A stretch of 64,000 bases of DNA from Amoebophrya sp. A120. Lineage: Eukaryota; Protista; Dinoflagellata. Below, one piece after another: positions 1 through 64,000 of the stretch. The stretch covers positions 6,972,358 through 7,036,357 of the forward strand of contig CAJINV010000004.1 in the NCBI GenBank assembly GCA_905178155.1, written 5' to 3'. Under the pieces are notes generated by a model. The model ran no database searches. It had not been told where the DNA came from and worked only from the letters and a program-made list of their open reading frames with translations. Numbering within the stretch: position 1 is the first letter of the stretch; each line of letters begins with the position of its first letter. Both the position numbers and the translations under genes were made by a program.

Positions 1-360
1 AGAGGAGCGTCAGTATCACGAGGTAGGTAGGTAGGGAGGTAGGTGGGTAGCGTGCATCTCATTCCCGATATCAAAGCACAACTTTCTCCAGCTTCGATTG
101 TGGGAAGCAGAACGTCGTCGACAGACTCACGTACATCAGGATAAGCGAAATAGCGACACCGCGACGCCGAATATGTCTCCGCCACAATACGTCCACCACC
201 AAACGCAAACCAGACGCACGTCGACCTCGCCACGCACTGCGACTCCGGAAGAATGTTTTTCTATAACCCGCGACGGCCCGCCGTCTTCAGCATTTGCATA
301 ACCAACCAACCGACCAACCAACCCACCCCGAATTAACGCCTACAGGCACACGCCTACTCA

Positions 361-1702
361 AATTGTAATACAAATCGGGTCAGCATTACAAACCAAATTT
401 GTAATGAGGATCTACCTTAGCAACTAGATTTGTAAGAGGCTGTACGATTAATCGACCCCCTTTTCGATACCGAAAAGGGGGGTAGAAGCGGGAATCTGAT
501 CGAGCTTACCCCCCCACGCCCCCCTTTTCTAAATCCGGGGGCTGTTTATCGCGAAACCTATCGCGAATCTGAATCCGGGCGGCACGGCGCGCTTGACACC
601 TTTCGCCGCTTTGTTTTTTCAAAAGCGCAGCCACATGCGGTGCCCAGCTACAGCTAGCTTCGCTGGATTGTGACGCGCACTACCGTGCGCAAAGTACACA
701 GCGCCGACGCTATGGAGCGAGTTCTTGTTTGTTCTTTTTCTTTCAAAAAAAAAAAGCGCAAGAGAAGCAAAGCGTAAGCGACGCGCTTTCTGCTTCTCAA
801 AATAAAGCCGGCCCCGTTTCTCCCAAGACAAAGGGGGCGGCTTTCTTTCGCAGAACCCAGCAGCAGCACAGCTACCCTGGAGTAAATCATCTCCAACTTG
901 ATAACAATCCCAGTTGGTAGCTGTAGACGTAGACCGTGGACCTACAGCGGAAAAAAAGAACTGCTTCGCAGTAACTTGGGCGCAGTTTGTAGAAGTAAAC
1001 CCACTGTGGAGCAGCTCTATTACTCAAAAACGAAAGCTGTTCGCGATGCATCACGACGAAGCTTCTTCTCCTGCGAAGTAACTCTATTGCACAAAAACAG
1101 TGCTGCGACGCAATAGACCACCAGGAGGCAGCTACTTAGAACGCAGCATTGCACAACCACCCTCGGGCTGTTGAAGCGACCATCCCAGCACTTCCTGCAT
1201 TTGGAAAAGCAGCTGAGACGGCCACTTCGACCACTGGGGCGGCACGTTCTCCGCTGCATGTTCTCCGCTGCACGCACACACCAGCGCGCGCCGCGGGCTT
1301 TTTTTCAGTTTGCGCGCGCGCATCACGCGCTTTAACCGTTTTCTGTTGTTGCATCCGTATGCCGATCCGCGCGCGCCGCCCGCGCGCGCCCTCCCAAGAA
1401 ATTTCTGTTGTTCTGTTTCATTCTGTTCCAGCCACGCCGCAGAAACCGCAGCAGAAGAGAGACACGCTGAGAAACCGCAGTAAACAAAACGAGAGCTTTT
1501 TTGCCGGGGCGGGAAGTTGCGGATTTAGATTTTTGAAGTCCGAAAAGAAAAACTGGTCACCCGGCCATTTCTGGATACGACCCGCCAGACGACCGACCGC
1601 ACCTACCCCCCCCTTTTCGGTATCGAAAAGGGGGCCCATTAATCGTACGGCCTCTAATGCATAACTGCCATTAGCACGAGTACGATACTTTTGCACAAGA
1701 TA
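361..1702. mobile_element. Family-B introner interrupted by the Harbinger-like element; left TIR lost
   Basis: Right end GAGTACGATACTTTTGCACAAGATA; 361-435 aligns to the interior of the B copies at 28233 and 49833. Confidence 0.75.
436..1654. mobile_element. Non-autonomous PIF/Harbinger-like TIR element (~1.2 kb) nested in a family-B introner
   Basis: ~50-bp TIRs GAGGCTGTACGATTAATCGACCCCCTTTTCGATACCGAAAAGGGGGGTAG / CTACCCCCCCCTTTTCGGTATCGAAAAGGGGGCCCATTAATCGTACGGCCTC; TAA duplicated at 433-435 and 1655-1657; excision restores the family-B sequence GATTTGTAATGCA. Confidence 0.85.
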
Positions 1703-4700
1703 CAAAGGGCATACAGACGATTTGCGTGGCGTTCGACGCGAAAATGCAGTTCTGTTTCAAGGCTTGCTTGTTTTCTTCGTCTCGTAATTTTTCGATCTTG
1801 TCAAAGTACGCCTTTTCCCACACGAAGTATTTCAGTATATGACAGCGCACAACCCCCCCCTCCCAGTCCCACCCATTTGTCATGCAAAATCCCAAATCCA
1901 GTCGCTTCCCTGCTGTGGCACTGTTTGCATGACAAATTTCGAAAGCCCAAACATACAGTACTACAGTACGAGGCACATAAATTTGTAATGCGCAAGCTCC
2001 AGGTGGGTATGGGTAGCTGGCGTTTGTATTGCAGTTCATGCAAAAATACAAATGAGATGAGGGGGGGTTGTTGACTGTCATACACTATCCGGATGTTCGA
2101 CAAAACCTCGTCGCAGAGCCGCAGCCGCTGCTCCGTGTAGGTCGCCCGCTTGTGCTTCGCACGAAACAGGCACTTGCTCCAGATGAAGCCGAGCGGTCCG
2201 GAAAGTGTCAGAATCGCGAGGTAGAGCGCGGCTGGGACGAGGGTTAACAATTCGAAAAGAAACGCAGCCGACGCTAAGACCAGCAACGGCGCGCCCCAGA
2301 CTTGGTGCAGGTTTTGCGCGGCGTCGACGAATATCAAGCGCAAATATGCCTGGGTCTGGAAGAGTGCACGTTTGTCATGCTTGTGTGGCATGACTCTTAA
2401 ACCTGTCACGCACGCTACCCATGAGCCACGCTTTTCTGTCATGCAGAAACGCGCACTGTCATGCAGAATAGGCAACACCTAGAAGCTGCAGCTCGGAAAC
2501 TTGTCATGCTGAGCCAGCACTTGTGGCCACCTCATGGTACGCCACACAGCATCACAAGTTTCCAGACCCAGACCACATATTTGCAACGCATAACGAAGCG
2601 CTGCGACTCGTTGCAGATCAGGTTGGTCTATGCATTGCAAAAGCATCGTACTCGTATGGCAATTATGCATTACAATATATTTTCTCAAGGTAAATCCGCA
2701 TTACAAATTTTATGTCTCGCGCTGAGGGAATTTGTCATGCATTTATACGAGTGTGATACTTTTGCAATTCATATGGTCGCAATGGCCGCGCGGTCCTCGT
2801 CGGGGTCTTCTTCTCCCCGTTGTGTAAGGGGCGGGTGCGCACCAGGTGAAGACCCCCGTTCCTTTGTCTGAGGACCTACGTCAACCAGTGGTCTGATCTC
2901 ATTTTCTACCGCCAACCCGGGGACCGCATCCGGACTGGCGCAGTTGGAAGCGAAGGAGCTTCGGTGCTGGATGGACAAGCGCTTCTCAGCGTTTTGCAGC
3001 TGTGTGGATAAGCGACGGGATGGTACTAGTACTTCATCTTTACTCTTTTCAACATCCTTGGTGTCCCCACCTCTATCTGTAGTTCCCCCCGCAGCTGCCG
3101 TGCCCGAGCTACCGACGTCCTGCTGCCCCACCGTCTTGTGAAGGTCAAAAGTCGAGAGAAAACACCTGTGAATCAGATACGCGCGAATCCGGACCGCGAG
3201 CCGCATATTTGTGTGCACCGCCCAGTTTTGCGCAACGCAGCTCATCACCAAGGCGAGGTAGAGGAGGACCACGTAAGAGAAGGCGGCGTGGGAGGAGTGG
3301 GGGATGGTGTTGCTGTTGTCTGCTAAAAACTCTGCTCCTGGTGTACTGGTATGCGCTTGTAGATGTTCATCTTCACTTGTTCCATGTTGACCAATATGGA
3401 TTGCAAAAATGTCTGGGTCTGGAAGGTTGGAACTTGTGATGCTAACTCTGGACTCTAAAAAATTCTGTATTGCATGACCAGCAAGAGGAGTCCGGTTTGT
3501 GCTACGCGTGGAGGGGATTTGTCATGCGGAATAGGCATCAGGAAGGCCTCTTGAAATCTGTGATACTAGGGCTTTCATGACAGACATTCTGTGTCATGCA
3601 AAAACAGCATAACAAATTTCGGATTCTTCCAGACCCAGACATTTTTACATTTGATAACCAAGATCGTTTTCCACATGCGCCACCAGCTCCGAAATGGGGG
3701 ACAGCTGTATCGTAAGGAAAAATCCCCCCTTCCCATATTCAAAGCGCATTCGTCTGAAAATTTGTGATGCACATTTGTCACCACAAATCCGGCCTGTCTT
3801 CCGAGAAGGCAAAGCCAGAGAGTCCGTCGCATTATGTTTATGCAGGCGGTTTGCGATGCTGCTGGGCTTACAGCGCAGACATCTGCCATGCTAGTCGCCT
3901 ACGTCAAAACCTCTCGCCTCAGGCTCGGCACATGCCTGCAGTCCTCTCCAGCAAGACAGACCTTAGTTGTGTACACAAATCCAGCAACATAAGTTCCCGG
4001 TTCAATATGGGGAGGGGGCTTTTCTCACTTTGATAAGCTGCGCAGCCGCATCCTCGCCGTTTCTGCCAACCCCGGATGGAAAAAAGAGGGCGTCCTCGCG
4101 GTCGCCCTTCCTTATGCTGTGCAGCAGTGCGTAGATGGCAAGCGGGATCGACAACCGCCAACAGACCTCGGTTAGTTGCAACAGTGTATCAAGTGCAAAT
4201 GTGTCTGGGTCTCGATGGTTGAACTTGTAATGCTAGCTTTACACTCCTGGGAAATCTGTATTGCATACTTAACCGACAAAAGCCGCAGCCATTTTTGTCA
4301 TGCAAGAATGAAAGCAGTTTCTCATGCGCACTGCCTATGAGAAAGCGCTCCGGAAAGTTGTCATGCTGGGCTCCTGCATTCGGAAGTGTTTCCATCATGC
4401 ACACTTCAACATCACAGGTTTCCAGACCCAGACATATTTGCATTTTATACAGTGCGCCGAAGAGCAAATGGCCCTTCTCCCGGTGGAATACCTCCTCGCG
4501 GAAGCGGCGGGGAGGAGAAGGTGGATGTTGTCCTGGTGTCGCTTGGTGCTGCTGAGGCTGTTCTTCGTTTCCGGCATCAACATCATTACCATTCCCGCTT
4601 TGCTTGTCGGTAGCCGGACGAGCTTTAGATGAAGAAGTGCCCGGTCGTGGTTCTATTTCGCTAGTATCGCCAAAAGCATCTTCGCGCGCGAGTGGCGGGA

Positions 4701-5196
4701 GGTCGTTGAGCGTGATCGCCCGGCCTTTTTTCAGGGTGCTGGTATGGATGTGTCAGAGTTGAAATCGACAAAGTTGAAATAATTTGTCATGCATAAAATG
4801 GATACCAGTTGGAACCCAGTTTCCAAGTGGCGCATGACAAATTTCGGTGGTCCCTAAATCCAGTCTGTCATGCTGTTTAGGCAGAGAAGAGCGATTTTCT
4901 CATGCTACTTTAGCAGCTGGAGCTGTAACCCCAAACAGGCTGACAATCGGCCTCATTTGCCCGCTCTGCAACGCACGTACCTCGGGTCATGCATTTTATG
5001 CATTACAAAGTATTTCAACTTTGACGATTTCAAACCTGACGCTTCCATAGTTGGAGATTTTGGTGTAGAACGGGTCTCCCTGAAGCCGGAACCACTGCGC
5101 GCAGCAAGAGAAGAGGCTGGTGGTGGTCGTGTGGGGGGACAAAGTCGAGCGATTATCTACGTCACTACGTAAAGACGAGGACGAAGAGGAAGACAT
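1703..5196 (-). CDS. ABCC/MRP-type ABC transporter, 5' part (TMD1), split by 7 introners; continues leftwards
   Basis: Spliced product reads KKGRAITLNDLPPLARED...NMRLAVRIRAYL...TNLICNESQRFVDAAQNLHQVWGAPL...EQRLRLCDEVLSNIRILKYFVWEKAY, which are ABCC TMD1 motifs; every junction is in frame. Confidence 0.85.
1838..2082. mobile_element. Introner family F
   Basis: TIR TATGACAGCGCACAACCCCCC / GGGGGTTGTTGACTGTCATA; TSD CAGTA/CACTA; removal gives NIRI(L/V)KYFVW. Confidence 0.9.
2332..2592. mobile_element. Introner family A
   Basis: TIR TATCAAGCGCAAATATGCCTGGGTCTGGAA / TTCCAGACCCAGACC...GCATA; TSD ACGAA. Confidence 0.92.
2629..2773. mobile_element. Introner family B
   Basis: TIR TATGCATTGCAAAAGCATCGTACTCGTA / TACGAGTGTGATACTTTTGCAATTCATA; TSD TGGTC. 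Confidence 0.92.
3395..3656. mobile_element. Introner family A
   Basis: Family-A TIRs; TSD ACCAA; frame restored. Confidence 0.92.
3708..4035. mobile_element. Introner family E
   Basis: TIR TATCGTAAGGAAAAATCCCCCTTCCCATATT / AATATGGGGAGGGGGCTTTTCTCACTTTGATA; TSD AGCTG; paralog at 35005. Confidence 0.92.
4187..4449. mobile_element. Introner family A
   Basis: Family-A TIRs; TSD CAGTG; gives LLFGAL|LQLTEV. Confidence 0.92.
4743..5049. mobile_element. Introner family C
   Basis: TIR TATGGATGTGTCAGAGTTGAAATCGACAAAGTTGAAATA / TATTTCAACTTTGACGATTTCAAACCTGACGCTTCCATA; TSD GCTGG/GTTGG; close inverted paralog at 49488. Confidence 0.92.
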
Positions 5197-6532
5197 GATG
5201 TGTTGTTGACTTACTTTTATGTTCTTGAATGTCGATCACAAGTGTGCTAGTAGTAGTACTGCTTGTGGCAGCAGTGTCGATCATGCAGGATGAGCATCTG
5301 GAGATCAGTTTCAGAAAACAGAAAACGGCGTCTGTGGCAACAAGGCCCTGTTTGCTTCTTGCAATACATATGCGTAAGATAAGGATAACACGCACGAATG
5401 AAGAAACGAAACAAAAGAAAACGAAAAAACACTAGAGCAGGCAAGTACTGGGCTGAGATGGTGAGTAATAAAGGCTACATTCCATGGCCATGCAGATCCC
5501 TTGCAGTCGGGAACGCCCGATCCTTTGTTCCCTAGTGATCCTTTGCTCCCTCCTGGGCAGGAGCAGTAACCAACATGAACACTTTTCATACCCTTGCACC
5601 AGTTCCAGTCGTCATTCACATTCTTTCATCTCAATTCATTTACTTATACACAGTTAGACGCGGCGCTTGCGCTGGTGGTTTTCAAAAGAGTAGTGGTGGC
5701 TGAATGCAAGTAGAGATCGGCGGGAAAACACGGACGAGGGCGTTCGTGTTGAAAACCAGACGGAAAGAACAGCTGCAAACTGCCAGCTGAAACATGTATA
5801 CATTGGTCTAAATCATACAACCCTGCTGAGGACGAGGTCTAGTCGTGAATTTGGTCTATTTGCAAGTTGTACTTACAGCGCATCGGTGTCGCTCATGCGG
5901 TCGTGCCGTCGTCTTATAATTTCCGCCGGAGCCAGAAGCAGAACAAAGCATTCCTTCGCAATGCGTTTGCATGTGTCACCCGGATCGAGCAGGAACGGCA
6001 CGGAAACAGCATGAAACGAGGCAGGAGCGGCATGAAAACATGAAACCAGCAACAAAACCAAAGCGCGGCTAGATGACATACAGGGAGAGGGACGCAGATG
6101 AAAACGGAAAAAATTGAAATACGTGTAGACTTGGTAAATATCTTCGCCGTCCCAGGTCTTCTAAAGAGAACACTTTATGTCGCATGGAGGCAAGCCATCC
6201 GATGGGATGAATGATAATGAATGGCGGGTCGTCCATATAATAACATCACCCGGACGAGGTGGTGGATTTGCTTTTGTTTTTGTATTTATCGGTGCCTTGA
6301 GTAGTTTGATCTTCTTTTTCCGAGTACTGTACCACTACACATGATCCATGTGGTGTTTTCATTCTGCGCATCGCGATTTGGCACGGAATAGAAACAGAGC
6401 AAGCTTGCGCTGGCAGTGCTTTTGCCTTTGCAATATGTGTCAATTGTGCCATCAGCATCACCTCCGGGAGCGCCGGGGCAGCATAGCAGGATCACCCCAA
6501 AATCAACTAAGTACTCCCACGTCGTCAACACC

Positions 6533-8825
6533 CTACGCCCCACCCAGACCCGTCGCGAGTTCGCGTACGCACCGCACGCAGCGACAGTCGAAGCCGTATT
6601 CGCGCAGCATTTTTTGCCGCTTTTCCACCGGATCGCTGTCCTCCACGTAGCAGACGAACAACTCCTCCCCGGCGCGGATGGGCCGCAGGGCGCGCGCGGA
6701 CATGACGTGATTCCCGTTGTCGAAGAAGAATTTCATGTTCGGTTCGCAGCTGTGGTTGCAGCGCGCGATCTTCGCGGAGAAGGCCGTCGCGTGGTAGGCC
6801 GGCCACTCCTTGGCCAGCAAATCTGCCCCGGAAATGGCCGCAACCTCCGCGCGGATTTGCTCCCACAGAAAGTCCGGGATCCCGTTGCCACCGGCTTCTT
6901 CCAAAGTCATCTCCTCCGGGGGGCAATCCACGCATTCGAGGCCGTTATCTTCGGCGTTGTTCATTTTTCTACTCTGCTGTTCTTGACCTTCTTCTTCCAT
7001 GCCCTCCTCGTCCTCGTCGTCTTCGAACTCTTCGTCATCATCCACGTCGTAATTCCCCGTGATACTGTCGTCCCAGACGCATCTCGTTAAAACCTCCCGC
7101 GACCGCAGTAATTCCTCGTACGCAGCCGCTTCGTCTGCGTTCTATCAAATGCAAATATGTCTGGGTCCGGAAGAATCTGAGTTTGTCATGCTAGATCTGA
7201 TCGACACAAAAATCTGTATTGCATGACCAGCAAAAGCTCCCACTTTTGGCTACTCGAACGCAAGATTTCTCATGCGGAATAAGCATCGAGGAGCCCCCTT
7301 CTCCAAACTTGTGATGCCAGAGCCCGCATTCCAACCTTCTGGGTCATGCGTAACCTGCATAACAAACCTTGCATTTTCCAGACCCAGACACTTTTGCAAT
7401 TCATACGTTCTTTTGGTTCGCCACGTTGGCGAAGTGGTTCGCGAAAAACGGGGTGAGAAAGCTGTCCACCTGTAAATCCACGTTGCAGACCTCGAACAAT
7501 CCGAGGATTTTCGTGAAAAATTTCTCGTCTGCAAAAAGCAACTCCAATTCACGGGCCAGCTGCTTGTTGTGTTGACACTCGGAATTGAAAAATTTCGCGA
7601 AGTGGGACTTGAGTAAGAAAAAACCCTGGGACAGCGTTTGAGCAGTTTCCTTCTTAAACTCGTCGTCTTTCGGGCGGTTCGGGGGCGGCCGACAAACGTC
7701 GAGGAAATCCCCGTGGCAAAACTCGAGAAGTTCCTGCATTAAAAGTTTCATAGACGGAGGTGGAAGTTGCTGCTGTTGCTGTTGCTGTTGCGGAACCGAG
7801 GAAGTAGAGGAAGAAGAGGAGGAAGACGATGATCCAGACGAGTTATTATTTCCCGCCGCATTTAGATTTATCCCTCTCCTCACCTTCTGCACCAAATGCG
7901 CCATAACCTTTGCTGCCAGCATCATGGTTTCTATGAATTCGATCGAGTGCATCTTGAACTCCACAAGGGCGTTATCCTGAGTAAAAACGTCCCCACACCA
8001 GAGTCAGGATGGGGATTTTGCAACACAAGCCTAGGAGTTTTGTGAGTCACGCATGACAAGTTGCATTCCGCAGTGTAGTGCAGGTTAGCAAGTGCAGCCG
8101 CGTCACAGATTCATCTGCTCATCCTGTTCACAGCATCACAAATTCCAAAACACGATTGGAAATGGCTCTCAAGGGGATGCACATTACAAGTCTTCCTGTC
8201 TTTGCAAAACTCTGGTGTGGGGACGTTTTTACTCAGGATAGGCGTCGGTCTGGGATTCGCAACTCGCAACGCACAGAATCTCGTGCGAATGCGTCCAGTC
8301 CGCGAGGCGGCACTGCTCGCTGCAGTACCGCTCGCCGCACTGGCATTTCACCATGGTGGAGGCGGCCTGTTGATATCGATTGAGGTCGGTGGAAAAAGTT
8401 GAAATATGTCATGGAAAATTTGTTGCTCTGCTTCTGCCTGTTGCTATTGCAGATCCCGAGTACAACATCATCAAACTTTCTATGCAAGATGAAAACAAAC
8501 TTTATACGCCGAGTCCACTCTGCCATTTTTCCACGTACGGTAGTATTTTCTCGAGCATCGGCTGGAAATGCGGCTCATCGCCAAACATTGATTCCAACTG
8601 CGTCCCGATGCACGGTACAAACCTACTGCAGTACGCGCAGTTGGTGCAGAACCTGCGGTTTCCCGTATGCTGCAGGGAAAACAGCGGTGTGTCCTGGAAG
8701 ATGACGGCATTCTGTTCGATGGGCACGTTGCAGAAAAGCCCGTAACCCGAGTCGGCGTTGTTGTCGGAGACACCGGACTTCTTAATCACGATGGAGGGCT
8801 GCTGTTGCTGTGTCATGGCCGCCAT
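6533..8825 (-). CDS. SET and MYND domain protein (SMYD5/ATXR2-like lysine methyltransferase), ~536 aa
   Basis: GYGLF..., MYND CAYC...CQCGERYCSEQCRLADWTHSHEILC, SET NHSCEPN...GEELFVCY, post-SET FDCRCVRC; GT-AG intron 8367-8507 plus two introners. Confidence 0.88.
7143..7405. mobile_element. Introner family A
   Basis: Family-A TIRs; TSD CGTTC; frame restored (NQKN|ADEAAA). Confidence 0.92.
7973..8240. mobile_element. Introner family D
   Basis: 32-bp TIR TATCCTGAGTAAAAACGTCCCCACACCAGAGT; TSD GGCGT. Confidence 0.93.
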
Positions 8826-9646
8826 TTTGATCGTCGTGAAGAAAGGATCAATAATTTTCCGCGGGGTTCACAGTTGTAAGGGGAAATAAAGTACTTATCA
8901 AATGTTCTTCAATAAAATGAACTTCGATCTTTTATCTCCGCAAGAAGTGGGCGCGCGCAAAGGTCTAAAACACAAGACCAAAATGTCTAGCTCAGCAGTG
9001 TGAATGCAATCAAGAAGCCTGCACCATCAATAGATGTAAGTAGTAGATACCAAATGCGTCGCTGTGTGAAATAGAGAAAACTAACATGATCCAGATTTTC
9101 AAAGAGGCGTTCGAATAAAATTGTAATTGTTCTAAGTAGCTGATAGGTTCCATGGGGATCTGTCAGGTTGCAAGTGGGCGAAATTTTTGGATTTGCCCGG
9201 CCCTCTGGTAAGTACGTCAGAAGATGATCGCAGAAATTCCACCTTGCTTTCAAACTCTGGTTTCTTCTTCTTCACCGTGATCTCTTCAGAGGTGGAAGAT
9301 CAACGTGATGTACTTTCAAAATTCTCTTTTCTCTTGGATCCAGCCCAACGAATTTGACAGGGGCGTTTCTTCTGATCCTTTTTTGTGCTTGTCTGACAGA
9401 TCTTTTGACCACTTTGACAGCAAGAGCGAATGCAAATACGGGATCGGTTGTTCCATGATGATCGAACAATCGCCGTGATCGCATGCTCGTTGTCCCCTGC
9501 TTTCGCCAATGCAGGAGGTCTTCAGGCTGCATGCTTTTTATCATGTTGCGGTTGCGCGTTGGCGTTCTACTCTGTAATCAAGTAATATTTTGTCAGAGTT
9601 GTACTTGTTCTTCTGTCGGTCGTTGTGTGATACAAATGGTTCGTCT

Positions 9647-10063
9647 TTACCTTTCCCCATCCCCTTCGTCTGCTGATATGTAGAGAACATTGTTCCCTCG
9701 GAGGAACAAGTTACTTGAGTAGTTTGCGACCACAGCACCGGTTGGGCTAAATTCCTGTGCATTGTCCAGGACCACGTTCATGTACCTGGTTTTGGTCGTT
9801 TTGGGAATGTCAGTTTGTTATGGGGACGAAAGGGAACCGAAACAGCAGTTGATGAGGTGTTTTTAAGTACGAGGACACACTATCGTGGTTTACTACGAAA
9901 AAAAAAAAAGGAAAAACAAATCTCGATTTTCTCTCATGTACCCGTCCAAGCATGTCAAGTCGCCCCTGTAGTCAGTCCCATTGTTCAACTTTACTATTAC
10001 CGCCTTCCCGACAACGCCCTGGATAAACTCGCCGGGACTGCGCTTCTTGCCGATGGCCGACAT
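9647..10063 (-). CDS. LSM6: U6 snRNA-associated Sm-like protein LSm6 (86 aa, one GT-AG intron 9786-9941)
   Basis: SPGEFIQGVVGKAVIVKLNNGTDYRGDLTCLDG|YMNVVLDNAQE...LFLRGNNVLYIS contains the Sm1 and Sm2 motifs. Confidence 0.88.
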
Positions 10064-10426
10064 GTTCTTTATTTGGCGTCGGAGGTCGGAGTCGCTAAGA
10101 GATACGATAAGAAAACAGGTCGTTTTTTTCGGTGAAGCAATATTTGTTCGCAGTTTAAAAATAGTAGATTTTCGGTGTCGCCTGTTGGTATGCTTGGAGT
10201 TGGAAGAGATAAACCATGGACATACTTTGGTGAAACAAAATTGATCCAAAATCACTTCATATGCAGCCGGTGGTGAAAAAGATCCATACTCTGCAAGAAG
10301 AACGGGCGTGATCTTATTTACAGCACAGGAGTTCGAGTTTTTGTCTTATTGTTGTCCTTCTCCTTCGCGATAGCATCTCTTCGAGATCGAGATCGAGAAA
10401 CCATAAAAGCCAAAGCGAGCCATAAA

Positions 10427-11482
10427 GGAGTGAATGAGATTGTTTCAGCTTGTGCGGATCTGTAGATCGGTACAAACTCGTATCACAGGAAAAAGTGTAG
10501 ACGTAGACGGTTTTAAGAAAATGCAACAAAAAAATTTTGTGAGCACCCTAGAGGATATTACGAATGCCATAAGAACACGCACTCACATGGCTAGCTATTG
10601 CGGGACTCCTTTGTAGCTTAATTCATTTGCGCTAGCTTGTGCAAAAGGTCTGGGCGCCGTCCTGCCGATCCATCAAGTGCCGTTCGAGGAGACCTGTCTG
10701 GACAACCACTGTTCCTGGCCCGGGGTTGTAACGCCCCAGAAACAGGCCGGCTGGGTGGAGTCTGCAACTTTCCGGCTGAGAGTCAGGCAATTCTCCGGCG
10801 GGAACGTCAGCAGGGTTTCCCTGCGAGAGGGCTGGGCCGCCGCAAATAAGGCGCTAACCCAGTTGGCGGAGGCGAAGCTGATTGACAGTGAAGCGATGCG
10901 CCTGCTCACGGCTCGCAAAACCCTCGCAAAGCCCTGGCGAACTGTGTTGATTGTCTCTAGGGAATTCGTCTGCTGTTCAAATTTTGCGACTTATCTGCTC
11001 ACCATTTTGAACAAAAAAACCGGAGCTCGGAAATTTTGCCTGCCTCCAAGGCCAAATTTCCAAGGTACCCCAAAAACCGTCTACATCGACACTAGACTGC
11101 ATGGCATGGTCCATGTAGACGGTCAAAAAGTGGCCCTGACCAACAAAAAACCCCAGAAAAACCGTCTACGTCGCATCTAGACTGCGTGCTATGGTCGATT
11201 CAGGAGCTCCAAAAGGGTCGCCAGTCCCGGGACCCCGTTTTGGAAGGGCCGAGTCGACCATAGCAGGCAGTCTGGAGGCGACGTAGACGGTTTTTTGCAG
11301 ACGTGGCTTTTTTGAGCTCAAAATGGTGCCAGATGAACACTTTTTTCTGCCGGTCTCGGGGAGACCCTGAAAAACCGTCTACATCGCATATAGACTGCAT
11401 GCTATGGTCGACTCAGCCCTTCCAAAACGGAGTGAGTGAGATTGTGTGACCTTGTGTGGATCTGTAGATCGGTACAAACTCG
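10427..11482. repeat. Intergenic composite repeat: 54-bp direct repeats around ~950 bp with AAAACCGTCTAC...TAGACTGC units and a ~60-bp inverted repeat
   Basis: 10427-10480 matches 11429-11482 with 5 mismatches; units at ~11072, ~11157 and 11370, inverted at 11235-11296. Confidence 0.75.
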
Positions 11483-11907
11483 GAGCAAACAGGGGAGAGC
11501 GCGACCGCAAACGCAGCAGTAAGCTACATCTTCAGCAAGTAGACACTTCTTGCATGCTCTGTCTCGTCCCTTAAGTTTTTATATATGTCGCAGTCGCTGC
11601 TGGATAATCTTAATCAATAAATTATAAAAGTCATAAAGTGGTAGAGCTCGACGCCGACCCCGAGCTCGTTCACAACTTCAATGTTGAACTTGCTGACGCA
11701 GTCACGAAGCTGATCGTGACCAAGAAGAAAAAGCCGGCCTCAATATTGGCTCTAACTATCTGCTACAGTTTTTTCTTTTCACATATTCGTCGGCTGATAT
11801 CTTCATCTCCAGGAGCTGGACCATCTCGGCTAATATGGTCTCCTCACGTCGTTGATGACAGGTGCATTTATAATGTGCTGTTGGCTCCACAACCCGTAGT
11901 AGTGGCG

Positions 11908-13871
11908 TCACCTCCCCTCGGCATCTCCCACCAGAAACTTCCCCGCCAATCTTACCATCTCCACGTCCATCTTCCGGAACATTTTCTCCCGCTGCTGCAA
12001 CTTCACCTGCTTCAACAACTCCTGCCCCTGCGCCAATGCCACCGTGTCTTTCGCCGGATTTATTTCGGCAAGGGAGAGCATTTTCCACTCCGCGTCCCGT
12101 CCGCTCATCTGTGCATGCGCGAGCGAGCGGATCTCCGCGTATTTTTGCTTCTCTTCCTTGGGGAAGTCAAACAGAACGGACAGGCAGTAGCCTTCGTAGC
12201 CGAAAATCCGCATGTTGCACGGGAGGAAGAAATTGCAATCTTCGAGGAGTTTGAATTTCTTCTCCAGTGTGTCCTGGACGATTTTTTTCCTCTTGCTAGC
12301 CGGCATTTTCTGAAAAAATTCCGCCTCTACTCCTGCTTCCATGAAATAGTCGATTTTGCCCTGTATTTCGTCGCTCTGCTCTAGGAAGTCGTCCCAGTTG
12401 GCGTTTTGTTTGGTTCTTTTCCGAGCCGCCTCACTGCAGCTTTTACCCTCCGTGTTATTTTTTGCAGTCGTCCCCGGCGAGCACATATCGCGGCGGTCAC
12501 CGAGGGCGCGAGAGGATCCAATACCATTTTTTCCGCTCGGATTACTACACACCTCGCACTGGCAGGTGAAGCCCATGGTTTGTTGGCACCATTGCAGGCG
12601 GGTCTTTCTGTCGCTCTCCATGATGTCGACGTCCATGTAGCAGATGCAAATTTCCTCCTCCGGCTCGATGTCGCGAATGGCGACAATGACGACCTTCCCA
12701 TTGACAGCACTTCTGCTCGGCTCGGCTAAAATTTTTGCTCCTCCTGCTTCATCATCAACAGCGTCGCTCGATGAAGAAACATTACCTGACGTCGGCGCCG
12801 CACCTTCTTGGTCATAATGCCAGGTGTAAACCGCGTTCGGCCGGCAGCTGTGGTTGAACCTCGGGACGATTTCCGTGCAGAGGGCCATGTCTTCCTCTTC
12901 TTGGACCTGACTGTGGTGCCCATTTTCATCCGCAACCACCCGATAACACGACGGCCCGGGCACCGCGTTGGACCAGAATTTTGCGGACAGGCGTACGGAA
13001 ACGCTCTCTTCGTACCGTTTCGCTGGCACGCCGACCGATTTCCCAAAATCGCTGAGCTGCAGGATCTTCTCCTGTAGGGTTGGTTTCCGGTCGTGGTCGT
13101 GGTCGTGCTGCTCCTCCCCTGGAAGCGTGCTCTGCTGCTGTTGTTTTTGTTTCTCTCCACCATCCTCGCGGGTGGTGGAACAAGTTCTTGTAGAATTTCC
13201 AGAGCTCCTCCTACAGATAATTTCTCGGTCCACAAACTCCAGCATTTTCTCGTCAGTAATCATTTTCGCCATGTTAAATTTGTTCCTTCCCTGGATCACA
13301 CAGGATTGCTCGTTATGCATTGCAAATATGTCTGGGTCTCGAAAGTAGCAACTTGTCATGCTAAATCCGAATCATGCAAATGCAAAACTCTGTGTTGCAT
13401 GAGTGCCAAAGGCTGTCTACTTTCGACCAAGTTGGGAGGGAGTTTCTCATGCAGGAGAGGCACGGCAGAGACCTCACAGAGTCTGTCATGCTAGGTCTCG
13501 CATTGTTCCGGACCTCATGGGTCATGGAAAACCTGCATGACAAGTGTACCCGCTTCCAGACCCAGCCATTTTTGCATGTGATACTCGTAGGGCAGGATCG
13601 ATTTCGGCTGCTCCGCCACGACAATCTCCCCCCGCTTGATGGAATCCGTCGCGAAAACGCCTTTTCCTTTATTCGGAATGTCGGCGACAGTGATTTTGGT
13701 TGCGCCAGTCGTGGCTGCCGCGCTAGGTGGACGAGGACTCTTCTCTTTATAATTCCCTCCATGGCTTTCTGGCGCCGCTGGTTCCGTCGGGGATGGCGCA
13801 GGAGTCGCCTCGGATGCGGATGCTGTAGTACAGGAGCGCTGGGAGGTTTTGGAAAAAAGGGAAGAGCTCAT
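11908..13871 (-). CDS. SET domain protein (SMYD-like), ~562 aa
   Basis: IPNKGKGVFATDSIKRGEIVVAEQP...RFNHSCRPNA...AIRDIEPEEEICICY...GFTCQCEVC; one introner. Confidence 0.85.
13314..13583. mobile_element. Introner family A
   Basis: Family-A TIRs; TSD CTCGT; LPYE|QSCV. Confidence 0.92.
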
Positions 13872-16167
13872 TCTTGCGAAATCAAATGAGGAAAATTTTG
13901 GACCTTTATGGGATGAAAAATTGATGGAGTGGTTAGGGAAGTAGAAAAAAAGTTTTGTAAAGCGAAAAATCAATGAGAGTAGATTTTCAGCGAAACTCGA
14001 CTTGATTCCAAACCTCCTGCTGGCATCACATTTACTTTATTCGGACATAGATCAACAAAACGTTCGTAATATAGAATTAAGCGTCGCAGGTGAACATCGA
14101 AGTGTGGAATGAAATTTCTGATCTTGTGGCTTCATCGTCATTTGAAAACATGTCGATGCGGATCCACTCGGTGGGAACGTGAAAGGTTCAATCGTGTTGA
14201 TCCAGGATAAGCTTTCGCCCATGATCAAAAGACTTTGCTCGCCCCGCTGCAATTCGAGTCAAGAAAGAGAGACTATCGTAAGAAAATACTACTTTCTTGC
14301 GATGAAGTAGTTCACGACTTCAAATTGGCGGTCTAGGAAATGCGGAACCGCTGAATGTGAATCTGGTCAAGTGCAAGGAAATTCACCAGGAAATGAAAAA
14401 TGCAAAAGCAAATTCGTTCTGGCATTCGTACTTATTTATCTTAGGCGCCGGAGCTTGGTGATTATCTCTCCGACTGAGATGAAAAAAACCAAGGCTTCTA
14501 TGGAACTTGTTGCATACTCTGTCTCCGAGTCGGACCGCGTGTGTCGTGAAAACTCTTTCAGCTTTTGCGATCTCTACATTTCGCGAACGAAACCTGAAAA
14601 GCTGAAAAACTGAACCCAAGAGGTTGTAGGCAGAGGAGCACGTTTAATATCTGCTCTGGGTCTACTCGTCCTCTGCTCAGCTGACCGCTTTTCTTGTACT
14701 ATTTTTCATTGTAGGTTTCTGGAACAAGAGTTTGGAATCAATGTCTTGGGAACTTAATGCAAGATGAGGCGCATGCGCTTTCTTTTGCTTTCTTGACCTG
14801 AAAACACGACATATTTCTCGAGAGTCTTGCCTTTGCTCTGTCTACTGGTCACGTACAAAGGGCAGAACACAAAAATCAAAACACATCAAGCCTATTTTTT
14901 CAATTCGAATCCCCATCGTGTGGTGTTGTTTTTGTTTTTCTTCTTTTTTCAAATCTCTAAATCATCATCATCGTCTTTTTCAGATCTGTCATGCAGTTTT
15001 TGGGTCATGTACTCGAGAGCTGTTAACAAACGGGCTCGAGTGGTAATCTAACCGCGCCTACCGTGAATTCTTTAAGCGCACGACATAACCCTGGGAGACG
15101 ATTGCGTGACAATTTCAACGAGCTAAATATTTGAAGACGCACTTTAAACTCTATAGAAAGCGACATAGTAGCATTGCACGACCTTTTTTGCGCGATCAAT
15201 TTCATACGAAAGACCGACATCCTGTTCTTCCTTCCTTCTGCTACGAGCCGATTTCTTTGAGTTGCATTTTCATCTACGATTTGTAAAAAAAGTTCTGTTC
15301 CGAATTTGTGCTGTGGGTCCTTCGAAATTTGCATATACAGGTTTGCGTTTTTGATGTGAGCATTTTAGTTCCAGTGTGCATTGACCGATCGAGATTTACA
15401 TTTTTTGAAACACAGTTGTCGCTCTAGGTACGACGTGATCCGAAAAAATCATCGATGTCTTTTACACTCTATCTCATACCGTTTCCTACCTTTAAATAAA
15501 TCAAAAAATCATACACGTAGTGCTGTTTATATATCTATTCCTCGGTGATTTTTGTTTTGCATGTGCTTGGTCTCTTCGCTCTTTAGTTCTTCAAGAAAGT
15601 TTCCAGCCGCCCGCAGGTCAGACGCCAGATTTATAAATAAAACTTACAAGAACATTGCAGTGTCTAGATAGATCTCCTTCTTTTTCGTTCTCTAAAATCC
15701 ACTACCATCTTTTCAACTTTCCCTCCAGTTCCCCCTCTTTGGCTTTTTACAGCTCCTCCATCTTCGACGGCAGCTGATCCTTCAAATGCAAGTATCCCAT
15801 TAACAGCACCGCGTTGATGATGAAAATACGACGAACAATGAAATAAAGCACAGATGACAGCTTAGCTTTTTGAAATAAGTAGGGGTAGGTCTGTTTAGAA
15901 TAAAAGGAGGATAAAAATTGGGCGTCAGTGTCTTCTTGATTGATATAAAAAAAAGCCGGGGCCGATATTTCTTCTGCATTTTCGACCTAGTTTGGTACTC
16001 AGTGTCAGTTCGGGTAGTTGTATTGATTTTTTCAGCTTTCGCTTGCCAGCTAAGGAAGTAGTACTGCGCGACTGGGCAAGATGGCTTTAGTCACCGCCGG
16101 CTCTCACCGCCTCTCATGCGATTTCGCACTTGCTTCAAACCGCATTCCGACGAGAAAGTGAAAGATT

Positions 16168-18081
16168 TCAACCTTCCTCTACTTCATACGACAACCGAAT
16201 AAGCTCCTCCGCCGCCTCAACCTCGTCTTCTCCGATGTATTTCTGGCGCCCGCAGTCAAAAAAGTTCGCAACGATCCATCCCGGGTACTTTTCAGAAAAC
16301 AGAGTGTCCCCAAGCCATATCTGGGGAGGAAACGGATCGCGGCAAGTTGGACAGATTTTACGAGCACTACCCATCCCTGAATGGGTGGAGTCGCTGCAGA
16401 CATACTGATGCAGACATTCCAGGCAGACCGCGTGGTTGCATTCGAGGACGTAAGCTTTATTTCTCCTCTTGCTGATGATCGCCTGTGGACCGAAATGTAG
16501 GTCGTGGCCGGAGTCAAATTGCGCCGTGGCCGCGGTCGCTGTTATACCACTTGAGGACGTCGACGGAAGGACACTTGTTTCAGCGACTTCTTCTTCATCC
16601 GGAGAGAGCGAGAAGGATTTCATGCACATGGGGCACTCCTCGTTAATTGCGACCCGCCGGAAAGCATCGGCGTCATCGAAGATGTTCGCAAGGTCCCGTC
16701 GTGCGCTATTTACAAATCGTTGCGTGACGCCCCTGCATACCGAGGCGTCACCCAAAGTCACAACCTGCTGACAAAGGTTCATGGCTTCCTCAGACAACGT
16801 ATCTGCCACAGTCTGACTGCATCCGGGATTGCGTTTTTGTAACAAAATGAGTCGCCGCACCTCTGCAACATCCATGACGAGCGCGTAGATGGAGGAAGGA
16901 TTACCTCCCCGCGCTCGGCTCTCTGCGAACAACTGTTTCTGCTCTTCCACCGTTGGCGGCATTTTCAACCAACTCCATGGACTGCGTCCACATTCCAAAA
17001 ATGGCTGTTCGAGGATGTCAATTGCGAGCCGAAGCTCCGTTGCCGCTCCTTCAAGGTCACACGTCGGTGCCTTGCACTTCTTCCTCGCTTCGAAATTCAA
17101 AAACGCGTTGGCGGCATCCACGTGCTTCTTGGCTTGTTTGAGGGAAGCATGCCCCTGGAATGCAGGCGAGTCGAGTAAAGTTGGATCAAGATTTTCAACC
17201 TGAGCTACCAATGTCCTCTCCTTCTCGCGCATGCCGTTTTGCTGGTAGAGAAACCGCAAATTCTTGATAGTGTTACCAGCGATGGTTTCTATTGGGTTGA
17301 TTCGAGCCGGCTGGTTTTTCCTGGAGGGGCGGAGGGACGAGAGGAGGAGCTGCGTCAGCTGTTCGAAACGTTTGATAGCAGTAGCGTCATCATCACGCCG
17401 GAGAACGATGCGCAGATCCGCTTTCGTGAACAACATCCAGAAGTATGCTGCTTCGCCCTCAAAACTCTTCAACAGCTTGGCTACTTGGCCAGCATCAGCA
17501 TCCGGCTGTTGTGCTCTCGCTCGGCAAATATACATCTGCTCGATCTCCTCTACTTCAGAAAGCGCTTCCGATAGCATTCCGGCCGTTGCTAGGACGTTGC
17601 TGACGGCGTGCATGCTGGTCTTTGCCTTCAGCGAATTCTCCACGTCCGGAACATAGTTCCCCAGCTCTTCGTTCAGCTTGACCATGGGCCCGCGAAGCTG
17701 CAACATCCCCTTTGCTCCTACTTCTACTAGGTCCGTCTCGCCTGCGGCGCTCCACCAACTGAACATCTTGTGCGCTTTGAGTAGCACCTTCAGCGCCTCT
17801 TCTTTCTTCCCAACGCCGACAAGCGCGTCGGCTTTCCGCTTGTATGCCTTCGCGTATAAACAGTTGATCTCGATGCTGCGATCAGCGTCCTGCAGTGCCT
17901 CGTCGTATCGTTTCAGTTCCAAATACGCCTGCGCGCGGTTGCTAAATCCGACTTCATCGTTGGGGTTAGCTGCCAAAAATTTGTCGAAGAAGGGAAGCGA
18001 CTCGGAAAACCGCTTTTCCTTGAAGAGACGCACCGCCGCTGCACCATCAGATGCGATGTTCGCTGAAGCAGGAGAGGGCAT
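16168..18081 (-). CDS. TPR-repeat protein with C-terminal RING finger (putative E3 ligase), intronless, 637 aa
   Basis: N-terminal TPRs (FSNRAQAYLELKRYDEALQDADRSI, AKAYKRKADAL); CPMC...CNHAVCLECL...CPTCR. Confidence 0.8.
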   Translation of the reverse strand: MPSPASANIASDGAAAVRLFKEKRFSESLPFFDKFLAANPNDEVGFSNRAQAYLELKRYDEALQDADRSIEINCLYAKAYKRKADALVGVGKKEEALKVLLKAHKMFSWWSAAGETDLVEVGAKGMLQLRGPMVKLNEELGNYVPDVENSLKAKTSMHAVSNVLATAGMLSEALSEVEEIEQMYICRARAQQPDADAGQVAKLLKSFEGEAAYFWMLFTKADLRIVLRRDDDATAIKRFEQLTQLLLSSLRPSRKNQPARINPIETIAGNTIKNLRFLYQQNGMREKERTLVAQVENLDPTLLDSPAFQGHASLKQAKKHVDAANAFLNFEARKKCKAPTCDLEGAATELRLAIDILEQPFLECGRSPWSWLKMPPTVEEQKQLFAESRARGGNPSSIYALVMDVAEVRRLILLQKRNPGCSQTVADTLSEEAMNLCQQVVTLGDASVCRGVTQRFVNSARRDLANIFDDADAFRRVAINEECPMCMKSFSLSPDEEEVAETSVLPSTSSSGITATAATAQFDSGHDLHFGPQAIISKRRNKAYVLECNHAVCLECLHQYVCSDSTHSGMGSARKICPTCRDPFPPQIWLGDTLFSEKYPGWIVANFFDCGRQKYIGEDEVEAAEELIRLSYEVEEG

Positions 18082-19702
18082 GTTGAAAATGAAAAATCGG
18101 GCTCCTTCTCCTTTGGGATTATTGAAGTCAGGTGGTACAACGAGTACGAGATACGCTTACGTGGGTTCTTTCCTACGACCTTAACCTTGCGGCGATTAAG
18201 GCGAACCGTCGTAGACAGTGATAGAGCAAGAGGTCGTAGTACGGATTAAAGAAACTGCTTAAAAATCTGTACAATCAAGAACTGTTGACCACGGTGTCTG
18301 CCTCGGACTCGGTCGGTCTGTGAAAATGGAAAATAAACAAACGTATAACATTGTCAGCCTCAGCCAAGTGGTAGTCGTTTCTATCAAGATCTCTTTCACA
18401 AATAGAAATACTTCTTTTTTTTTTTTTTATATACAAATCACAAAGATAACGCAGCGAAATATCACATAGACAACTTCAGATCGGAAAAAGAGGTGATCCA
18501 GGCTCGTCGTCCTTGTTCTATCGCAGCATCGTATTCGTGGTCCGTAAGTGCCATCTGACCCCTTCGCCTTGCGGCTCCAGACTGCTCGCCTCTTCTCCTC
18601 GCGACATGCTACAGTTGTTCACATGGTCAGCAGGCGGTGAGTCACACCACCGAGTTGCCTCCAACCTCGCTGCGCAAGAGAGTCGACAACTGTAGTGATG
18701 CAACAACACAGGTGCTATGTTGCTCTTCCTTTTTTCGGTGGTGTTTCTGTACCTGTTCCTACTGCCCGCTGCACCGCCCCGTCTGCCTCCTATCTACACT
18801 AAAGGTCGGGAAAAAGAATCTCACACTTGTAAGTTTTTAAGAATCAATTTGGGGATCCTGAAGTGTCATGACATGCATGACTGGGCGTGGCGCAAAAAAC
18901 AACCGCGAAGTACTGACAGCTATTTTGAATTATCACACAGGAGGAAGGTAGAGCCGGAGGGACTTCTAGTGTCAATATACATATACATCTTTACTTTGGT
19001 TGTAGTGCCGTACTTTTGTATGTTCATATTTATTATTAGTTTGCTTTTTTTTGAAACTTCTCTTCTTATCTCAAGCAACTCATACGCTCCTTCCTGTATC
19101 CACCTCTTCCTGCTAGCTACTCATCGCAGTTGCCGTATTTGCATGCGTCCTGAAATACTTCTAGCAGTGCACGTGCACTACTTCAGCGATACGAAGAAGA
19201 AGAGAAGCCACGCACGTCTGTGACCGCTCGCTATTGATATTGCTGGTGTCTCGTATCGGATCGTCATGGCTTTATTATTATTTGCGGCGCCACTTCCAAA
19301 ATGTCAAGGTGAACACGATCGGATGTGCGTAGTTTATATTGCGTGTTGATGAGACTAGAATGAGAATGACGCTGATTTTTCAGATTCTTATTGAAGAGAA
19401 ATGAAGCTGGCACATTGTGCTGCTCTGCTTGTGTTTTGAAACGCCTTCTGTGCGAGGGAGATGCGGGTCCGGGTAAGTGAACAGCGGCCGCAAAGGAAAA
19501 CCCCTATGCGTTCGCACTGTGCTTGTATATGGGGATCGATCACTACAACTTCCACATGCCGCTGGCTTTGTTGTAATTCTCTCGAAGAGCAAGGACAACA
19601 ATAGAAGCGTGTTGTCAGCGCAGCAACAGCACGCAGTCGAATATCGCATCTGCGTCACGCTCACCAAAACGCCAACATAGCATACTTGCGTCCACCAACA
19701 TC

Positions 19703-20818
19703 TCAGTGTTCCTTCACCAAAACGCAGCAGCTGGGGCAAATCGCCAACACCGCTTGTCCGAGCTGGTTTCGCGACTTGTCGAAAAAGTCTTTCGGGGTTT
19801 CGACCTTCTTTTGAATCCCGCAATCCTTACACTGAATCCACATCTCCTCTACCCGGCAGGAACTTACTTTCTTCGGCGGTATGCTTGGTGGTGGTGCTTG
19901 AACTGGATCTGGAGCCGATAGTTGTACTGAGTTCTTTCCTGGATGAGGAAGATGAGCGGCAGGTCCCTGTGTTTGATCTTCTGCTTCAGCGCCACCACCG
20001 ACAGTCATGGAGACTTTCATGCCTGTCGATGATGCATCTCCATCGCCATCACCTCGGCCGCCCGGATGAAATCCACCGCTGGTGCCGATGCTGGTACTAC
20101 TATTGCCACTTGTGGTCCTCGCACTGCTGTCAACGGCGTTTGCAAACTTCGTCCCTAAATTGACCGTGGACAGATAAAACAGCCTTTTCCGGTGCTTTTC
20201 CTGCAGTGGCCCGAACATGGAGAAGAAGGGAACGCCCCGCTCAGAGAAGGCCTGGATGATTTCGTTCGGAATCTTCTGGGGGTCATGGAGGTGGCGCAGA
20301 ATCCCCTGGTCTTTTTCCGCCTCGGTGAGGAGAGAACTTGTTTTCCCGTCAGGCGGGTCGCAACCGGAACAATCGTCGCAGTTGGAAAAGAAACGCTTGG
20401 TCGTGTAGTTTTGGTGTAAAAATTGAGCAGGGATTCGGGTCGTGTTATTTGACACGATAGAAGATGGAGGCTGTGTAACGATGCTTGATGCAATCCTGCT
20501 GGCCTTTGGATGATGATCATTCTCACAACGTGAACGTATCGGCATCACGAGCAGTTGCCCGCGACGCAATCTTCCTTGTGGCCGCATCGATGTTGTACTA
20601 GTCTCGCTGTGAAACAAGCTCCTTCTGCTGCTGCTCGAAGCGAATGACGCGCTGGGTGGCGGTTTTTTGAAGGGCCAAGAAGTCGTCGACGTGTCTATCC
20701 CTGGCTGGAGGCAGGCACGAGGACCAAACGCCGTGTGCAGGTGCGACGCCCCCACGACAGGAACGAACTGCTTGAAGCTCGAAGAGGATGAGCTGCTACG
20801 AGCCACACTGCAGATCAT
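19703..20818 (-). CDS. Hypothetical protein with S/R-rich N-terminus and Cys motifs
   Basis: 371-aa ORF on the same strand as all other genes; CDDCSGC and CKDC...CPSC. Confidence 0.55.
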   Translation of the reverse strand: MICSVARSSSSSSSFKQFVPVVGASHLHTAFGPRACLQPGIDTSTTSWPFKKPPPSASFASSSSRRSLFHSETSTTSMRPQGRLRRGQLLVMPIRSRCENDHHPKASRIASSIVTQPPSSIVSNNTTRIPAQFLHQNYTTKRFFSNCDDCSGCDPPDGKTSSLLTEAEKDQGILRHLHDPQKIPNEIIQAFSERGVPFFSMFGPLQEKHRKRLFYLSTVNLGTKFANAVDSSARTTSGNSSTSIGTSGGFHPGGRGDGDGDASSTGMKVSMTVGGGAEAEDQTQGPAAHLPHPGKNSVQLSAPDPVQAPPPSIPPKKVSSCRVEEMWIQCKDCGIQKKVETPKDFFDKSRNQLGQAVLAICPSCCVLVKEH

Positions 20819-21605
20819 GTTTTAATTCGACCACCCGGAAAACATAAACAAGGAATGAGAAGGTCGGCAAATAAAAGCCAGAAACAAATTTCGAAACATT
20901 AGAAACGAGGGTACGTTAGAAACGACTAGAAAGAGATACATGATGCAGTTAAGTACAGGGTGTTCTCCAGTGGCGTGGGTCGGGCGCCTAGTATCTATGA
21001 TGTGCTCGGCATCGGGTAGACAATACAGGGATGGAGGGTCGGGAAAAGGTCTCTGATCATCCCGGTGTAGGTTTTCGGTGAAGTAGAGACACACGGCTAA
21101 CGAACCTACTAGAAATAACTTACGCTCCCTACAGCATAGCACTCAGCTCATTTCTATCTCTTTCACTCATTCCAAGAACATGTGGTCAAATAAACCGATT
21201 TTCGTATAATTTCATCCATTTTCATAATTGTAATATTTCGGGATGAACAAAAATGTTATTTCCGGTATTGGATCATCATCAACACCATATGAGATTCACA
21301 TTCACTACGCTCTTTTTGAAACTTCCTTCTGCACATTCACAACATTCCCAATCAATCTCCTTCCGCCATTCAACAATTGCATTTTGTTGTCACGTACCAG
21401 TTGTAGGTGTTGTAGGCACAGTTAAGCAGACGCCCCAGCTGCACGAGTGTCCGGCTGACGCTCGGAGTAGAGATGATGATGAAGTAGAGGACAATGTAGT
21501 TGCAAAGAAGTTCTGCAAATTGTAAAAAACTTCTTGGCTCAATCTTCACGACCTATCGAGAGAAGTGTCGGTGATGTGCAATATGGAGTGTAGATGCTGC
21601 CATTT

Positions 21606-23894
21606 TCACCAGTGGCCTCTCCCTCTCTGCTGGTAGTGGTAGTCCCGCCTCCCCGGAGATTGCTGACCGTTACGAGGACCTCTATCCCCCCAACGACCTC
21701 CCTCGTTTGTTCTCCCACGGCCGGAGCCCTTTATGGAAGTGTCAGAATCGAAATTGACAAAATCAAAGATGAACTTGTGATGCACAAAATCGATGCCAAT
21801 TAAACCTCCAGTCTGTAGACGGCGCATGACAAATTGTCCCCGTACTGGAAGCGAATCTGTCATGCGATTTAGGGAAAACGAGCTGCCTTCTGTCATGCTA
21901 GTCGGCAGCTCAACCCTTGAAGACCTTTTCCAGGACTATAATCTGCCTCGTCCTTTGCATCCTCTGCAGTAGAGCCACTCTCTGCGTGGCATTTTATGCA
22001 TTACAAATTATTTCAACTTTGCCGATTTCGATCCTGACAGTTCCATACCCTTTTGCCCGCGGTTATCGAACCCGTTCCGGGCATCGTTGGTCAGCAACCC
22101 GGGGGCGTTGGCCTCCTCTTCCACGCTCTCGGCGTTGCCCCAGACGATGATGCTGATCCGCCCCTTGCCGTCCTGGTCCTCTTCCGCCAGCGCGTTTATC
22201 CCGTGCTTCCAGTTGATGTTGGCATCGCGCCCGAAGGAAAACATCATGCCGTTCGATTGTGGGAAGTAGGCTTTCACGGGTTCGCGATCCCGCACGGCCG
22301 GGTCCACGCGCAAAAAGGCCAGCTCGCGCTCCGCCCCGAAGCTTGCGCCCACGGTTATGTTCTGGTTTTTTGCCCGTTGGGGGTTGAAGGCCGCCGAATC
22401 GTGGTGGAACGGCTTCCAGTCCCGCGAGTCACGGTACCAGTTGAACCGGGTCCCGATAGCCTTCACGTTCTTGATGTGAAAATACTTGCAGATTTTCTCC
22501 ACAATTTTTTGGTACGTCGGCGCCACCTCCGGCTGCTTGGTGACCAAATGACAACCTTCGTGCCACGAAATCCACGTGCTGGTGGACGTCGTTGTGGTCC
22601 CAGAGGATCGGTCGCTGCTTTGTTGGGCTTGCCCGTTTTTCCGAATTTCGTCCACTAGTTTGTAATACAGTGACCAGTCGTCCTCTTCACAGAAAAATTC
22701 GGGCACAATCACCACGTCGTCGTGTTTCAGACGTTTCTTCAGCACCTCCCCCCGGTTCCCGATGAACACGCGGAGATCCGGGCGGACCAGGGTGGATTTT
22801 GGATCAAACGACTCGGTCATGACAGTGCACAACTCGCCCTCCCCCTCATTTGTATAGCATGCACGGTAATAGTACAAGCATCAGCAAGAGTGCCGGTTTT
22901 GCATGACAAATTTCCAGTGTGGGCTACCAGAACTTGTCATGCAAACAGTGCCAAGACACAACCAACGGGTGGATTGGGTATTTTGCATGACAAATGAGGG
23001 GAAGCAGGGGGAGTTGTGCAATGTCATATCGGTGTTGCGACCCTTCTTGTGCAGGTTCACCTGGCGGTCTTGCGGGCGGGGGTCGTCATTCAGGACAGGG
23101 AGGTCCGGGTCCTCGAAGGAATTGTTCATGTTGAGGCCGGAATTGTAGTTCTTTTCGTGGTTAAGGTTATTTCTCGTCTTGGAAGTCGTGGTTGGAAAGC
23201 TGCTTTCGTAAAGATCTTGTGTTCCTCGTCTATGTTGAACATCAACCAAAGTTGAAGCACTGTCGTGTTGTGACGCTTTTTTTCCTGCGACTTGATGATG
23301 ATTATGTCCCTCGTCTCCTCGTGCATTTTTTTCTTCATCTTCAACCTCCACACGCGGTCGCAGAATGACCAGGTTGTTCATCTTGGGCCTCTCTTGTCTC
23401 TGCTGGTCATGATCCTTGGCGTCCTCCTCGTGCTGTGGACCGGCGGGCGCGGCGGGGAGGGAGTGAGCAGTTGTACTTCTACCTTTGTTCTTCATCTTCC
23501 TCTTTTCATTCGCTGGTGGTGGTGTTCTTCTTGATGAGGACGAATTATAACTGGACGTCGACGCGGATTTTTCACGACGACGATCGCGGTCCTCTGGAGG
23601 AGCACGTTTACGTCTCGGTGACCTAGACCTGTCTTCTTTTGCAGCTCGTCCTCCTCGTCGTCGGTTTTTTGAGGTGCGGTGGATCTGCTCGTCTGCTCGG
23701 GAGATTGGGGAGCGAGAATGACGACACGCCCGCTGCCCTTCACTTCGGCCCCGGCCCCCGGACTTCGGGTCATAGTATTCACCGCCACCACGCCGTGGCG
23801 AGCCACGGTGTTGAGCAGTTCTTTCCCGTGGTTCATCATCATCATCATCTCTGCCACCTGTCCGGCGGCTGCGGCGATCGTGAAGCGACGGCAT
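21606..23894 (-). CDS. AlkB-like 2OG-Fe(II) dioxygenase with RS/RG-rich extensions, ~583 aa
   Basis: RFNWYRDSRDWKPFHHD...VGASFGAEREL...WKHGI...GRISIIVW (HxD...H...R); two introners removed in frame. Confidence 0.82.
21732..22047. mobile_element. Introner family C
   Basis: Family-C TIRs; TSD CCCTT. Confidence 0.92.
22818..23028. mobile_element. Introner family F (left end CAT instead of TAT)
   Basis: CATGACAGTGCACAACTC / GAGTTGTGCAATGTCATA; TSD TCGGT; RNT|ESFDP. Confidence 0.9.
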
Positions 23895-24926
23895 GATAGA
23901 TTATAATTTTTGATAAACTGAAACTTGAGCTACAGAATACGACAAGTTTTTTTCTTCGTTCTTGTGAAGATCTTCAGCCCGGACGTCAAAGTCGAGGGCT
24001 GCAGGTGGACTCACGCTACAGTATTGTAATTGGATTCTTGTTCGTCATTCACATTTTATAGAGCGACGTGGAGTTGTCGTTGTTCATACCCTTTCTCATG
24101 CTTCGGTAAAATCACGAGGAGCTTGCAGCACGTGCAAAAACAAGTAAAACAGCTACGTATCTGTTTTATTCATGTTCACTCCTCACGCCTCCTCGGCTGT
24201 TTTCGTCACTCCAACTCCTCCCAAAGGAAAAGAGAGCCTCGATCAAGGGCAGAATGGTGGAAGCTGTAACTCTAAAATTTTGATGAAGAGGACAGCATTT
24301 TTGGTCGCTCAACGAAATGCGGCTTGGGGAAGATCGAAGTCGAACAAAATTGCAAAATATAAAGAGAACGTGCCCGAACGTGGCAAAGCTGCTTTAGCGT
24401 TCTTCTTTGGTAGAGTTGGGCAATACATACAATGTGCATGTGGAGGTAGCAAGAATAATGTACAAAAGGAAAAGCGTATTAAGTGAGGGGATCAGGATAA
24501 TACCGAGCAGCTGATGCAGAAGAGATAGCTGCATTTGATTTTGAGATTGTATGATTACGATGTACAACTACTCACGTGGCTTCTTTTGTCTTTTTGTCAG
24601 AGTCAGTCTGTCATCAAAAACGCAGCTATGAATGTCTAGCACAATATGAAAATAAATAGCATCAGGCTTTTGCTGAACCTGAGCTCGCACACACGCGGAA
24701 CGCGAGGCTTGCCAGTACAGACAAAATGCGTTGTAAGACAAAAAGGTAGCACTTAACATAGTACGACTCTGTAAACAAAAACATTATGTTGAAAAAAACT
24801 CGTTTCACTCCTTCACGGAGAAGTGCAACGATCTAAACAGGCCCTAATTTTTCTAAAGGTAAAGGTACTTACAGTGAGTGTGGCTGCTGCGCCACCAAGA
24901 ACTACACTTTGATGAGTACCTCTTTA

Positions 24927-27900
24927 CTACTTAGCTCCCTTTATTTTCATCTCGGTTGGGGCCAGACGGTCGCTCGCCCGCGATTTCCGGTCCTCGCGGG
25001 CCTTCGCGCGCTCCATCTCCGCCTGCGATTTTGGTAGTTCCGGCGCTGAAACTACTACCGCGGATTTCTTCTGCACAGCCGGCTTCGGCGAGGCTTTTTT
25101 CGACACCGCGGCTGCCGGCGCCCCAGCTTGGGCCCGCGCCGCTCCGGCGTTGTCCAACTCCCGTTGGATAGCCTCGGGCGAAAAGGCCGCGTCGACCTCC
25201 CGTTTCGGGATGGGCCGCTGCGGCATCGGCACTGCCAAATCCGGTGATAGCACTTGCGCATTGTGAAACCGCTCGTCCAGCGAGAGACCTGACAAGGGCT
25301 CGTTGGTGGTGGTGGGAAGCTGTAGTAGAAACTCATCGTTGATCAGGATGTTATTGTTCTTGCTCTGCTTTGCAGAGGACATCAGAGCAGCCCGACTCGC
25401 CGCGGAAGTTGTACTTCCTTTCGACAGCTGCACAAGGTTGTTGTAATTCAGCGCTGCTCGTCCACCTGTAGTCGCTGTCGCTTCCACAGCCGCCGCCGCC
25501 GCGGCGCCGAGAATCTCAGCCGCGGTAGGGACTTCTGCTATCAAGCAAAAAAGTGTTAACGTTAAACGGTTTTGGGGCATTGCACTCATGCATGACAGAT
25601 TTTCGCTATCGTGTATGCTATGCAATACAAATTTGGTCATCGTTTATCGTGCATTCCTGCATGCCAAATTCCGTTAACGTTAACACTTTTCGCTGTGATA
25701 TCTACTGCGGGAGAGTCTTCATCTTCTACTGCCTCATCGGGTTTTCCAATATTTTCGCCTCCTTTATCATTATCTCCACCCTTAACCACAACCTTTTGCT
25801 TTTGCTCACTGCTGCGGACGCGCACTTTCTCCAGCTCTCGCAACAAAATCTGTTCGGTTTGAAACTTGGCAATCAGCGTGGCGTCGCGGCTGGGTGAGGG
25901 TGAAGCAGCGCTGTTCTTGTGGGAAAGCTTGCTTGTTGTCGTCGTCGTCGTCATCGCTGCTCTCAGGGTTGAGGAATGCGCTCCCGGCATACCCGAAGTT
26001 ATAGAACGCCCGACCCCAGCAGCTGCAGCTCCAGCTGTAGGTACAACTACCAAAGGGCTCCTGCTGCGACTACTTCTCCCTCTCCCACTGTCGTTGATTT
26101 GACTCGTCAAAGCTCCGGCTTGCAGAAGCCGCTGGTGCTCCGCGGTGAAGGCTTCTTTGACCGTCGGCGAGTTGTACTTCTCCAACTCCTGCTGGAATTG
26201 CACTGCCGTTTTCTGTATGAACTGCAAAAGTATCGTACTCGTAGAAATGCATTACAAATTTCCTCAGCATGAGAAATAAAATTTGTAATGCTGATTTAAC
26301 TTGAGAAAAAGAGTTGTAATGCATGATTGCAATACGAATACGATACTTTTGCACGGGATATTCTGCATCTGCCGCATCTTGTGGTCAGTCAGGTCCAGCA
26401 ACAACTATCAAATGTAAAAATGTCTGGGTCTGGAAGATTCTGACACTTGTCACGCACGTTTTGCATGAGCCATGATGTCTGTGATGCATCCCCTAGCAAT
26501 AAAGATTTTTTGAGGGCTTCTTGATGCGTATTCCGCATGACAAATGCCTTCTCAGCGTAGCAAAAACTGCCTTTCTTTTGGTACTCATGCAATACAGATT
26601 TTTTTAGAATCCAAAATCAGCATGACAAGCCGGATTCTTCCAGACCCAGACATTTTTACATTTGATAACAACGCGGGCGAGCCGACGCGCAGATTCCGCA
26701 TGCGCTCGTTATCCGGCGACCGGTGTGCGTAGGGGGCGGGGGAGGCACCACGACGGCCTGCTCCTGTTGTAGTTGATGTTCTGCTGCGTGGTGGTCGGGC
26801 CGCCGGGTCGAAGTCATAAGAAGTGCTGTCTCGTCCACCATCTCCGAGAGGGTAGAATGCGCTGTCGTATTCCTTTTCCAGTTCTAGCATTTCCAGTTCC
26901 AGCTTCAGACGCTCCCTGTCACCATTTCTACTGCTTGGCGAGTTCATATTTGAAGATGCCGTGAGTAGTCGCTTTTCCTGTGCGATCATCTGTCGCCGCT
27001 GGAAATCAAGGAAATCTTTTCTCGAGGCCGCCTGCTCGGCGAAGAGGTAACGTGGACCGTACTTCCGGTTGCGAATGGCGTTGGTTTCTATGGGGAGGGG
27101 GAGTTGTGCAGTATTTAGCCGAGCCGCGGAAGATGATGATGTCAGATTTGTCGGCGACGACGAGGCTGCTGCTGTAACTGTAGCAGCAGTTCTAGTTTTT
27201 GATGGGCGCAGCAGGAGTTCCGAGCTCTTCGTTCTCACCTGCAACGCCGCTTGCAGGGCCTCGTGTTCCAGAAGTAGCTTCCGCTGCAAAGCGGAGAAGC
27301 GCTCCCGCTGCTCCGCAATAGCTTTTTCCAGTACGTTGGACGGAAGGGTCAGCGTGTTGCCGCGCAGCGTCGTAGAGGACGGAAGCTGTTGTACTACTGC
27401 GTTAAGACCCCCGCCCATCATGTTCACCATCCCCGGAGGACTGTTGCTCCGATGCAGCCTGGTGCCGAGCCCACCCCCAACTCCCACTCCTCGCAACAGC
27501 ACCGGCGGGGACAGGGACGAAACCCCGACCTCTGGCGCAGCACGCAAAAGCTGCTCCCGTGGCGTGGTCCTCGCGCTTCCCCCTGCAGCTCCACCCAAAA
27601 GACCTGCCGGACTTGCGGACCGCGATCGCTTGTGCACGATTTCCACGTTGGTAGGGGATCGAAGTTGCTTCAACTTCTGCGAAATTTCGTAGGCCCTTTC
27701 GATCAAATCCGATTCCTGCAACAATTTCTCCAAATCCAAAACCGCCGAAGATGTTGTGTTGATATTCAGCGGAACAGGTTTCCGCAACCCGGTGAGCAAC
27801 ATCCCCGCTAGCGGGGAAGTCGGGGCGGTTAGCGCAGTAGTCAGGTTCGCAGAAGGCGATACCGGGGGCGAGGTGTCGGATTTGAACTGGAAGTGGTTGC

Positions 27901-30900
27901 CGCGGAGCGTGGTCACCACCTCGCGGTTCAGCTGATCCAGCATGTCGTGCGTCCTTTCTCGCATGTAGTCGTCCATCGTGGGCGAATATCCTGTGCAAAA
28001 GTATCGTGCTCGTAGTAATTGCAATTATGAATTACAAATCTACATCCCAAGGTAAAACAGCATGACAAATTTCATTTGTCATGCTGAAGTAATTTGTAAT
28101 GCAATTACTACTAGTACGATGCTTTTGCATTGCATAGCAAATCTTCCGGCACAATGATCTCCAACGGCTGTTCGCTGGGCGGATCCGCGTAGTTCAGCAT
28201 GTCTAGCGTTGGTGGTGCCGGAGGATTTGTGTTATGCATTGCAAAAGGAAAAGTATCGCACTCGTACAAATGCATTACAAATTTCCCCAGCATGAGAAAT
28301 AGAATTTGTAATGCAGATTTGCCTTGGAGACAAGATTTGTAATGCAAGACTTGCATTTGTACGAGTACGATACTTTTGCACAGGATATGTGTAGTGCGCG
28401 GGTAATTCCTTAGACTCCTTCCGCGGCGTCGCGTGCCAGTTGCGGGAGTCATGGAGCGCTTCGGCATATCAAATGCAAATATGTCTGGGTCTGGAAAAGT
28501 GTAAACTTGTCATGCAGATTTTTCATGACCCATGAGATCTCGAATGCGAGACCTAGCATGACAGACATTCTGTGAGATCCCTATCATGCATATCCTGCAT
28601 GAGAGACTCCCTTCCAACTTGGTCACAAGTGGACAGCTTTTGGCACTCATGCAACACAGATTTTTGCATGCTTCAGATTTACCATGACAAGTTCCAACCG
28701 TCCAGACCCAGACATTTTTACATTTGATACGGCACCATACACGCCCATGATTTGCGCCAGCTCCGCTTCCGTCATGTGCTTCACATCCGGATCGGTTAAA
28801 TGGTGAACGTGGTGCTCGCTTGCAGTTTGCAGCTGCTGTAGTTGTAGCTGTGGCATCAAGCCCGATTTCGTCTCCTCATCCGCGTCGTCAACATCCACCG
28901 CGGCTCTTACCGTAGCCGGGTCTTCGCAAGCGTCGCACGGCGCGAGTTGCAGTAAATCGTTGACGAAGCCCTGCACCTCGTTCGGCAAACCCAACTGCGC
29001 CATAATACCACCGCCGCCTTGCCCTTGCTGGTTTCCAGGCGAAGAAGAGGACCCACCTCCATCCGCGGACAGGCTAGACTCGCTCCTTCGTTTCTTCTTC
29101 TTCGGGGGTTTCATGGGGGGCGCGGTGTGGAGTCCCGGGTGAAGGAGCGTGTCGCGGTGGTGATCCGGTAAAGCGTCCAGAATTTTCTTCGCCTTGCTAT
29201 CCCCGTGCTTCCCGGTTTTCAGGTGGTTCTTCATGTGCTCAAAATGGTCCTCGGAAACGTTGCCGTCCTGTTGGTCCTGATCCTGTTCGTAATTTTCGTA
29301 GTCTTGGTTCTCGTAGTAGTAAGGATCATTTGGATGTTCTTCCTCGACGTCTATTTGGTCAGCCGTGTATTCCTGTTCCACGACCGGGGTGGGCGGCATG
29401 AACAGAAAGATCTCCTGCTCTTCCGGTTCCTGCTTTTCCTCTTGCATAAGCGTTTTCTCCCCATCTACTTGTTGTTCATGATCCAGTGGTGTTTTTTCCC
29501 GTGCATTCCTTCTGCTGTTCCGTGCGTTTTTTCGTTTGCTCTTCTCATCCATTTGGTCTTGCTGTGCCTGCGCGCTCTCGCTCTCTTCTCCGTAGTACAG
29601 AAACAGGTTATTTTTGACGCTGGGAGACAGTGAAGAAGGGGAGGAGAGAAGGGAGGAGGGAGAATCGTCGTCGTGGTCTTCGTCTTCTCCTTCCGCCAAA
29701 GCGACCTCTACTTGCTGCGATGAAAAATCATCAGCAACTGCCCCTTGTTGCCCTTGAGCAGTCACAGCTTCTGTTGCAGCTGCACTCAGATGCACTTGCC
29801 CCGCACTACTGTCCCTCGAAGAGCCACGCCTCGTGAGGCTCAGCGCCGACGTAGTCGAAGAAGATTGTTCTACTCCTACTTCTTCTGCCGAAGAAGACTT
29901 CTTTGAATCGTTATTCAGCACAAGAACGGAGGAACTTTTCGAGTGCGCAGTAGAATTCGCGAAGTGGCGAGAACTTGATCGCGAACAGCAAGCAGAGACG
30001 CTGTAATTCGAAGCCGCAAGAAAATAATCGTGACTCAATTGCCGTACTGACGCACAGGAAGCATCCAGATTGTCGAGTGCATTGAGGAGAAGCTCATCGT
30101 GTGTTGATCTGTCTTGCAGGCCGACATCAACATGCACTTCATCTTCTACTTGAAGATCATCTGGAAGATCATCGTTTGCAGTTTTAATCCCGGCCCCGAA
30201 ATCCAAACTTGTTTTGGAGCGGGAGGTGTTATTCGACAAGAACTGCTGCTTCGCGGCTTGTTCCAAACCGTCATTCTCCTCGTCCGAGTAGTTGTCCGTC
30301 GGGGTTTCTTGGTAATACAGCAGGTACGGCGAGGCCGAGGGCGGCTTGGGCTTACTACTTGTACTTGTTTTTGCACCAGATCCACCAGACGTTGATGTTG
30401 CAGTTGTCCCTGCTTTGGTTGCTACAAGGTTCGAATTTCTACTTCGTCTTTTCGGTCCAGCTTGTCCACCTACACCTCGAACAGCAGTGCTGCGAGAAGT
30501 CGTGGCCCTCGTCCCATGATGTGGGCTAGTACTCCTTCGTCCGGCGCCCATCGGAGAGGAGATCGTTGCGATGCCGCCCTTCTTATGCATCACGACGTTG
30601 TCTACTTCATGCTGTTCGTCACGCCGTTCGTTACGACCTACAACCTGGTCGTCCTGAAGACCCCTTTCTACTTTCCGGGGATCATAATTCCTCCGAACTA
30701 CAACAGAATTCTCGAAGTAACTCCGGCTCGACCCGCTCGACGTGGGGCTGCGCAACTGCAATTTGGACAAGTTCTGTACGAACCTTCGACTTTCCTCGGA
30801 CGCGGACCGCGGACGGTAGAGCGACCCGTTGCTAGACACGCTGCGACTGCGGTTCGAGTAGGACACCGGGGAGTAGAACTGAATCGGCCGGAAATACTTC

Positions 30901-33900
30901 TGCGATTTCGCCTCCACAGTTGTGTTGGTTGCGTTTGCTGCCGCAGAACCAGAAGCATTTTTATCACCCCCTTCATTCATCTCGTCTGCATTGAAGCTCG
31001 TGATGCTGTTTCGCTTCGAGGTGCGCCTTGCATCTTCTGATGCGTCGTCGTCCGCGACCCCGGCCGCAGCTGCTCCTTGCTCTTCCGCAACTTCTGCTGT
31101 GCCGCTTCCCTCCTTTCGGACTTTCATTTGCTGCAACGGGCTCGTAGTACTGTTGCCACTATCATCGCCTCCTCTCAGACCGTTTGCGAACTTTCTTGCC
31201 GTCGGATTGCCCCCAGCCCGCACCACCTTCGGGTGGGGCGCGTTCCGGGCCCGCTCGTTCCGCTTTTCCTCCGCTTCTGCGTGCTTTGCCGCCCGTCTCG
31301 CCAACGACTCTCCCGGCGTGTAGCTGCGGGGGCGCAGGCGGCGCGGGAGGGGTAGGTCCCGGCTCGGGTCGGTTAAGCGTCCCTGGTAGCTGCGGCCGCG
31401 CGGGTCGCGCGACAGGCTCTCCTCCTCGCTGTCCTTCGAGCGCGCGGCCTGTGCCAACATCTGGGCGACATGGGTTTGCTGGCTGGTTTCCACCTGATCG
31501 AGGAGCCCCGCGACCTCTTTCATGGCCAAGAGGAATTTGTAATTTTCCTCCTCCGGAGACGAGTCCAAGCGAGTCTCCGCAGCGCCTCCAGAGGGGCTGC
31601 GACTCCGGCTTTTACTGTACAATGACGCAGGACCACCACGACCGCGGTTATTTTTGGTTCTTTCCGCAAGAGCAGCTGGAGCTGCGCCGCCGGGAGACTT
31701 GCTGCGATTTTGTTGTTGTGCGGATGTAGTAGTTTCTGTTGCAGCAGGAAGATTCGCTTCTTGGCTTTCGGTTCTCTGGTCATCTTGTTCGGCAACTGAA
31801 GCTGATGTCAACGCCAAAACGCCGTTCACGACTGTTTCACTGTCCTTCAGTGCGCGTCTTTGGGACGAAGCATTGGCAGGCTTCTTACTAGCACCAGAAG
31901 ATGACATCAGCAGATTCCTGCGGTTCCGGCCCCGGCCCCGCGCTGGCTGCTGCTGCTGCTGCTGTTCCATTGTCGGAAGTGACTGCTCTAATCCCTGAAT
32001 CTTACCGCTCCCTCGCAAGTTCTGAAAGTACTTCTCCACCTCGATCTGCTTTAGCCCCGCAGCGGCTCGAGAAGGTGGTCCACCAGAAGTCGAAATATCT
32101 TCCTCCTCCCTCTCCTCCTGTAAGACGGACCCCGATTCGAGCAGGAATTTCTGTCGTCTCAGCGCTTCTTCCAGTTTTCGAATCCGCTGGAGACTGCCGT
32201 TCCGCACGGCGCGAGGCTGCACCTCGCACACCCCGATGAAATTTTCTTTTTGAACGAAGGCTTGCTTCATAATTATTGGCGGCTGCAGGCTATTCGCCAT
32301 AGAAGTTGTACTGCCAGCACTTGTATCAAATGCCAAAGTGTCTGGGTCTGGATCTGGAAGATGATTGCCAGGTTTGTCATGCAGAGTTTCCATGATCCAT
32401 GTCGTCTGGAATGCAGGACCTAGCATGACAGGTTGTTCTGCGAGATCCGTATCATGCCTATCATGCATGAGAAACTTCCTCTCAACTTGGTCAAAAGTGG
32501 ACGGCTTGTGGCACTCATGCAACACAGATTTCATTTTTATTTTGCATGATCCAGAATTAGCATTACAAGTTGCAACCTTCCAGACCCAGATAAAGACATT
32601 TTTGCAATGCATAACTTGCTGCTGCCAAATCAATTACCTGTCGGCGCACGAGCTCCGGACTGTTGGACCGGGCCTGGGCCGCCAGGGTAGTTCTCGTTAT
32701 CCTGAGTAAAAACGTACCCACACCAGAGTCAAGGTGGTAAATCTGCTAGACAAATTAACCAGCTTTGGCTGTTTCGCATGACAAGTTTGTCCTTGTAATG
32801 TAATCCTGTTTAGGTGGTTCAGCAGCATCACAGGTCTAGCATATCATGCTGATTATAGCATCACAAATCCCGAAACACGATCAGAAAATGCCTTTCATGG
32901 GGCTCAGCATGAGAAACTTTTTTGGCATGCAGATTTGCATTACAACTCTGGTGTGGGTACGTTTTTACTCAGGATACTCGTCGTGGGCTTGTTAATTTCA
33001 CCAAAAGGAGCCGCACCCGCTGTTGTACCTCCGGGGGTCGCTACCTCTGTCCTGAGAAGTTTGCTCGGAGACCGTTCTTGTTGACCAATCTGATTCTGAA
33101 CATCAACACCCTCATCTGCTGGCGCTGCTGCATTATCTTGTTCCACAGTACTAGTACCGGCTTGATGTTGCGACGTCCTGCTCACGACGCTTCGCACTTC
33201 GTCTTCGTTGACGATCCCTTTTGCCAAGTCCCGCATCTTCTCTAGGTCATCCACCACGTTCCCGACCTGCGATTGCCGTACCTGCCGCCAGTTTTTCTGA
33301 AACACTTGAAACTTCCGAAGGTCCTCTCGATCCCGGTCGCGCCGCTCCTTCGTCAAACTCAGCGAGCTTTTCTGAAAGGTCTTGGATCCGACAAACGCCC
33401 CAGCGTCGTACTTGTTCGCTTCCCGTCGCAGCAGCCAGGTGGTGGTCGGTCGATTCACTGTCAACTGCCCGCGCTTGTTGACGAATTTTTGATTCACGTT
33501 CGTGTTGGTCAGCATCGGCGCGCGGGTCCGATCGACCAGCGTGCGTGTGGTGGACTGCGGTGTTTGCTGCAGGGTTAGTGTCGTCACGATCGGAGGTGCC
33601 GACTTCTTTACCGATTTCGGAGAAGAACTGTTCTTAATATTTCCATCAAGACCCAGTCCACCGTCCTCTCGGGCACTGCTTTCTGCAGAAGAGGGGCTAG
33701 TGCTTTCCGCATCCTGTGCACTCGTCCACGGTAAATGCCCGCCCAACGCCATCATCTTTCGTTTCTGCGATTCGCTACGCTGTTGCGCAGCGGACAGAAA
33801 GAGCTCTCGCTTGTCGCGATAGGGCTGTTCCTCCTGAAACGGCCGGCCAAAAAGCAGGGGACCTGAAGATTTAGCACTACTAGTACCTTTCAAGAAGGCA

Positions 33901-36900
33901 CGATAGCGGGGATCTGTAGTTTCCTCTTCGTCGATTATCCCCAACTCGACGGTTGTGGCAGCACCTGCTGTCGCGGTCATCCGGGTCGCTGTGTCCACGT
34001 CGGTATCCGTGTTCGTGTTCACGTTCATCACGCTAATGTCTTCATCAGCTAAGTTATAATTCACCGCAGAATATCAAGTGTAAAAATGTCTGGGTCTGGA
34101 AGAATTCATGTTTGTCATGCTTGTCTGGCATGACTCTTAAATCTGTCATGCACGTCATCCAAGAGCTCCGCTTTTCGTTTTCTGTGATGCAGAAGCGCAG
34201 TTTGTCATGCAGAATAGGCAACACCTAGGAGCTCAGAAACTTGTCATGCTGAGCCAGCATTTTGATTTTTAGCCTCATCATGAGACGCCACCCAGCATCA
34301 CAAGTTTCCAGACCCAGACATTTTTACATTTGATACGGAAACCTCTGCCGCCGCCTGTTTCAACAATTTCTCCTCTTCATTCAGGGTCCTTCTCCGCGGA
34401 TCAGCTTTAATATTTGTACTCAACGCAGCCAACTCCGCGGACAACTCTTTATCCAGGTCCGCGTCACCGGTAGTCGTGAGTTGTGCCTGATCTGTAGTAA
34501 TTCGGAGGTCTGTTATTGCCGCAGAATTATCTCCATCAGCGGCAGCGAGGCGAGGAGACATTGCCATGCTAGAACCAGGTTTAGTATTACCGTCTGCTGA
34601 CACTTCTGCTGTTCCTTTTGTACTATTATTTATTTCCGCGTCTCTGTCCTCCTTCAAGTGGTCGATGCTCCTCTCAAAAAGCAGTTCCATGTGGTCCACA
34701 ATTTGGAAAAACCGGTTATCAAATGCAAAAAAGTCTGGGTCTGGAAGGATGCGCAATTTGGCATGCTGATCTGGCATGGCCCTTAAATCTGTATTGCGTG
34801 GCCACAAACAGCCTCTCTCGCCTGTCATGCAAAAATGCAGTTTCTCATGCGGAATACGCAGCACAGAAGCACGAAGCAACTTGTCATGCTTGGCGGCGCA
34901 TTACAGTGCATTTGTATATTGACTGACTTGCATCACAAGTTTCCAGACCCAGACATTTTTGCATTTCATACCGGTCCATGTGCTGCAGGGTTTCCTTCTT
35001 TCGCTATCGTAAGGAAAAATCCCCCCTCCCCATATTGAAAACGTATCCGTCTGAGAATTTGTGATGCGCATTTGTTACTTCAAGTCCTGTCTGTTTTGCA
35101 AGAAGGCAAGTCCAGAGAGCGCCCCGCATTTTGCAGGCGGTTTGTGATGCTGTTGGGCTTAGGGCGTACACGTTTGCCATGCTAGGCGCCTACGTCAAAA
35201 CCTCGCGACTGAGGCTTGACATATGCCTGCAGTCCTCTACTGCAAGACAAATCTGACTTCTGTACGGAAATCCAGCATCAGAAACTTCGTTTCGATATGG
35301 GGAGGGGGGATTTTTCCTTTTGATATCCGCGCCAGCCGCTGTTGCTGCGTGAGAATGGCGTGCTGGGTGTTTTCAGCGACGGTCACATCTTTCACATCCG
35401 TGCTGTACCGCTGCCGGTCCTTCGTCAACGGGATAATCACCGGGGAGTCCATGGACCGGGTTTTGGACTGCGTCAACCGCTTTCGCTGCCTCTTGTTCAT
35501 CGCCCTTGTTTTCGAAGAGGACTTCTCTTCTTCGAGTTTAGAAGAATTTTGATTTTCATCTCCCTCTGCCCCGAGAAGTTCTTGTACAGACCTACTGCGA
35601 CTGCGTCCTCTACTTCGTCCGCGGGGGGCGAAGAAAGAACTTGATGCTCCTCGTCCTCCTGCAAAACCGCCCTGCGTACTATAATTCTTCCGCGCGGCCC
35701 CAGCTTTTTCTTTCTCCATAGTCGACAGCAAATCGTTCGAAAGCTTATCGAGGTTCAGCTGGGCGCCGCTGGTGCCGGCCTCCTTCGCATCTACTGTCGA
35801 CGCACCGGTTGCACCATCTACTGTGTCTAGTTTGATCGTAGGGACCTCAATGGCCGCGACAGCCACCGGCTTTATTGATGCGACAGGGAGTTGTGCAGCA
35901 ACTCCCGCTTGCTGTGTGCTGGTTGCAAGAACCTGTTCCTGCTGCAATGCACCGAAATCCTGACTGACGGCACTTTGGAACCGCATCGCCTTGTAATTCT
36001 TTGCGGCTTCGGCACTTGTAGAGGTTCCTCCCACGACAGCAGGAGCACCAGCAGCGATCTCTGTTGCTGGTTCCACGAAAGAAGAATCGTGGGGAAGCTC
36101 CGGCTCGGCCAAGTCGTTCTGGTTGGATGCGGCTTGTTGTCCTCCGGCTTGCACGAGCTGCCGGTTCATCTGGGCCGCATTTGTACTGCCAGGTGGAGGA
36201 CCACCTCCTGCAACAATAACTCCCTGCTGGGTGGACTGCTGCTCCTCAACTACGTTCTCTCCTCCAGCAGTGCCTCCCAACAAGTTGGTTCCACCGAAAG
36301 TAAAGTTGTATTGCTGAGCGGATCCGCTTTTGATTATGTTCGTCACGGCACTGGAATTGGTCGCAGCTAAGCTTCCGTACAGGTCGTCTGATGAATTATT
36401 GCCGTAGTTTATTCCAGTAGAAGCTTGAACGAGCTGTTGCCCTCCAGAGGATATTACCTGGTCCGCTCCGAAGTAAGTTTGCTCCTGCTGCACGATGGTT
36501 GACTGGTCTTTCTTATCAAATGTAAAAATGTCTGGGTCTGGAAGGGTTGGAACTTGTGACGCAACCTCTGGAACACACAAAAATTTGTCATGCATGAGCG
36601 CCAAAAGCTGTCCATTTCTTGGCACGCAAGAAGGAAGTTTCTCATGCGGGAGAGGCATCATGAGGCGTGCTCAAAACCTGTGATGCTTTTGCCTGCATCA
36701 GACGCCATTTGCCTTTGCGTGATCCGAAATATGCATGACAAATCTCGCAATCTTCCAGACCCAGACATTTTGACACTTGATATTTCTTCGAGATCGAAAG
36801 ACTGAACAAGACGGGTTTTATTTTGTAGAGTAAGCTATTGCCAGCATTTGGCGTCAGGTTATTGGAATTTCCAGCTGCAGAAGATGAGCCTCCGCCGGCC

Positions 36901-38266
36901 AGGACTTGCTGAATTTCGGCGACCAGCCGCATCTCGGCGGGAATGAAAAAGCAGTTCTGCGCGGTCTTCGGGTTGAACACCAAACGGGAGGAAAAATCGA
37001 TGCGGTAGCACTTGCTGGTCGACGACGTTGTGGCGGCAGGTGAAGTAGGTGTTGCAGCGCCGGCAGTGTCCGCAGGTGAGGACTTCTTCTTGTCCTCCTC
37101 CAGGGAATCCGCATAGATTGCTGTAGATGTAGTGGTGGAGAATCAGATTTATTTCAGGTCGGTGGTTCATTTCTTCATCGGTGATTGATTCTTTGCAAAG
37201 CGACACGAAAAGCACGCAATTAAGCGTCTGTTGACAATCATCATCATCATCATCATGCTGAGAACGAAGTCATGCATACGCATACGGCACGCAGCTGCAG
37301 GTGGTATCTGAATCTGATGGTTGCTTGTATTCCTTCTCGAGATTCACGATATCAAGCAGAAGGTCGTTGAGAAGCCGTACGAATGTGAAATGAAATAACA
37401 ATAGGCACCATTCCAAAAGCATTTGATATACCGAGTGCCCACAGTGCGTTTTGTGCGATCTGTATTTTGCTTTTTCGCGCCGCTCGGTACAGGGGCCGCG
37501 TGGCCTTGTCCTGCTTTGCCGGGTCCGGAGGGAGGTACAAGGTGTCGTCGTTTTTCGAAAACAGCGTCAGCGGATCCTCTATACCAGCGTCGGTGAATTC
37601 GCGCAGGAGAAAGTCCGCAATGCGTAAATACAGCACTTCCTCGCACACTTTGTCGACCAACTTGAGCACGTCCCGACTGGTCACGGGGGCTGGCCCGGTA
37701 GTACGACCGCCTGAAGTTGCTTTATTCAACATCCCAGGTGCATCTTTTCTATTCAGCCTTTCCAGCTGCAGCAAATGCCACAGCGGCAGATCCTCGGTTT
37801 GGGTGGTCAATTGGTGCAGCGCGAAGTTGTTCGCGGTCTGCTTTGCGCCGGTGCTGCCTGCGGTCTTCTGGGTCCGGGTGGACGCACTAGCGGTGGACGG
37901 AAAATATTTGGCCAGGGGTTCGGTGGACCAGAGCGCTGCTGCGTCATCCGCCGCAATGGCTGGCACAGGAGCTGTTGCGCTATCGTCCGACGCCGAAAGG
38001 ATTTTTTCGCCCTTGTTGATGGACCTTTGCAGCGCGTTCATGCCAAACAATCCCCGCTCCGCCTGCAGTGCCTCCTTCGGTGTCGGGCTCTTGGTGCTCG
38101 TCGGCGCGTTTGCTGTACTAGAAGAAGCCCCAACATCAACATCTCCTGCTTTACGAGTTCTTTGCGAAAGGACTTTCTGCAGCACGCCGATGTAGTAGTC
38201 GCGAAAGAGGTCCAGCCCCGCTGCAATCCACTCGGCCTGCGTTTTTTTGCTGCTGGGGGAAGACAT
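24927..38266 (-). CDS. Very large low-complexity hypothetical protein (~3,384 aa) with 12 introners and 1 GT-AG intron (37121-37431)
   Basis: All 13 junctions join neighbouring ORFs in frame; spliced length 10,155 nt is divisible by 3. Confidence 0.72.
25539..25700. mobile_element. Introner family H
   Basis: TIR TATCAAGCAAAAAAGTGTTAACGTTAA / TTAACGTTAACACTTTTCGCTGTGATA; TSD TCTGC/TCTAC. Confidence 0.88.
26216..26360. mobile_element. Introner family B
   Basis: Family-B TIRs; TSD TTCTG. Confidence 0.92.
26406..26667. mobile_element. Introner family A
   Basis: Family-A TIRs; TSD ACAAC. Confidence 0.92.
27987..28136. mobile_element. Introner family B
   Basis: Family-B TIRs, opposite orientation to 26216; TSD GCGAA/GCAAA. 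Confidence 0.9.
28233..28387. mobile_element. Introner family B
   Basis: Family-B TIRs; TSD TGTGT. Confidence 0.92.
28467..28729. mobile_element. Introner family A
   Basis: Family-A TIRs; TSD CGGCA. Confidence 0.92.
32324..32613. mobile_element. Introner family A
   Basis: Family-A TIRs; TSD ACTTG. Confidence 0.92.
32698..32976. mobile_element. Introner family D
   Basis: TIR TATCCTGAGTAAAAACGTACCCACACCAGAGT; TSD CTCGT. Confidence 0.93.
34072..34335. mobile_element. Introner family A
   Basis: Family-A TIRs; TSD CAGAA/CGGAA. Confidence 0.9.
34717..34970. mobile_element. Introner family A
   Basis: Family-A TIRs; TSD CCGGT. Confidence 0.92.
35005..35325. mobile_element. Introner family E
   Basis: Family-E TIRs; TSD TTCGC/TCCGC; paralog of 3708-4035. 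Confidence 0.9.
36514..36782. mobile_element. Introner family A
   Basis: Family-A TIRs; TSD TTTCT. Confidence 0.92.
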
Positions 38267-40351
38267 GATGTTCTTGCCGTTTCTATCTATCTATCGTTTG
38301 GTGTCAAAGTGCGGTAGAAAGAATGCGGGAGCTGTAGCTGCAATCCTCCTCCCGGTCGTGGACCACGTGGGTTCAAAGATGACGTAGAGCTTCTCCTCTG
38401 CCGCGAGTTACTTGTTTAGAAAGACGCTACTCCTGCTCGCCCGGAATGTTCATCTTGTCGCTTTAGGGAGACGGGAGTTCCGCGCCTGCCTGCGATAATT
38501 CTACCCGGGAATACAGCGCCGTATTGATTTTCCACCTGTGGAGGGAAGTATCCAACCTCCAGACAGCGGGCTGGAGCGTGGAGAAGGAGAGCCTTGGTTG
38601 CGCGCGAAAGTTCGGTAAGAATCTACTCCAAGAAAAAGAACAACATCAAGCACGTCCACATGCACGTGGTACTGGTAGTATCAAAAACCCTGCATCTTCC
38701 GAGCCATCACGACCACGACACAGGGACGCTGAGTTGTAATGGGGGGGGGGGAATCCGAGGATACCTGTCCATAGTACTTTTTTTGGATTGGATTGGATAT
38801 CTTGGACTTGAAAAAATCCTAATTTTTTTGACGCGAATGAAATCAGGATCAGTAACGTGACCTAGATGTACTTGTGTTTTATTTTTGACAGCCATGTAGT
38901 TGTAAAATTCGCCACCACCACAATGTATCAAAGCACACGAATAAAGACGACCCACTGGTGGATTGTACCGTACGAGACGTATTTCCTATCAGCACGAAGA
39001 ATTGACGCACGAGAACCGAGGTGGGTATTGAGCTTTTCATTTTCTATGCACGTTGCTCCTGTTAATATACCCTGGAGGACGAGTATGGGTCAAGTTTTTC
39101 GCACGAAAATAAGTGTTGTGGAGGAAGATATTCATATTACATTTTCTTTATTTTGACAGACCGATTTGAATCTTGACAACGACGATGACGAACCGACAAG
39201 AGCAGGACAAGATGAAACCGAATGTGTAAAGAAGTACTTTCTTTATAGAAATTGTGCTTTCACGATGAAGAGAACCAGTTTATCTTTGTATAGAAGGAGC
39301 AAAGCCAAATGAGAAAACCCGAAGTTGTCGATGTCGATCACAGAAAAGCAATGAGGCAGGCCCGCACGACTAGTTTGTAGTCAAATACCGGCTCCGCCGA
39401 CATCATCTGGATTTTGCATTGTAGAGGACGTTTTGAAGTTCTATCGTACAAGAAAGAGTGGGAGGTCCATTTTTAGAAATTTCGCCGGACGACCAACAAC
39501 TAGATCATCTTCATGGGAAGATAGAAGATAAGCTCAGCCCAATGAGTGATTATATACGCAGCTGCAATAAATATTAGGTTAGCTGTAGTTGCATACGGTA
39601 GTAGAAACACTCTGCAGGGTCCTTTGTACAAGTTGCAATGAATAATGGACATCATAGTTGGTCACCTAGTTGTAGTTCTTGTCCGTCGTTCACCTTCATC
39701 TTCGCCCAGCTAGTATTGAACCTACCTTCATGATTAGGCATAGACTGCTCGTTCAATAAGTCGTCGCATTTAATAGCACCTGCACCAGTGTACGTTTCTT
39801 CAGGGATGAAGATGATGGTGAACGTCAGGTGGCTTATCCTAGGTGCTCGTCCTCGGGCCGCATCTACGGGGGTAGTTGGTACCTCTCCTACAAGTCGGTA
39901 GAAGAAGAAACAAGGTTAAGAAACTAATTTCGTGGTTCCTATTCCAGCTTGTAATGTGCTGGCGGTCAACATTTTTGTTCAGAAAAACGTGCCGATAGTA
40001 ACTCCTTAGCCGTGCATTTGCTCTTGCACCACTCGCAGCCACGACAGGATCGGGAAATAAATCATTGTTCAGGTGAAATTGATTGACTCGAAAAGTTTGC
40101 TTGATTGCATAAATGCATTTTTATTCCGAAGACATTAGTGTAATAGTAGGATAATTTCTTAAACGGAGCAGCATCGTGCTACATAGATACGCGGATTTTT
40201 CGGAGGAGAAGAAGAGCAGTGGGTTTTATTTTCATGTTCACGAGAAGCAATAAAGACTATTAGACACGGGTAGTGTCTAGTCTTCGCAGCATAATCTTCT
40301 CGATGATCTTCTCTTCCTCGCCTAAATATTAGCACCCTCCACTTTCGACTT

Positions 40352-43282
40352 TTACACGACTTCTAAGTCGAGTTTGTTGTCGGAGAAGTTCAGTATGTCA
40401 TAGTTCTTCTCCCGCATCTCGTGCGTGCGGATCGCGTATCAAATGCAAATATGTCTCGTTCTGGAAACTACTTGAGGACGTCTCCAGTGCCGGCCACGCA
40501 TGACAAGTTTTTAAGCTCCTAGGTGCGTGTTGCCTGTTCTGCATGGCAATGTGCGTTTCGGATGACAGGAAACTGGGGTGTTTCTGTAGCGTGCATGAGC
40601 ATGACAGACTTGAGAATCATGCTGGCCGAGCATGACAAACTTTGCATTTTCCAGACCCAGACATATTTGCAATGCATATCGCACGCGCCCGAGCCATTTC
40701 GCGCCCGGCGTCCGAGGAGTCGAAGAGGCGGTAGTGCGCTATGGGACTCTCAAACGTTACACTCCCAACCTCTACATGATTTGTCATGCACAATGGGAAT
40801 CAGAATCGACACGATCAAGCTGTCTCGCATGACAAATCATCGAAGGGCCAAACAGGCTGAGAACCTGCGCCAAATCTGTCGTGCAAGACACGTCAACTAC
40901 ATGTCCCCGCTTTCACTTTGGCCATTCTTGCATTACAAATCCGTGTAACAGTTGAACATGTAACAGTTGAGAGCGCCATATGCGTGTCAAAGTAGCGGTA
41001 GGGGTGCCTTACCGGGTCGACGTCTTTGCGCTGGATGGGAATGTCGTGCGATCTGGGATCTACCATCGGAAACCGGTTCAAACCTTTACAGTGTATAGTG
41101 AATTTATGGGTGTGTCAGGATCGAAATTCTCAAAGTTGAAAAAAAAATCCGGGGGCCCCTGAAGAGGTGCCGGCATTTTGCGTTTCAACTCTGACACATT
41201 CGCCCCCCCTCCGAGCTAGCCACCACGCTATGCTGGAGTGTGTCAGAGTTGAAGGGGGTCCCGGAGGGGGTGCCCTGAAGGCCCCCGCCAAGGACTGCCA
41301 GAATTTTTTTTCAACTTTGACGATTTCAATCCTGACACTGCCATAGAATTTTCTTCAGAAGCTGCAAGCGAGATCTATAGGGATTTTCTTGCACGACGAA
41401 GATGTAGATGATGAAATACAACGATAAGATCAAAGCGAATGACTAGAAGTACGATGAACAAATTGCTTCTAATATTAACGTAATATACCGTTCTTAACAT
41501 TCTCGTGTTGTGGGTGGGTAATCGCCTCGTTGGCCTGTCTTTCAAATGCAAAAATGTCTGGGTCTGGAAGATTTCTGGATTTGTCATGCATATTTTCCAT
41601 GACCCGTGATGTCTGTGACGCATGCCGTAGCATCAGAGATTTTTGGGGCGCTTCTTCATGCCTGTTCCGCATGACAAATGCCATCTCCGCGGAGCACAAA
41701 ATCTACTCCTCTTACTGATCACGCAATACAAATCTTTTTCGAATCCAGAGAGAGCATCACAAGTTTAGAATCTTCCAGACCCAGACATTTTTGCACTTGA
41801 TACTGTCGCTTCTCCTTCAGAAACTCTCGCCTTTGGTCTGCGTGACTCGCGTCTGCCTGTGCTTGGTACATATCGTACCTAGGTGTCGGGTGCGTTGTTT
41901 TTTCCGACGTAGCTGTCATGCAGGATGAACAATACAAAGTAGCTCAGCAATACAAATTAAATTTGTATTAATGCGGATCTGCCTTAAAACAAAGATTTGT
42001 AATGCATGAAAGCATGTGCTTATCCATTTGCTACCTTTCTTTGTAGAGTTCCGTTTCCGGTCTTGTAGGTCCATCGATTCCCGTCAGACCGTTTTTGTAG
42101 TGCCTCTGGATCAACTTCGACTGCCTCTTGAATCTGTGAAATATTTTTTCATTTGATTTACGCCCCGTGCATTACCTTTATGTAGCGACGACTACCGCTG
42201 GCGCTACGGGTACGACCATGCGAAAAGACTATATTTTTTTCAAGTAGACCAAAGACAAAAAATGCTGTGTTTGAAAGAAAAAGAGGAATTACAGCGAGAA
42301 AAAACATAAAGTACGCTGAAAGCTCGGCTTTTGCTTTGTTTGCGTAGGCGATGCCCTCTTTTAGCCTCTGGTTTTCTCGGAGTCGCTCACTCGGGAGCTG
42401 TATGGAGAAGTTCTTAAAGATTTCCAGGTGGTCTTGGTTTATTGGGTGAAAGCCCGGGAGCTTGTGGCACCCCTCCTTCTTGTCGCCCTTGTAGCCGTCG
42501 TACCTGCGAAGTAATTTTTGAATTTCAGTTGCGTTGCGTACCTGCCAGTGTTCAACTCTTTTAAACCAGAACCTTTCAGACGTCGCGTTTCTTGGAAAGG
42601 CTTACACGACAGCTGCATCATTTACATATGATGTTGTGCGCCCTAAGTAAAAATGCAACGAAAAAATTAGTTTTTTTGATGAACAGCACACTTCATTTTG
42701 ACGAGAAACAGAAAGAGGAACTCCAATCATACCATAATGGTGGCTTATTTGACATGTCCATGGCTATTCCCGGGAATTTTCGGTCCCTTCCTTCGCATGT
42801 GAACGAGGGTGATGGTCTGCTGGACCCGTGGCAGTTTGCGAGGGGCAGCGTGCGGCTGAATTTGTCGGAGTCCCGGGTGTTCTGGTTTTTGTAGTACGGA
42901 TCGTGTATGGGAGTGTCAGGTTTGAAATCGTCACAGTTGAAATAGTTTGTCATGCATAAAGATAAAACCGATATATGCCAGCCAAGCGGCGCGTGACAAA
43001 TTTTCTTTTTCCGAGCGCCGGAATCCAATTTGTCTTGCTGTTTGGGAGCAGCAAACTGCTTTTGTCATGCTACTTTAGCAGCTCTACTTCAAACCCTACA
43101 CAGGCTCACAATCGGCCTCACTTGCTATCCCGGCAAGAAAGCCACTTCATGTCTTGCATTTTATGCATGACAAATTATTTCAACTTTGTCAATTTCAAAC
43201 CAGACACTTCCATACCGTGCGTTTTCAGCATACCATCGAGCCGGAGCGCCTCGTGCGGCGCCGGCTGGACTGTGTAGGACAT
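40352..43282 (-). CDS. Multi-exon hypothetical protein (mix of canonical and introner introns; middle exons not fully resolved)
   Basis: In-frame exon chain KLIQRHYKNGLTGIDGP...RYDMYQ...KRQ|ANEA...KNG|LNRFP...TH|YRLF...RA|IRTHEMREKNYDILNF; first exon MSYTVQPAPHE. Confidence 0.6.
40437..40678. mobile_element. Introner family A
   Basis: Family-A TIRs; TSD TCGCG/TCGCA. Confidence 0.88.
40740..40980. mobile_element. Introner family I
   Basis: TATGGGACTCTCAAACGTTACA / TGTAACAGTTGAGAGCGCCATA; TSD TGCGC/TGCGT. Confidence 0.86.
41105..41345. mobile_element. Family-C-ended MITE inside a canonical GT-AG intron (41084-41488)
   Basis: Family-C TIRs; TSD GAATT; distinct GC-rich interior lacking TGTNATGC motifs. 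Confidence 0.88.
41540..41802. mobile_element. Introner family A
   Basis: Family-A TIRs (left end TTT instead of TAT); TSD CTGTC. Confidence 0.9.
41879..42034 (-). other. GT-AG intron derived from a decayed family-B introner
   Basis: Interior resembles family B; flanked by TACCT direct repeats (AG|GTA on the mRNA strand); TIRs eroded. Confidence 0.7.
42906..43214. mobile_element. Introner family C
   Basis: Family-C TIRs; TSD TCGTG/CCGTG. Confidence 0.9.
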
Positions 43283-44044
43283 TTTTTTTTTTGATGGAGG
43301 AGTTCTAGAAACCCTACTACGACAATGGCGAGTCGACGTCGCGCTCGCCCTGTTGCTTCTACTGGGCAGCTCGGTAGCGCAGCCACTAAGTAGGCAGTAC
43401 CCCAGCTACTGTTCTTGCACTACTTGTTCTTGTCTTTCTATCCCGCCGCGAAGTCGTGGGTGTGGGAACGACCAAGCTACAAATAACGAACAAGAATCTA
43501 GCAAAACGAATCACCATCGCTCTCCTCGACCACGACAACACAGACAACAACCCCTCGTGCCCACGAGTGAGGTACTGCGACAACGACGACGTAACGGCAA
43601 AGGAAGATTCCTCATCTCTGCTTGTTTTACTTCTAGTTTTACGACGCGCCTCTTCATTCCTTTACAACTTTTCTCTCTATACAGTTGCAGGTGTTCGTAC
43701 TCGTCAGCACAACTCAGTTGTAGGGTTGACATCATATATGTGTCTTTCACGATACTGACACAGACCTGACGGCACAACTACTTCTTCTCATGGCAGGAGA
43801 ACACATCACCGCTTCTAAAGTGCGATTTTTAGGCTTCGCAAGAGCAAAAGCTTCGCAGAACCAGAAGTACATGGAAATTATTGTGTCGCTGATGTCGCTT
43901 AAAGTGTCGTACATCGAGTGGCTGTGGTCCAACTCTGAGGACGAAGAGGATGCTGGCCCCCTTTGTCTTGGTACGCATGTGTATGGCCTCATCATGATCT
44001 TCGTGGCTGTCGCGCATCAAAATGATCTAAATCTGACCCGCAGC

Positions 44045-47000
44045 CTATGACTGTCGTGACCGTTTCGCCCCCGGTAATCCTCCGCCCCCATCTTGGAGGT
44101 CCCCTAAATCTCGCACCTCCCCGCCCCCGCCCGCCACAGCGTCCCACCAGGCCTGTGTCGGAGCCAACGATACTACCAGCGCCGTCAAGTTGTCCAACGA
44201 GTACCGCTGGAAGCTCTCCCGCACCACTCCGCGCGCACCCTGTGCGGCCGCGTGTCGGACCGGGTGCGTCAGCGTGCCGGCGGGGGACAAGCGGAGCAGG
44301 TCGGCCCGGGGCTTCAGCACCATTTCCAACCCCGCACGGTAGTGGCCGTGACACACCGTCGCAGCATCGTGGTCGGAAACCACGTCCCACACACCATCGC
44401 ACGCTAAGAGGAGCAGAAGGTCGCGGCCTGGTGTTTTGAGAAGTAGAGGTGGATGTTGAGCTCGGAAGGCACATGAAGAAACATCAAATAAAAAGTCGAA
44501 CTAAAGAAACGTCGCGAAATAAAAACCCAGTAGCAACATCATATGCGAAAATAGAAGGTGGATCACTGTGATTCACAAAAGGTGGCAAAGAATCTACTCG
44601 CGGATTAAGTATGTATTTACCTGGCGTGATATGAAAACACGTGATCTCGGGTTTGGCGGACACCAGGTCCCTCGCGCCTTCTATCAAATGCAAAAATGTC
44701 TGGGTCTCGAAACTTGTAATGCTAACAGTGTATCATGATAGACGCACTACAATACGCAGCTACGCATGACAAATCTTTTGGCTGCAGTGTCTTACGTATT
44801 CCGCATGGCAAACTGCGTTTTTGCATGACAGGCAAGAGGCGGGCCTTTTCGTGCCTATGCAACACAGGTTCTCGAATCATGCTAGACAAGCATGACAAAC
44901 TTGCACTCTTCCAGACCCAGACATATTTGCATGTGATACCCTCGTTCGGCGCACCAAAGCTCCGCGGGTCTTTCAGAGGCAAATCGCCAAAGCTGCGGCT
45001 GACCGCCAGCCCCCACTGCACGAACCGATCGCCGATCTGCAACGGCGAGGGGGTGAACACGCGCGCCACGCCGGTCATGTCCTGCACAACTCCGCCGCTG
45101 GCCTCGATGCGCCGCTTTTCGTCGGGCCGGTCCGGTTTGTGGTCGTCTGAGAGGCGGTAGCCGGACACCGGCCCGCAGGGGACGAAAATCTTCCTCTCCG
45201 GCGGTGATGGGTCTTGTTTACCATCCTTGTCCCTGTCCTTTTTGTTCTTTGCGTTGTCTTTTTCCTTGCCCGCCGCGGTGCTTGTTCCAGGTATTGGGGC
45301 GTGCTTCACCGTGCGGTAACTCCCGTCCTTCTGCTGAATCGGGCCCTTCTTTTGAACCTAGGATGGACCGGAGATCGTGGAATTTATGGATTAGCATTAG
45401 GTAATGCTTGCTAGTAAACGTTGGATATCTATTACGGGTTCATCGTACGGGAACGGGTTCGGGTAAAAGAAGAAGCACAATAAACAGATCAGAACTACTA
45501 TTGGTTGTCACAATCATATATAATGTCAGATCATAGTACCATCACAGCTCTTGTGTCCCCGATGTTTGCGATCATGAGACGCACGTTGCTGCATTGCGAG
45601 GGGTCGGACGGAAGTCGCAGGTCCGGGGAGTCTTCCCACACTTTGTCGCTGCTGGTATTCTTTCCACCGCCGCCGCCCCGCGACGAGCCCGAGGAGGAGG
45701 AACTTGTGCTCCACAGATCCTCCCACAAAATCCCCACTGTGGCGGTAGTGCCGTCCATGTCGAGCGTGGTTTTGGCCTGCTTGCACCACTTTCGGTCCAA
45801 CTCCTCGAAGGTGTCTTCCACGCATTGCCTCAAGTACCGCTCGGTAAGCTTGTCGTCGACAGAACTGTCTTTTTTATTCTTATTTCCACCACTAGAGGAA
45901 GAAGAAGCACTCTTCGCGTTCTTGGCGCCTCCTGCTGTACTATCGGGCAGCTGCAACTCCCCGTCAAGCTCGTCGTCCGAGTCGGATTTGTTGTTTCTGC
46001 CGAATTTGTTCGACTTCAGCTTCCGCTGCAGAATGGGAAACAGATTCTTCTGCGCGTACTCGCTGCACAGGTGCCCGCTGTGCCCGTCGAACACGGCGTA
46101 GCCCACCAGGTTCTCCTTCTGCGGGCCCTCCATCACACAGTCGTAGCAGAATCGGTCCTCCTATGACAGTTCACAACTCCCCCTCCCGGCCCTCATTTGT
46201 CATGCAAGACCCCGAATCCAGTCGCTGCCTTATGGCACTGTTTGCATGACAAGTTCTGGTAGCCTAAACAGTACTACATCAGGTATATAAAAAATTTGTC
46301 ACGCATAGGCTCCACGTGTGCTGGTGTTTGTATTGCTGCTCATGCCATACGAATGAGGGTGAGGCGGAGTTGTGCACTCTCATACCTCCTGCGCGTCCTT
46401 ACCGCCCATCCAGGTGGATACACCGCAAGACAGATCCAGCTCGGGAAAGATAGAGAGGTCCTTTTCGCTATACCTGTACGTCGTCGATGATGTTCGGATT
46501 GTGGTGATAAAACTCATGATCTCTAGTCGTGGGATGAAGAAAGGCGCACTATCTTGTCGTGCGAGGGCGGCCGCATTAGGTGGAGATGTTTGATGTGCAG
46601 ATAGAAGCAGTAGAACCAGGAGTGGACAACTTTTTGTTGAAAGTTCAATCTTTACTACGCGTATGCGTAAATGGTACTTTTTCAACAACTATTTCTATTA
46701 CCTGAGATGCGGGTACTGTCTCCCGCTGTCAAGCTCCTTGAATTCTGGATACAGCATACTATCCGGCGGAGGGTTCATTGGATCGATGTCCATCAGCTTG
46801 GGGCTGTTTTATAAATGAAATTTTGTCGAAGCTGCTTTTTTTGTCATTCATCTCATTGGATGGATATTATTTCGTGTAAGGTACATCGATACCTCGTCTA
46901 GAAGACTACATGCATCTTTGGGGGGTAGTTGTAGTTGAAAATGTAGTCAAAGTCAAATTTATACTTGTCCAGATCGTCTTCGTCCTCCTTCACGGCGCTC

Positions 47001-47371
47001 CACCCCCGGTTTGCCTCGATCACCTCCTGCCGCTGCCCATACTCACGCTCGCAGTACCGCACCGTGCGCTCCAGCTGCATCATGCGGTTTTGCTTGTCCG
47101 GGGGGACGATCACCTGATTCTCCGTTTCGAGTTCCAGCTCCCGCATTTCCGACTTGGCCTCCAGAATTGTAACTCGGATCTCCTCCCGCTTTGCCACGTT
47201 GTTGAACATCTGCCGCTCCATCTTGGCCTCGTGCATTTTCGACTGCTGTTCGTGGAGTTTTAGGTCCTTCTGACTCGCAAACTGCCGCTCGCACACCCAA
47301 CATATGTAGGGGACCAAGTTGGTCGGGACGGAAGTCGTGGTCGTCGGGGGCGCGGCTGCAACGGTTGACAT
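44045..47371 (-). CDS. PP2C/PPM protein phosphatase with N-terminal C2H2 zinc finger; multi-exon
   Basis: CWVCERQF...LHEQQSKMH; QE|DRF, VFDGHSG, DGTTA, ANIGDTRAV, DHKP...EKRRI, LAVSRSFGD, VWDVVSD, SLDNLTALVV. Confidence 0.85.
44682..44938. mobile_element. Introner family A
   Basis: Family-A TIRs; TSD CCTTC/CCCTC. Confidence 0.9.
46162..46384. mobile_element. Introner family F
   Basis: TATGACAGTTCACAACTCC / GGAGTTGTGCACTCTCATA; TSD CCTCC; splits the PP2C QED motif. Confidence 0.9.
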
Positions 47372-48439
47372 GATGATGTGGGCGGAGGTTCTTGCTCTTA
47401 TTTCTTTTTGGCAGGAGAGGGGCGGGGAATTATAAACTCGCAAATACTACCTCCTGCTGCGGTTGTTGACCTGCTTGAGGACGTCGCACCAGCTGCCGTC
47501 TTTGGAGGCGCTTTTGATGCTCAAATATCGGCACTATGAAATCTCATCTCCGCGTCGCCGCGTTCCGAATTCATCTTTTGAGCAACAATAGCGCTCGCGT
47601 TACTAGTTACACATGCGTCGTTTTTATAATGTGAGAATAAAAGATGTGCGGTGAAGAGGTCGGATAATTAGACGACAGCTTCACAGCTTCTATGGGGATA
47701 AGCGTCGTCGTCCTCCGACATGAGAAAGTGAAAATGTAAATCCAAATGTCGACACGAGTAAATACAATTAGAATTAATAAGTACAACGGGAGGTGGTCAT
47801 AGAAACAGCGCTGTGATAGATTGGATTGTTAAAATTAAAAGTCGGCACTACTAATAGAAATCAAGCTCAAAGAGCAGGATATTGTTGAGTGCTAAAAACG
47901 GTCGAAAAAAAAGCACATTTGCAGGTTTCCGATCAACAAATGTCTTCATTTAGCTTGTTCTCGCCACATTGTATTTGCAGAGAAAAGCAGATCGCCAAAA
48001 CTAAACCTTAACCTTGTATTAACATCCCTTAAGTTCGTCTTCGTTGTAAAAAGGCAGCACGTCGGTGTCAACATCCGTGACTGAGTTTGAAAACTCGTTT
48101 TTCGAGCGGAACTGACACAGATCAATACAGGGAGAGAACAACATCCGAAAAGTGTGCGCTTTGTTCCTCATGTGATCTTCGCACCAAGCACGTGAGTAGA
48201 ATCATTTCCTTGCCGCGGCAAGAAGTCGTGCCAGCTAATGTATGAGTACTCTCATTTTCCGAGCTCTTTGGGCTGCAACACCTCATCGAAGAAGCGCACT
48301 ATGGATCATACAGGTCGACGTGGGCGATCATTATATTTGACGTAGTTCGCATCGGCACAATGCGTGTAATAAAGCAGCTTCTAGTTGTGCTAGTATACAT
48401 AGATCAATCTTGCTCTTCAACCTCCTTCTACGGCGACTT

Positions 48440-50160
48440 CTACGAGTATTTCTCGAAAAATGCCTCCACGAGCATGTGCCTTTTCTCCCGCGGCCGCAGA
48501 TCTCGGTGCTGTAGCACTTCCGCGAAAGCACGCGGGAAAAAGTCTCGACGCGGATCTTCTTCTTCCTTGGTTTTCGTTCTTTCGAGCGACTTTTTCTTTT
48601 CGTTACTGCTCTTCCTGGTGTCCTTCTTACTTTCTTTTGCTGCTGACTTGCTGCGTTTATTGTCGACGTCGCTTTTTGTTTTTTGGCCCAGCAGCTGCTC
48701 GCCCAGCGTGTCCTCGTCTCTGCCGCCTTTCGTTTCAGGGTTATTTTTGGAAGTACCTCCACCTGCAGTATTTGTGTTCATCATAGTACTAGCACGAGGC
48801 CTCTGGAACACGATACTCCCTGCGTGTGCGTTGAAGAGCGCTTTTTCCGCGGAACTTGCTTCTACCGCCAGGGCTACTTCTTTCCTCGCTTTCTCCGGTT
48901 TTTCGTGCAACAATTTTCCGAACTCGGGGTTCAAAAGGTGGAAATGCGTTCCAGTCACGTGATCCTCGTCGTGCAAGATCAATTCTTTTTTCAAAAACAC
49001 CGCTTTCACGTACTGCAAGAGGAGAATCAAGTTCCTGTGCGGGTGCTCCTGCGCCTCGCCGGCAATCAATTTCGCTGGGGAGGTGGAGGACGAATTTATC
49101 ACTCCTCCCGGGCCTTGCTGCTCCTGCTGCGCCCCCCGTCGTCTGCGTTTTGTCCTGTTCTGTGGGTAGTTATTTGTGGTTAACACCAAGGGTGCCAGGT
49201 CCAGCCGCCCGGTCTCCGGATCGACTAGCGGATGGGGGAAGTGGGTACGAAAAATTACCTCCACGCCGTGCATGCTGTGTGGGTAGAAAGTGCTGGCGGT
49301 TGGGTCGGAACTTTCCGCTCCTGGGGAAGTGCCAGTGGAACCACTGCGCGCGCCCCCTCTTGCCGTCGAGTGTAGTTTGTTCATTCCGCCTGAGGTACTA
49401 CTAGACGGGAACATGATTGTCGGAATGCTAATCGAGAACCTCACGGTTAAATTCCTGTACAACCCTCGGTGGATGAACAAACAGCCGTATGGGAGCGTCA
49501 GGATTGAAATCGTCAAAGTTGAAATAGTTTGCAATGCATAAAATGCATGACCCGAGGTACGTGTGTTGCAGAGCAGGCAAGTGAGGCCGATTGTTGGCCT
49601 GTTTGGGGTTACAGCTGGAGCTGCTAAAGAAGCATGAGAAAATCGCTCTTTTTTCCCTAAACAGCATAACAAACTGGATTTAGGGACCACCGAAATTTGT
49701 CATGCGCCAATTGGAAACTGGGTTCCAACTGGCACGCATTTTATGCATGACAAATCATTTCAACTTTGTCGATTTCAAACCTGACGCTTCCATAAGCCGT
49801 GCCAGTGCCGTAGATCGCGAAAATCCGGTAGCTATCCTGTGCAAAAGTATCGCACTCGTACTTCTAATCGCATTCATGCATTACAAATTTCTTTCTCAAG
49901 TTAAATCCGCATTACAAATTCAACTTGTAATGCTGAGCCAATTTGTATTGCAATTCATACTAGTACGATACTCACACTTTTGCAATGCATAGTAGCACGT
50001 AGAGGTTGCGAGGACAGTGGCTGGCCAAGAGGTCGTACTCGCAGAGCAGCTCAAAATCTTCCCCGGAGATCTCCTGGTTTTTCGCCGTGCGGGCGTCGAG
50101 GAGGGCGCGGTTTTTCCGTCGGGAGGACGGGGAGAGGGCTTGGATGAAGGAGTCTAGCAT
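48440..50160 (-). CDS. AKTIP: AKTIP/FTS/crossbronx-like UBC-variant protein, ~414 aa
   Basis: LLCEYDLLASHCPRNLYVL|PDFRDLRHWHG|CLFIHRGLYRNLTVRFSISIP...FPHPLVDPETGRLDL...LLQYVKAVF. Confidence 0.8.
49488..49794. mobile_element. Introner family C
   Basis: Family-C TIRs; TSD AGCCG; inverted near-copy of 4743-5049. Confidence 0.92.
49833..49991. mobile_element. Introner family B
   Basis: Family-B TIRs; TSD GTAGC. Confidence 0.92.
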
Positions 50161-50673
50161 TGTGAAAGTGTTTCAGAAGTTCTTTTGACTCAGAGGTTTT
50201 GTCGAATTCGAATAGTTATAGTTGTTGAGATCTGCAGTTATATCATCCATTTGTTTCCATGTCAAGCTGCGTGGAGGTAGACCTTTTGGCAACAGAGAAA
50301 CAACACGACGTTGTAACGAAAGCAAGTCAAGATTTTCAGTGAGTATGTGACAACTTCTCAGGCACTGATTTCTTAGGCGATATCAGAGTTGGAGGAGAAT
50401 TCTTGTCTGCTCTTGGAAGTAACTGTACTAGCAGTCGAACGGTAGTTTTTAGCGCACTATAGTAATTGCAGCAACGATGCAGTTGCAGACAACGACGCAG
50501 CGTTAGCTTCTGTCGATTCGCCAGAAAAGTCCAAATTAGATTGAGAACAGCTATCCAATGAGAAGTATGGACCGCATGAGTATGCAACGGCATACTGAGC
50601 AGCTCGCAATATTTTTGCAACTACGTGAGACATTGGAAGTCGTCAAACGCTTGCTCTTTAATCAAAGTGTTCT

Positions 50674-52074
50674 TCATGTGGTCCGATTCATTTCCACCAG
50701 TACTTCACTGCATCCGACCTCTAATCTGTGAACCCATAGCTTTTCGACGGCTGGAGGTCGTTTCGTTTCAGTTCCGCTTTCATCTTCTTTCACCACCTGC
50801 TTCAACTGCCCCAAATCTCTTTCTTCGTCAACCCGCACCGGCCCCTCGTTGACCACCACAATCTCCCGCACGCCATTCTCCACACACTGCCGCATCACCC
50901 GCCACGCCGACCCCACGGCCAGACTTGTGCCCATGGTGATCAGTCCGTCGGCGTGTTTCGTCCAGTTCGAAACCGTGTCCCACCTACTTCCCGGCACTTT
51001 GTCGCCAAAATACACCACATCCGGGCGGAGGAAGTCTTTGCCGCAGGCTTGGCATGCCGGTAATCGGAACCGGGTGATGATGTCTTCGTCCTCCACTTCC
51101 GCGTCGCCATCGGCGTTAACGGGGAAGAAATTTTCCGCCTGGACGTCTTTCAATTGGAGGGTTGAGGGGAAGAGGTAGTCGGAGTTACTTTCGTCGGATG
51201 AAGAACTAGCAGATGAAGGACAAGATGATGCTGCTGAGGGCAATACAACTACCTCCCTCTCTTTTTTCGCCTGATTCAAGTCGAATAACACCTGCTGCAT
51301 CTCCTCCCGGGAATACGGCGCTTCATGCCCACAGCTGCCGCACACGATCCGATGCAGGGAGCCGTGGAGTTCTAAAACCTCGGGGCTGCCCGCGCGCTGG
51401 TGAAGTCCGTCCACAATGTATTATAGGGGGAAAATGATCTTTGTCTTTTACTTCTTTTTCTGATCACAGCTAGCAGTGCTGGTCTTGCGCCTGCTGATGT
51501 CCAGGTGGATCCAACATGAGTATCCTACTTTTGATGCAGGAAACAAGAATGCACAAGCATTGCCAGGAACAAGAGGATCAGAAATGCAAAAAGGCGGCCA
51601 ATATCCCTCTTCATACTTTTGCGTTATCACACGGAGCCAGCTACTTTGCAGTTCGCCACTACCGCCTGCTGCGGAAGCATCCACGTCAACGCCAAGCGTT
51701 CCAGACCCCCATCTGTTGGCCAGCCTGGCCAATTCTCGATGCCCGGCATTCGGTTTGGCCTCGTTCAGGTTTTTGTAGCCGAAAAAGCCTCTTGTCCAAT
51801 ACCTTTTTCGCATGTACGTGCTCGATTTGAACTCCTGGATCGTCATGGGTCGGTGGCCTTTCTTGTAAGATCCATGCTTCCCTCGGTAATCTGGGATACC
51901 GGAATCTTTGGAAATGCCCGCCCCGGTGAGAACGAGAACGCGGGATTTTCGGTGGAGAAAATCGGAGAGGAGCTTGGAGGCGGTGGGGAGGTCGGTGATT
52001 TTGTTCATGGGAGACATGAGTGTGACGGAACTCGGCCACACAGACATAGTTGTGTTGACAGCTAGAAATGACAA
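50674..52074 (-). CDS. SIRT4: NAD-dependent deacylase, class II sirtuin (SIRT4-like)
   Basis: LTGAGISKDSGIPDYRG, RKRYWTR, PNAGH, ITQ|NVDGLH, ELHGSL, CxxC, DGDA, CxxC, RPDVVYFGD, GTSLAV; start codon uncertain. Confidence 0.85.
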
Positions 52075-52894
52075 TGTTGAGGACGGCCGCGACGCACTGC
52101 CATTATTCTGGTGGAAAGCCTAGATGACACACCAGCAGTGACACACTTCCGCTGACGCCGCATTCTTGCGATGATCTTCTCAGCTCCGGTGTTCATCGAG
52201 GAAACCGTGAGGGCCGTGAACCCCGGCACGACCCTCAAGTGCAGTATATAAAATCGCCCTCGATCATCTCGAAACTACGACTACCAGAAACATACTATCA
52301 GAAACACTATCTGACGCTATACACGACGTAGATTCAAGATCAGACCAAATGGCTTGGCTTGGCTGCAAATTGGCGCTCCAGAACTCTAAGAGTGAACAAG
52401 CAGGATGTACGTACTTATGAGCTAAATGCTGTTGACTCTTCATGAGTAATTTATGCCAAACAAATCACCAGGAACGGGTCCCATGAAGCAGGAACACAAG
52501 AATAAAAACTCTGCATATTTCGTCTCCCCGCTCTAAGAGTCGCGTTTTAACGAATGCATTTTTTTTTCGGCCGTATAAGTATAGTAAAAGTAGAGTTTGC
52601 GTCAATACACTAAATATTCTTGTCGTCTTCTCCTGCGTGAAAATCGTTGCGTGCCACGATTTGATAGCAATAAATGATATGAATGGGGTTTTTGAAAAAA
52701 CAATCAAGAGCGGCATAGCGAAAAACTTGAGGAGGTACTAGTTGTCGTCCGGTCGTACTAGTAGCTTTTTCGCAGGGCGTTATTCATGATCTTTATAAAT
52801 TAGCCTGCTTGTTTGAGGCTCAAAACAACTCTGAGGCGATGCTTCTGCTTTCCTCGTACTCTTGACAGGCATCTCAAGTGACGTAGTTCTTTAC

Positions 52895-55800
52895 TCACAA
52901 GAAGCGAGTCAGCCGATCTCTAGCTCGTCCTACTTTTTCCTTCGCCTGCTGAACGTCTTCCGCACTGAAAGAAGAGTTGTTCGCCTGATTGTTTCCGCCG
53001 GGCAGATGTGGAAGGTTTGCGCTTCGAATGTCCGTCTGGAGTTCTTCCAACATGGTCAGCAAATCGCCCGCAACATCAAACACGTCGCTTTTCGGAGTTC
53101 CTTCTTCGATTCCCAGCACCTGCCATGCCCAGAGAAGAGAGTCTTCTTGTTCAACTTGCTCTAGAATATGTGGCACTCGTTCTGCGATGTCAATCTTCGC
53201 CTTCTTGCCGTATTCTTCAGCTTGTTTTGCCATCTTTCTTGGGTCGTCGCAGCTGATTGGCTTCTTCGGATCCACACCGTTTCTCGAACACCAGTACTTG
53301 TGGTAGGGACAATTTGGAGGATCCGTTAAAGTTGCTCCCGAAATGATGTTAGCGATGTCGGGAAAGTTTATGTGCAAATCCACGAGCGATTGCATATCTT
53401 GTTCGGGCATTGCTCTGTTGGGGAGGTCGATGTTGATCTTCTGGCGCAAATACGTTGCGACGTTGTTCCGCAGTAGCGTCACGATGTTGCAGGCCACTTG
53501 CTCGTCCGCCCGGCTTCCCTGCATGGCGGCTACCGCATCAGATTCTTCCTGTAAATCTTCGAGAAAATCTTTAATCCGAATCGGCGACACCATCTGCGTG
53601 AGTCGGTTTGCATCACTGTGCACGATCGTTACATACTGCTCACCCGCATCCGCGCTCCAACGCTTCAAGTCCTTCCAGACGCTAACGCAACGCTCGACAA
53701 AATTGACATCGGTTAGCACGATTAGCAGCATATCGCGAGGCTTCATTACCGAGAACTTTATCGGTTTTCCCTGCTTTGTCCAATAATCACACACTCGCTT
53801 GCCGTGGTACTCCCAACACGATCTGAAAATTATATTTTTCCAATACCTTTCTTTTGTGCTTGTTCTGTCTAAGTACAATTATCTATCGAATATCTATATC
53901 AATTATTTTTCTACTAGCTGCGGAAACACATAACGATAACTCGAGCCAATTCAACGCGAAGGTGGTGAAGAAGTGACTGAGAGGAGTTCCATGGCCACAA
54001 AGCTATCAAAACTTCCCCCTCCATCCAAGTGCACCAAAGTGAACTCCGAAGCCCTGCTGACGACACGCAAAATAAAAATCTCCATACCGAAACTTCACAA
54101 CGTTGGAGAGCTTGTCCTGGGCGTCTTCGAAGAAGTCAAAGTCCCAAAGGGGGTTGTCTTTCTTAATCTCCTTCCAAGTTGTCCACTTGCGGGTCCGCAG
54201 GTCTTTAATCGCCGCGTCATCCTTGATTTCGTCGCAGGTTAAGAAGGATGGAAACCCATTATTCGAGACGCCCGCCATAACCCTCATCTGGTGGCCAAGC
54301 TTGCAGGAGTGACGGTGTGTCGGTTCCCCTGCCCCCGGCTGGTCGCACTTTCTGCCACACGCCGGACAGCAGTGTGTGCAGCCAATCGCGGTCTCCTTGA
54401 AGTTGAAGTACGTGGTGTCTAAACCCATTTCCTGAATGTCGAGTTGAACGTCTTCGCACGCTTTTAACTCTTTCAAACACCGGGCCTCCAAAACCTCACA
54501 GAAAACATCAAAGGACACAATCTTCAGCCCCTGCGTTGTCGGCATCTTCACGAAGGGAACGGACCCCCAGGTGTCCAATGTGTCGACGCCGTCGATTTCC
54601 CATCCTGCCGCCCCATCCCAAACCCATGTTGTGCTGTCGCGGAACAGGTCGGACTGTCGATTGTTACCAACGCAGGAATCAATGAAAAACGCAAACACAG
54701 CACTGTGCTGGTCCGACGCATTCACGTCAAAGCAGTTTCTCCCCCTTTGGGACGAAGCAGCGAAGAGATGAGTTCCTCCGTCGTCACGAATCGTGCCGAG
54801 AAACTGTTTCAGCTTGGCCAAGTGGTGCAGTAACTTGCTCAGCGCATCTTTCCTGTCCATCTTGTGCTGGGCCACAAACCGCGCCTTGATGGACTGGTAC
54901 GTCTCTTTCCACTTTTTTTCGAACTCCTCCTGAATGAACGCGGCTTGATCGGTGAGGTAGCGCACAACCTCATTGGAATCTGCAGTCGGGCAGAATGGTA
55001 GCCGGCTATCTAAGGACTCTTGCAGTGCAACAGCGGAAAATGCGCCGGCGTGGTGCTGCATCTGCTCGGTGGCGTCCTTTGCCGTCTTCTTTTGCAGGTC
55101 TTTGCCCAACGACTCCATAGCAGAGTCCATCACGCGCTCTGCCATGATTTCACTCTGGCCGCGCGGGTCGGAGAGTATCGATTTGATCACGAACTGTAGC
55201 CAGGGCTCGCGATCTTTTTCGAAAACCTCAATGTGCCGCACCGAGCGCGCGCGGGAGCCATCGGATATCAGGGACCACATCGTGACGAGGGCGTAGAAGT
55301 GAAGATGCGCCATTCCGTCCATATCCAGTTTCCACCCAAAGCGGCGCAAATCCTCGCTCACCGATTTGTCTATCGCCTCCGAACAACGCTGGCGCACGAG
55401 TCGCGTCAGGTGTACCGAGTAGTTTGCAACTACAGAGGATGCACATCCAGCTCCTTGTTCTGTTTCCGTGTCAAGACGCGACAAGTCGACCTCCCTCAAA
55501 ATGATTTCGCGGAAGCGCTTGAAGACCGTGCCACGCCAGCGGCCCTCGTTGCGGACCAGCAGGTTAAACTGCGAACGGATGTCGTGACTGTCGGTACCTA
55601 CTTCCTCGCCTGCCACGAACTTCAAAGCATCCGCAAAGGGGGCGTTGAAATCCGGCACGCTTTTTTCTTGCGGACCATCGAGCATTTCTTCATCTGGTGC
55701 CGTCGGGTCGCGGCGGACTTTGAAAACAATCTTTGCGCCTGATCCGGAAACGTGGGTAAGGTGTTGCGGCGGCTGGTAGAGTGGCGACTTGAGGAGATAC

Positions 55801-58800
55801 TCATCAACTACTGCAATGGCTCGTAAATCGACGTAGTTGCTGTTTGCGTGACTGCGCGTCTGTGCGAAGTTGGGAATCGGCAGCAAAAGGCGAGCGAGGT
55901 TTCTGTTGTTCGATGACTCGCGCAGACGCATTGGCGTCGGTCTCTCGCGGAGACTGTCAGCTGCTGCACTGGAAGCCGCAGACCTGGGCGGCGAACTTGC
56001 TGCAAAATCTTCAAAATCCGACCGCTTCCTGCGCTTCGAATCAGCACCCTGCCCTTCATCTCCTACCGCCCGATTCCTTTTCGTGACGGGTGCAGTCTGG
56101 AAGACATGATCCATCATCTCGGCGTACTGACTGCACAATATCCGGAATAGCTCGTCGGGTTTCTTTTCCTTCGCTTCGCTCGGCGCCCTTGCATCTCGGG
56201 ATGAAGAAAACACCGAAAAAATTCCTGAAAAAACATTTTTGCTACCCGTATACGACGAGTCCGCACCCGTTTTTCCGTCATCCTCAATGAGCGCAATGAC
56301 AGCCTCGATGAACGCGTTCGCAACTTGAAATCCATAGGCGTTGAACGACGCGCATGCGTCCTCCACTTGTCGGATGCGCGTCTGGTCAGTTCCGACGCGA
56401 GACTTTGCTACGCAGGCCAGGAGATCGTTGAAAAATGTTTTCCATTTTACCGCCAACACGAAGTCACTCCAGTTGAACCGCTGAATGGAGTAGTAGGGGT
56501 CGTAAAAGTCCGCTGGGGAAAGAAAATTCCCGGGCCCCGCAGAAGGAGTTTCATCAGCGCCGGCATGCCTCATCAAATCCGGAAGATCCTCAAGTGCTGG
56601 ATTAATGAAATCGCTTTGCCCGATGTCCATGCACGGGGTGTTCCCACTCGCGAACATGCGGTCCATAATCATCTTCTGAAGAATCTCGTCCGAGCCGCGA
56701 TGTTCCTTTACGGTTTTTTCGAAGTCCGAGTCACAGAAAATGTCCAACGGAAACTCTTGGTGCTGCCCGTAGCTTCCGCGGAGCAGCGTCCACAGTCGGT
56801 CCTGATCTTGGGCTAGATGGAGCTTCTTGTGCATCCCGGCAAGAATGTCATTCCAGACAACGTCGAACTCACTGGTAATCAGCCGCACTTTCTCCTCTTC
56901 GGAAAGCGGTGTAGAAGATGGAGCTTCGCCGCGCGACGCTCCATCTTGCTCCAGGTCCGGCGACGTCGTCAGCGATTCGTCGCCGTTCCTGCGAAACTGC
57001 GGCATCGAAGTAAACTTTTCAATCATTTGGTCGAGCTGAGCAACTCCTTTTTCGCGACTTTTTTCGGCTGCAATCTGCTGCAGCTGCAGCAGCGCGTTGT
57101 GCTGCTGGCCTTCGCAGTGGCACCGGACGCGGTCGCGGGCCTTCTTCTGGTACTGCTCCATTAGATCGTGATCGTACGTTACCAGCTTCTCCTTCGCTTT
57201 GTCTTTGAGCTCCTTCTCAATTCGCTTGCCAATGGCATCGAAGTGCTCCTGGATTCTGCTACGGACCTCCGTTTCCTGCAGCTGCTGGTACTTCTTGCTG
57301 AGAATTTTGTCGGCCTCCACGCACGACACCGCGTCCTCCAGCGCTTTTTGGTCCCGGGCGATGGCGTCGTTGCAGGTCAGGTGCGTGTCCTCGAGTTTCT
57401 GGCTGATTTCAAGAAGCAAGTGGTTCTGCTGCAGCAACTTCATGTTTGCGAACCGATACAGGTCCGGATAATTCTGGATTGTTTTCCAGGTGTCCGCACT
57501 CATGCTGATCCAATTGCGAAGTTCCTGGGTGGCAAACTGGGCGGCCCCTACGGAACTCGAACGACCCTGCTCCAAGCCTCCGAAGGAGCTGGCAGAATTG
57601 CCAGTATAGTCACCCGTCGCCACAGCCTCGAGCAGCTGTTTCGAAAACGCAGCAACCTGCTTGGCGTAGCGGAGACTTGGTTGCGAGCGCTCCCACTCTT
57701 CATCGCGACCGCGCTTGCTGTCTTTCTCATCGGTTTTGCACTCGAAGGCGAAGGGTAGTAGTACTAAGCGGCTCTCCGGAAACATCATGGCGTCCGCGGC
57801 TTCCTTGGCGTCTGGTTTCGATTCCCGGACGCTTTCACTGATCTTGTTGATCTGTTCCAGGTACGGTGCCTTGCTGTCCGACGCGTTTTTGTTGAAGACC
57901 ATGAAGACCTGCGGCATCGCCATTTTCGCCTTGTTCAAACCGTCCAGCGAGTAAATGCAGATCTCCAACAACTCCTGCATGCTGCGGTCTAGTTCCGTGT
58001 TAACATTGATGATGACGAGGTTGGAAACCGCGAGACAGAAGAGCGTGATTTTCCTGTCAAACTCCGGGTCGCCCTTCTCCGGGCTTTTTAGGCCTTCTGT
58101 GTCTATGACCATCAGCATGTCGTAGTTCGGGTGATCCAGCTCGATACAGGAACCATAAACGCCTTTGGTGCACCGCCCGCCGCTTGTGAAGAACTTGCAA
58201 CCAAACAAGAAGTTCAACAAGGTCGATTTTCCGGATGACTGTGGTCCCAGGATACTGACTACCAACACGCGCTTCTTGCCGAAGGTGCCGAAAGCTTCTG
58301 CAAGCGTCTTCTTCGGGATGGACAGTGTGTCACCGTCGATGATCTCGAACGGCTCGCCCATCTTGATCATGCCCAAAACCTTCTCGACCGGATCGATTTC
58401 GAAGTTCCCCTGCGCTCCAGCAGCACCACCGACCAATGCTGGTCCGGTCAGGCTAGTGGACGGCGCCGATGCGCCGTCGAACGGCATGCAGTCGAATTCC
58501 TTCATGTTGTAGAGCTCGCGCCACAGGAGCTCCAGCGAAAAGCGCTTTCGCTGCAAAAGATCGGAAACTTCGCGAACCTTCTCCCGCAATTCGACCGACT
58601 CGACGCCGCCTGCCATGTCTCTTCGCGAGTGCATGCGGTCCATGAGCAGGGACTTGTGCTTCTCGTCGTCGCGGGTGTTGCACTCGTTGAAGGCCTTCAA
58701 CAGGTGGCCAATGTAGCCGAGAATCAGCACGTTGTCGCCGTTTTGCAGAATCTTCACGAACAGTTTGTAGAGGGAAGTGGGCTGGATTTGTCGCAAATCG

Positions 58801-61619
58801 GAAAGCAGCTTGTCCTTCTTCGTTTTTGCGTCCTGGATGACCTCATGTGCGAGCTCGGGGTTGCGCAGAATGCACTCCTGTTCTCGCAACTCGGTTAGCA
58901 GCCGTCGCGATGCAAGGCAGCACGGGTCGTAGAAGTCATTTTTGAACGGCTGTAGATCCGAAAAAAACTGGCTCGCAAAGTCGTCCACCTTCTTGTATAT
59001 GATCATGTCGTGCTCCTGATTTGGATTTTCTCCAGCATCGCCCGAGGGGAGACCCTCGTCACTTGCTAGCTTCCTGTCTTTCTCCGCTCGGTGGATTTGC
59101 TGCAGAACTTTTAGAAATTGGCCTTTTTCGAAACAGCTGCTGCCGTTGCTGCGTTTCACATCCGAAGCATTTCCAGAAGAACCTCCAAGCGCATTGTCGG
59201 CGTCGGCCATTTCGACATCGTCGCCATTAGTCCTCGAGCCCGTCGTCGCCGAACCCCCTCCTCCAGAAGCACACAGTTCTTGATTGAAGACTGGCTCAAG
59301 CTCGTACTTGACAGCACGATCCAGGTTCGAGTGGTCCGTTAACGAGGAAAGGTCGTGGAGCGCGATGAGATGCAGCCGTACCTGGGAGAAACCTCCTGAA
59401 GCACCGTCAGCTCCGGACAGCAAGCCAACAAACCGCTCGTGTAGCTGCTGCAGCCGCGCGTCGCATCCGCCAGCACTTGTCGTTGTTCCGGAAACTTCTA
59501 CTTTGCGGAGCGGCGTGGACGACACCGTGGCCGGCACATCGCGCACCAGCACGATGATTCCCCGCGGCGCCGCTTCGCGGGCCCCGTTGATGGCTTTCTG
59601 AAAGTCCTCGAGAATGGTCGTCCGCCCCTTCTCCACGTCCTCCCAGTGCACGTGGATACACCAGTGCGAGAAAAGCTGCAGCACCGCCCCGAAGCGCGCA
59701 CAGTCCAGCTGCCCGTGCTGATCCGCAACGCAAATTTTCCTGCGCCGGCAGCCGGCCTTGAAGGAAAAACCCAGATCAACGTCCAGCGAGCCGAAGCTGA
59801 AGAAGCCGCTGTCCTTCTCTGCAAAGGTGCACATCAGCACGCGGTTGATCAGCGTGCTCTTCCCGATCCCCTCGGAGGCTCGCGCGCCCAACCCAAAGCT
59901 GCACAGCGCGCTCTCGTACGGCTGCTGCAGGAGGAAGAACAGGTCGCCGTTAAAAGTCTGTCCCGGGTGGATGAGTGGCAGTGCGTGCAGCGTGTTGAAG
60001 TCCATGAGCAGCCGGAGTTTCAACGGCGTCTCCGCTCGCAGGAAGACGAAGTGAAACAACGCTTTCGGTGTGAAGAGGCTCGCGATGGCTTCAGCCTTCG
60101 CAATTTGACGCTTGATGTTGTCGTTACCAGCGGCCGAAGGAAGTAGCTTCTCGTTGTTCTCTGCGGACCCCATGACGACGTCACCGTCCCCATCGTTCTG
60201 ACCGCTTCCACCTCCGCCTTGTTGACTTAACATCTTGCACCATTCCGAAATGGCTTCACTGGCGATGCTCTGCAACTTGCTCCAGCTCTCACCGCGTTTG
60301 AGCAAATTGAAAATGATGGGGATCACATACTGTTTAAACCCGTCATCCGCAGAAAGGTCGCGAAGCCAGCGCTGGAGCACACTTCGAATGTCGTCTGCTT
60401 CGAGACGCAGGGAAACCTGTTTTTGCGGTTTAATAACAATCCTTTTTTCGTTTCTCAGCACCGACAAAATCAGAAATGCTTTTGCTTTCCAAGAAAACGC
60501 AAATCATTCTCAAAAAAACCACGGCACCATAGCCCTACTGGCAACAATATCAACAATTTACTCGGTTGTATTCCGACAGGCAAACCTCGCTGCTCTGGAA
60601 GTACGCTTCGACTTCTTCAACCTTCTTGACACACACTTCCGGATGTCCATAGTAGATTGGAGAGGGAAGTGGAAATTGCGGATTGTTGTGCACCCACTTC
60701 ACACTGAGATCTTGATTCAAACGCTGTAGCTTTGGCAGGAGGGAGCGGTTTATCTGTGTTTTGGATTTTCATTTTTTTGCCTTGCAGCAGATTTTTCATT
60801 TACATTTTCATTTTCAACATACGTCCCAACACGACTTTCTTTTTCTCAGCGGGTAAAGACATGAAAGCTGATAGATCATGTGTGAGATGAATCAGAGACA
60901 AAAGGTACGGTATCCTCGTATTCGGCTTTGTTTTTGTTGAGTTCCAGTTCGAAGAAGATCTCGACGCAGTCCTTTGTCATGACGTCCCCATATCGACATA
61001 TCTCTGGCCGGTCTAGCAACATCGCTGTGTTGCTGTGGTCGACAACTTCTTCGCTGTCATCTTTGTCCGAAGTTGTAGTTGCTCCATTACTCGCCATCTG
61101 CTCGATCAGAACGCCCGCGGCCCCACGCCAGTTTCGCCTCGCGAAGGTCGCAAAGTCCGCGTTCAGCTTTTTCCGCACGGCCTTGCTGACGGTAGTGGCC
61201 GGGTTTCCGTTGCAGGCTTTGTTAATGCGGTACTCCCAGTACACTTCCGGATCTGCGAACAACAGGAGTTCCGGACAGGCTTTGCGGTATTCCGGGTGCG
61301 CCGCGAGGGCGGCGAGCTCGGGGCGGATTTGGCAGTCCTCTTCCTCGAAGAACATGTGCTGCAGCTCCTGGAGTAGTTCCTCGCGCTCCTCCACCTCCTC
61401 GCTGCGCAACCGGTCCTGGCAGCTGTCAACAAACTCGCGGGACTTCTTCGTGACCAGGCTGGCCCAGAGCTCTTCCGTGCCAGAGGACGAGAGAGCCTCT
61501 TGCACTTTCACGTCGTGGTCATTCGGTGTGCCATTCACCGTGCAGCTGCCGCGCGCAAACTGGTTATCGCTACCCCTGCGCGGTCCGGGCACGGGACACT
61601 TCGAGCCGTTTTGCCCCAT
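52895..61619 (-). CDS. VLIG-type very large GTPase (GVIN1/URGCP-like), ~2,701 aa, 4 exons
   Basis: SILGPQSSGKSTLLNFLFG...GRCTKG...DTEGL...DRKITLFCLAVS; C-terminal CPACGRKC...H; GT-AG introns 60724-60908, 60417-60585 and 53823-54087 join the ORFs in frame. Confidence 0.8.
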
Positions 61620-62844
61620 ACTGGCGGCAGGAGGCTGAAGAGCTTAAGAAGTAGGGATGGACGCAGGTCTTTAAAAATTTAGTGCACAGTCATGTGTTTT
61701 TCGTTTTCTACTTGAAGTTGAAACGAAAACAATAGGATGTCACTTTGGACGATCATTTGTGCCAATCATCTAACCTTAAAACAAGCACCACCATATTAAG
61801 AATGGTAGTGGATAGCTTAAACCCTGAAACCTATACCAAACCCTTCCGGATCTGGAAATCACCACAAGAATCAGGAAAACGCTTCGCAAATCAATAGCAC
61901 GACGAAGTCAGGACTCGGTAAACGTAAAACTTAAGCTGCAATGCCACGAATGCTTCCTTTGCCAGGTTTGATATTTCTGACTGCTTTTTGAAATTCCATT
62001 TTGTTTTTCCATTTTACGTCTCCCGAGACCGCCTAGAAAAAAGTGTCGAATTCTCAACCTTGCCTTCAGACGTGAAAGAACGGGCTGCAATAAAGGATCT
62101 TCCGATGTGTTGAGAGCCGAGCTCCCCGTGCCGCTGTGCAGTGATTATCCTCTTTTACTTTTATACTACTAGATCTAGAACGTAACATGGAGAACAATTA
62201 CATCTTTGTCCAAGAGCGGGCCGACCATGGTGCACCTATGAAGACGACACACGTGATGACAACCAACATTGCTACTAATTATGTGTTCATTGTGATGACC
62301 TGCAACAAATGATGTTGTAACAACTTTTCCGGGTGGCGCGGCTGCTGATTCGGCAGCTAAAGCTATGACAATTTGACATCGTACATCTGCTTGCTTTGCG
62401 CCAGGAAGGTGCTGAGGCTGACGCAAAAAGTGAATGACATTCGGAGAGGACACTTGCTTCGGCTGGACTGGTGACAGCCTGACAACTACCACGCCATCAG
62501 CACAAGGAAGACCACGTGTCCTGGCATTGGTGGGAATTGGTGCGATAAATTTTCGTACTATTCCTAAATAAGTCATATGGTTCTTCCGCGAATATTGAAC
62601 GAGATAACGGGGTAACAATTTGCAACTTCGATGTAGACGCGTGAAACTTGTTGTTGATGTGGAAAGTACCAAGCAAATCGATTTACATTGTACAGCCTCG
62701 CAGCAATTTATCAAGCTGTTGCTACAAAAAAATCTTTCGTACCTAACAATTTAAAGAAGAAAATCATACATAGTCATAGTGTACTGTACAGTTAGAGTTA
62801 CAACGACAAACGTTTCATCAAAACCGCGGCTCTGCAAGACGATC

Positions 62845-63730
62845 CTAGAACGAGCTCGGTGGTCTCGACTGTGGCCGCGGCTGGTAGCTGGCAGCGGACA
62901 GTGGCACCCGGCCCGAGTTCACGTGCACCGCGAGCAGTTCGTGTGTGTTTGGAAATGGGTCCTCGATAGATTCGTCGTCGTTCTTCATTGTCGACCGGGA
63001 GAGTTCCTGGTCCAGAAACGAGTTGTACCTGGTGTTCCCCAAAGTGTCGCGCAAGGATTCGTGCAAGATCATTTCCCGCCGGCTTCGTTCGTGTTTCGAC
63101 TTGTGTTCGCCGAGCAAGGCGTCACTGCCATACCGGACGTTAGCCGTTCCAGAAGACATCATGGAGCTTGTTCCACCGAGCGGAAGGGAGGTCGCCGAGC
63201 CACCTGCTGGAATTATGACATTACCACCTCCTACCGCGACACCGGACCCGCTACCGCTACCGCTCTGCTCCGCGGTGAGTTGCCCGGCGGGGACGGGTAG
63301 TGGGACCGCCGTGCCCTTCATGTTTTGGTATTCGTTCAACCCGAGGGTGTCGCTCGTGTGTCGGGGCAGGTAAAACTGGGTTTGCCACCTGGTGGAGGAT
63401 TCGATCAAAACGTCTTGCTCCGTTACCACATCCCAGTACCCCGGGTCGCTCTGCCGCGATTCTAGCAGCTCCCGCTTCCGCATGTCGTATACCTCCGATT
63501 GTGGGTCGAAGAACTGCGAGTAGTTATCCACTGCAAGAGTATCGCACTCGTATATTATATGCCAGGCTTACATAAACAGATCTTTTTCTTATACCTCAAT
63601 CGGCACGACAAATTCCAAGTTGCTTCTCGAGAAAGTTTGTCATGCGATTTTTACAACTCGTACGATACTTTTGCATTGCATAGTGGTCTTCCTCCTGCAG
63701 TTCCCGGCTCGCCATCTCCTCTCGTTGCTG
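62845..63730 (-). CDS. 3' part of a hypothetical protein; 5' end unresolved
   Basis: Frame continues across the introner (QEEDH|SQFFDPQ). Confidence 0.55.
63525..63682. mobile_element. Introner family B
   Basis: TATCCACTGCAAGAGTATCGCACTCGTA / TCGTACGATACTTTTGCATTGCATA; TSD GTAGT/GTGGT. Confidence 0.88.
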
Positions 63731-64000
63731 CTCTAACAAATGTTATCGTACGAAAGAGTGTTTCACATGTATAAAGGGATTTTGCGAGTTTTGCGATCAC
63801 AAGTGTGATTATACATGATCACAGAGAAAATTTATTTGCCATGGGAGGGTAGAAGTTCTAGGGGAAAACACAGCTAAAAATTTGTTCTCTTGCATCTGTA
63901 GCAAGACAAACACTTCTGAAATACATTTTCTGCATTGCAAGTTTACAGGGAAACAGTTTTTTCTTGCGATAAATGTGCCGGAGGGATCACCGCTCCGACG

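What the first reader, a model, noticed from the sequence alone, without database searches (positions are those of the whole stretch)
2332..49991. Shared internal motif TGT(C/A/G)ATGC repeated in all otherwise unrelated introner families
Seen: copies of A, B, C, D, E, F, H and I carry several TTGTCATGC/TTGTAATGC/TTGTGATGC motifs in both orientations (GCATGACAA etc.), although their TIRs and other interior sequence differ. The motif appears rare in exons. Inference: a convergent or exchanged cis-signal, bound by a splicing factor or transposase, that marks these elements in an orientation-independent way. It is a candidate for the recognition code of non-canonical splicing.
Basis: partly seen in the sequence, partly recalled or inferred. 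Interest (0 to 1): 0.85.

Follow-up and report, generated by a model that had tools for sequence, protein, structure and literature searches.

The report
Helically phased sites inside parasite introners
The jumping introns of this marine parasite genome carry several copies of one short DNA word spaced in step with the turn of the double helix, which likely marks a landing strip for a DNA-binding protein that helps them jump, rather than the RNA code that gets them spliced.

Summary
The motif is real. It occurs 103 times against 6.8 expected, and 98 hits lie in 34 TAT...ATA, 5-bp-TSD elements matching published Amoebophrya A120-type introners. RNA-type contigs show exact removal for 14 of 18 elements covered. 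In 158 related loci (497 full copies with the window's, 15 families) the site reads WAYTGTNWTGC and is about 50-fold enriched.

New: sites are helically phased (period 10.3-10.5 bp, 0 of 500 nulls), and inverted sites sit half a turn off. That geometry fits double-stranded DNA, not RNA. The splicing-code reading fails several tests: inverted sites show no covariation; either polarity alone occurs; conservation is equal in GT-AG-compatible and non-canonical copies; sites decay after insertion. The families are partly homologous, so convergence is not needed. Elements never nest in each other, cluster 30-89 bp apart whatever their family, and prefer a T.G...C.A target.

Best reading: a phased protein-binding array serving transposition (0.55). 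A DNA-level mark that also aids splicing is not excluded: the two motif-poor elements found both sit inside introns. The binding protein is unidentified.

The parts
1838..2082 (.).
2332..2592 (.). A-type introner, 5 strict motifs
2629..2773 (.). B-type introner, 3 motifs; 36 bp from its neighbour
3395..3656 (.). A-type introner, 3 motifs
3708..4035 (.). C-type introner, 1 strict motif; 51 bp from its neighbour
4187..4449 (.). A-type introner, 3 motifs
4743..5049 (.). D-type introner, 4 motifs
7143..7405 (.). A-type introner, 2 motifs, in a SET-domain gene
7973..8240 (.). E-type introner, 2 motifs
13314..13583 (.). A-type introner, 3 motifs, in a second SET-domain gene
21732..22047 (.). D-type introner, 5 motifs
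22818..23028 (.). F-type introner, 3 motifs
25539..25700 (.). H-type introner, 1 strict motif; an RNA-type contig piece starts at 25701
26216..26360 (.). B-type introner, 3 motifs; removed with one TSD (length arithmetic)
26406..26667 (.). A-type introner, 3 motifs; removed with one TSD (length arithmetic)
27987..28136 (.). B-type introner, 3 motifs; removed with one TSD (length arithmetic)
28233..28387 (.). B-type introner, 3 motifs; removed with one TSD (length arithmetic)
28467..28729 (.). A-type introner, 2 motifs; removed with one TSD (length arithmetic)
32324..32613 (.). A-type introner, 3 motifs; removed with one TSD (length arithmetic)
32698..32976 (.). E-type introner, 4 strict motifs all in one orientation; removed with one TSD (length arithmetic)
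34072..34335 (.). A-type introner, 6 motifs at offsets 42, 73, 112, 132, 171 (forward) and 224 (reverse); removed with one TSD (length arithmetic)
34717..34970 (.). A-type introner, 4 motifs; removed with one TSD (length arithmetic)
35005..35325 (.). C-type introner, 2 strict motifs; removed with one TSD (length arithmetic)
36514..36782 (.). A-type introner, 3 motifs; an RNA-type contig piece ends at 36508
40437..40678 (.). A-type introner, 3 strict motifs in one orientation; joint 40430>40678 seen directly
40740..40980 (.). I-type introner, 3 motifs; joint 40734>40981 seen directly
41105..41345 (.). Element with D-type TIRs and perfect 5-bp TSD but NO motif; lies inside canonical GT-AG intron 41084-41488; a few related copies in the DNA-type run
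41540..41802 (.). A-type introner, 3 motifs; joint 41534>41803 seen directly
41879..42034 (-). Canonical GT-AG intron with B-type interior, 2 strict motifs, no TIRs left
42906..43214 (.). D-type introner, 3 motifs; joint 42901>43216 seen directly; its mismatched TSD fixes one side of the splice register
44682..44938 (.). A-type introner, 4 motifs, in a PP2C-domain gene region
46162..46384 (.). F-type introner, 2 motifs
49488..49794 (.). D-type introner, 2 strict motifs
49833..49991 (.). B-type introner, 3 motifs; 38 bp from its neighbour
63525..63682 (.).
360..1702 (.). Remains of a B-type introner split inside one motif site by a motif-less ~1.2-kb TIR element (about 436-1652)

Best explanation
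The motif is a repeated site (WAYTGTNWTGC, typically 3-6 per element) spaced on one face of the DNA helix inside a superfamily of TAT...ATA, 5-bp-TSD miniature transposons, and it is likely bound on double-stranded DNA by an array of one protein, predicted to be the shared transposase or a host helper, that would make the element jump efficiently. Shown: enrichment, conservation as islands among diverged copies, 10.3-10.5-bp phasing between sites and from the element end, decay after insertion, absence of nesting, an insertion hot zone 30-89 bp beside resident elements of any family, and a palindromic T.G/C.A target preference 13-15 bp from the TSD centre. Inferred: the sites are kept because lineages that carry them copy better; protein bound on a resident element shields it and draws new insertions next to it. 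Splicing is likely specified by the terminal hairpin (intron = 1 nt + element + 4 nt), not by this motif.
For: Enrichment: 103 hits vs 6.8 expected; 11.8 vs 0.24 sites per kb inside vs outside elements; 7 sites in 32 kb of other repeats, which include gene paralogues. Conservation: in 229 family-A copies the G of the TGC half is kept in 99-100% at five sites, while family-A consensus columns average 75% identity. Phasing on 15 family consensuses: best period 10.3 bp, z=8.0, 0 of 500 nulls. It stays at 10.1-10.5 bp in all 15 leave-one-family-out runs and after dropping the 28-34-bp class. Same-orientation pairs have phase about 0 and inverted pairs about half a turn; inward sites are phased to the element end (n=34, R=0.54). 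Either G of the site then falls on one helix face whatever the orientation. Not RNA pairing: complementary variable bases in the outer inverted pair occur in 61 of 225 copies vs 94.6 expected. Not tied to splice type: core private changes 30/905 in GT+AG copies vs 117/2867 in copies with neither. Post-insertion decay: core deviations rise from 221/7341 (perfect TSD) to 137/2430 (1-2 TSD mismatches); spacers rise from 9.3% to 12.8%. DNA-level behaviour common to the families: 0 of 497 copies nested and 8 of 8 interrupted elements hold motif-less inserts; 118 of 339 gaps are 30-89 bp vs 52.3+-5.4 in a density-preserving permutation, and 43 of 128 vs 10.4 expected without the family used for searching; target T at -15 and G at -13 in about 50% of 324 sites. 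Precedent: transposase proteins bind subterminal repeats of the Emigrant MITE cooperatively (PMC1636448, abstract) and Hermes BED domains bind short subterminal repeats in both orientations (PMC10368747, passages).
Against: No binding protein or autonomous element was found or searched for genome-wide, and Farhat et al. report no transposase in A120. The element at 41105-41345 has D-type ends, a perfect TSD, several related copies in the DNA-type run and no site, so the motif is not strictly needed to move. That element and the motif-poor L018:1641 (best site 7.9 bits) both lie inside introns, while 267 of 268 coding-context copies keep at least one site; a splicing role predicts that too. Core sites decay only 0.5-0.75 times as fast as spacers between TSD classes, which allows mild selection after insertion, and redundancy would mask it. 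Sites fill the whole element, not only the ends. Families are partly homologous, so the 15 consensuses are not fully independent for the phasing test; with strong sites only and pairs up to 70 bp the best period was 15.7 bp (10.4 bp for pairs up to 120 bp). Outward-pointing sites are not phased to the end (R=0.18, n=28). The hot zone could be a chromatin or exon-length effect unrelated to the motif.
Confidence: 0.55

Rival explanations
1. The sites bind a host chromatin or architectural protein, or position a nucleosome-like particle, on the element. Transposition benefits only indirectly, and new insertions fall in the accessible DNA beside the particle.
For: Phasing across the whole element, not only the ends; family-independent exclusion inside elements and a hot zone 30-89 bp outside; the B-type family is about 150 bp; introner insertion into nucleosome linkers is reported for other algae (PMC9860276, passages).
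Against: The site has strongly specified bases (G 99%, C 97%, T 99%), more like base reading than a bending code. It is nearly absent from the rest of the sequence (0.24 per kb), which a general chromatin protein would not predict. Lengths run from 109 to 323 bp. There is at most a weak second peak in the gap distribution.
Confidence: 0.17
2. A DNA-bound protein array marks introners on chromatin and hands the nascent transcript to the splicing machinery; the terminal hairpin then sets the cut. The motif would be a splicing signal read on DNA.
For: It explains orientation independence and helical phasing together. Both motif-poor TAT...ATA elements found lie inside other introns. 267 of 268 coding-context copies keep a site. 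The central G decays slowest. U1 snRNA was not detected in these genomes (PMC7789003 section 10).
Against: No relaxation in GT-AG-compatible copies or in 25 noncoding-like copies. Two old B-type copies with no site of 6 bits or more sit in reading frames that reopen on excision (L041:4816, L023:16223), though their splicing was not observed and L023 can be read as GT-AG. Sites decay with age.
Confidence: 0.15
3. One reading: an RNA motif bound by a splicing factor or paired with a variant snRNA, i.e. the recognition code of non-canonical splicing.
For: The reverse form GCAUNAC resembles a branch-site pattern (yUnAy, recalled) and often lies about 40 nt from an element end.
Against: Elements insert in both orientations about equally in every larger family. 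21 copies carry only one polarity and 16 only the other. Copies with a single strict polarity are spliced (32698, 35005, 40437). DNA-turn phasing has no reason to exist on single-stranded RNA. No covariation. The 5'/3' asymmetry is not significant.
Confidence: 0.05
4. Neutral relic: the families descend from one ancestor whose repeated ~32-bp unit was inherited; the motif does nothing now.
For: Shared TAT ends and 5-bp TSD; 14 of 105 family pairs are homologous beyond the motif; near-neutral decay after insertion.
Against: Within a family the core is kept while neighbouring spacers diverge (5.4% vs 30.3% from the majority base). Spacer lengths stay modal, and order and orientation differ between families while the phase is kept.
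Confidence: 0.08

Closest known systems
Introner elements of Amoebophrya A120 (Farhat et al. 2021, PMC7789003; Gozashti et al. 2025, PMC12130899)
   Same: TAT-started inverted repeats with an A-run at positions 11-13, short direct repeats at the borders, about 240 nt long, spliced with non-canonical ends.
   Different: In the text I could search, neither paper mentions an internal motif, its phasing, the 30-89-bp clustering or the T.G/C.A target preference. Figures were not visible.
Subterminal repeated motifs of MITEs and hAT transposons (Emigrant/Lemi1, PMC1636448; Hermes STRs, PMC10368747)
   Same: A short motif repeated inside the TIRs in both orientations, on non-coding elements moved in trans.
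   Different: Here one motif is shared by 15 families with different TIRs, fills the whole element, is helically phased, and sits on elements that are also introns. Binding is not shown.
Ginger-like element fam38 of A120 (PMC12130899) and Ginger transposons (PMC2836005)
   Same: Supplement file 8 lists fam38 as 'Ginger, 5-bp TSD, TA/TA Termini', the same ends and TSD length as here. Its integrase-like ORF is the best lead for the mover.
   Different: [quoted passage not shown] No coding element was found in my loci, and I could not see fam38's sequence.
Euglena nonconventional introns (PMC12501133)
   Same: Non-GT-AG introns whose cut sites are set at fixed offsets from paired terminal motifs (N3CDG...CH'GN5-6 there; likely N-TAT...ATA-N4 here).
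   Different: The Euglena code is terminal and was tested genetically. It offers a model in which the ends, not an internal motif, carry the splicing code.

Membership tests
Amoebophrya A120-type introner | IR starts with TAT, then 7 variable nt, then at least 3 A | tested here: met
   15 of 15 family consensuses start with TAT; 11 of 15 have AAA at 11-13
Amoebophrya A120-type introner | Direct repeat of 3-5 nt at the borders | tested here: met
   5-bp TSD perfect in 324, one mismatch in 91, two in 27 and three or more in 12 of 454 copies with intact ends
Amoebophrya A120-type introner | Removed from the transcript with non-canonical ends | tested here: met
   14 of 18 elements in 25450-45449 are removed as element plus one TSD in RNA-type contigs: 4 joints seen directly, 10 by exact length arithmetic. 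The runs are only guessed to be RNA, but they also skip GT-AG introns.
MITE with subterminal transposase-binding motifs | Short motif repeated internal to the TIRs at both ends, in both orientations | tested here: met
   493 of 497 copies have at least one site of 10 bits or more
MITE with subterminal transposase-binding motifs | Motif bound by the transposase | not testable with these tools
   needs binding assays
MITE with subterminal transposase-binding motifs | Motif needed for, or raises, mobilisation | tested here: inconclusive
   conserved along lineages and decaying after insertion, but the motif-less 41105 family has moved at low copy number
MITE with subterminal transposase-binding motifs | Cognate autonomous element in the genome | not tested
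   no genome held; 12 window ORFs gave no transposase family; loci were not scanned for one
Ginger DNA transposons | Termini like Gypsy LTR ends; Ginger1 TSD specific for CCGG or CCGT | tested here: not met
   ends are TAT...ATA and the 5-bp TSD has no fixed sequence
Ginger DNA transposons | Integrase-like DDE transposase | not tested
   no coding element in hand
RNA-level intronic splicing signal (branch site or enhancer) | Fixed polarity on the transcript | tested here: not met
   21 forward-only, 16 reverse-only, 230 both and 1 none of 268 copies; divergence identical for both polarities, 107/2928 vs 101/2730
RNA-level intronic splicing signal (branch site or enhancer) | Stronger constraint near one splice site or in non-canonical introns | tested here: not met
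   5' vs 3' half p=0.09-0.6 in four settings; GT-AG-compatible copies not relaxed
RNA-level intronic splicing signal (branch site or enhancer) | Complementarity to a U2 or U6 snRNA variant | not tested
   no snRNA of this organism in hand; no Rfam match in the window

The most novel reading that the evidence does not exclude
These introners are introns marked on the DNA: a helically phased protein array coats each element on the chromosome, recruits the transposition machinery to insert beside it, and also flags the element for co-transcriptional removal in an organism reported to lack U1 snRNA. That would be a splicing signal read on double-stranded DNA.
Probability: 0.15. Interest if true: 0.93.

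Novelty: new variant of a known kind. Interest (0 to 1): 0.63.

Why it matters
How tens of thousands of non-canonical introners move and get spliced in Amoebophrya is an open question: no transposase was found in A120 and U1 appears lost (PMC7789003). A site shared by the families, with helical geometry, gives a ready DNA bait to catch the protein and simple 5-bp versus 10-bp spacing tests. The family-independent clustering 30-89 bp apart and the ban on nesting could explain how genes come to hold strings of introners around short exons. The inferred 1-nt/4-nt splice register moves the search for the splicing code to the terminal hairpin.

Tried and rejected
They are enriched for family A and may come from another strain.
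- Viral contigs gave 0 matches.
- No holder is on record as RNA.
- Whether motif-free exonic copies (L041:4816, L023:16223) are spliced was not observed and stays open.
- L022:2517, first counted as motif-free by the matrix, has two strict motifs and was dropped as a counter-example.
- An apparent 5'-half vs 3'-half difference in motif decay (3.0% vs 4.4%) did not survive copy-level permutation (p=0.09-0.6).
- The idea that copies with a GT donor lose the motif, suggested by three cases, failed on 268 copies (1931 of 5000 permutations).
- RNA pairing between inverted sites was rejected. Folds of two copies show the TIR stem as the common feature.
- No 10.4-bp periodicity in gap lengths.
- The near-absence of the 41105 interior from RNA-type contigs is not used as evidence.
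- No Rfam match and no earlier scan notes.
- Huff et al. 2016 is not held and is known here only through PMC9860276.
Full report
1. Observation. TGT(C/A/G)ATGC occurs 103 times in the window against 6.79 expected. A search for TAT...ATA ends with inverted repeats, refined by self-BLAST, gave 34 elements of 145-328 bp, each flanked by a 5-bp duplication (23 perfect, 11 with one mismatch). They hold 98 of the 103 hits in 13% of the sequence. Three of the five outside hits are introner remnants. No hit is in a coding exon.

2. What the elements are. Their ends match the published description of Amoebophrya A120 introners: TAT, seven variable bases, three or more A, and short direct repeats (PMC7789003 section 11). 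The lineage is inferred from this anatomy only. Contigs of two RNA-type runs (two samples, one study; RNA status is the tool's guess, but they skip GT-AG introns) lack the elements exactly. Four joints are listed directly (40437, 40740, 41540, 42906). For ten more, the length missing between contig pieces equals element plus one TSD (417, 583, 579 and 854 nt). That is 14 of the 18 elements in the stretch. Of the rest, 25539 and 36514 fit at one border, 44682 was not shown, and 41105 leaves inside a canonical intron. A DNA-type run has contigs running across element ends. Seven mismatched TSDs fit one register: in transcript direction the upstream exon keeps four TSD bases, so the intron would be 1 nt + element + 4 nt. 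Five of the seven are read directly from joints or piece starts, two from piece ends, and only one (42906) bounds the register on one side. The frequent gt and at intron starts in the PNAS table (e.g. fam3: gt 998, at 647 of 3852) agree.

3. A larger sample. The family-A end pattern found 158 loci (713 kb) in metagenome contigs. Profile searches gave 497 full-length copies, window included, in 15 families. Density is 11.8 per kb inside and 0.24 per kb outside, with 7 sites in 32 kb of other repeats. In the eight largest families the core differs from the majority base at 5.4% of positions against 30.3% in spacers. The families are not unrelated: all start with TAT, and 14 of 105 pairs align beyond the motif. 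Common descent with exchange of ends is enough; convergence is not needed.

4. The sites are spaced like DNA-bound proteins. On the consensuses, same-orientation pairs peak at 31-33 bp, head-to-head pairs at 14-16 and 45-49 bp, and tail-to-tail pairs at 16-17, 34-35 and 48-50 bp. The best period is 10.3 bp (z=8.0; 0 of 500 random placements). It stays at 10.1-10.5 bp when any one family is left out, when the 28-34-bp class is dropped, and for pairs up to 300 bp. Inverted pairs sit half a turn from direct ones, and inward-pointing sites are also phased to the element end. With either G of the site as reference, all sites fall on one helix face whatever their orientation. Caveats: families share ancestry; one subset (strong sites, pairs up to 70 bp) peaked at 15.7 bp; outward sites are not phased to the end. 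That such phasing means binding on one face of double-stranded DNA is established knowledge applied here, not a binding result.

5. Tests of the splicing-code idea.
(a) Elements lie in both orientations about equally in coding DNA (family A 54 vs 46), and 21 and 16 of 268 copies carry only one or the other polarity.
(b) The variable base of the outer inverted pair is complementary in 61 of 225 copies against 94.6 expected, so the sites need not pair.
(c) Copies whose ends allow GT and AG are no less conserved than copies with neither (30/905 vs 117/2867).
(d) A 5'/3' asymmetry seen did not survive permutation.
(e) With TSD mismatch as an age proxy, core deviations rise from 3.0% to 5.6% and spacers from 9.3% to 12.8%: the sites decay after insertion at 0.5-0.75 of the spacer rate.
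(f) Two old B-type copies without sites sit in frames that reopen on excision; their splicing was not observed.
Against my reading: the one motif-less TAT...ATA element of the window lies inside a canonical intron, the motif-poor L018:1641 lies inside another introner, and 267 of 268 coding-context copies keep a site. The window element has a few related copies in DNA, so it moved without the motif, though rarely. Two cases cannot decide, and redundant sites would hide selection on any one site.

6. DNA-level behaviour common to the families. None of 497 copies is nested in another, while 8 of 8 interrupted elements hold motif-less inserts. Neighbouring elements cluster: 118 of 339 gaps are 30-89 bp, none is under 23 bp, and neighbours are not preferentially the same family (17 vs 23.7 expected). 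A permutation that keeps local density gives 52.3+-5.4 (maximum 72 in 2000), and the excess remains without family A. In the unselected window 9 of 33 gaps are 34-96 bp. Empty-site reconstruction of 324 insertions shows T at -15 and G at -13 from the TSD centre, mirrored by C and A on the other side, each in about 50%. A wide palindromic preference of this kind is typical of a DDE transposase or integrase complex (my own knowledge). The link between the motif and the hot zone is inferred, not shown.

7. Mechanism. Shown: repeated, conserved, phased sites specific to one MITE superfamily; exact removal of the elements from transcripts; family-independent exclusion and clustering. Inferred: one protein binds the array on DNA; lineages keep the sites because they copy better (0.55). 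Alternatives are a host chromatin protein (0.17), a DNA-bound mark that also helps splicing (0.15), a relic (0.08), or an RNA code (0.05). The best lead for the mover is the A120 family with an integrase-like ORF listed with a 5-bp TSD and TA/TA termini (PMC12130899).

8. Literature seen. PMC7789003: abstract, sections 10, 11 and 16, passages, and supplement text searched; the strings TGTCATG and CATGAC occur 0 times in the main text, CATG and GCAT 0 times in the supplement text; its figures (logos S19-S25) were not visible and may bear on novelty. PMC12130899: passages; 12 of 14 supplement files searched with 0 hits for TGTCATGC and GCATGACA; 38 of 58 A120 rows read. PMC12005148, PMC11282704, PMC10368747 and PMC9860276: passages. 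PMC1636448, PMC12501133 and PMC2836005: abstracts. Searches; one search returned 188 papers, of which the 15 listed were unrelated. I found no description of the motif, its phasing or the clustering in these.

9. Verdict. A real and apparently unreported internal feature of known introners, best filed as a new variant of subterminal binding arrays. It is probably not the splicing code, but it is a direct handle on the unknown protein that moves, or marks, these elements. Interest 0.63.

Noticed in passing
window 25539-43214 (seven mismatched TSDs): One splice register fits all seven: the intron starts 1 nt before the 5' TIR and ends 4 nt after the 3' TIR, so introns begin N-T (GT when N is G). 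One side rests on a single junction.
   Followed up: partly
65 loci of 3 kb or more, including the window: Introners cluster 30-89 bp apart regardless of family and are never nested. Not tested whether canonical introns have the same flanking zone.
   Followed up: partly
324 insertion sites in window and loci: Palindromic target preference: T at -15 and G at -13, C at +13 and A at +15 from the TSD centre, each about 50%.
   Followed up: partly
close pairs of copies in families 0-7: Indels of 3 and 6 nt dominate inside these introns (126 and 45 vs 98 of 1 nt and 32 of 2 nt; pairs not independent), although element length modulo 3 is near uniform. Unexplained.
   Followed up: no
window 436-1652: A ~1.2-kb non-coding TIR element, apparently with a TAA duplication (PIF/Harbinger-like, label recalled), has inserted into a motif site of a B-type introner; it has no motif.
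   Followed up: partly
window 41879-42034: Canonical GT-AG intron with a B-type interior and two motifs but no TIRs: possibly an introner that has become an ordinary intron.
   Followed up: partly
window, all 34 elements: 33 of 34 appear to interrupt exons although the window has long non-coding stretches; the one exception is the motif-less element.
   Followed up: no
TIR positions 11-13 in coding-context copies: [quoted passage not shown] A possible U-tract signal.
   Followed up: partly
L022:505-1608: D-type element with perfect 30-bp TIRs and TSD, enlarged to 1.1 kb by GC-rich repetitive sequence; the four sites are all in the left part.
   Followed up: no
L068:7029-7191 and 7426-7595: A duplicated non-TIR stretch carrying an inverted pair of sites 15 bp apart.
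   Followed up: no
window 11067-11482: Cluster of long inverted repeats of another kind, without the motif.
   Followed up: no
window 6536-13371, 44725-46160, 51451-52119, 54009-60503: Host genes on the minus strand: two SET-domain genes, a PP2C, a Sir2 and a very large URGCP-like GTPase with no introner in 6.5 kb of open frame.
   Followed up: no

Follow-up and report, generated by a model that had tools for sequence, protein, structure and literature searches.

Why a mobile element that shares its ends with the C family of introners lies within a canonical intron, and lacks the internal motif carried by all full copies of that family, is the question raised by one locus in a 64,000-nucleotide stretch of Amoebophrya sp. 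A120 DNA (the whole of which is hereafter called the window). The preliminary description of this locus regarded the element as a natural control, arguing that the terminal inverted repeats (TIRs) suffice for mobility and that the motif is needed only for splicing, that is, where an insertion must be tolerated in an exon. One exon of the window encodes sequence 100% identical to a protein assigned to Amoebophrya sp. A120. The system present in the window is that of the known introner elements of Amoebophrya sp. A120, which have been described with TAT-starting inverted repeats of 8-20 nt or more, direct repeats of 3-5 nt, a length of about 240 nt, a hairpin, no transposase and non-canonical ends (Farhat et al., 2021, PMC7789003). 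Passages of the same report assign this layout of direct and inverted repeats to 15% of the canonical introns of A120 and raise a MITE origin for it; they also record tens of thousands of Amoebophrya introns without fixed splice dinucleotides, report that no U1 snRNA was found and state the excision mechanism as open (PMC7789003).

The element opens with TATGGG at 41105, ends with CCATA at 41345 and is bounded by a perfect target-site duplication (TSD; Table 1). Its terminal arms extend over 57 nt with 81% complementarity, 32 of the 37 outermost nucleotides being paired, and the 37-nt ends resemble those of the C family (196 ends from 98 copies) at the levels listed in Table 1. Besides, the interior has a GC content of 0.63, compared with 0.44-0.47 for the window's four other C copies, two TIR sub-repeats within it are perfect inverted counterparts of each other over 15 bp, and the 8-mer TGTNATGC is absent when both strands are scanned. 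The structural part of the preliminary description, including the location inside a GT-AG intron that is skipped by RNA-type contigs of four runs, was thus borne out. A relaxed form of the motif, defined below, reaches a best score of only 0.7 in the element against a cut-off of 7; with no relaxed motif, the element clusters alone and falls outside the C type as defined by an interior of about 308 nt with at least four motifs. Motif absence is normal in ordinary DNA, as 200 of the 204 non-element tiles also lack the motif, and therefore its absence here matters only relative to the family. The predicted RNA fold is a single long hairpin (-131.3 kcal/mol, z -10.7), and an Rfam search returned a chance match only (E 0.42). 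The TIR score of the element was 20, while the best TAT…ATA/TSD pair in the shuffled controls (40 shuffles, 8.9 kb of non-coding DNA) scored 7.

Table 1. Coordinates of the element, its host gene and the elements compared with it (positions of the window).
Feature	Position	Strand	Basis
Motif-free TAT…ATA MITE, foldback-like, 241 bp	41105..41345	.	Ends, TSD, RNA fold
C-family TIR, left	41105..41141	+	Median 31/37 against 196 C-family ends
C-family TIR, right	41309..41345	-	Median 33/37, best 36/37
TSD GAATT, left	41100..41104	+	5/5 match
TSD GAATT, right	41346..41350	+	5/5 match
GC-rich interior, unlike C-family interior, likely in about 3-4 copies	41142..41308	.	BLAST against 106 related loci, X2 depth
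TIR sub-repeat, inner copy	41184..41198	-	
TIR sub-repeat, inner copy	41239..41253	+	Inverted partner of 41184-41198
Host GT-AG intron, 405 nt	41084..41488	-	RNA-type contig joints 41081>41487 (X3, X4, X5, X7), open frame
Host transcript, about 1.96-2.0 kb spliced	39411..43429	-	Contig pieces, joints, translation
GT-AG intron derived from a B-family introner	41879..42034	-	Joint 41875>42032; 81% over 85 nt to B copies; motif scores 13.9-17.6
Motif-bearing C-family introner, same gene as 41105-41345	42906..43214	.	
Other C-family introners of the window	4743-5049, 21732-22047, 49488-49794		
Element without strict TGTNATGC, four relaxed motifs, open coding frame	63744..63971	.	Frame only
Second motif-free TAT…ATA element, weak TIR, TSD 4/5, non-coding site	47880..48127	.	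Score 10, above 40/40 shuffles

The element sits 21 nt from the acceptor of its host intron, which would measure 159 nt if the element and one TSD were taken out. The joint 41081->41487 skips the full length of this intron, and the letters CT..AC found at the cut plus two correspond to GT…AG on the minus strand; intron-skipping contigs were found in four RNA-type runs, three of which represent one sample. The reading frame of the host is open across the five displayed joints. Additionally, the transcript contains two further introns of canonical type (seen or implied) and four motif-bearing elements, three of which are skipped in RNA-type contigs, each together with one TSD. None of the four joints at the site of 41105-41345 falls on the element's own ends, in contigs that drop rare forms, and the element is removed along with the surrounding GT-AG intron. 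A low-depth contig of X7 (4.3, compared with 200.9 for the mRNA) contains the interior of the element and may derive from pre-mRNA or DNA. The neighbouring canonical intron in the host gene, 41879-42034, has lost its TIRs, keeps three motif copies and has a TACCT repeat at its ends, so that it looks like an introner turned canonical intron; with this exception, the other canonical introns delimited by contigs gave no match to the relaxed motif.

Sequencing depth indicated that the element is repeated. In the DNA run X2 the depth was 93-153 across the interior and 31 in the flank, with contigs over 41114-41237 (depth 88, one difference) and 41256-41336 (depth 107, zero differences), and in X1 two positions in the interior had a depth of 139 and the flanks one of 40-47, rising within the element to 460-598 over the right part of the element where X2 gave 129-153. 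Taken as a rough guide to copy number, from two runs of one sample, these contig depths suggest about 3-4 near-identical copies of the 41105-41345 family at different sites. Single-copy contigs stop at the borders of the element, and the repeat is confined to 41105-41345. Such a pattern suggests a young small family and not the loss of the interior from a C copy in situ. The interior had no BLAST match in the 106 related loci. Near-identical copies with single-copy flanks make it likely that the element moved without the motif, and to this extent mobility in its absence gains support; that the TIRs alone suffice does not follow, because the element carries extra inner copies of the TIR sub-repeat. 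The summed TIR depth amounts to thousands of times that of the flank, compared with about four copies of the 41105-41345 family, and no transposase domain was detected among the 41 ORFs of the window that were scanned.

To place the element among its relatives, the window was combined with 106 loci (L001-L106, 365 kb) of one related assembly in a metagenome collection, which cover the 107 stretches of that assembly matched by a C-TIR pattern; this assembly belongs to a close relative of A120, with 95% identity in one protein. The combined sample holds 334 unique elements, 36 of them TAT…ATA elements of the window (38 were called and two of score 7 were dropped), with a TSD of 5 bp in 235/334 and a 4/5 match in 89, at target sites showing no strong sequence preference. 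The relaxed motif, RYYTG[T/C]NATGCW, is wider than the 8-mer and mostly occurs in 4-7 copies per element; it is present in all large families, including families with unrelated TIRs and interiors, and all 98 full C-family copies carry at least four. In copies of families C, A and B the TIR is prolonged by the outer pair of motifs, and some A and B termini consist of the reversed motif. At least about 80 further motif clusters, mostly decayed introners, lie outside the catalogue and were left out of the scoring. A search of viral contigs with the C-TIR pattern gave no matches. One C copy, L088:568-745, contains a foreign stretch of about 180 nt that is bordered on each side by a copy of a short segment of the TIR.

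Motif presence was then set against location, an element being scored as coding when its removal with one TSD restores the frame, so that splicing is inferred here from frame and not from RNA. The contingency table covers the 315 of 334 elements with full flanks, the 19 left out including L091:292 and window element 63744. The strict 8-mer was missing in 20/315 elements, and since 14 of these 20 lie in coding frames, it is not required; read in terms of TGTNATGC, the expectation that motif-less elements would not commonly occur as spliced exonic insertions therefore failed, as far as frames can tell. The relaxed motif gave a different picture, with six non-coding and one coding among the seven motif-free elements and 33 non-coding and 275 coding among those bearing it, so that at least one relaxed motif was found in 275/276 coding-scored elements, nine coding-scored elements having at most one match. 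In the window, taking out any of the 34 relaxed-motif elements along with one TSD leaves the minus-strand frame open, and both motif-free elements are non-coding, a split expected once in 630 by simple counting. The C family considered alone (1/0 against 13/72), to which the contingency test suggested in the preliminary description refers, gave p=0.16, which is not significant. As judged from these frames, motif-free elements appear to lie outside exons, a trend in the predicted direction that involves small numbers.

Four of the six motif-free non-coding rows are doubtful, as L015:4910 and L025:794 fall inside one larger repeat, L066:5322 is a tandem array and L074:1387 is weak and AT-rich. 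The credible motif-free or nearly motif-free cases are 41105-41345 in its intron, 47880-48127 between genes and L008:3030-3140 nested in an introner. The claim that the motif is needed only for splicing is at most partly supported, in that the relaxed motif fits the division between coding and non-coding sites in very few motif-free cases, while the strict 8-mer is dispensable. The coding score also misses real exons, as most of the 33 motif-bearing rows scored as non-coding have open frames; when about 20 flanks were read by eye, a non-coding look was found only in L003:260, L063:3855 and perhaps L055:550, and none was clearly in a canonical intron. L003:260-566 and L063:3855-4176 are motif-bearing and lie outside coding frames, the former about 35 nt upstream of an ATG. 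Element 47880-48127 has a right end that is weakly C-like, and L008:3030-3140 is a 111-bp near-perfect foldback with TAT…ATA ends, a perfect GAAAT duplication and one borderline motif match. The latter sits within a C introner, in the part next to the TIR, and the sequences on either side of that introner adjoin each other directly in the A120 orthologue. L043:1037-1148 is a small element in a coding frame with a best motif score just under the cut-off, and L091:292-612 is a strongly decayed C-type copy with a single motif match, apparently exonic, whose right flank measures only 16 nt.

The motif is conserved beyond what its surroundings would predict. On terminal branches of three families, the changes observed in motif columns amount to roughly half the expected number (O/E 0.48-0.49), with constraint on internal branches at least as strong as on the tips, and in the most diverged quarter of copies the values for motif and matched columns were 0.08 and 0.19 in family C, 0.145 and 0.35 in family A and 0.16 and 0.19 in family B, the last difference not being significant; all these tests pool change before insertion with change after it. 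Motifs also persist in scrambled old copies and in the TIR-less, presumably immobile remnant 41879-42034. Conservation did not depend on the orientation of the mRNA (309/3672 changes compared with 332/3678, p=0.36), and no bias of insertion orientation was found in six families. Fifteen of the 257 coding elements have no motif match on the mRNA strand and 17 have none on the other, and a family whose motif sites are split six to one between the strands inserts both ways. Equal conservation on either mRNA strand fits a plain RNA splice signal poorly. Stems showed no excess of G·U over A·C, which means that selection at the RNA level was undetected even for the TIRs. A hint of RNA-level polarity comes from the ends, where, in a post hoc comparison, bases 1-2 are invariant at the 5' end of the intron (257/257) and show 12 changes at the 3' end, while base 3 runs the opposite way (6 against 1). 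In family C, as in family B, a single position of the TIR also varied with the orientation of the mRNA (uncorrected p values of 0.007 and 0.001, respectively).

The explanation that we favour, holding it with slightly less than even confidence, is that 41105-41345 represents a small, recently mobile sister family surviving only outside exons, and that excision from coding RNA likely depends on the motif, whichever way it is oriented. From the shared 37-bp ends and the 5-bp TSD we infer that the C-family transposase moved the element, a step for which the motif would not be required. The same machinery would insert mostly into coding DNA, where copies bearing the motif would be cut out, always at the same distance from the TIR hairpin, and would be tolerated, and motif-free copies in exons would be purged, leaving a few survivors, all in introns or between genes. 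Since motif conservation ignores the transcript strand, the motif would more likely be read on double-stranded nucleic acid, for example by a DNA-binding protein during transcription, than as a branch-point-like RNA signal. With its two TG[T/C] half-sites, it has a shape that a DNA-binding protein acting as a dimer could recognise, and apicomplexan ApiAP2 proteins bind a similar short palindrome. Against this explanation stand the count of only two to three credible motif-free elements, the coding location of L043:1037-1148, the apparently exonic one of L091:292-612, the nine coding-scored elements with at most one match, the non-significant results for the C family alone and for diverged copies of family B, and the absence of a G·U excess in the stems; moreover, constraint on internal branches at least as strong as on the tips is what a mobility role of the motif would give. 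A more specific proposal, which we regard as rather unlikely, is that removal of non-canonical introns is licensed by a strand-independent DNA mark, a protein on TG[T/C]NATGC repeats directing transcription-coupled excision of the hairpin-bounded insert in place of U1-type recognition; motif-free MITEs would then be the non-splicing ancestral state, from which introners arose by capturing the mark.

The same distribution could reflect where elements land instead of where they survive, if the motif bound a host DNA or chromatin factor steering insertion into coding DNA, excision depended only on the TAT…ATA hairpin, and a motif-free element, itself spliceable, inserted at random into AT-richer sites. 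Mere tolerance does not predict the over-representation of motif-bearing copies in open frames (128/133 non-C copies against a background of 0.675, and 32/34 window elements against 0.764), and steering does; the strand symmetry of conservation agrees with it, the predicted fold of 41105-41345 is as good as that of a C copy that is spliced (z -10.7 compared with -9.0), and the invariance of bases 1-2 at the 5' end alone would suit a splice signal residing in the ends, subject to the post hoc choice and the opposite behaviour of base 3. Random insertion should nevertheless place about 60-75% of motif-free copies in coding sequence, when none of the three clear ones is found there (one of four if L043 is counted), and the motifs kept in scrambled old copies and in the TIR-less remnant also speak against steering, which we consider unlikely. 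In a very unlikely alternative, the transposase binds the motif at its subterminal position, which increases the number of copies, and the motif plays no part in splicing; 41105-41345 would use its inner TIR sub-repeats instead and stay rare. It would account for the motif pair that extends the TIRs, the reversed motif at some A and B termini, the constraint on internal branches, the inner sub-repeats and the gap between about four copies and a TIR depth of thousands of times the flank. However, if motif-free copies used the same transposase and chose their targets alike, almost all of them should lie in exons, whereas none of the three does; one motif is, moreover, common to families with unrelated TIRs.

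Read literally, the preliminary model makes the motif a splicing signal on single-stranded RNA that only exonic insertions require. It draws on the same distribution evidence as the favoured explanation, and as motif copies usually occur on both strands of each element, either orientation would be allowed under it. We find it quite doubtful, however, in view of the equal conservation in the two mRNA orientations, the coding elements lacking a match on one strand or the other, the family with the six-to-one strand split that inserts both ways, the 14 coding-frame elements without TGTNATGC and the delimited canonical introns that, the introner-derived one aside, do without the relaxed motif. Neither strand-symmetric conservation nor the avoidance of non-coding DNA by motif-bearing copies is predicted by that model as written. 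Motif and location might also be causally unlinked, an independent small MITE with borrowed C-type ends having landed in an intron by coincidence. This is what a single C-type case, a C-only p of 0.16 and four doubtful rows out of six would lead one to suspect, yet none of three independent TAT…ATA elements poor in the motif is exonic, compared with about 89% or more coding among the motif-bearing ones, which renders coincidence improbable as well.

The element shares features with several described systems. It resembles the introner elements of Farhat et al. (2021) in its TAT-starting TIR, its 5-bp direct repeat and its repetition in the genome (depth about 3-4 times the flank, a one-sample estimate) and differs from them in that, in the RNA-type contigs, it is removed as a passenger of a GT-AG intron and not at its own ends. 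The text of PMC7789003, as far as its passages on introns extend, describes neither a shared internal motif nor a motif-free sister family, and no description of the internal motif was found in the literature searched or in the supplement text of Farhat et al., whose figures, like the Gozashti datasets, may show it. As with the MITEs outlined in passages of PMC7789003, the element is short and non-coding, has a TIR and a TSD and exists in several near-identical copies; it differs in having ends common to a family forming non-canonical introns, and no autonomous partner was found among the 41 scanned ORFs of the window. The TA..TA termini given for IS3EU/GingerRoot elements in parts of PMC10045372 are also those of 41105-41345, whereas the TSD given there is usually 6 bp and here is 5 bp. 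These DNA transposons are also characterised by an IS3-like DDE transposase, and 41105-41345 is non-coding. According to excerpts of a recent study, one family of A120 introners has both TIRs and ORFs resembling integrases (Gozashti et al., 2025, PMC12130899), and a family of this kind is a possible mobiliser.

Introners of Polarella, Aureococcus, Micromonas and Fritillaria, as well as the nonconventional introns of euglenids, are transposon-derived, and some are formed in both orientations, those of euglenids being hairpin-bounded, according to portions of the corresponding reports (bioRxiv 10.1101/2020.10.14.339549, PMC9860276, PMC11282704). Introners are often gene-enriched, in 161/175 genomes by the account in part of PMC9860276. 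In the same portions, these introners mostly recruit or carry splice-site dinucleotides, and a multi-copy, strand-symmetric internal motif common to families is not mentioned. A motif that occurs across unrelated introner families, is conserved independently of strand and is missing from a few non-exonic relatives offers a handle on the open question of excision, and the motif-free family is a natural control for its role; if motif-free copies turned out to be spliceable, the motif would concern targeting or amplification, with a bearing on the crowding of introners in exons. The framework being known, the element alone is a modest finding, and it is the strand-independent motif together with a ready-made control that makes the excision question testable.

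Other parts of the window also deserve mention. A 1.2-kb element at 436-1654 is inserted in a motif copy of a B-family introner; its TIRs measure 48 bp with 94% complementarity, and its TSD is the 3-bp TAA. It has four ORFs without a transposase domain, and its ends and TSD are unlike those of the TAT…ATA class. At 11072-11433, a unit of 40-60 bp occurs four times, in tandem and inverted arrangement, within a stretch bounded by direct repeats of about 55 bp near 10430-10480 and 11430-11480; two overlapping ORFs gave no Pfam match, and the stretch is possibly another non-coding mobile element. An ORF at 9896-10345 matches an LSM domain weakly (E 1e-4, below the curated cut-off), and an open frame of 2164 codons at 54006-60503, with a domain like that of URGCP/very large GTPases, extends over 6.5 kb with no introner insertion. 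Finally, raw RNA reads of X9 on 36514-36544 carry an A-family TIR with other flanks (95%), that is, an introner retained in an expressed RNA of that sample.

Follow-up and report, generated by a model that had tools for sequence, protein, structure and literature searches.

A spliced GT-AG intron of Amoebophrya sp. A120 holding a family-B introner core without terminal inverted repeats: probable origin from a mobile intron

The locus and its host gene

Amoebophrya sp. A120 is a marine parasite, the genes of which are rich in transposon-like introns with paired ends. The window analysed here is a stretch of 64,000 nucleotides from Amoebophrya sp. A120 (GCA_905178155.1, contig CAJINV010000004.1, positions 6,972,358 to 7,036,357), to which all coordinates refer unless a sampled locus is named. 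The features under study are collected in Table 1. The coding sequence of the host gene, as spliced according to the RNA joints, was identical to protein P0003, which is recorded as Amoebophrya sp. A120 and was matched by an exon of the gene at 100%. The host protein was 73–77% identical to two other Amoebophrya-type proteins and 33–77% identical across nine homologues; no Pfam family was found for it. The A25 protein and a third Amoebophrya-type protein aligned without a gap at the E-R-Y site, which is interrupted by the intron 41879–42034, and the seven more distant homologues revealed no comparable insertion and no gap beyond one residue near this site.

Table 1. Features of the host gene, the intron under study and the elements compared with it
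Feature	Position	Strand	Details
Host gene CDS, 294 aa	40352..43282	-	8 introns in CDS (4 TIR introners, 4 GT-AG); RNA joints
GT-AG intron, 156 nt (GTA...CTAG)	41879..42034	-	RNA joint; phase 2, within Arg codon of E-R-Y
Family-B introner core, 88 nt	41930..42017	-	Model positions 31-115 of 150, 3-nt insertion; 52.3 bits
Possible truncated inner 5' TIR	42016..42031	-	12/16 letters align; outer 8 nt and inner 9 nt missing; not significant
3' tail of 49 nt where family B has a 35-nt end	41881..41929	-	No TIR; 6-A run at 41898-41903 before the acceptor
AGGTA at donor (AG exonic, GTA intronic)	42032..42036	-	Sequence; likely one copy of a 5-bp target duplication
AGGTA at acceptor (AG intronic, GTA exonic)	41876..41880	-	Sequence; likely second copy of the duplication
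405-nt GT-AG intron of the same gene, with intact nested TIR element	41084..41488	-	Joint 41081|41487
Control: family-A introner, GT-AG register, intact TIRs	44682..44938	-	End identities 0.92, 1.0
Control: family-F introner, GGAGG duplication giving a GT-AG register, intact TIRs	46162..46384	-	End identities 0.88, 0.92
TIR-less predicted introns with canonical-looking 3' ends	L013, L028, L033, L039, L042, L045, L054, L064, L073		1-3 copies of the interior motif

The window is dense in repeats that start with TAT, end with ATA and are flanked by 5-bp direct repeats. Probable RNA contigs skipped such an element together with 5 nt in four direct joints (247, 246, 268 and 314), and the same skip followed from arithmetic on one contig for five stretches with ten elements. 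The consensus ends of family B hold cryptic GT and AG sites, such as an acceptor-like T run with CAG four letters from the tip, which appear to be ignored, since the RNA joints remove the element plus 5 nt.

Several other arrangements of these elements were observed. The element nested in the 405-nt intron of the host gene (41105–41345) has a GAATT 5-bp repeat, tips of the C family and an internal inverted repeat at 41184–41253; this arrangement may be removed in two steps. In the sampled loci L005 (2277–2779), L009 (398–791), L021 (425–1177), L040 (2954–3429), L045 (1388–1808) and L049 (1609–2094), introners were interrupted by a further piece, inserted or duplicated; the two tips on the outside and the 5-bp repeat around them were largely preserved. 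A 311-nt GT-AG intron at 37121–37431, supported by length arithmetic, opens with GTA and continues with ten letters of the tip of family A, and its interior gave no family match. At 11063–11438, inverted and direct repeats are clustered that have neither TAT tips nor the introner motif.

Splicing of the intron 41879–42034

The joint 41875|42032 was present in all four probable RNA runs (X1–X4), which are Logan contigs regarded as RNA by guess and represent two samples of one study. The joint skips 156 nt, with CT..AC at cut +3, and five letters fit either side of it. Because of the 5-nt repeat there are six equivalent splice registers, one of which is GT-AG. No alternative joint was listed in the X1–X4 contigs, a form of data that drops rare variants, and the raw RNA reads over the stretch amounted to 27 in X8 and one in X9, all partial. 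A probable DNA run, which may be the source sample, matched 41776–42951 without any difference, which argues against an assembly error.

The original prediction had described a 151-nt segment between two TACCT repeats, with GT-AG boundaries on the mRNA strand and a junction to be confirmed by cDNA. Both repeats were found at the positions given in Table 1 with 151 nt between them, the register of the RNA joint supported the boundaries and the junction was confirmed by the probable RNA in 4/4 runs. Removal from RNA in a GT...AG register is a property that the intron shares with canonical U2-type GT-AG introns. With regard to the local signals of such introns (GTA donor, YAG acceptor, G-poor and A-rich 3' region), a GTA, a TAG and a run of six A were observed. 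Its 3' end was average, scoring 1.3 in a crude 3'-end model against a median of 1.4, a value equalled by 49 of 467 decoy AGs.

A family-B core out of register

The sample used for comparisons consisted of the window and 102 loci (362,574 bases) of one metagenome assembly. It was collected with an exact B-core pattern, which gave 103 stretches and favours well-kept copies; the intron 41879–42034 itself would not match it. The sample contained 448 distinct TIR elements, including 199 of family B, and 80 of these 199 were used to build the family-B profile.

The B-like interior claimed for the segment was borne out, as the profile matched 42017–41930 with 52.3 bits and an E value of 5e-18 in a 225-nt search. 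The best score of the other 12 family profiles on the intron was 15.7 bits. The core was 87% identical to the closest intact copy, and 38 of 173 intact copies were equally far or farther from their own nearest relative, so the core is preserved as well as that of intact copies.

The position of the core within the segment is unusual for the family. Within the 151-nt segment, 14 nt precede the core on the 5' side and 49 nt follow it on the 3' side; the 167 of 199 B copies that aligned well have medians of 30 and 35 nt. The core is thus off-centre by about 15 nt, the distance being 16 nt too short on one side and 14 nt too long on the other. With respect to membership of the A120 TIR introner family B, the homologous interior is present and the register between core and ends is not.

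Profile matches with neither tip were rare, making up 12 of 519 matches away from locus edges. According to model coordinates, 10 of the 12 reach a model end or sit in an element of another family, which leaves two core-only B cases, the intron 41879–42034 and the window segment 359–435. The latter is a second TIR-less B core, with unrelated flanks and a lone B end 1.2 kb away (1653–1702); inverted arms beside the two pieces (about 440–480 and 1600–1650) suggest one larger or composite element. A further candidate for a TIR-less B core, in L040, was rejected, since that element is split by a nested element.

The terminal repeats are missing

The TAT-initial terminal inverted repeats with an A run that characterize family B were absent from the intron, the tip scores of which were -13.0 and -9.1. 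In folding, the number of pairs expected to join the first 30 nt to the last 30 nt was 0.0, compared with a median of 18.9 in 80 sampled intact B copies, none of which was so low. Of the consensus, the first 25 columns were matched with an identity of 0.32 and the last 25 with 0.56, compared with 0.56–1.0 at both ends in 44 intact copies of similar core divergence.

No significant terminal remnant was found at the 5' end, where 88 of 748 null pieces and 94 of 400 shuffles scored as high, or at the 3' end, where this was true of 54 of 63 canonical-intron ends and 72 of 400 shuffles. A run of at least five A, such as the one in the 3' tail, occurred in 11 of 63 predicted canonical introns and in none of 21 introners capable of GT-AG splicing.

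The terminal repeats had been described as eroded. The absence of end pairing agrees with this, but with no significant remnant the repeats are gone rather than eroded, and the picture of an introner caught in the act of converting was overstated, the ends having already been lost. A well-kept core between unrecognizable ends implies that the repeats disappeared by removal or replacement and did not decay at the same rate as the core.

It was also considered that the TIRs lie outside the TACCT pair and have become exonic, given a look-alike at 41856–41882. This was rejected because 411 of 5000 background pieces equalled the look-alike in the tip profile and 166–469 of 3000 in haplotype alignment, and the orthologues have no insertion.

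Status of the AGGTA repeat

A 5-bp direct repeat at the junctions, a feature of family B, is present at the intron 41879–42034, and its interpretation as a target duplication, made in the original prediction, is probably correct. Perfect 5-nt repeats flanked 293 of 430 elements with both tips. Among predicted canonical introns, a repeat of this length or more was seen in 2 of 63 in one set and 1 of 72 in another (1–3%), sets that include false introns diluting the rate. On the other hand, all five RNA-supported GT-AG introns in the window begin with GTA, and with such donors any exonic AG|GTA site gives an AGGTA repeat, so the repeat could arise in this way alone. Two of the three other GT-AG introns of the host gene showed G|GT repeats of 3 and 4 nt. 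The family-B size that had been attributed to the segment was upheld, as 156 nt equals the family-B median plus 5; lengths of 149–170 nt were found in 5 of 63 predicted canonical introns.

No weaker terminal repeats in sampled copies with a GT-AG register

It had been proposed as a general rule that a duplication supplying AG|GT lets the standard spliceosome take over, whereupon the TIRs decay. The set for testing this rule comprised 426 elements with a flanking repeat matching in at least 4 of 5 positions, 93 of 519 matches being omitted for want of such a repeat. Families were pooled; fully decayed copies cannot enter such a set. The host strand was assigned by a codon model, partly trained on two RNA-supported genes, which called 32 of 33 window elements minus, among them all elements of these two genes.

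A GT-AG register on the sense strand was available in 21 of the 426 elements (GT-AG-capable copies) and in 13 on the antisense strand. The number expected from repeat composition was 23 (15–33), which indicates no family-wide preference for AGG-containing target sites. TIR identity was 0.893 in the 21 capable copies and 0.886 in the rest (one-sided p 0.41), a comparison in which 21 copies can reveal a large effect only. The tip score and arm pairing were not lower in capable copies either, and this held for the 387 elements with a confident strand. Two capable introners with intact TIRs, of families A and F, lie within 5 kb of the intron 41879–42034 (controls in Table 1). A disturbed tip on one side was found in 3 of 21 capable copies and 27 of 405 others (p 0.18), a weak trend toward the proposed rule.

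The TAT tips of capable copies had one mismatch in 126 sites, and those of the other copies had 33 in 2430; mismatches between the two TSD copies were 7 of 105 and 110 of 2025, respectively. At the TSD rate, 4–8 TAT mismatches would be expected in the capable copies, compared with the single one seen (Poisson p 0.08 to 0.002). For introners in general, TAT/ATA mismatches reached 27 of 2478 (1.1%) against 137 of 2065 (6.6%) between the two TSD copies, the former rate being biased downward by the location of tips with a tip profile. A crude split into coding and non-coding surroundings gave 25 of 2082 and 6 of 192 TAT mismatches, respectively, and a stricter split left four non-coding elements with 0 of 24.

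The 21 capable copies thus have no weaker repeats, and the rule was not supported. TIR decay independent of the TSD sequence had been named in the original prediction as the outcome that would speak against it, and within this sample TIR conservation with and without AGGT registers followed that outcome. The accompanying idea that TIRs are kept by selection fared better in part: the tips look constrained, but equally so in copies with GT-AG. The low TAT mismatch rate fits selection on the tips after insertion, in GT-AG-capable copies as in the others. As the class combining TIRs with a GT-AG register keeps its tips, a GT-AG register alone seems not to be enough in A120, and the TAT...ATA ends appear to matter after insertion.

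An introner motif in predicted canonical introns

Canonical introns were predicted with a program tuned on GTA donors, which mistakes some introners for GT-AG introns, and 50 of 113 predictions with an introner match were set aside. The motif search covered 72 predicted GT-AG introns without a TIR tip and without a strong family match. The interior motif of introners occurred 39 times in these introns, compared with 7.7 times in shuffles (maximum 16 in 300), an approximately fivefold excess. Its density was 2.75 per kb, compared with 0.6 in coding and 0.5 in other non-coding sequence of the window. At least one copy was carried by 27 of the 72 introns, and the motif was not tied to TSD-like junctions (6 of 27 carriers vs 8 of 45 others, p 0.76). 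Such introns may go back to introners that were converted or nested long ago, may be non-canonical introns of unmodelled families with a wrong prediction, or may share a functional motif.

Origin of the intron

The observation itself is real: the intron 41879–42034 is a spliced GT-AG intron that holds an introner core and lacks end pairing. It is likely a former mobile intron turned ordinary. Its precise origin is probable rather than proven, and the general rule drawn from it is not supported.

The favoured explanation, to which somewhat better than even chances were given, is that a family-B copy inserted at an exonic AGGTA, that the 5-bp duplication supplied both AG and GT and that the ends were later deleted or replaced in discrete steps. 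Insertion at AGGTA would have produced GTA–element–AG, presumably excised as the element plus 5 nt like its neighbours and initially dependent on the TAT...ATA ends, as the 21 other capable copies appear to be. Later, about 17 nt would have been deleted on the 5' side and the 3' end exchanged for an A-rich, canonical-looking tail. GT and AG would then have become the sole signals, and excision would now likely follow the ordinary U2-type route. With GT and AG supplied by the duplication, the loss of the ends would have been survivable, the duplication being permissive and not sufficient. By chance, about 5% of insertions (21/426) gain a GT-AG register. The gap between the donor and the core is 17 nt and aligns in order, if weakly, with the inner 5' TIR, and the gapless alignment of orthologues across ELYKERYDMY indicates that exactly one AGGTA stays in the mRNA. 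Against this origin, the element boundaries lack significant remnants, the length match is partly luck given the off-register core, and the 3' tail resembles ordinary canonical-intron sequence, which an older intron would provide for free. The case concerns a single intron (n = 1).

Such an older intron is the basis of the main competing explanation, in which a family-B copy became nested in a GT-AG intron already present at an AG|GTA proto-splice site, and this intron was trimmed on both sides to 156 nt. The AGGTA repeat would then reflect the canonical consensus plus chance, and TIRs would not be needed. This explanation seems possible but rather unlikely. The intact element inside the GT-AG intron 41084–41488 of the same gene corresponds to its starting state, interruption of one element by another is found in L005, L009, L021, L040 and L049, flanking deletions would yield an intact core with missing ends, and the canonical A run of the 3' tail is explained more cheaply. 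In addition, Farhat 2021 (PMC7789003) gives a canonical share of 98.6% for the introns whose positions A25 and A120 have in common, a group amounting to 19.4% of the introns of A120, and motif-bearing canonical introns show no enrichment of TSD-like junctions (the 6/27 and 8/45 given above). However, nesting calls for a repeat coincidence of 1–3%, a length coincidence of about 8% (5/63) and a breakpoint within 17 nt of the donor, and two non-coding-like flanks were found in just 4 of 425 elements. As a matter of judgement and not of computation, exonic insertion was considered about twice as probable as nesting. The same coincidences burden a further explanation, in which break repair or gene conversion copied a piece of a family-B core, never a whole element, into a GT-AG intron that was already there, and for which, moreover, no donor with matching breakpoints was present among the 199 B copies. 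The lack of significant terminal remnants agrees with such copying, and the TIR-less core at 359–435 indicates that cores can occur without ends, but this route appears improbable.

Still less probable is the rule originally proposed, by which the spliceosome takes charge of the intron as soon as a TSD provides AG|GT, the TIRs are no longer under selection and the repeats erode gradually. In its favour are the location of the one TIR-less core found in a spliced intron, which is indeed such a site (a post hoc observation, n = 1), the higher share of disturbed tips (3/21 vs 27/405) and a predicted 160-nt GT-AG intron with a worn TIR in L066. The latter has a GT-AG register, a worn TAT tip, a better 3' tip and a 2/5 repeat, features which, judged from its sequence, would suit a conversion intermediate. 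In the 21 capable copies, on the contrary, TIR identity, tip score and arm pairing are undiminished, the number of such copies is not depleted relative to the 23 expected and one TAT mismatch is seen where 4–8 were expected, and uniform erosion cannot leave an 87% core beside unrecognizable ends.

Extending exonic insertion followed by end replacement to the genome, A120 might domesticate introners into GT-AG introns at large scale in two steps. GT and AG would come from the TSD or from mutation, leaving the intron still bound to its TAT...ATA ends, and a later end replacement bringing a canonical 3' tail would complete the switch. The intron 41879–42034 would be the youngest finished product in the sample and the motif in 27 of 72 predicted introns a trace of older ones. 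This extension is speculative and, on balance, unlikely. The analysis defines three natural classes: introners with TIRs only, those with TIRs and a GT-AG register (about 5%) and GT-AG introns with a core and no TIRs, represented by 41879–42034. As a single locus, this intron is a well-documented curiosity. Should conversion be frequent, the pool of ordinary introns would be supplied by introns of transposon origin that have a splicing route of their own, as has been proposed in euglenids on the basis of one example.

Comparison with known systems

The introners of A120 have been described as starting with TAT, followed by seven variable letters and an A run, with direct repeats of 3–5 nt (Farhat 2021, PMC7789003). 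The same paper reports tens of thousands of non-canonical introns in A120, inverted and direct repeats in 15% of its canonical introns, and U1 snRNA as not detected in either strain. The elements of the window fit this description in their 5-bp repeats and in the RNA skips of the element plus 5 nt. The intron 41879–42034 departs from it, having a direct repeat and a family core without an inverted repeat. TIR-less cores in GT-AG introns, or TIR decay in relation to the repeat sequence, are not described in the portions of the PMC7789003 text covered here. The conversion of introners is likewise not treated in the portions covered of PMC12621601 and PMC12130899, and no description of TIR-less introner cores in A120 GT-AG introns was found in the passages of the literature covered.

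The derivation of the donor and acceptor sites from the TSD or the insertion site has parallels in the introner-like elements of another dinoflagellate, Polarella glacialis (Roy et al., bioRxiv 10.1101/2020.10.14.339549), where AGGH is found in class 14 and NAGGH or NNAGG in the 5-nt TSD of class 12, and in the introners of Florenciella (Gozashti et al. 2022, PMC9860276); co-option of the TSD for splice sites is also reported in PMC11282704. In Polarella and Florenciella, as far as these accounts describe it, TSD-derived sites are the normal route of a family, whereas family B of A120 and its neighbours show no such preference and the capable copies are a chance subset.

A further comparison is offered by the euglenids, the non-conventional splicing code of which was addressed for Euglena by Nomura et al. 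2025 (PMC12501133). In Euglena agilis, an intron may have changed from non-conventional to conventional, according to Milanowski et al. 2016 (PMC4770533). The euglenid intermediate introns, as presented there, keep paired ends and in this respect match the 21 GT-AG-capable copies of A120. Compared with them, the intron 41879–42034 stands one step further, with its pairing lost and its ancestry visible in the core alone.
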